A stretch of DNA of 13,963 bases from an uncultured Deinococcales bacterium (GCA_964247135.1 CAXTTL010000129.1:1-13963); one strand, 5' to 3'. Shown: positions 1 to 13,963, counted from the first letter of the stretch. Numbers and translations: made by a program. Notes: a model not told the origin generated them from the sequence alone.

Positions 1-48
1 GAAGCGATCCCGCTCGAGAAACTGGCGTTGCTGGCAGAAATCCTCGAG
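1..48 (+). repeat. Direct repeat copy 1 (3' end of upstream gene)
   Basis: gaagcgatcccgctcgagaaactggcgttgctggcagaaatcctcgag matches 1233-1280 at 42/48 positions without gaps. Confidence 0.92.
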
Positions 49-54
49 ACGTAA
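1..54 (+). CDS. C-terminal fragment of an upstream gene, possibly 16S rRNA dimethyltransferase RsmA/KsgA (partial)
   Basis: Frame 1 reads EAIPLEKLALLAEILET-stop (TAA 52-54). The degenerate copy at ~1212-1292 extends it to LEPELRGE(A/V)IPLE..., resembling the RsmA C-terminal 'L-x-P-x-x-R-A/G-E-x-L/I-x-L-E' helix. Only 17 codons are visible, so the product call is tentative. Confidence 0.5.
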   Translation, partial: EAIPLEKLALLAEILET

Positions 55-64
55 AAGTTTATAC

Positions 65-80
65 ACCATTGTCAAATGGT
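65..80. promoter_or_regulatory. Short inverted repeat upstream of the alkZ-like gene (possible operator)
   Basis: ACCATT-gtca-AATGGT, perfect 6-bp arms, ending 8 bp before the putative -10. Confidence 0.3.
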
Positions 81-88
81 TTAAGCCT

Positions 89-94
89 TAAAAT
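89..94 (+). promoter_or_regulatory. Putative -10 element for a (near-)leaderless alkZ-like transcript
   Basis: TAAAAT with 8 nt to the ATG at 103; no Shine-Dalgarno sequence. Confidence 0.45.
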
Positions 95-102
95 TCAAGC
101 AA

Positions 103-1197
103 ATGCCAGAAAGCCTCAGCCTCAAAGCCTTAAACCGTGCCACGCTCGCCCGACAGCACCTCTTGGCGCGGAGCAACATGCCTGTGCCATCCATGCTCGA
201 GGCACTTTGCGGAATGCAAGCCCAAGCCCCTTTTGCCCCGTATTACGGTCTGTGGTGTCGTCTCGAGCCATTTGCGCCAGACGAATTGTCGGATTTGCTT
301 CTTGACCGTCAAGCGGTTCGTCTGGGTTTGATGCGCGGCACGGTGCATCTGGTCACGGCGGAGGACGCACGGTGTATTTATCCATTGATGCAGCCCATCG
401 CCGAAAATGATCTGCGAAGCAATCCAATTGACATGGACTTAAGCACGCTCATCGACTTTGGACGCGAATTGCTCGAGGAAAGGGCGCTGAGTTTACAAGA
501 ATTGCGTCCCTTGCTTCAAACCAAGTTCCCGAACCAAGATTCAAACACCCTGGCTCGAGCCTTAAGAAACGTCTTGCCGCTGGTGCAAATTCCACCTCGA
601 GCCGTCTGGGGCAAAAGCGCTCAGACGCGTTTCAGGACCTTGGAACACTGGCTTGGTGCGCCCCTCGAGCCAGATTATTCGCTGGAACAATTGACAAGAC
701 GTTATTTGGCGGCTTTTGGACCCGCATCGGTTGCAGACCTACAAACCTGGTGCGGCTTAAATCGGATGCGTGACACTGTCGAAAAACTTCGTACTGAGCT
801 GCTGGTGTTTCATGACGAACAGCAACGGGAACTCTTTGATTTGCCCGAAGCGCCACGTCCAAACGCAGAGACACCCGCGCCAGTGCGCTTGTTGCCACAA
901 TTTGACAACCTGCTCTTGTCGCATCAAAACCGCACCCGGGTGATGGATCAAGGGCTTCAAAAACGCTTGTTCGATGTCAAAAATGGCGTGTATCCGGCAA
1001 CAATCATGTTGGACGGTTTTTTAGCGGGAACCTGGAGTCTAGAAATCATCAAGAACACCGCCATTTTACGCCTCGAGCCTTACCGAAAAGTGTTGAAGAG
1101 CGAAGCCGAAGAAATTCAGGCGGAGGCTGAACGGTTGCTGTTCCTGTCAACGCCAAAGACGATCACTCGAGAAGTTGAACTTGTGAACATGGCTTGA
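103..1197 (+). CDS. HTH_42 winged-helix protein, AlkZ-like DNA glycosylase (interstrand crosslink repair family)
   Basis: 364 aa with N-terminal LNRATLARQHLL, GMQAQ (Q-x-Q catalytic motif of AlkZ-like proteins), LMRGTVHLV, RRYLAAFGPAS, and VRLLPQFDNLLLSH. Confidence 0.88.
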   Translation: MPESLSLKALNRATLARQHLLARSNMPVPSMLEALCGMQAQAPFAPYYGLWCRLEPFAPDELSDLLLDRQAVRLGLMRGTVHLVTAEDARCIYPLMQPIAENDLRSNPIDMDLSTLIDFGRELLEERALSLQELRPLLQTKFPNQDSNTLARALRNVLPLVQIPPRAVWGKSAQTRFRTLEHWLGAPLEPDYSLEQLTRRYLAAFGPASVADLQTWCGLNRMRDTVEKLRTELLVFHDEQQRELFDLPEAPRPNAETPAPVRLLPQFDNLLLSHQNRTRVMDQGLQKRLFDVKNGVYPATIMLDGFLAGTWSLEIIKNTAILRLEPYRKVLKSEAEEIQAEAERLLFLSTPKTITREVELVNMA

Positions 1198-1199
1198 TC

Positions 1200-1292
1200 G
1201 GGTTACTTTCTCTCGAGCCAGAACTTCGCGGCGAAGTGATCCCGCTCGAGAGACTGATGTTGCCGGCAGAAATTCTCGAGCAACAAAGTTAG
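1200..1292 (+). pseudogene. Degenerate remnant of the upstream gene's 3' end
   Basis: Reads GLLSLEPELRGEVIPLERLMLPAEILEQQS-stop, homologous to EAIPLEKLALLAEILET-stop at 1-54. It is cut off on the left by the alkZ-like gene and carries an L>P change in the predicted helix. Confidence 0.65.
1233..1280 (+). repeat. Direct repeat copy 2
   Basis: gaagtgatcccgctcgagagactgatgttgccggcagaaattctcgag has 6 mismatches to 1-48. Both CTCGAG sites are kept at the same 30-bp spacing. Confidence 0.92.
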
Positions 1293-1320
1293 ATTCATAC
1301 TTTTAAAAACGATCTAAACG

Positions 1321-1329
1321 TGGCACAAT
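1321..1329 (+). promoter_or_regulatory. Putative extended -10 (TG-n-CACAAT) for a leaderless TA operon
   Basis: TGgCACAAT with 7 nt to the ATG at 1337; no SD. Confidence 0.5.
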
Positions 1330-1336
1330 TCTTGGT

Positions 1337-1555
1337 ATGAGTTACCTTGAGTTGCAAAGTCAAGTCGAGAAGTTACCAGTGCAAGAACGGGTTGCGTTGA
1401 TGCAATACATTCAGCATTCGTTAACGCCTGCTCAAATCGAAGCATTTTGGGTCGAAGAAGCCGAACGGATCGCTGATTTAATCGATGCAGGGCAAATGCG
1501 AACCTATGACCGTGACGAATTAAGGAAACGGCGTGCCCAAAGAACTGCTTCATGA
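1337..1555 (+). CDS. Addiction-module antitoxin component (TIGR02574/PF09720-like)
   Basis: 72 aa; LPVQERVAL...IEAFWVEEAERI..IDAG matches the family pattern L-x-x-x-ER...W-x-x-E-A-E-R...G; lies directly upstream of and overlaps a ParE-like gene. Confidence 0.8.
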   Translation: MSYLELQSQVEKLPVQERVALMQYIQHSLTPAQIEAFWVEEAERIADLIDAGQMRTYDRDELRKRRAQRTAS

Positions 1556-1847
1556 AATTTATTCAGAATTGGCACTGCAAAAAATTCTCGAGATCGAATG
1601 GCAACTTGAAGCACGAAACCCTGATCGCGCCGAAGTTTTCCGTCAAGAACTGGCTGAATTGGTTGCCCAACTGCTGATTTTCCCTGAATCCGCACCAATT
1701 GTTGGTTTTCGCAAAGAAGTTCGCAGGCGCTTGTTTAAACGCTTTCCTTACGGTCTGTTGTATGTCATCCGAGAAGAACACCTGCTGATTACTTTGATTT
1801 ATCCGCTTGGACAAAACACGCCTTTTTGGGATGATTACAACGAGTAA
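1533..1847 (+). CDS. Type II toxin, RelE/ParE family
   Basis: 104 aa with FPES...VRRRLFKRFPYGLLYVI and a C-terminal P-F-W, typical of ParE-like toxins. GTG start preceded by AAGGA (1522-1526); overlaps the antitoxin. Start codon somewhat uncertain. Confidence 0.8.
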   Translation: MPKELLHEIYSELALQKILEIEWQLEARNPDRAEVFRQELAELVAQLLIFPESAPIVGFRKEVRRRLFKRFPYGLLYVIREEHLLITLIYPLGQNTPFWDDYNE

Positions 1848-1864
1848 CCGCGCAACTCGAGCTT

Positions 1865-2542
1865 TTAAAGAACCTTCTCTTCAACCCCAAAATGTACTGC
1901 AAAACTCGAGCCTGGGACTTCATGATGCTGTCTGCAACGGGGTTCGTAAGCTTCACTTGCACCAACCAGAATAATTGGATCATCAAACCGCGCTGGCAGG
2001 TCGTTCACCAAGCGCTGCGTTCTTGTGGCTGGAGCGCCGCAGACCACGCAAATCGCCGTCAGTTTTTCAACATGCTCGGCTCGAGTTAACAATTCTGGCA
2101 TCAAACCAAACGGTTCGCCGCGAAAATCGGTGTCGAGTCCCGCGCAGATCACGCGCACGCCAGCCATCGCCAGCTCGAGCGCGAGTGGAATCAAACCCGG
2201 ATCAAAAAATTGGCATTCGTCAAACGCCACCACCTTGGGCAGGGGTTTCTCGAGCACGCCAGGGTTCTCCAGACCGAACAGCGCAGGTTCTGGCGCGAGT
2301 CCGAGGTGTTCTCGAATCTCGAGCGAATTTTTGACGGCGTGGGCTTCGGCGGTGCGCCCCGCGTGGCTGGCGACGCTCGAGACGTGATAGCGGTCATCGA
2401 TGGCGGGTTTAAAAACGATCACGCGTTGTTTGGCAATTAAAGCGCGGGTGACACGGCGGATCAGTTCTTCGGATTTACCACTGAACATGGGTCCGCAAAC
2501 AACTTCGATATGACCGGCTGGGAAGAATGGTTCGTGAGGCAT
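1865..2542 (-). CDS. tdk: Thymidine kinase
   Basis: [19 protein letters not shown]-loop, [36 protein letters not shown] and YEPRCRQHH zinc site. Start moved from the ORF-track 2644 to the ATG at 2542 (MPHEPFF), which has a -10 box 7 nt upstream. Confidence 0.95.
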
Positions 2543-2549
2543 TGAGGGC

Positions 2550-2555
2550 AGAATA
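2550..2555 (-). promoter_or_regulatory. Putative -10 element, leaderless tdk
   Basis: Minus strand reads TATTCT-gccctca-ATG. Confidence 0.65.
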
Positions 2556-2640
2556 CCGCAGAGAGGCTCGAGGTTCAAAAGGTGGCGAGAAGTTATGGGT
2601 TTTTGCTCGAGACTGTTAGCCCAATTAAACTCGAGGTTTT

Positions 2641-3876
2641 TCACAACTCGAAAACGCTTAAGACTTCAACGTGGCTGGTGTGCGGGTAAAAATCCCAGGG
2701 TTCGACGTGTTTGAGGTTGTAACCCGCCCGCACGAGTTTGCCTGCGTCCCTTGCCCACGTGCCAGGGTCGCAAGAAACGTAAATCACTTGGCTGGCTTGC
2801 GCCCGAAGCAGTGCATTCAACGCATCGGTACTCAGTCCTGCCCTTGGTGGGTCAACGGTGATGACATCGCTGGGGTATTTCTCGAGACGGCTGGCATCAC
2901 CTTGCACAAAACTGAGGTTCAGCACACCCAAACGCCCCGCGTCAGAACGACCTCGGTCGATGCTTTCGGGGTTGATCTCGAGCACGGTGACGCTCTCAAA
3001 CTTTTTGGTCAGGTGCAGTGCCATGCCGCCAGCACCGCCGTACAAGTCCAAGACGCTCGAGCCAGGTTGCGCCAGTTCTGCGACGCGTTGATAAAGTTTT
3101 CCGGCGGCGATTGGGTTGACTTGCGCAAAACTGGTGGCGGTCACGGAGAGGTCAAAATCGCCGTAACGCTCGAGGATGTTTTCTGCTCCCCACAAGTGTT
3201 GCACGCCGTCACGGAAGCGTCCTGCGGTAGATGCAAAGGCAAAACTGACGCCGGTCACACCAAGGTCGCGCAGGTGTTCGCGGGCGCTGTAATACTCTCG
3301 AGATTTACCAATGCCGACAAGCGCCACCAGCACTTCGCCAGTCTCGAGGCTGGCACGAAACGCAATTTCGCTGGCTGGCTCGAGCAATCGCATGTCGAGG
3401 TCTTGAATGCCCGCGCCAATAAATTCGCAAACCAGCGGGTCGTCACGAATGATTTTGGCATCGTGCGAGGCGCGTTCGCGGTACGCCAAACCCAAGGGCG
3501 TGACCATGTACTGCGCGGTGTTGCGGTACCGCCACTCGAGCGGGCTGGCTTGGGTGGGCATGACTTCAAACTCGAGTTTGCCGATGCGTTCGAGCGAATC
3601 TTGGACGATGCTTTGCTTGCAAGTTAACTGCGTGGCGTAATCGGCAAAACCAAAATCCATGGTGGGCGGCGCACCACGGGGTAAATCCACGCGACCCGCC
3701 GATGGTTCGATCACAGATTCGACCGTACCCTCGAGTCTCCCCTTTCGAGCAGTCACCCGAGCCTCAACCAGTTCACCTGGTAAAGCCCCTGCCAGCAGCA
3801 CGACCTGACCATCGATGCGGGCTAAACCCAAAGCACCAGAAACGATTTTTTCGACGCGGACACGCTCGAGACTCAT
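2641..3876 (-). CDS. rlmD: 23S rRNA (uracil-5)-methyltransferase, RlmD/TrmA family with TRAM domain
   Basis: TRAM-like N-terminus ([10 protein letters not shown]), [23 protein letters not shown] motif, DPPRAG, YVSCDP catalytic Cys, and [10 protein letters not shown]. Confidence 0.85.
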
Positions 3877-3882
3877 GCTCGG

Positions 3883-3888
3883 AGTCTA
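3883..3888 (-). promoter_or_regulatory. Putative -10 element, leaderless rlmD-like gene
   Basis: Minus strand reads TAGACT-ccgagc-ATG. Confidence 0.7.
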
Positions 3889-3958
3889 ACCCGAGTTGGA
3901 CGGCACAGAACACCGCTGAGGAAGCTCAAAGGTCTTGCTGCACAGTTTGAATTTGACT

Positions 3959-5215
3959 TTAGTACAACATCGTACCATCGCCCAGCAAGTAGGCGTGGCA
4001 GTCTTTGGAGGCGTTGTCGCAGTTTTCAATCCAGGTTTTTTCGGTATCTGTGTCCCAACCGTCCCACCAGTCGGCGTGTGCCGAGAAACCGCCGCCGTTG
4101 CTGGTGTAATCGTACATGTCTGACGCCAAATGCCAGCCTTGGGCATTTTTTGGAATTGGGAAGCGCACGTTGAAGGTGATCTCAGGAATGGCGACAGGAT
4201 GCGAACCTGGGCAAGCGCCACCCACAGGATTTGCCATGTGGCTTTTGTGGTCGCTCGAGTCAAGGTTTTTACCGTCCCAGCATTGTGGGAACTCGATGCT
4301 GAGTTGAAGCTGGTTTCCTGCGGGGCAACGCGGGTCGTTCAGAACGTCCTGAATCGAATCCAGGTGACCGATGTAAACCTCTAAACAACCCCAATGTCCT
4401 TGCCCTTGGGCGCTCGAGAGCGCACCGTTGCCCGAAATCATGCGCAAGCCTTTTGGTATTTGTTTGACATCGGCTGGTTTGATGCCCAAGTAACCGGTCT
4501 TGTAATAAAAAATGGCGCTGTCTGGCAGAACTACGTTGCCCGTACCGTCGATCAGTGCCGGAACCCAGTAGGCGGTACGGTCGAGAATGCCACCGGCGCA
4601 GGTCGAATTGCCAGCGTTCAGCATTGAATCGACGCTCGAGTTGGCGTCCGTGCCAGAATTGCCAAAAAACATGTGCAAATGTGATGCGCCAGGTTTGCCA
4701 GGAAACACCATCGGGTCATCAAACGAAAAATGCGATACCTGGCAAGGAATACGGAATGCACCGATATCGCTGTTGGCTACTCCCAGGTCGGCGGTGGCTT
4801 GCACGCGTTTTTCAGAGAATCCAGGATGCCCGAGTGGAATGTTTATTGTTGCACCAAGACCAGCCATTCCAGGTTTTGGGTTGTTCATGGTCTGTGTTTT
4901 GTAGGTGCTGGCGTAATCGCAAGTTGCAGCACCCGAACCGCCGACCGCCAATCCAAAGTTGTATTCTTTGCAGTAATCCAGTCCGCCATAAAAACTTTTG
5001 ATGGTTTCTTTGCCGTCCAGCACAAAACGCACGTCACGCATTCCCGAGAAACCGCAACCACTGTATTCTTTGGCGCAAAAAACCCAAGTGGTTGGGGTTG
5101 CGGCTGAAATCTGGGTGACGGCATTGCAGCCAACCAAAACACAAAAAATCAAAGTCAGGCTGAACAAGACTCGAGATTTAAACGTCGTTGCGGCTGGCTG
5201 ATGCTCGAGTTTCAT
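3959..5215 (-). CDS. DUF1996 domain-containing secreted protein, probable lipoprotein
   Basis: DDPMVFPGKPGASHLHMFFGN, STC...DRTAYWVPAL, FPQCWDGKNLDSSDHKSHM, CPGSHPVAIP and SAHADWWDGWD are DUF1996 hallmarks. Signal peptide ends in VLVGC (lipobox-like), followed by a small Cys-rich module (WVFCAKEYSGCGFSG..VRF). Confidence 0.88.
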   Translation of the reverse strand: MKLEHQPAATTFKSRVLFSLTLIFCVLVGCNAVTQISAATPTTWVFCAKEYSGCGFSGMRDVRFVLDGKETIKSFYGGLDYCKEYNFGLAVGGSGAATCDYASTYKTQTMNNPKPGMAGLGATINIPLGHPGFSEKRVQATADLGVANSDIGAFRIPCQVSHFSFDDPMVFPGKPGASHLHMFFGNSGTDANSSVDSMLNAGNSTCAGGILDRTAYWVPALIDGTGNVVLPDSAIFYYKTGYLGIKPADVKQIPKGLRMISGNGALSSAQGQGHWGCLEVYIGHLDSIQDVLNDPRCPAGNQLQLSIEFPQCWDGKNLDSSDHKSHMANPVGGACPGSHPVAIPEITFNVRFPIPKNAQGWHLASDMYDYTSNGGGFSAHADWWDGWDTDTEKTWIENCDNASKDCHAYLLGDGTMLY

Positions 5216-5221
5216 ACGTGG

Positions 5222-5227
5222 AGTTTA
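5222..5227 (-). promoter_or_regulatory. Putative -10 element, leaderless DUF1996 gene
   Basis: Minus strand reads TAAACT-ccacgt-ATG. Confidence 0.68.
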
Positions 5228-5330
5228 GTTGGTTTTGTGGCGTTTGTTATGACCAAAAAATGAGTCAAACGGTGCGGTATTCATCGGTCTGCTCTAGCCA
5301 AGTGTCTCTGGCTCGAACCACAGCCTCAGG

Positions 5331-5336
5331 TACAAT
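5331..5336 (+). promoter_or_regulatory. Putative -10 element, leaderless glcF-like operon
   Basis: TACAAT-gagatc-ATG(5343); divergent from the 5222-5227 promoter. Confidence 0.72.
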
Positions 5337-5342
5337 GAGATC

Positions 5343-6674
5343 ATGAGCGCAGCCACCCTCGAGCCAGTCTCGGCAGCCAACCTCGAGCAGCGGTTTATGA
5401 ACGCGGGCGATTTGATCGCGGGTTCGGACATTTGCGTGCAATGTGGGATATGTTTGAGTGTCTGTCCGACGTATCAGCAGACCGGCGAGGAGATTCAATC
5501 GCCGCGCGGTCGGGTGATGCTCTACCGTGCCGCTGCCGAGGGTTTAACCGACAATTTCGAGGTCGTGCTGGATGCGGCGTATGACTGCATGGATTGCCGC
5601 GCCTGCCAGACCGTCTGTCCAAGTGGCGTCAAACCTGGTGAGATGGCTGTAGAGACTCGAGTGGCGCTTCAGGGCGGCAAAGCACCAGATTTCAAGACCA
5701 AAGCGATTCTCGAGCCGTTCAAGCACCCGTGGGCGTGGGATGCGCTCAACTTCGGGGTTCGGGCGTATCAGGGCTTGGGGCTGCAAAAATTTGTGCGCTC
5801 GAGCAAAATCTTGGAGAAATTCGGCAGTGTGGGCAAAAAACTGGCGGAACTCGAGAATATCCTGCCCGAAAAAATTGCGCCAGCGCTCAGAACTCGAGTG
5901 TTGCCGACAACGCCAGCCGTTGGTGAAAAACGTGGTCAGGTTGCATTTTTCTTGGGTTGTCTGATGAACGCCTTTTACAGCGAAGCCTCGAGCGCCACGG
6001 TAAACGTTCTCACCTTGAATGGCTTTGACGTGACCACCCCAAGGGAAACCGCCTGTTGCGGCGCTCCCGCGATTGAAGAGGGCGACTTGGAAGGTTTCAA
6101 CATTGTCGCCAAACGGAATTTAGACCTGTACGATTCGCTCGAGGTTGAAGCGATCATTACCGACTGCGCGGGTTGCGGGGCAGAACTGAAAAAGTACGCC
6201 AAGTATTTTAAAGACGATCCAGAATATGCCGCCAAAGCCGAACGCTTCAGCCAAAAAAGTTACGGGCTGTCCGAATTCCTGAAAAAACACGGCTTGCGCG
6301 ACCTGCCGCAAATTGACTCGCCCAGCATGAGCGTGACCTACCAAGACGCCTGCCATTTGTGCCACGCCCAGAGCGTTTGCGCCCAACCAAGGGAAATCCT
6401 GCGCGAAAACCCGCTGGTGCAACTGACCGAACTCGAGAATGCCAGCGATTGCTGCGGCGGGGCTGGCATTTACAACATCACGCACCCTGAAATGAGCCAA
6501 AAAATTTTGGCGGGCAAAATGCAGCGCGTGAAGGAATCGGGTGCGGAAATTCTGGCGGTTGAAAACCCAGGTTGTATGTTGCAACTCGAGGCTGGGACAC
6601 GGCAATTTAATGTCAATGTCAAAGTCATACACACCTCGGTGATTCTCGAGCGGGCTTACAAAGCTTCACGATGA
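5343..6674 (+). CDS. glcF: Glycolate oxidase iron-sulfur subunit GlcF-like (Fe-S)-binding protein
   Basis: Two ferredoxin motifs (CVQCGICLSVCP and CMDCRACQTVCP), SPRGR, FFLGC, two CCG domains (ACCGA, DCCGGAGIYN), YQDACHL and NPGCMLQL. Confidence 0.8.
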   Translation: MSAATLEPVSAANLEQRFMNAGDLIAGSDICVQCGICLSVCPTYQQTGEEIQSPRGRVMLYRAAAEGLTDNFEVVLDAAYDCMDCRACQTVCPSGVKPGEMAVETRVALQGGKAPDFKTKAILEPFKHPWAWDALNFGVRAYQGLGLQKFVRSSKILEKFGSVGKKLAELENILPEKIAPALRTRVLPTTPAVGEKRGQVAFFLGCLMNAFYSEASSATVNVLTLNGFDVTTPRETACCGAPAIEEGDLEGFNIVAKRNLDLYDSLEVEAIITDCAGCGAELKKYAKYFKDDPEYAAKAERFSQKSYGLSEFLKKHGLRDLPQIDSPSMSVTYQDACHLCHAQSVCAQPREILRENPLVQLTELENASDCCGGAGIYNITHPEMSQKILAGKMQRVKESGAEILAVENPGCMLQLEAGTRQFNVNVKVIHTSVILERAYKASR

Positions 6675-7630
6675 TTGCCGTTACCGAAACGCTTTTCGCG
6701 GTGCAAATCCCCATTCCCTACCCGATGAAATTCGTGACGGTTTTGATTGATACCGCCCAACCCGTCACACTGGTCGATTGCGCCCTGAATACCCCCGAGG
6801 CTCGAGCCGCACTTGAAGCTGCATTAAACGAACTCAAGCTCGAGTGGCGCGACATCAAACGCATCATTGTGACGCACCATCACCCAGACCATTACGGGCT
6901 GGCGGGTTGGATTCAAGAACGTTCCAATTGCGAAATTTTGATGCTCGAGTTGGACATTGTTCGCGGCGCTATTTTCTGGGATGACTGGGAGAATTGGCTC
7001 GAGGGTCACGTGCGGCACTTTGCACGGCACGGTTTACCCGCAGATGAACTCGAAAGCATTCGCACCGATGCTCAAGCAACCCGTGATCGAGTGGGCGCAA
7101 ATGCAAAATTGACGCCGTTGCAAGCTGGCGACGACCTCAAGCTGGCAGGCAGAACCTTTGAAGTGCTCTGGATGCCAGGTCATGCCGACGGACACTTAAC
7201 GCTTTGGGACGCGCAAGAAAACCTACTTATTGCTGGCGATGTCATCCTCGAACGCATCACGCCAAACGTGGGCTTGTGGGCAAATTCCAGACCAAACCCG
7301 TTAAAAGATTATTTAAAATCGCTCGAGCAAGTCGCCAAACTGCAACCTGCTCGAGCGGTGGTTGGACATTACGGACCGATCATCGAAAATGCCGCCGAAC
7401 GCGCCCTCGAGATCACGAAGCATCACCATGCCAGACTGGATGAATTGCGCAGCCAACTCGAGCGACCGATGAATGCTTTTGAAGCCAGTTTTATTCTCTT
7501 TGCCAGGGAATTAAACCCCACTGGACGACGTTTTGCCCTGACCGAAACCCTGGCGCACCTCGAGTATTTATACCAAAACAACGAATTAACCAAACTCGAG
7601 GGTGATGTGATTCGGTACGCTCGAGTTTAA
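6671..7630 (+). CDS. MBL-fold metallo-hydrolase
   Basis: THHHPDH (HxHxDH), PGHADGH, AGDVIL.RITPN, GHYG, and C-terminal ETLAHLEYL; ATGA overlap with the glcF-like stop at 6671-6674. Confidence 0.9.
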   Translation: MIAVTETLFAVQIPIPYPMKFVTVLIDTAQPVTLVDCALNTPEARAALEAALNELKLEWRDIKRIIVTHHHPDHYGLAGWIQERSNCEILMLELDIVRGAIFWDDWENWLEGHVRHFARHGLPADELESIRTDAQATRDRVGANAKLTPLQAGDDLKLAGRTFEVLWMPGHADGHLTLWDAQENLLIAGDVILERITPNVGLWANSRPNPLKDYLKSLEQVAKLQPARAVVGHYGPIIENAAERALEITKHHHARLDELRSQLERPMNAFEASFILFARELNPTGRRFALTETLAHLEYLYQNNELTKLEGDVIRYARV

Positions 7631-8739
7631 TTCAGTCCATCAATCGCTTTTGTGGCAATGGCACTGTCATCAAACAAAGACCGTCGCGAGCTGTCATCGT
7701 CGGTCCAACCTGGGGCGTTTAACCATTTGCTGCTTTGCGACCAGTGCGCACCCCAGTAAAAAATCCCACTGCCGCCAGCATTGACCACCACGGGTTTTAA
7801 TGCCTTCAGGTAATCGTATTGTCCTTGGGGCGTTTGAGGGTAGGGCAAGCCCGTGTAACCTTTTTGGTTGGTTGACCAGTAATACGCGGTTTCGACCACG
7901 TAAACTTTCGCCCAGTTAAAACTCGAGCGCAAACTGGAAATGGTGCCGCTCAGGTTGCTGAAGTTGCCGTGCCACATTGGGTAGTACGACAAGCCAATCG
8001 TGTCGATCCAACCGCCCGCGTTTTTATACGCCTGATACCATGCCACGGTTTGGGCGGCGTTGCCCGTTTTGGCAATATGTACCATGATGGCAGGCATCGA
8101 TGCCGTACCGCCACTGGCGTCGCGCACGGCGTGCGCGCCAGCGTTGGTCAGTTGCACAAAATTTGCCATGTTGCTCGAGCGCCCAATTTCCCAGAGCATT
8201 CCGCCGTTGATCTCATTGCCAATTTGCACCATCGCGGGCGGCGAGCCTTGGTTTCTCAGTTGTGTCATGACATCTTTGGTGTAATTGTAAATCGAGGTTG
8301 TGAGTGTCGCCAGGTTTTGTCCCGACCACCGCGCTGGAATCCATTGGTTGCCAGGGTCAGCCCACCAGTGCGAGTAATGAAAGTCAAGCAAGATTTTGAG
8401 ACCACGGTTTTTGGCGTCCAGCGCCATCGCCTTGACGTAAGCCAAATCTTGATTGAGCGCATAATTGCCGTCGGGATCAACCATAATCCGCAACCGAACC
8501 CAGTTGAACGAATGGTCCTTAAAAATTTGCAGCGCGGGTTTGACTGTGCCGTTGGTGTCCTTAAACGCGACGCCTTTTGACTCTGCGGCTCGAGCTTCGG
8601 AGGCGTCAAAACCTTTGATGAACTCGGTGGGGATCACCGATTTGCTTTCAATCACAGGATCGTTGGCAGGTTGATTGTTGCACGAAACCAGTGCAACCAC
8701 GACGAGAAGGGCGTGGAGTGGAAAACCAAATTTTGCCAT
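7627..8739 (-). CDS. Endo-beta-1,4-galactanase, GH53, probable lipoprotein
   Basis: FIKGFDAS, NWVRLRI, LDFHYSHWWADPGNQ, VQIGNE (acid/base), IGLSYYP, VVETAY (nucleophile), TPQGQ and GIFYW; lipobox LVSC; SD AGGAGG at 8744-8749. Confidence 0.93.
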   Translation of the reverse strand: MAKFGFPLHALLVVVALVSCNNQPANDPVIESKSVIPTEFIKGFDASEARAAESKGVAFKDTNGTVKPALQIFKDHSFNWVRLRIMVDPDGNYALNQDLAYVKAMALDAKNRGLKILLDFHYSHWWADPGNQWIPARWSGQNLATLTTSIYNYTKDVMTQLRNQGSPPAMVQIGNEINGGMLWEIGRSSNMANFVQLTNAGAHAVRDASGGTASMPAIMVHIAKTGNAAQTVAWYQAYKNAGGWIDTIGLSYYPMWHGNFSNLSGTISSLRSSFNWAKVYVVETAYYWSTNQKGYTGLPYPQTPQGQYDYLKALKPVVVNAGGSGIFYWGAHWSQSSKWLNAPGWTDDDSSRRSLFDDSAIATKAIDGLN

Positions 8740-8754
8740 ACTGCCTCCTAAAAC

Positions 8755-10977
8755 TTACCGAACTGAGGAGCTGAGTTCGAGGATTTGGTTTGTTTCAAGT
8801 GCAAGACTTTGCAGCACCAACACGGGAGTCTCGAGCCTGCCGGTGGTTGCGCGGATTCGGATTGTGCCGGCAATGTTGGTGGCTTTGACAAACACCGAAA
8901 CCCGTCCGCCGATCAATGCCACAGGGTTTGGTCCAATGATTTTGGCGGGACCTGAAACCTCGAGTTTGACGACATCGAACGCAAAAGGTTGGATGTTGCC
9001 GTATTGATCTGTGGCTTGCAAACTGAGACGCGTCATGTCCGCACCGTCGGCGTTGATTTCAGTGTCATCAAGTTGCGCCTCGAGTTTGACTGGTACACCA
9101 TCGGCGGCAACTTTTTTGCTGGCAACCAGCGAGCCATTGATATACCCACGCACCTCGAGTTCACCAAAATGTTCGCCCCAACCGCCAGGAATGTGATCCA
9201 TGACAAACGGTGGGTTGGGCAGGTGCGAAAAGCGTTCTGAACGTCTCGCGGCTCCAAGGTTGACGCCATCAAGGAGCACAACAACGCGGTCACAATTGCT
9301 GCAAATCCAGAGCGGCGAAATTCGACCCTCGTCCAGATCGCCGCGCGTCCAGTAGGTCATCGGCTCGAGCACCACGCGTTTTGACGGCTCGAGTTGGGAG
9401 GCGTACAGTGCAGCAACAAGTTTGGGTTGCCTGAAAATGTCCATCACGCCGTGATAGCAGATGCGGTCGCCACTGCCAAATTGAGCGTGGGTGTTGTAAT
9501 CAAAAGCCGACCAGCCGATACCGCCCGCAATCGGCAACGCATAAATTTGGTTTAAAACATGCGCGTGATGCAGCATGTGTTTGACCACCCGTTCTTCTTG
9601 ATCAAAAGTTTTGGTCGGGTACATGTGACCAGCGTATTCGGTGACCAAATACTTCTTGGCATCGGGTGTCCCAAGGTCGTATTTGAAGTCGTTCATGGTG
9701 TAGACATCCTCGAGCAATTCACTGCCATGAAAACAGCGAATACCACCCGTGACACGGCTCGGGTCGAGTTCGTGCGCGAGTTGATTCGTGGCGCTGTAAA
9801 AATCGTGATGGTCGGGCGATTCGTTGATGCGCACACCCCACATGATGATGCTCGGATGGTTGCGGTCGCGGTCGATCATGGCGGTTAACTCGAGCTTGGA
9901 CACTTCTTGCCAAGCCGCGTCGCCAATGTGCTGCCAGCCTGGAATTTCCTCGAGCACCAACAAACCAATTTTGTCGCAATGGTCTAAAAAATGTGGCGAT
10001 TGCGGGTAATGGCTGGTGCGGACAATGTTGCAGCCCAGGTCAAATTTGATGATCTCGGCATCTTTGCGTTGCAACCGCGCTGTGGCTGCCATGCCGATGT
10101 ACGGGAAGCTCTGGTGACGGTTCAAACCACGAAGTTTTAAAGCCTTGCCGTTGAGGTAAAACCCGCCATCTTCACGAAATTCGGCGCTGCGAAAACCAAT
10201 TTGCGTGCCCAGCACATCACCGTTGTCAAGCCGCACCTCGAGCCTGTACAACTTTGGTTGCTCGAGTTCCCAAAGTGCCACCTGAAGGTGTTGAAATTGA
10301 AAAAAGGCTGCGGTTTCAGATTCAGGCTCGAGGTTGATTTGAATTTCTTGCGAGGCAATTAAATTTTCTTCATCCCAAAGATTTGCTTGTGCCGTCATCC
10401 TGACTGGCGTTTGGTTGGTGTTTAAGACTCGAGCCTGGACTTTCAGGGTTTTTTCGGGTTCTAAAATTTGGCTGGTCAAGGTTGCAATGTTTTCGACAAA
10501 CACGGTGTCAGTCAAACGCAAATGTACATCGCGGTAAATGCCGCCAAAGCACAAGTAATCGACCAGACCACCGAAGGGCGGAATGTCGGCGCGTTCGGTG
10601 GAATCCACGCGTACAGATACCAAATTTGTTTCTCCAAAACGCACAAACCCCGTGATGTCCCTCGAGAATGGCGTGAACCCGCCACGGTGTTCATTGCCAA
10701 CCGCCACGCCATTGACAAAGACTTGCGCGGCAATCATCACACCATCAAAATCAATAAAAACACGTTTCCCTCGAGCCTCAAAAGGAATCACGATTTCGCG
10801 CCTGTACCAACTGACAAAACAATACTCACATTCCGAAAAATTGTTGTGCGGCAAAACCATGTTGTTGTGCGGCAAAGAAATCCGTTTAAACTCGAGTTTT
10901 GAACCTGGGAATTGCGCCAAAGCTTCGTCGTACTGAATAAATTGCCAGTTGGTGTTGATGTTTAAAACTTGACGCAT
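8755..10977 (-). CDS. Beta-galactosidase, GH2 family
   Basis: LPHN, FDGVM, DYLCFGGIYRDV, LRGLNRHQ, RTSHYPQ, DRNHPSIIMWGVRINE (acid/base), LVTEY (nucleophile) and FDYNTH; SD-like GAGGT upstream of 10977. Confidence 0.93.
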   Translation of the reverse strand: MRQVLNINTNWQFIQYDEALAQFPGSKLEFKRISLPHNNMVLPHNNFSECEYCFVSWYRREIVIPFEARGKRVFIDFDGVMIAAQVFVNGVAVGNEHRGGFTPFSRDITGFVRFGETNLVSVRVDSTERADIPPFGGLVDYLCFGGIYRDVHLRLTDTVFVENIATLTSQILEPEKTLKVQARVLNTNQTPVRMTAQANLWDEENLIASQEIQINLEPESETAAFFQFQHLQVALWELEQPKLYRLEVRLDNGDVLGTQIGFRSAEFREDGGFYLNGKALKLRGLNRHQSFPYIGMAATARLQRKDAEIIKFDLGCNIVRTSHYPQSPHFLDHCDKIGLLVLEEIPGWQHIGDAAWQEVSKLELTAMIDRDRNHPSIIMWGVRINESPDHHDFYSATNQLAHELDPSRVTGGIRCFHGSELLEDVYTMNDFKYDLGTPDAKKYLVTEYAGHMYPTKTFDQEERVVKHMLHHAHVLNQIYALPIAGGIGWSAFDYNTHAQFGSGDRICYHGVMDIFRQPKLVAALYASQLEPSKRVVLEPMTYWTRGDLDEGRISPLWICSNCDRVVVLLDGVNLGAARRSERFSHLPNPPFVMDHIPGGWGEHFGELEVRGYINGSLVASKKVAADGVPVKLEAQLDDTEINADGADMTRLSLQATDQYGNIQPFAFDVVKLEVSGPAKIIGPNPVALIGGRVSVFVKATNIAGTIRIRATTGRLETPVLVLQSLALETNQILELSSSVR

Positions 10978-11045
10978 TCAAATGACCTCTTCTGAATTTG
11001 ATTGACTCGAGAAAACTTGATGTTGTGTTGCTCGAGAATTCCCCA

Positions 11046-11087
11046 CCCTCATCCCCGACCCTTACTCCCGCCAGCGGGACAAGGGAG
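11046..11087. repeat. Short GC-rich REP-like intergenic element with hairpin
   Basis: ccctcatccccgacccttactcccgccagcgggacaagggag resembles the widespread CCCTCACCCC..CCCTCTCCC..GGGAGAGGG short dispersed repeats; ccctt/aaggg and tcccg/cggga can pair. Only one copy in the window. Confidence 0.55.
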
Positions 11088-11126
11088 TTTGGTTCTTCTA
11101 CACGTGTGGCTCGAGATTCTTGTTTT

Positions 11127-13841
11127 TTAGCCTTTGACGCTGCCGCTTGCCAAGCCAGAGACAAAAACTTTTTGAAAGCTGTAAAACAAAATCACGATTG
11201 GCAGTGCGCCGAGCACGGCGGCGGCGGCGAACGGTCCGTAAGAAACGGTGAATTGTCCTGCGGTGAATGATCGCAAACCGACACCGACGTTCCAATTTTC
11301 GGCTCCGGTCACAATCACGTTGGCGAGGAAAAATTCGGTGTACGTGCCAATAAATTGCAACAAGAAAATGAACACCAGGGCGGGGGCAGAAAGCGGCAAA
11401 ATAATGCGCAAGAAGGCTTGCCAACGGGTGCAACCGTCCACCAGCGCAGCTTCGTCGAGGCTGGCGGGCAGGGTTTCGACGTATCCCTTAAAGACCCAGA
11501 TGCCGAACGAAATCACGCCGCCCGAGTACGCCAGAATCAAGCCCGAGAAGGTGTTGACCAGACCCAAGTAATTGATTAAAGAATAGGTGGCGACCAGACC
11601 GAGCAAACCTGGGAACATCTGCAAGAAAATGATGGTTTGCAAAAATCCCATGCGACCAAAAAACCGCAGTCGCGCGAGCGCATAACCGGCAATGGTGGTC
11701 ACAATCATGGTGATCAAACCTGTGCTGCCCGAGATCAGCAAGGTGTTGCGAATCCAGAGCAAGAATTTGGAACTTGGGTTGGCGCTGGTAAATTGCGCGG
11801 GTGAAAGTGACAAGATCAAGGCTGCCACACCAAGCAACGTGACCCAGGCAGCGATTCTCGAGCGTGATTCTGCTGCTCGGGTTGGATTTTGTGAAACCAA
11901 GAATTGGTTGAATAGCCAAAATAGTGCGCTCAGCACGACCAAACCCAGTCCAAGCAGTTGCCAGGACGGGATCACCACGCCGTCGAGCAGTTTGGCGTAA
12001 TTGCTGAAATCCAGCCCCTCAAGCGAAGGGATGACTCGAGCGCGGGTCAACAGGGGTTCGGCGCTGGTGCCCAGCGAGGCTTGGGTCAAACGGTTTAAGG
12101 GGTCAAACGAGGCGGAGAGCACATAGATGATCGGGTAAATCGTGCCGAGGATCACCAGCCAGAAAAACCCGTGCGTCAGTTGCGTCGAGAGGATGTTGAC
12201 ATAGCTGACTCGAGAATTTTTACGGAGTGCAATACGGTGGGTAATGTAGGCAATGCCTGCGACCACGGCAATCACGGCGAGTAAACCAAGCAAGACCATT
12301 TCGGGTCCACTGACGGGGTACAAAATGGCGAACGATTTTGGTTTGAGGCTGCCTGCCAGTCCAAGACCAGCCCAGACCAGCGTGCCAACAAAGGCGGTGA
12401 GGGCAATCCAACCGAGCCAAGTGCCGATTCTTGGAAACCTCGAGGCTCGGGTAAAAATGGGTTTGTCGTCGCTGACGGAGGTGTCTTTGAACACGCCAGA
12501 AAATTGAAAGTTAAACAAGGAAATCGAAACCGTGATGATCCCGACCACCACGGCAATGGCGCTGGCGAGTCCATAATTTTGTCCTGTGCCGGATTGAAAG
12601 GCGGTCTTGTAACCCCAGGACAGCAAAATATCGGTGCTTTGCGCATTGGGAAGGCGTCCTTCCTCGACTGGACCGCCGGCGGTCAGTAGGTAAATCAAAT
12701 TGATGTTGTTAAAACTGGCGGCAAAGCTCGAGAGCACAATTGGCGTGAACGGCATTTGAATCAGTGGCAGGGTGATGAAGCGGAATCGTTGCCAGGGGGT
12801 TGCGCCGTCCACCTCGGCGGCTTCGTAGAGTTCCTCTGGAATGGTGGTCAGTGCGCCCAGGGTGGCGGTCATGAAGAACGGAAAACTGAGCCACAAGTTG
12901 ACCAGCAAAATCGCGGCTTTTGCCCAGAGTGGGTGATCCAACCACGGCGCGGGCAGAAAACCGAACAAGCCCAGCAAGCGATTCATCGCGCCAAAGTTGG
13001 TGTTGAAGAGGGTTTGCCACATCTGAATTGAAATCACCGCCGGAATCGCCCAGGGCAGGAATAAAATCGAGCGGTAGACATTGCGAAACCGCAGGCGTTT
13101 GTTATGGAGCAATACCCCGAGCGTCACGCCAGCGAACACGTTAAAAATGGTGGTGAACAGCGCAAAAAAAACATTCCAACCCAGCACTGGCGCGAGTTCG
13201 CGTCTGACGTTGGCAAAAATGGTTCTAAAATTTTCAAAACCAATCCAGTTGACCACACTCATGCGCCTGAGCAAACTGGGTTCAAAACCCGCTGGTAAAT
13301 TGTCTTGAAAAATAATTTCCAAACCGGAGGCTCGAGCCACGGTGAAGGTCGCCCCGACCTGGGTGGCTTGAGTCGCGTCGCGCAACTCGAGTTTTTCGCC
13401 GGCGCAATCGCTGGCGGCGCAGTGCAGACGGTTTAAATCTGTGGCATCGAGCACCAGAACCGAATTGCCCGAAGCGCGTTTGATTTGCAGTTGGGTCGAA
13501 CTGTCGGGGCGTCCAGAATTGACGGCAGAATAATTGGTGAAGGCAAAATAGAGCGTCATGGCGAGGGGGTAACAGGTAAAGCCAATCAAAAAAACGGCGG
13601 CGGGCAAAAGGTAAATCCAATTTTGCAAAACCTTGATTTGTTTTTGCAGCACCAGCAAAACAGCCGCCACCACCAGCACGGCGATCAACAAAAAAGCCCA
13701 ACGCGGCAAACTCGGGATCGCGTTCTCGAGCAGCACAAAGGTTGTGACGCCCAGAATTCCTGCGGCGAGCACGCTCGAGATCAACATGAAAGCGCTCGAG
13801 ATGATATTTTCGGGATTGGGTTTGCGTTGTTTGACAATCAT
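11127..13841 (-). CDS. Fused sugar ABC transporter permease (MalF-like + MalG-like; probable galacto-oligosaccharide importer)
   Basis: One uninterrupted 904-aa ORF with two EAA loops (ELYEAAEVDGATPWQRFRFITLP and SLDEAALVDGCTRWQAFLRIILP), MalF motifs AFTNY, LPWAIP and TDILLSWGY, and MalG motifs LQMFP and FVSGLASGSVKG. Confidence 0.92.
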   Translation of the reverse strand: MIVKQRKPNPENIISSAFMLISSVLAAGILGVTTFVLLENAIPSLPRWAFLLIAVLVVAAVLLVLQKQIKVLQNWIYLLPAAVFLIGFTCYPLAMTLYFAFTNYSAVNSGRPDSSTQLQIKRASGNSVLVLDATDLNRLHCAASDCAGEKLELRDATQATQVGATFTVARASGLEIIFQDNLPAGFEPSLLRRMSVVNWIGFENFRTIFANVRRELAPVLGWNVFFALFTTIFNVFAGVTLGVLLHNKRLRFRNVYRSILFLPWAIPAVISIQMWQTLFNTNFGAMNRLLGLFGFLPAPWLDHPLWAKAAILLVNLWLSFPFFMTATLGALTTIPEELYEAAEVDGATPWQRFRFITLPLIQMPFTPIVLSSFAASFNNINLIYLLTAGGPVEEGRLPNAQSTDILLSWGYKTAFQSGTGQNYGLASAIAVVVGIITVSISLFNFQFSGVFKDTSVSDDKPIFTRASRFPRIGTWLGWIALTAFVGTLVWAGLGLAGSLKPKSFAILYPVSGPEMVLLGLLAVIAVVAGIAYITHRIALRKNSRVSYVNILSTQLTHGFFWLVILGTIYPIIYVLSASFDPLNRLTQASLGTSAEPLLTRARVIPSLEGLDFSNYAKLLDGVVIPSWQLLGLGLVVLSALFWLFNQFLVSQNPTRAAESRSRIAAWVTLLGVAALILSLSPAQFTSANPSSKFLLWIRNTLLISGSTGLITMIVTTIAGYALARLRFFGRMGFLQTIIFLQMFPGLLGLVATYSLINYLGLVNTFSGLILAYSGGVISFGIWVFKGYVETLPASLDEAALVDGCTRWQAFLRIILPLSAPALVFIFLLQFIGTYTEFFLANVIVTGAENWNVGVGLRSFTAGQFTVSYGPFAAAAVLGALPIVILFYSFQKVFVSGLASGSVKG

Positions 13842-13882
13842 CTGGCGTCTCTTTCAAAAGTGTGGCTCGAGCGTTTATCTTG

Positions 13883-13914
13883 ACCGTGATGGGAAGAGGA
13901 GTTCCCATCACGGT
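13883..13914 (-). terminator. Perfect 13-bp stem-loop between the solute-binding gene and the permease (mRNA-stabilising or partial terminator)
   Basis: accgtgatgggaa-gaggag-ttcccatcacggt, beginning 12 nt after the upstream stop; no strong U-tract on the minus strand. Confidence 0.7.
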
Positions 13915-13926
13915 TGAGGCAATGGA

Positions 13927-13963
13927 TTACTTGGCTTTGATTTGGGTCACGGCTTTGGTCAGA
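13927..13963 (-). CDS. C-terminus of a probable ABC sugar-binding protein (MalE/GanS-like, partial)
   Basis: Minus strand reads LTKAVTQIKAK-stop, resembling the terminal helix of MalE-family proteins; it sits immediately upstream of the permease. Confidence 0.6.
   Translation of the reverse strand, partial: LTKAVTQIKAK

Follow-up and report, generated by a model that had tools for sequence, protein, structure and literature searches.

CTCGAG as a highly iterated palindrome of the HIP type in genomes of the Deinococcales

The hexamer CTCGAG is a genuine DNA-level highly iterated palindrome in the Deinococcales and a new variant of the HIP type. It drew attention in a window of 13,963 nucleotides (the whole stretch of DNA that was analysed) from an uncultured member of the order, which a preliminary description had interpreted as carrying a HIP1-like palindrome, either maintained by a methylation-linked repair or mutational bias or acting as a recombination, nucleoid-binding or self-recognition signal. 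The first part of that interpretation, a HIP-like element in a non-cyanobacterium, was supported by our analyses, as CTCGAG was independent of frame, occurred in non-coding as well as coding DNA, far exceeded codon-preserving shuffles, extended throughout the clade and was retained at synonymous positions. The methyltransferase link found no support in gene content.

Abundance, frame and spacing of CTCGAG

CTCGAG was the commonest hexamer of the 5.09 Mb MAG to which the window belongs (G000), with 33,925 copies, a density of 6.66/kb and 24.7 times the zero-order expectation, in agreement with the roughly 25-fold over-representation estimated from the window. The enrichment was not limited to the window, since the lowest density on any of the 386 contigs was 2.56/kb.

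The window contained exactly 96 copies (6.9/kb), as an approximate hand count had indicated, in a dispersed array at positions 13–13871 (first copy 13–18, last copy 13866–13871) that is a local sample of the genome-wide set, whereas 200 dinucleotide-preserving shuffles of the window gave a mean of 2.31 copies (sd 1.60, maximum 8). The six variants with a changed outer base totaled 23, the figure given before (ATCGAG 4, GTCGAG 8, TTCGAG 4, CTCGAA 5, CTCGAC 1 and CTCGAT 1), and the GC content was 52.8%, close to the earlier estimate of 53%. All three reading frames were represented on the plus strand of a glcF/LdhH-like ORF (5343–6674), with CTC-GAG encoding Leu-Glu at 5358–5363 (frame 0), xCT-CGA-Gxx at 5656–5661 (frame 1) and xxC-TCG-AGx at 5798–5803 (frame 2), and coordinate arithmetic confirmed each of these examples. 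The copies previously described as non-coding at 1856, 11006–11110 and 13866 did lie between or outside ORFs. The first (1856–1861) is flanked by ORF ends at 1847 and 1865; three (11006, 11031 and 11110; 11006–11115) occupy the gap between a GH2 beta-galactosidase-like ORF (8755–10977) and an ORF for a fused MalF/MalG-like permease (11127–13841); and the last (13866–13871) is upstream of the permease ORF start at 13841. Three further copies (2567, 2606 and 2630; 2567–2635), placed earlier between tdk and rlmD, are within the opening 40 codons of the longest ORF for tdk. However, the match to the thymidine-kinase model begins at residue 43 and leaves this stretch uncovered, so these copies are probably intergenic, in the gap separating the rlmD-like stop from what is probably the true tdk start.

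Codon use was insufficient to explain the pattern, and so, as the preliminary description had argued, was Leu-Glu coding alone. Within-gene, protein-preserving synonymous shuffling of G000 reduced the coding copies from 28,240 to 4,022, eliminating 86% of them, and the excess was seen in every frame (17,205, 4,498 and 6,537 copies in frames 0, 1 and 2, versus 3,113, 347 and 563 after shuffling). Non-coding DNA, as delimited by crude ORF-based gene calls, had 7.5 copies/kb versus 6.5/kb in coding DNA. An ordinary composition or codon effect might have been suspected from the 61% of coding copies that were in the Leu-Glu frame and from CTC-GAG being a favoured codon pair in high-GC relatives, such as G031 (68% GC), in which CTCGAG reached 6.2x. 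However, the reversed word GAGCTC, at 3.2x in that relative, occurred 0 times here. The Leu-Glu dipeptide itself was over-used 2.4-fold in G000 (22,451 versus 9,381 expected; the control Glu-Leu numbered 9,502), and 77% of Leu-Glu dipeptides genome-wide were spelled CTCGAG. The process at work has the strength to raise Leu-Glu use more than twofold.

The flanks of CTCGAG were near background and carried almost no information, its sites did not coincide with indels (see below), and no other iterated 8-mer family in the genome exceeded 12x; a mobile repeat of the REP or MITE type was therefore rejected. Assembly artefact, which the preliminary description had allowed for, was excluded by recurrence of the trait in independent MAGs, 18 other genomes of the family in all, including one that is a single contig. 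Together, the shuffles, the non-coding density, the gap test and the 18 of 18 other family genomes refute the composition or codon, mobile-repeat and artefact readings, to which we attach virtually no probability. We are highly confident that CTCGAG is a real element that is maintained at the DNA level.

The spacing of CTCGAG in G000 was more regular than random, as distances below 18 bp occurred at 0.05–0.8x, gaps above 300 bp numbered 3,586 versus 4,406 expected, and only 15 of the 1,978 ORFs of at least 900 nt had no copy. Such regularity, and a density that stays at 4–7/kb across 44–62% GC, would be consistent with selection for chromosome compaction or domains through a putative abundant nucleoid-associated or condensin-type protein that binds CTCGAG. 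However, the known nucleoid proteins that are site-specific rely on longer motifs in far fewer copies, and we consider this architectural explanation quite unlikely here, even though it is the function that Xu et al. 2018 inferred for HIP1.

Depletion in rRNA/tRNA and mobile DNA had been suggested as a check, and CTCGAG was scarce in rRNA and tRNA genes, which are under high constraint, and in atypical DNA. The 23S rRNA gene of the single-contig genome G011 (2,933 nt) had one copy versus 18–22 in its 3 kb flanks, and the 66 tRNA genes of G000 had 10 versus the 34 that genome density would give. Genes below 35% GC had an observed/expected ratio of 7.4 versus 23–26 elsewhere, with seven of the eight long ones having no site, and 21 segments with at least three GGCC sites had 4.1–4.6 copies/kb versus 6.8/kb. 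Scarcity in atypical DNA would also be predicted if CTCGAG were a Chi-like self mark, at which an AddAB-type helicase-nuclease would halt degradation and load RecA; a dense palindromic Chi would shield both ends of a break in desiccation-prone cells while foreign DNA was degraded. The congener G005 has two large PDDEXK_1 proteins side by side (989 and 931 aa) and G000 has one (989 aa); these, and comparable pairs elsewhere in the order, could represent such an enzyme. Against this, AddAB-like genes occurred in trait-free lineages as well, and the search missed them in several genomes of the family (12/18), giving no association with the trait, and known Chi sites are only a few-fold enriched. 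They are also non-palindromic and strand-biased (Xu 2018). CTCGAG, being a palindrome, and with AddAB-like genes occurring both with the trait and apart from it, was rejected as a Chi site of the known kind, and a Chi-like function in general appears very unlikely.

Distribution and conservation across the order

All 19 genomes of the uncultured soil-type Deinococcales family to which G000 belongs, spanning five genera, had CTCGAG at 4.3–6.8/kb, with similar densities in the six sampled for GC content (44–62%). The full trait was also present in a second lineage (G253, 7.5/kb), with protein identity to G000 of only about 47%, and graded versions were found in other Deinococcales genera. Over-use of Leu-Glu was 2.2–2.4 in the family and G253, 1.89 in G196, 1.64–1.70 in three genera of another family (f5) and 1.17–1.27 in baseline genomes. 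Flank preferences were weak and differed among the six genomes compared (G005, G011, G009, G008, G253 and G196), with the hexamer alone common to all. The conserved unit is the bare hexamer, with flanking preferences that vary by lineage. Its level is maintained near one copy per 150–250 bp throughout the chromosomes of the family, and at lower density in several other genera.

To measure conservation we compared G000 with its congener G005, with control hexamers alongside. Orthologous positions in a congener had 69% of the CTCGAG sites, hexamer identity was 58–72% versus 39% for controls, and one-base differences affected 9–15% of CTCGAG sites versus 31% of controls. Among conserved Leu-Glu dipeptides, 684 of 767 (89%) remained CTCGAG, compared with 639 of 1,333 (48%) for control dipeptides of Leu plus a two-fold-degenerate residue; in other genera, synonymous retention was 40–73% versus 15–18% for controls. 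Sites in alignment gaps were as rare for CTCGAG (0.3–3.6%) as for control hexamers (0.9–3.5%). A test for local compensation gave z of 2.5–4.8 in three of four comparisons and no signal in the fourth, a result confounded by uneven protein constraint. These comparisons showed that new copies arise by ordinary base substitution where the sequence permits, that copies one base off CTCGAG are short-lived, and that copies, once present, are maintained at synonymous positions.

Selection, recombination-linked drive and biased repair each predict this pattern of conservation alike. The last of these would be a neutral process, either context-specific repair like that of the very-short-patch kind or some different mutational bias, that keeps converting near-matches to CTCGAG and leaves sites that have no function. 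The transience of one-base neighbours between congeners is as such conversion would have it, the commonest one-off words in G000 were transitions (TTCGAG 1.74x, CCCGAG 1.43x and CTTGAG 1.17x), and a trait graded across the order could come from an enzyme of varying activity. However, very-short-patch-type conversion depletes its substrate word, as in Escherichia coli (CTWGG/CCWGG), and no one-off neighbour of CTCGAG was below about 0.5x except words containing CTAG. Conversion would in addition be needed at all six positions, transversions included, with an equilibrium from word counts requiring a rate asymmetry of roughly at least 8-fold at each, and no conserved 5mC methylase or XhoI-linked enzyme was found that would provide a deamination context (see below). 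Xu et al. 2018 read similar conservation of HIP1 as selection and not as replenishment by biased repair. We regard biased repair as an unlikely origin for the CTCGAG array.

Methylases, restriction genes and known repeat systems

CTCGAG is the target of XhoI/PaeR7I, and this system was found in relatives of the family while searches of the family itself returned none. The XhoI endonuclease family (PF04555) was present in G021 and G033, where it adjoined a PF01555 methylase, and also, though with stop codons, in G031; there was no PF04555 match in the 19 family genomes. The XhoI-linked methylase was identified in none of 11 family genomes versus 23 of the 31 Thermus-like genomes, where CTCGAG is only at baseline. 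These results showed that CTCGAG is not targeted by any resident restriction-modification system of the XhoI type. Most methylases of G000 adjoin endonuclease genes whose recognition sites were strongly avoided, the reverse of the enrichment of CTCGAG.

Searches of four Pfam families (PF01555, PF00145, PF02086 and PF07669) in G000, G005, G007, G008, G009 and G011 identified no methylase orthologue common to all six, with PF01555 unmatched in the single-contig G011 and PF00145 unmatched in G008; most of the genomes are incomplete MAGs, PF02384 was searched in G000 only, and specificity is unreadable from sequence. One orphan-looking methylase of G000 (contig C36) was patchy within the family. 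It is on these negatives, together with those for the XhoI family, that the methylation part of the preliminary interpretation is left unsupported.

A function linked to methylation, as has been put forward for HIP1, may nevertheless be considered. Orphan or lineage-specific methyltransferases would modify CTCGAG, and a dense and regular set of methylated sites would be selected, for instance to tell the strands apart in mismatch repair, to control replication or the nucleoid, or to accept kin DNA by its methylation. Type II enzymes typically recognise a strict 6-bp palindrome that lacks conserved flanks, the even spacing suits a distance-dependent function, and each of the six family genomes had at least one D12-class methylase plus others. 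CTCGAG methylation is reported among hot-spring genomes (bioRxiv 10.64898/2026.06.24.734251). Elhai 2015 (PMC4390886) associates cognate methylases with HIP1 and also with the alternative HIPs GGCGCC, GCsGC and rCCGGy, and describes a single site served by m5C and m4C enzymes that are not orthologous, as well as certain HIP1-rich strains in which no CGATCG methylase is recognisable. Weighed against the gene content above, this explanation is a serious one that we nonetheless find rather doubtful.

CTCGAG resembles HIP1 (GCGATCGC) in being a short palindrome in all frames and intergenic DNA, conserved at orthologous positions and clade-wide, and it shares the order-of-magnitude over-representation of HIP elements. 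It is not HIP1 proper (GCGATCGC), as the word is a hexamer and not an octamer, CGATCG is nearly absent from G000 (47 copies, observed/expected 0.03) and the host belongs to the Deinococcales and not the Cyanobacteria. Xu 2018 and Elhai 2015 (PMC4390886) describe HIP1 as 15- to 300-fold over-represented, conserved beyond neutral expectation and of unsettled function; in the latter its density is 300–2,700/Mb, compared with about 6,660/Mb for CTCGAG. HIP1 also contains GATC and CGATCG, which are modified by the conserved orphan methylases DmtA and DmtC, whereas the cognate, largely orphan and coextensive methyltransferases that accompany HIP elements had no counterpart for CTCGAG in the six genomes and four Pfam families searched or among XhoI-linked enzymes (0 of 11). 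Long-range periodicity (10–90 kb) also belongs to the definition of cyanobacterial HIPs; for CTCGAG, regularity was seen at short range. The alternative cyanobacterial HIPs (GGCGCC in Calothrix PCC 7103, GCsGC and rCCGGy) are, like CTCGAG, hexamer-sized palindromes, which replace HIP1 in single genomes at comparable densities (500–2,500 per Mb; Elhai 2015, PMC4390886). However, they are single-strain replacements tied to particular methylases, whereas CTCGAG is fixed across at least five genera and graded across the order.

CTCGAG also has features of the uptake sequences of Pasteurellaceae (USS) and Neisseriaceae (DUS), which are genome-wide, evenly spaced, scarce in new DNA and common to related genera, and which shape peptide content. 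USS and DUS, present at about 1/kb, are non-palindromic words of 9–12 bp with preferred flanks, whereas CTCGAG is a six-base palindrome with weak, lineage-specific flanks in place of an asymmetric 9–12 bp core with conserved ones, and we know of no uptake bias in the Deinococcota. USS and DUS can spread through uptake bias and recombination, as is generally understood and in part set out in Xu 2018.

A possible role for CTCGAG as a mark of kin DNA

As the likeliest of the readings, though one well short of even chances, we tentatively propose that CTCGAG is a kin-DNA mark in natural transformation or recombination that is read by a putative protein. A symmetric (dimeric) protein specific for the hexamer would recognise it, and reading would favour DNA bearing it. 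Alleles with CTCGAG would undergo uptake or recombination more frequently, such that the site would spread by selection or molecular drive, while foreign DNA would start without it and gain copies slowly. The model is that of uptake sequences as in Neisseria and Haemophilus, and of a role recently proposed for HIP1, for which a methylation-dependent boost of transformation and a proposed uptake role are described (PMC13756078; bioRxiv 10.1101/2024.09.10.611283).

The competence genes for ComEC (PF03772) and DprA (PF02481) were each identified in 18 of 19 family genomes; their widespread presence is a necessary, not a sufficient, condition for an uptake mark. Further considerations count against such a mark. 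Thermus and Deinococcus are naturally transformable with no known sequence preference; a bare 6-bp palindrome at 4–7/kb with no conserved flanks looks more like what a type II methylase or endonuclease recognises; and the effect of HIP1 on transformation is methylation-dependent in cyanobacteria, while no conserved methylase was found here.

More broadly, and with equal reserve, we suggest that CTCGAG may be an order-wide tuned 'watermark', a bare hexamer that would be read by a putative protein, without a cognate methylase or restriction enzyme, to mark kin DNA for uptake, recombination or repair. CTCGAG is the densest iterated palindrome that we have found described. If the watermark reading is true, it would range from near-absence (Deinococcus-like) to 7 copies/kb in two separate uncultured lineages, with thousands of codons rewritten, and, if independent of methylation, CTCGAG would be a different solution from that of HIP1. 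The contrasts between G253 and G197 and between the family and the Thermus-like genomes would then provide a direct way of finding the long-sought protein that reads elements of this kind.

The CTCGAG signal and its imprint on proteins

The analysis showed that a restoring force acts on the exact hexamer CTCGAG across the order, wherever constraint allows, and that it does so independently of an XhoI-type system. The window contained exactly 96 copies in 13,963 bases, matching the roughly 96 counted by hand in the preliminary description, and the six variants with one changed outer base summed to 23, as estimated there. In 200 dinucleotide-preserving shuffles of the window the mean was 2.31 copies and the largest count 8. 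The examples cited earlier, in three frames of the glcF/LdhH-like ORF (5343-6674) and between genes, were consistent with the ORF map and the family hits. The source genome, G000 (a MAG of 5,091,702 bases in 386 contigs, 52.65% GC, 84% complete, the window being its contig C129), held 33,925 copies, that is 6.66/kb or 24.7 times the zero-order expectation, which reproduces the proposed 25-fold enrichment genome-wide. Restriction of the signal to the window was ruled out by this total and by the lowest density on any contig, 2.56/kb. CTCGAG was by far the commonest hexamer of G000, and no other iterated word family of similar scale was found in that genome, the next 8-mers reaching only 9-12 times expectation.

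Separately, the window encodes on its reverse strand (11127-13841) a 904-aa ORF that matches the maltose permease MalF at residues 198-448 and MalG at residues 674-904 and is apparently a fusion of the two. A related MAG had it at full length with 93%, and MAGs labelled Trueperaceae had it with 44-48%.

With crude gene calls for G000 (greedy longest ORFs of at least 300 nt; 4,480 ORFs, together 85% of the genome), the density was 6.5/kb in coding and 7.5/kb in non-coding DNA. Synonymous codons were then permuted within each gene, leaving proteins and per-gene codon usage unchanged; this shuffle is conservative because the codons of CTCGAG itself remain in the pool. The coding count fell from 28,240 to 4,022, with losses in frame 0 (17,205 to 3,113), frame 1 (4,498 to 347) and frame 2 (6,537 to 563), and permuting codon order left 1,663 copies in these ORFs. 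The two shuffles and the non-coding density eliminate an explanation by codons or dipeptides, and the earlier view that Leu-Glu coding is insufficient by itself was upheld, as the excess over the synonymous shuffle persisted in all three frames. CTCGAG is a DNA-level signal. Leu-Glu was nonetheless the most over-used dipeptide of G000 (22,451 against 9,381 expected, 2.39-fold; the reverse dipeptide, Glu-Leu, occurred 9,502 times), and CTCGAG spelled 17,205 of the 22,451 (77%). The motif has changed the proteins of this organism, an imprint measurable as a surplus of about 13,000 Leu-Glu dipeptides in this single genome.

The flanks of CTCGAG held little information. In the genus of G000, G stood at -1 in 36-39% and A at -3 in 36-42% of sites, in coding and non-coding DNA alike, and palindromic 8-mers around the hexamer were below independent expectation (0.34-0.84x for C..G and G..C). 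These preferences depended on lineage: C occupied -1 in 66% of the sites of G196, a genome of family f3, and C at -2 or -3 was favoured in G253, also of f3, and in G011, a single-contig genome of the source genome's own family. What is conserved across lineages is the hexamer alone. A longer motif or mobile element was rejected on the near-background and lineage-specific flanks and the lack of another iterated 8-mer.

Distribution along the genome and across the phylum

Distances between CTCGAG sites in G000 had a mean of 148 bp and a median of 108 bp. Those below 18 bp occurred at 0.05-0.8x the geometric expectation, and none of the distances was exactly 6, the spacing that makes GAGCTC (about 219 expected). 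Gaps above 300 bp were fewer than expected (3,586 against 4,406) and gaps above 1 kb more numerous (85 against 39); low-GC stretches accounted for most of the 44 longest. A role in nucleoid architecture, fourth in our ranking, appears unlikely. The O/E of CTCGAG was 7.4 in ORFs below 35% GC against 23-26 in ORFs of 44-64% GC, and only 15 of 1,978 ORFs of at least 900 nt had no copy. When GGCC, a word otherwise purged from G000, was used to flag exceptional 5-kb windows, the 21 windows with at least three GGCC carried 4.1-4.6 CTCGAG/kb, whereas GC-matched DNA carried 6.8/kb. Stretches of 1.7-2.6 kb without any copy (C13:4758-14536, C70:14168-16418, C20:7986-9673, C1:102561-104482) had 27-33% GC, compared with 53% for the genome, and are probably recently acquired islands.

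The check for depletion in structural RNA genes showed the motif to be scarce there, with 10 copies in 66 predicted tRNA genes of G000 against 34 at genome density, and one copy in the 2,933 nt of the G011 23S rRNA against 18-22 in its 3 kb flanks; the 16S rRNA is missing from the G000 assembly. Eight predicted tRNA genes contained the motif, two of them twice (C14:11589-11740, C157:3282-3938, C46:5146-5220 and others), and in both tRNA-Glu copies it lay close to the 3' end of a reverse-strand prediction. Some of the ARAGORN calls looked doubtful (a 95-nt tRNA-Arg, a 78-nt tRNA-Gln). In G000 the motif also peaked directly past stop codons, at 13.5 copies/kb in the first 20 nt, and in 130 of 2,980 ORFs it began exactly 2 nt past the stop (TAA or TGA, NN, CTCGAG), a roughly fourfold excess over the local background. 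This excess may stem in part from the genus-specific A at -3.

The nearest named records were 'MAG: Deinococcales bacterium' and then 'uncultured Trueperaceae'. In the other 18 genomes of the family (19 genomes in five genera, including G000) we counted 12,028-35,442 copies each, about 4.3-6.8/kb on rounded sizes, and GAGCTC, the reversed control word, had at most 25 copies in 16 of the 19. Family samples of 197-400 kb held 4.1-6.4/kb at GC contents from 44.3% (G009) to 62.3% (G008). Counts of both words in 301 genomes of the phylum revealed a gradient. The 100 Deinococcus-like genomes (g7) had 26-1,010 copies and low GAGCTC as well, both words being avoided, which places these genomes at the other end of the order's range. 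Thermus-like genomes (g9) had about 0.9/kb with similar GAGCTC, the codon baseline; genera g13, g18 and g19 of family f5 and several f2 genera had 2-3.5/kb with few GAGCTC; and G196 had 3.6/kb with 1,197 GAGCTC (about 0.3/kb). G253 carried 24,536 copies (7.0/kb; 7.5/kb in a 47 kb sample of 51% GC) and 30 GAGCTC. Its near relative G197, of the same genus label, had 683 and 384, a 25-fold CTCGAG difference between the two. G253 proteins were only about 47% identical to those of G000 (12 pairs), which makes G253 a distinct lineage that carries the trait in full; one of its marker proteins was 78% identical to that of G196, 71% to G197 and 68% to G011.

The gradient in CTCGAG density was mirrored by Leu-Glu over-use and by the surplus over synonymous shuffles, on samples of which some were only 20-63 kb: over-use was 2.2-2.4 in the family and G253, 1.89 in G196, 1.64-1.70 in three f5 samples and 1.17-1.27 in G019, G031 and G197. 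The earlier proposal of a HIP-like element outside cyanobacteria thus gained from a survey in which CTCGAG proved clade-wide in the family and graded elsewhere in the Deinococcota. Viral contigs with three clustered CTCGAG, among the matches listed, were mostly of 64-70% GC with GAGCTC alongside, and their CTCGAG is a codon effect.

Turnover of CTCGAG sites

G000 and its congener G005 were compared in 176 orthologous ORF pairs, at 80.6% nucleotide identity; of 1,581 aligned CTCGAG sites, 1,093 (69%) were common to both; 18-33% were shared between genera and 4-11% with outgroups. The hexamer was identical in 58-72% of cases, against 39% for control hexamers in the same frames, and differed by one base in 9-15% against 31%, while differences of three or more bases were about as frequent as in controls or more so. 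States one base off CTCGAG are short-lived. Where a conserved Leu-Glu was written CTCGAG in G000, the hexamer was kept in 89% of cases in G005 (control dipeptides 48%), and, among the more distant family genera, in 73% in G009 (15%), 68% in G008 (17%) and 40% in G011 (18%). Sites did not coincide with indels, which excludes spread via 6-bp insertion. A test of whether new sites make up locally for lost ones gave a weak positive signal that is confounded by uneven constraint.

By itself this conservation pattern is compatible alike with selection, recombination-linked drive and biased repair; in HIP1, the highly iterated palindrome of cyanobacteria, the same pattern is taken as evidence of selection in the accessible text of Xu et al. 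2018. Biased repair that keeps CTCGAG in place, third in our ranking, would account for the short-lived one-off states, and we consider it rather improbable. Very-short-patch-type conversion from CTTGAG was unsupported because the one-off neighbours were not depleted (0.5-1.7x), transition neighbours being the commonest.

Restriction, methylation and candidate roles

Palindrome avoidance in G000 was unusually strong, with 36 of 64 hexamer palindromes below 0.2x (GAGCTC 0, GGGCCC 1 and CGGCCG 3 copies) and GGCC at 380 against 24,481 expected; the window had neither GAGCTC nor GGCC. The avoided set varied among family genera, GAGCTC being avoided in nearly all, and the same syndrome was seen in G253 and not in G197. 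Most G000 methylase genes adjoined endonuclease genes, of the SacI (C320:1061-2985), Eco29kI (C178:2930-4752), NgoPII (C14:36040-37936), NotI-like (a weak match; C207:3-1650) and MvaI/BcnI (C189:4077-5632) families. Their usual sites, which we take to be GAGCTC, CCGCGG, GGCC, CGGCCG-type and CCWGG/CCSGG, match the most purged palindromes, and therefore resident restriction systems accompany the avoidance. CTCGAG is the opposite of such sites, enriched and not avoided. Given its low GC and 0-1 CTCGAG, the C189 pair is probably recent. Methylases 83% (C320 against G011) and 80% (C207 against G009) identical across genera whose proteomes average about 58% suggest that restriction-modification genes may have been exchanged within the family.

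The association with a CTCGAG/TCGA methyltransferase raised in the preliminary description was not supported by gene content. The XhoI endonuclease family was found in none of the 19 family genomes; elsewhere in the phylum it occurred in G021 (C1:75199-76793), G033 (C11:71-1774) and, with internal stop codons, G031 (C1:1095688-1096226). In G021 and G033 it is convergent with a 340-aa PF01555 methylase. Of the 301 genomes, 36 held relatives of the G021 methylase: 23 of 31 in g9, mostly with no endonuclease detected in the genomes checked, 8 of 14 in f4, and none of 11 in the family. No methylase orthogroup of PF01555, PF00145, PF02086 or PF07669 was common to G000, G005, G007, G008, G009 and G011 (PF01555 had no match in G011, PF00145 none in G008), a negative bounded by enzyme specificity being unreadable from sequence and by most genomes being incomplete. 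An orphan methylase on C36 had counterparts in G002 (93% identity), G007 (74%) and G019 (54%) and a fragment in G010, and was dismissed as a family-wide determinant because no counterpart was found in G005, G009 or the single-contig G011. Eco57I-family proteins of about 500 aa were actually HsdM-type subunits with 28-32% mutual identity, large Eco57I/MmeI-type proteins were patchy, and D12-class methylases formed at least two orthogroups, none universal. A methylation-based reading is thus without its enzyme. Cyanobacteria, however, use non-orthologous HIP1 enzymes, some HIP1-rich strains having no recognisable one, according to the portion of Elhai 2015 (PMC4390886) available; we place a methylation-linked function second, as a doubtful though serious candidate.

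A symmetric protein would be the reader of CTCGAG, and among the candidate roles of the motif we tentatively rank first that of a mark of kin DNA during uptake or recombination. Counted in its favour are the competence genes (ComEC and DprA, each in 18 of 19 family genomes), the even spacing, the protein imprint and the scarcity of the motif in new DNA. An analogous uptake role was recently proposed for HIP1, in the accessible part of PMC13756078. A Chi-like role, fifth, could draw on the AddAB-like genes present, but these had no association with the CTCGAG trait, and we regard it as very unlikely.

In comparison with the best-known element of this kind, CTCGAG is a different word in Deinococcales rather than cyanobacteria, and at about 6,660 per Mb it exceeds twice the 300-2,700 per Mb of HIP1 in the part of Elhai 2015 (PMC4390886) seen. 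The HIP literature found (including Elhai 2015, Xu et al. 2018 and PMC13756078) concerns cyanobacteria only in its accessible text. No literature on CTCGAG hyper-abundance in bacteria was found, any oligomer statistics in the supplements of Elhai 2015 and Xu 2018 lying outside the search; an enrichment in honey-bee intergenic DNA (PMC3903499, as far as its available text goes) is unrelated. The kind of element was already known, from HIP1 and alternative HIPs such as GGCGCC; the word, phylum, density, graded order-wide distribution and missing methylase are new.

HIP1 has been an unsolved cyanobacterial feature for three decades, regarded as peculiar to that phylum and linked to a pair of methylases. 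With CTCGAG an element of this kind is now seen outside the cyanobacteria, and the search for a conserved methylase found none. Since its level varies within a single order (avoided, baseline, about 3/kb, about 7/kb), the question of what reads a HIP becomes a comparative problem. In practical terms, XhoI would cut these genomes to pieces should their CTCGAG be unmethylated. The motif can serve for k-mer-based binning and for detecting horizontal transfer, and the DNA-level force behind it distorts the codon-usage and dipeptide statistics of these organisms.
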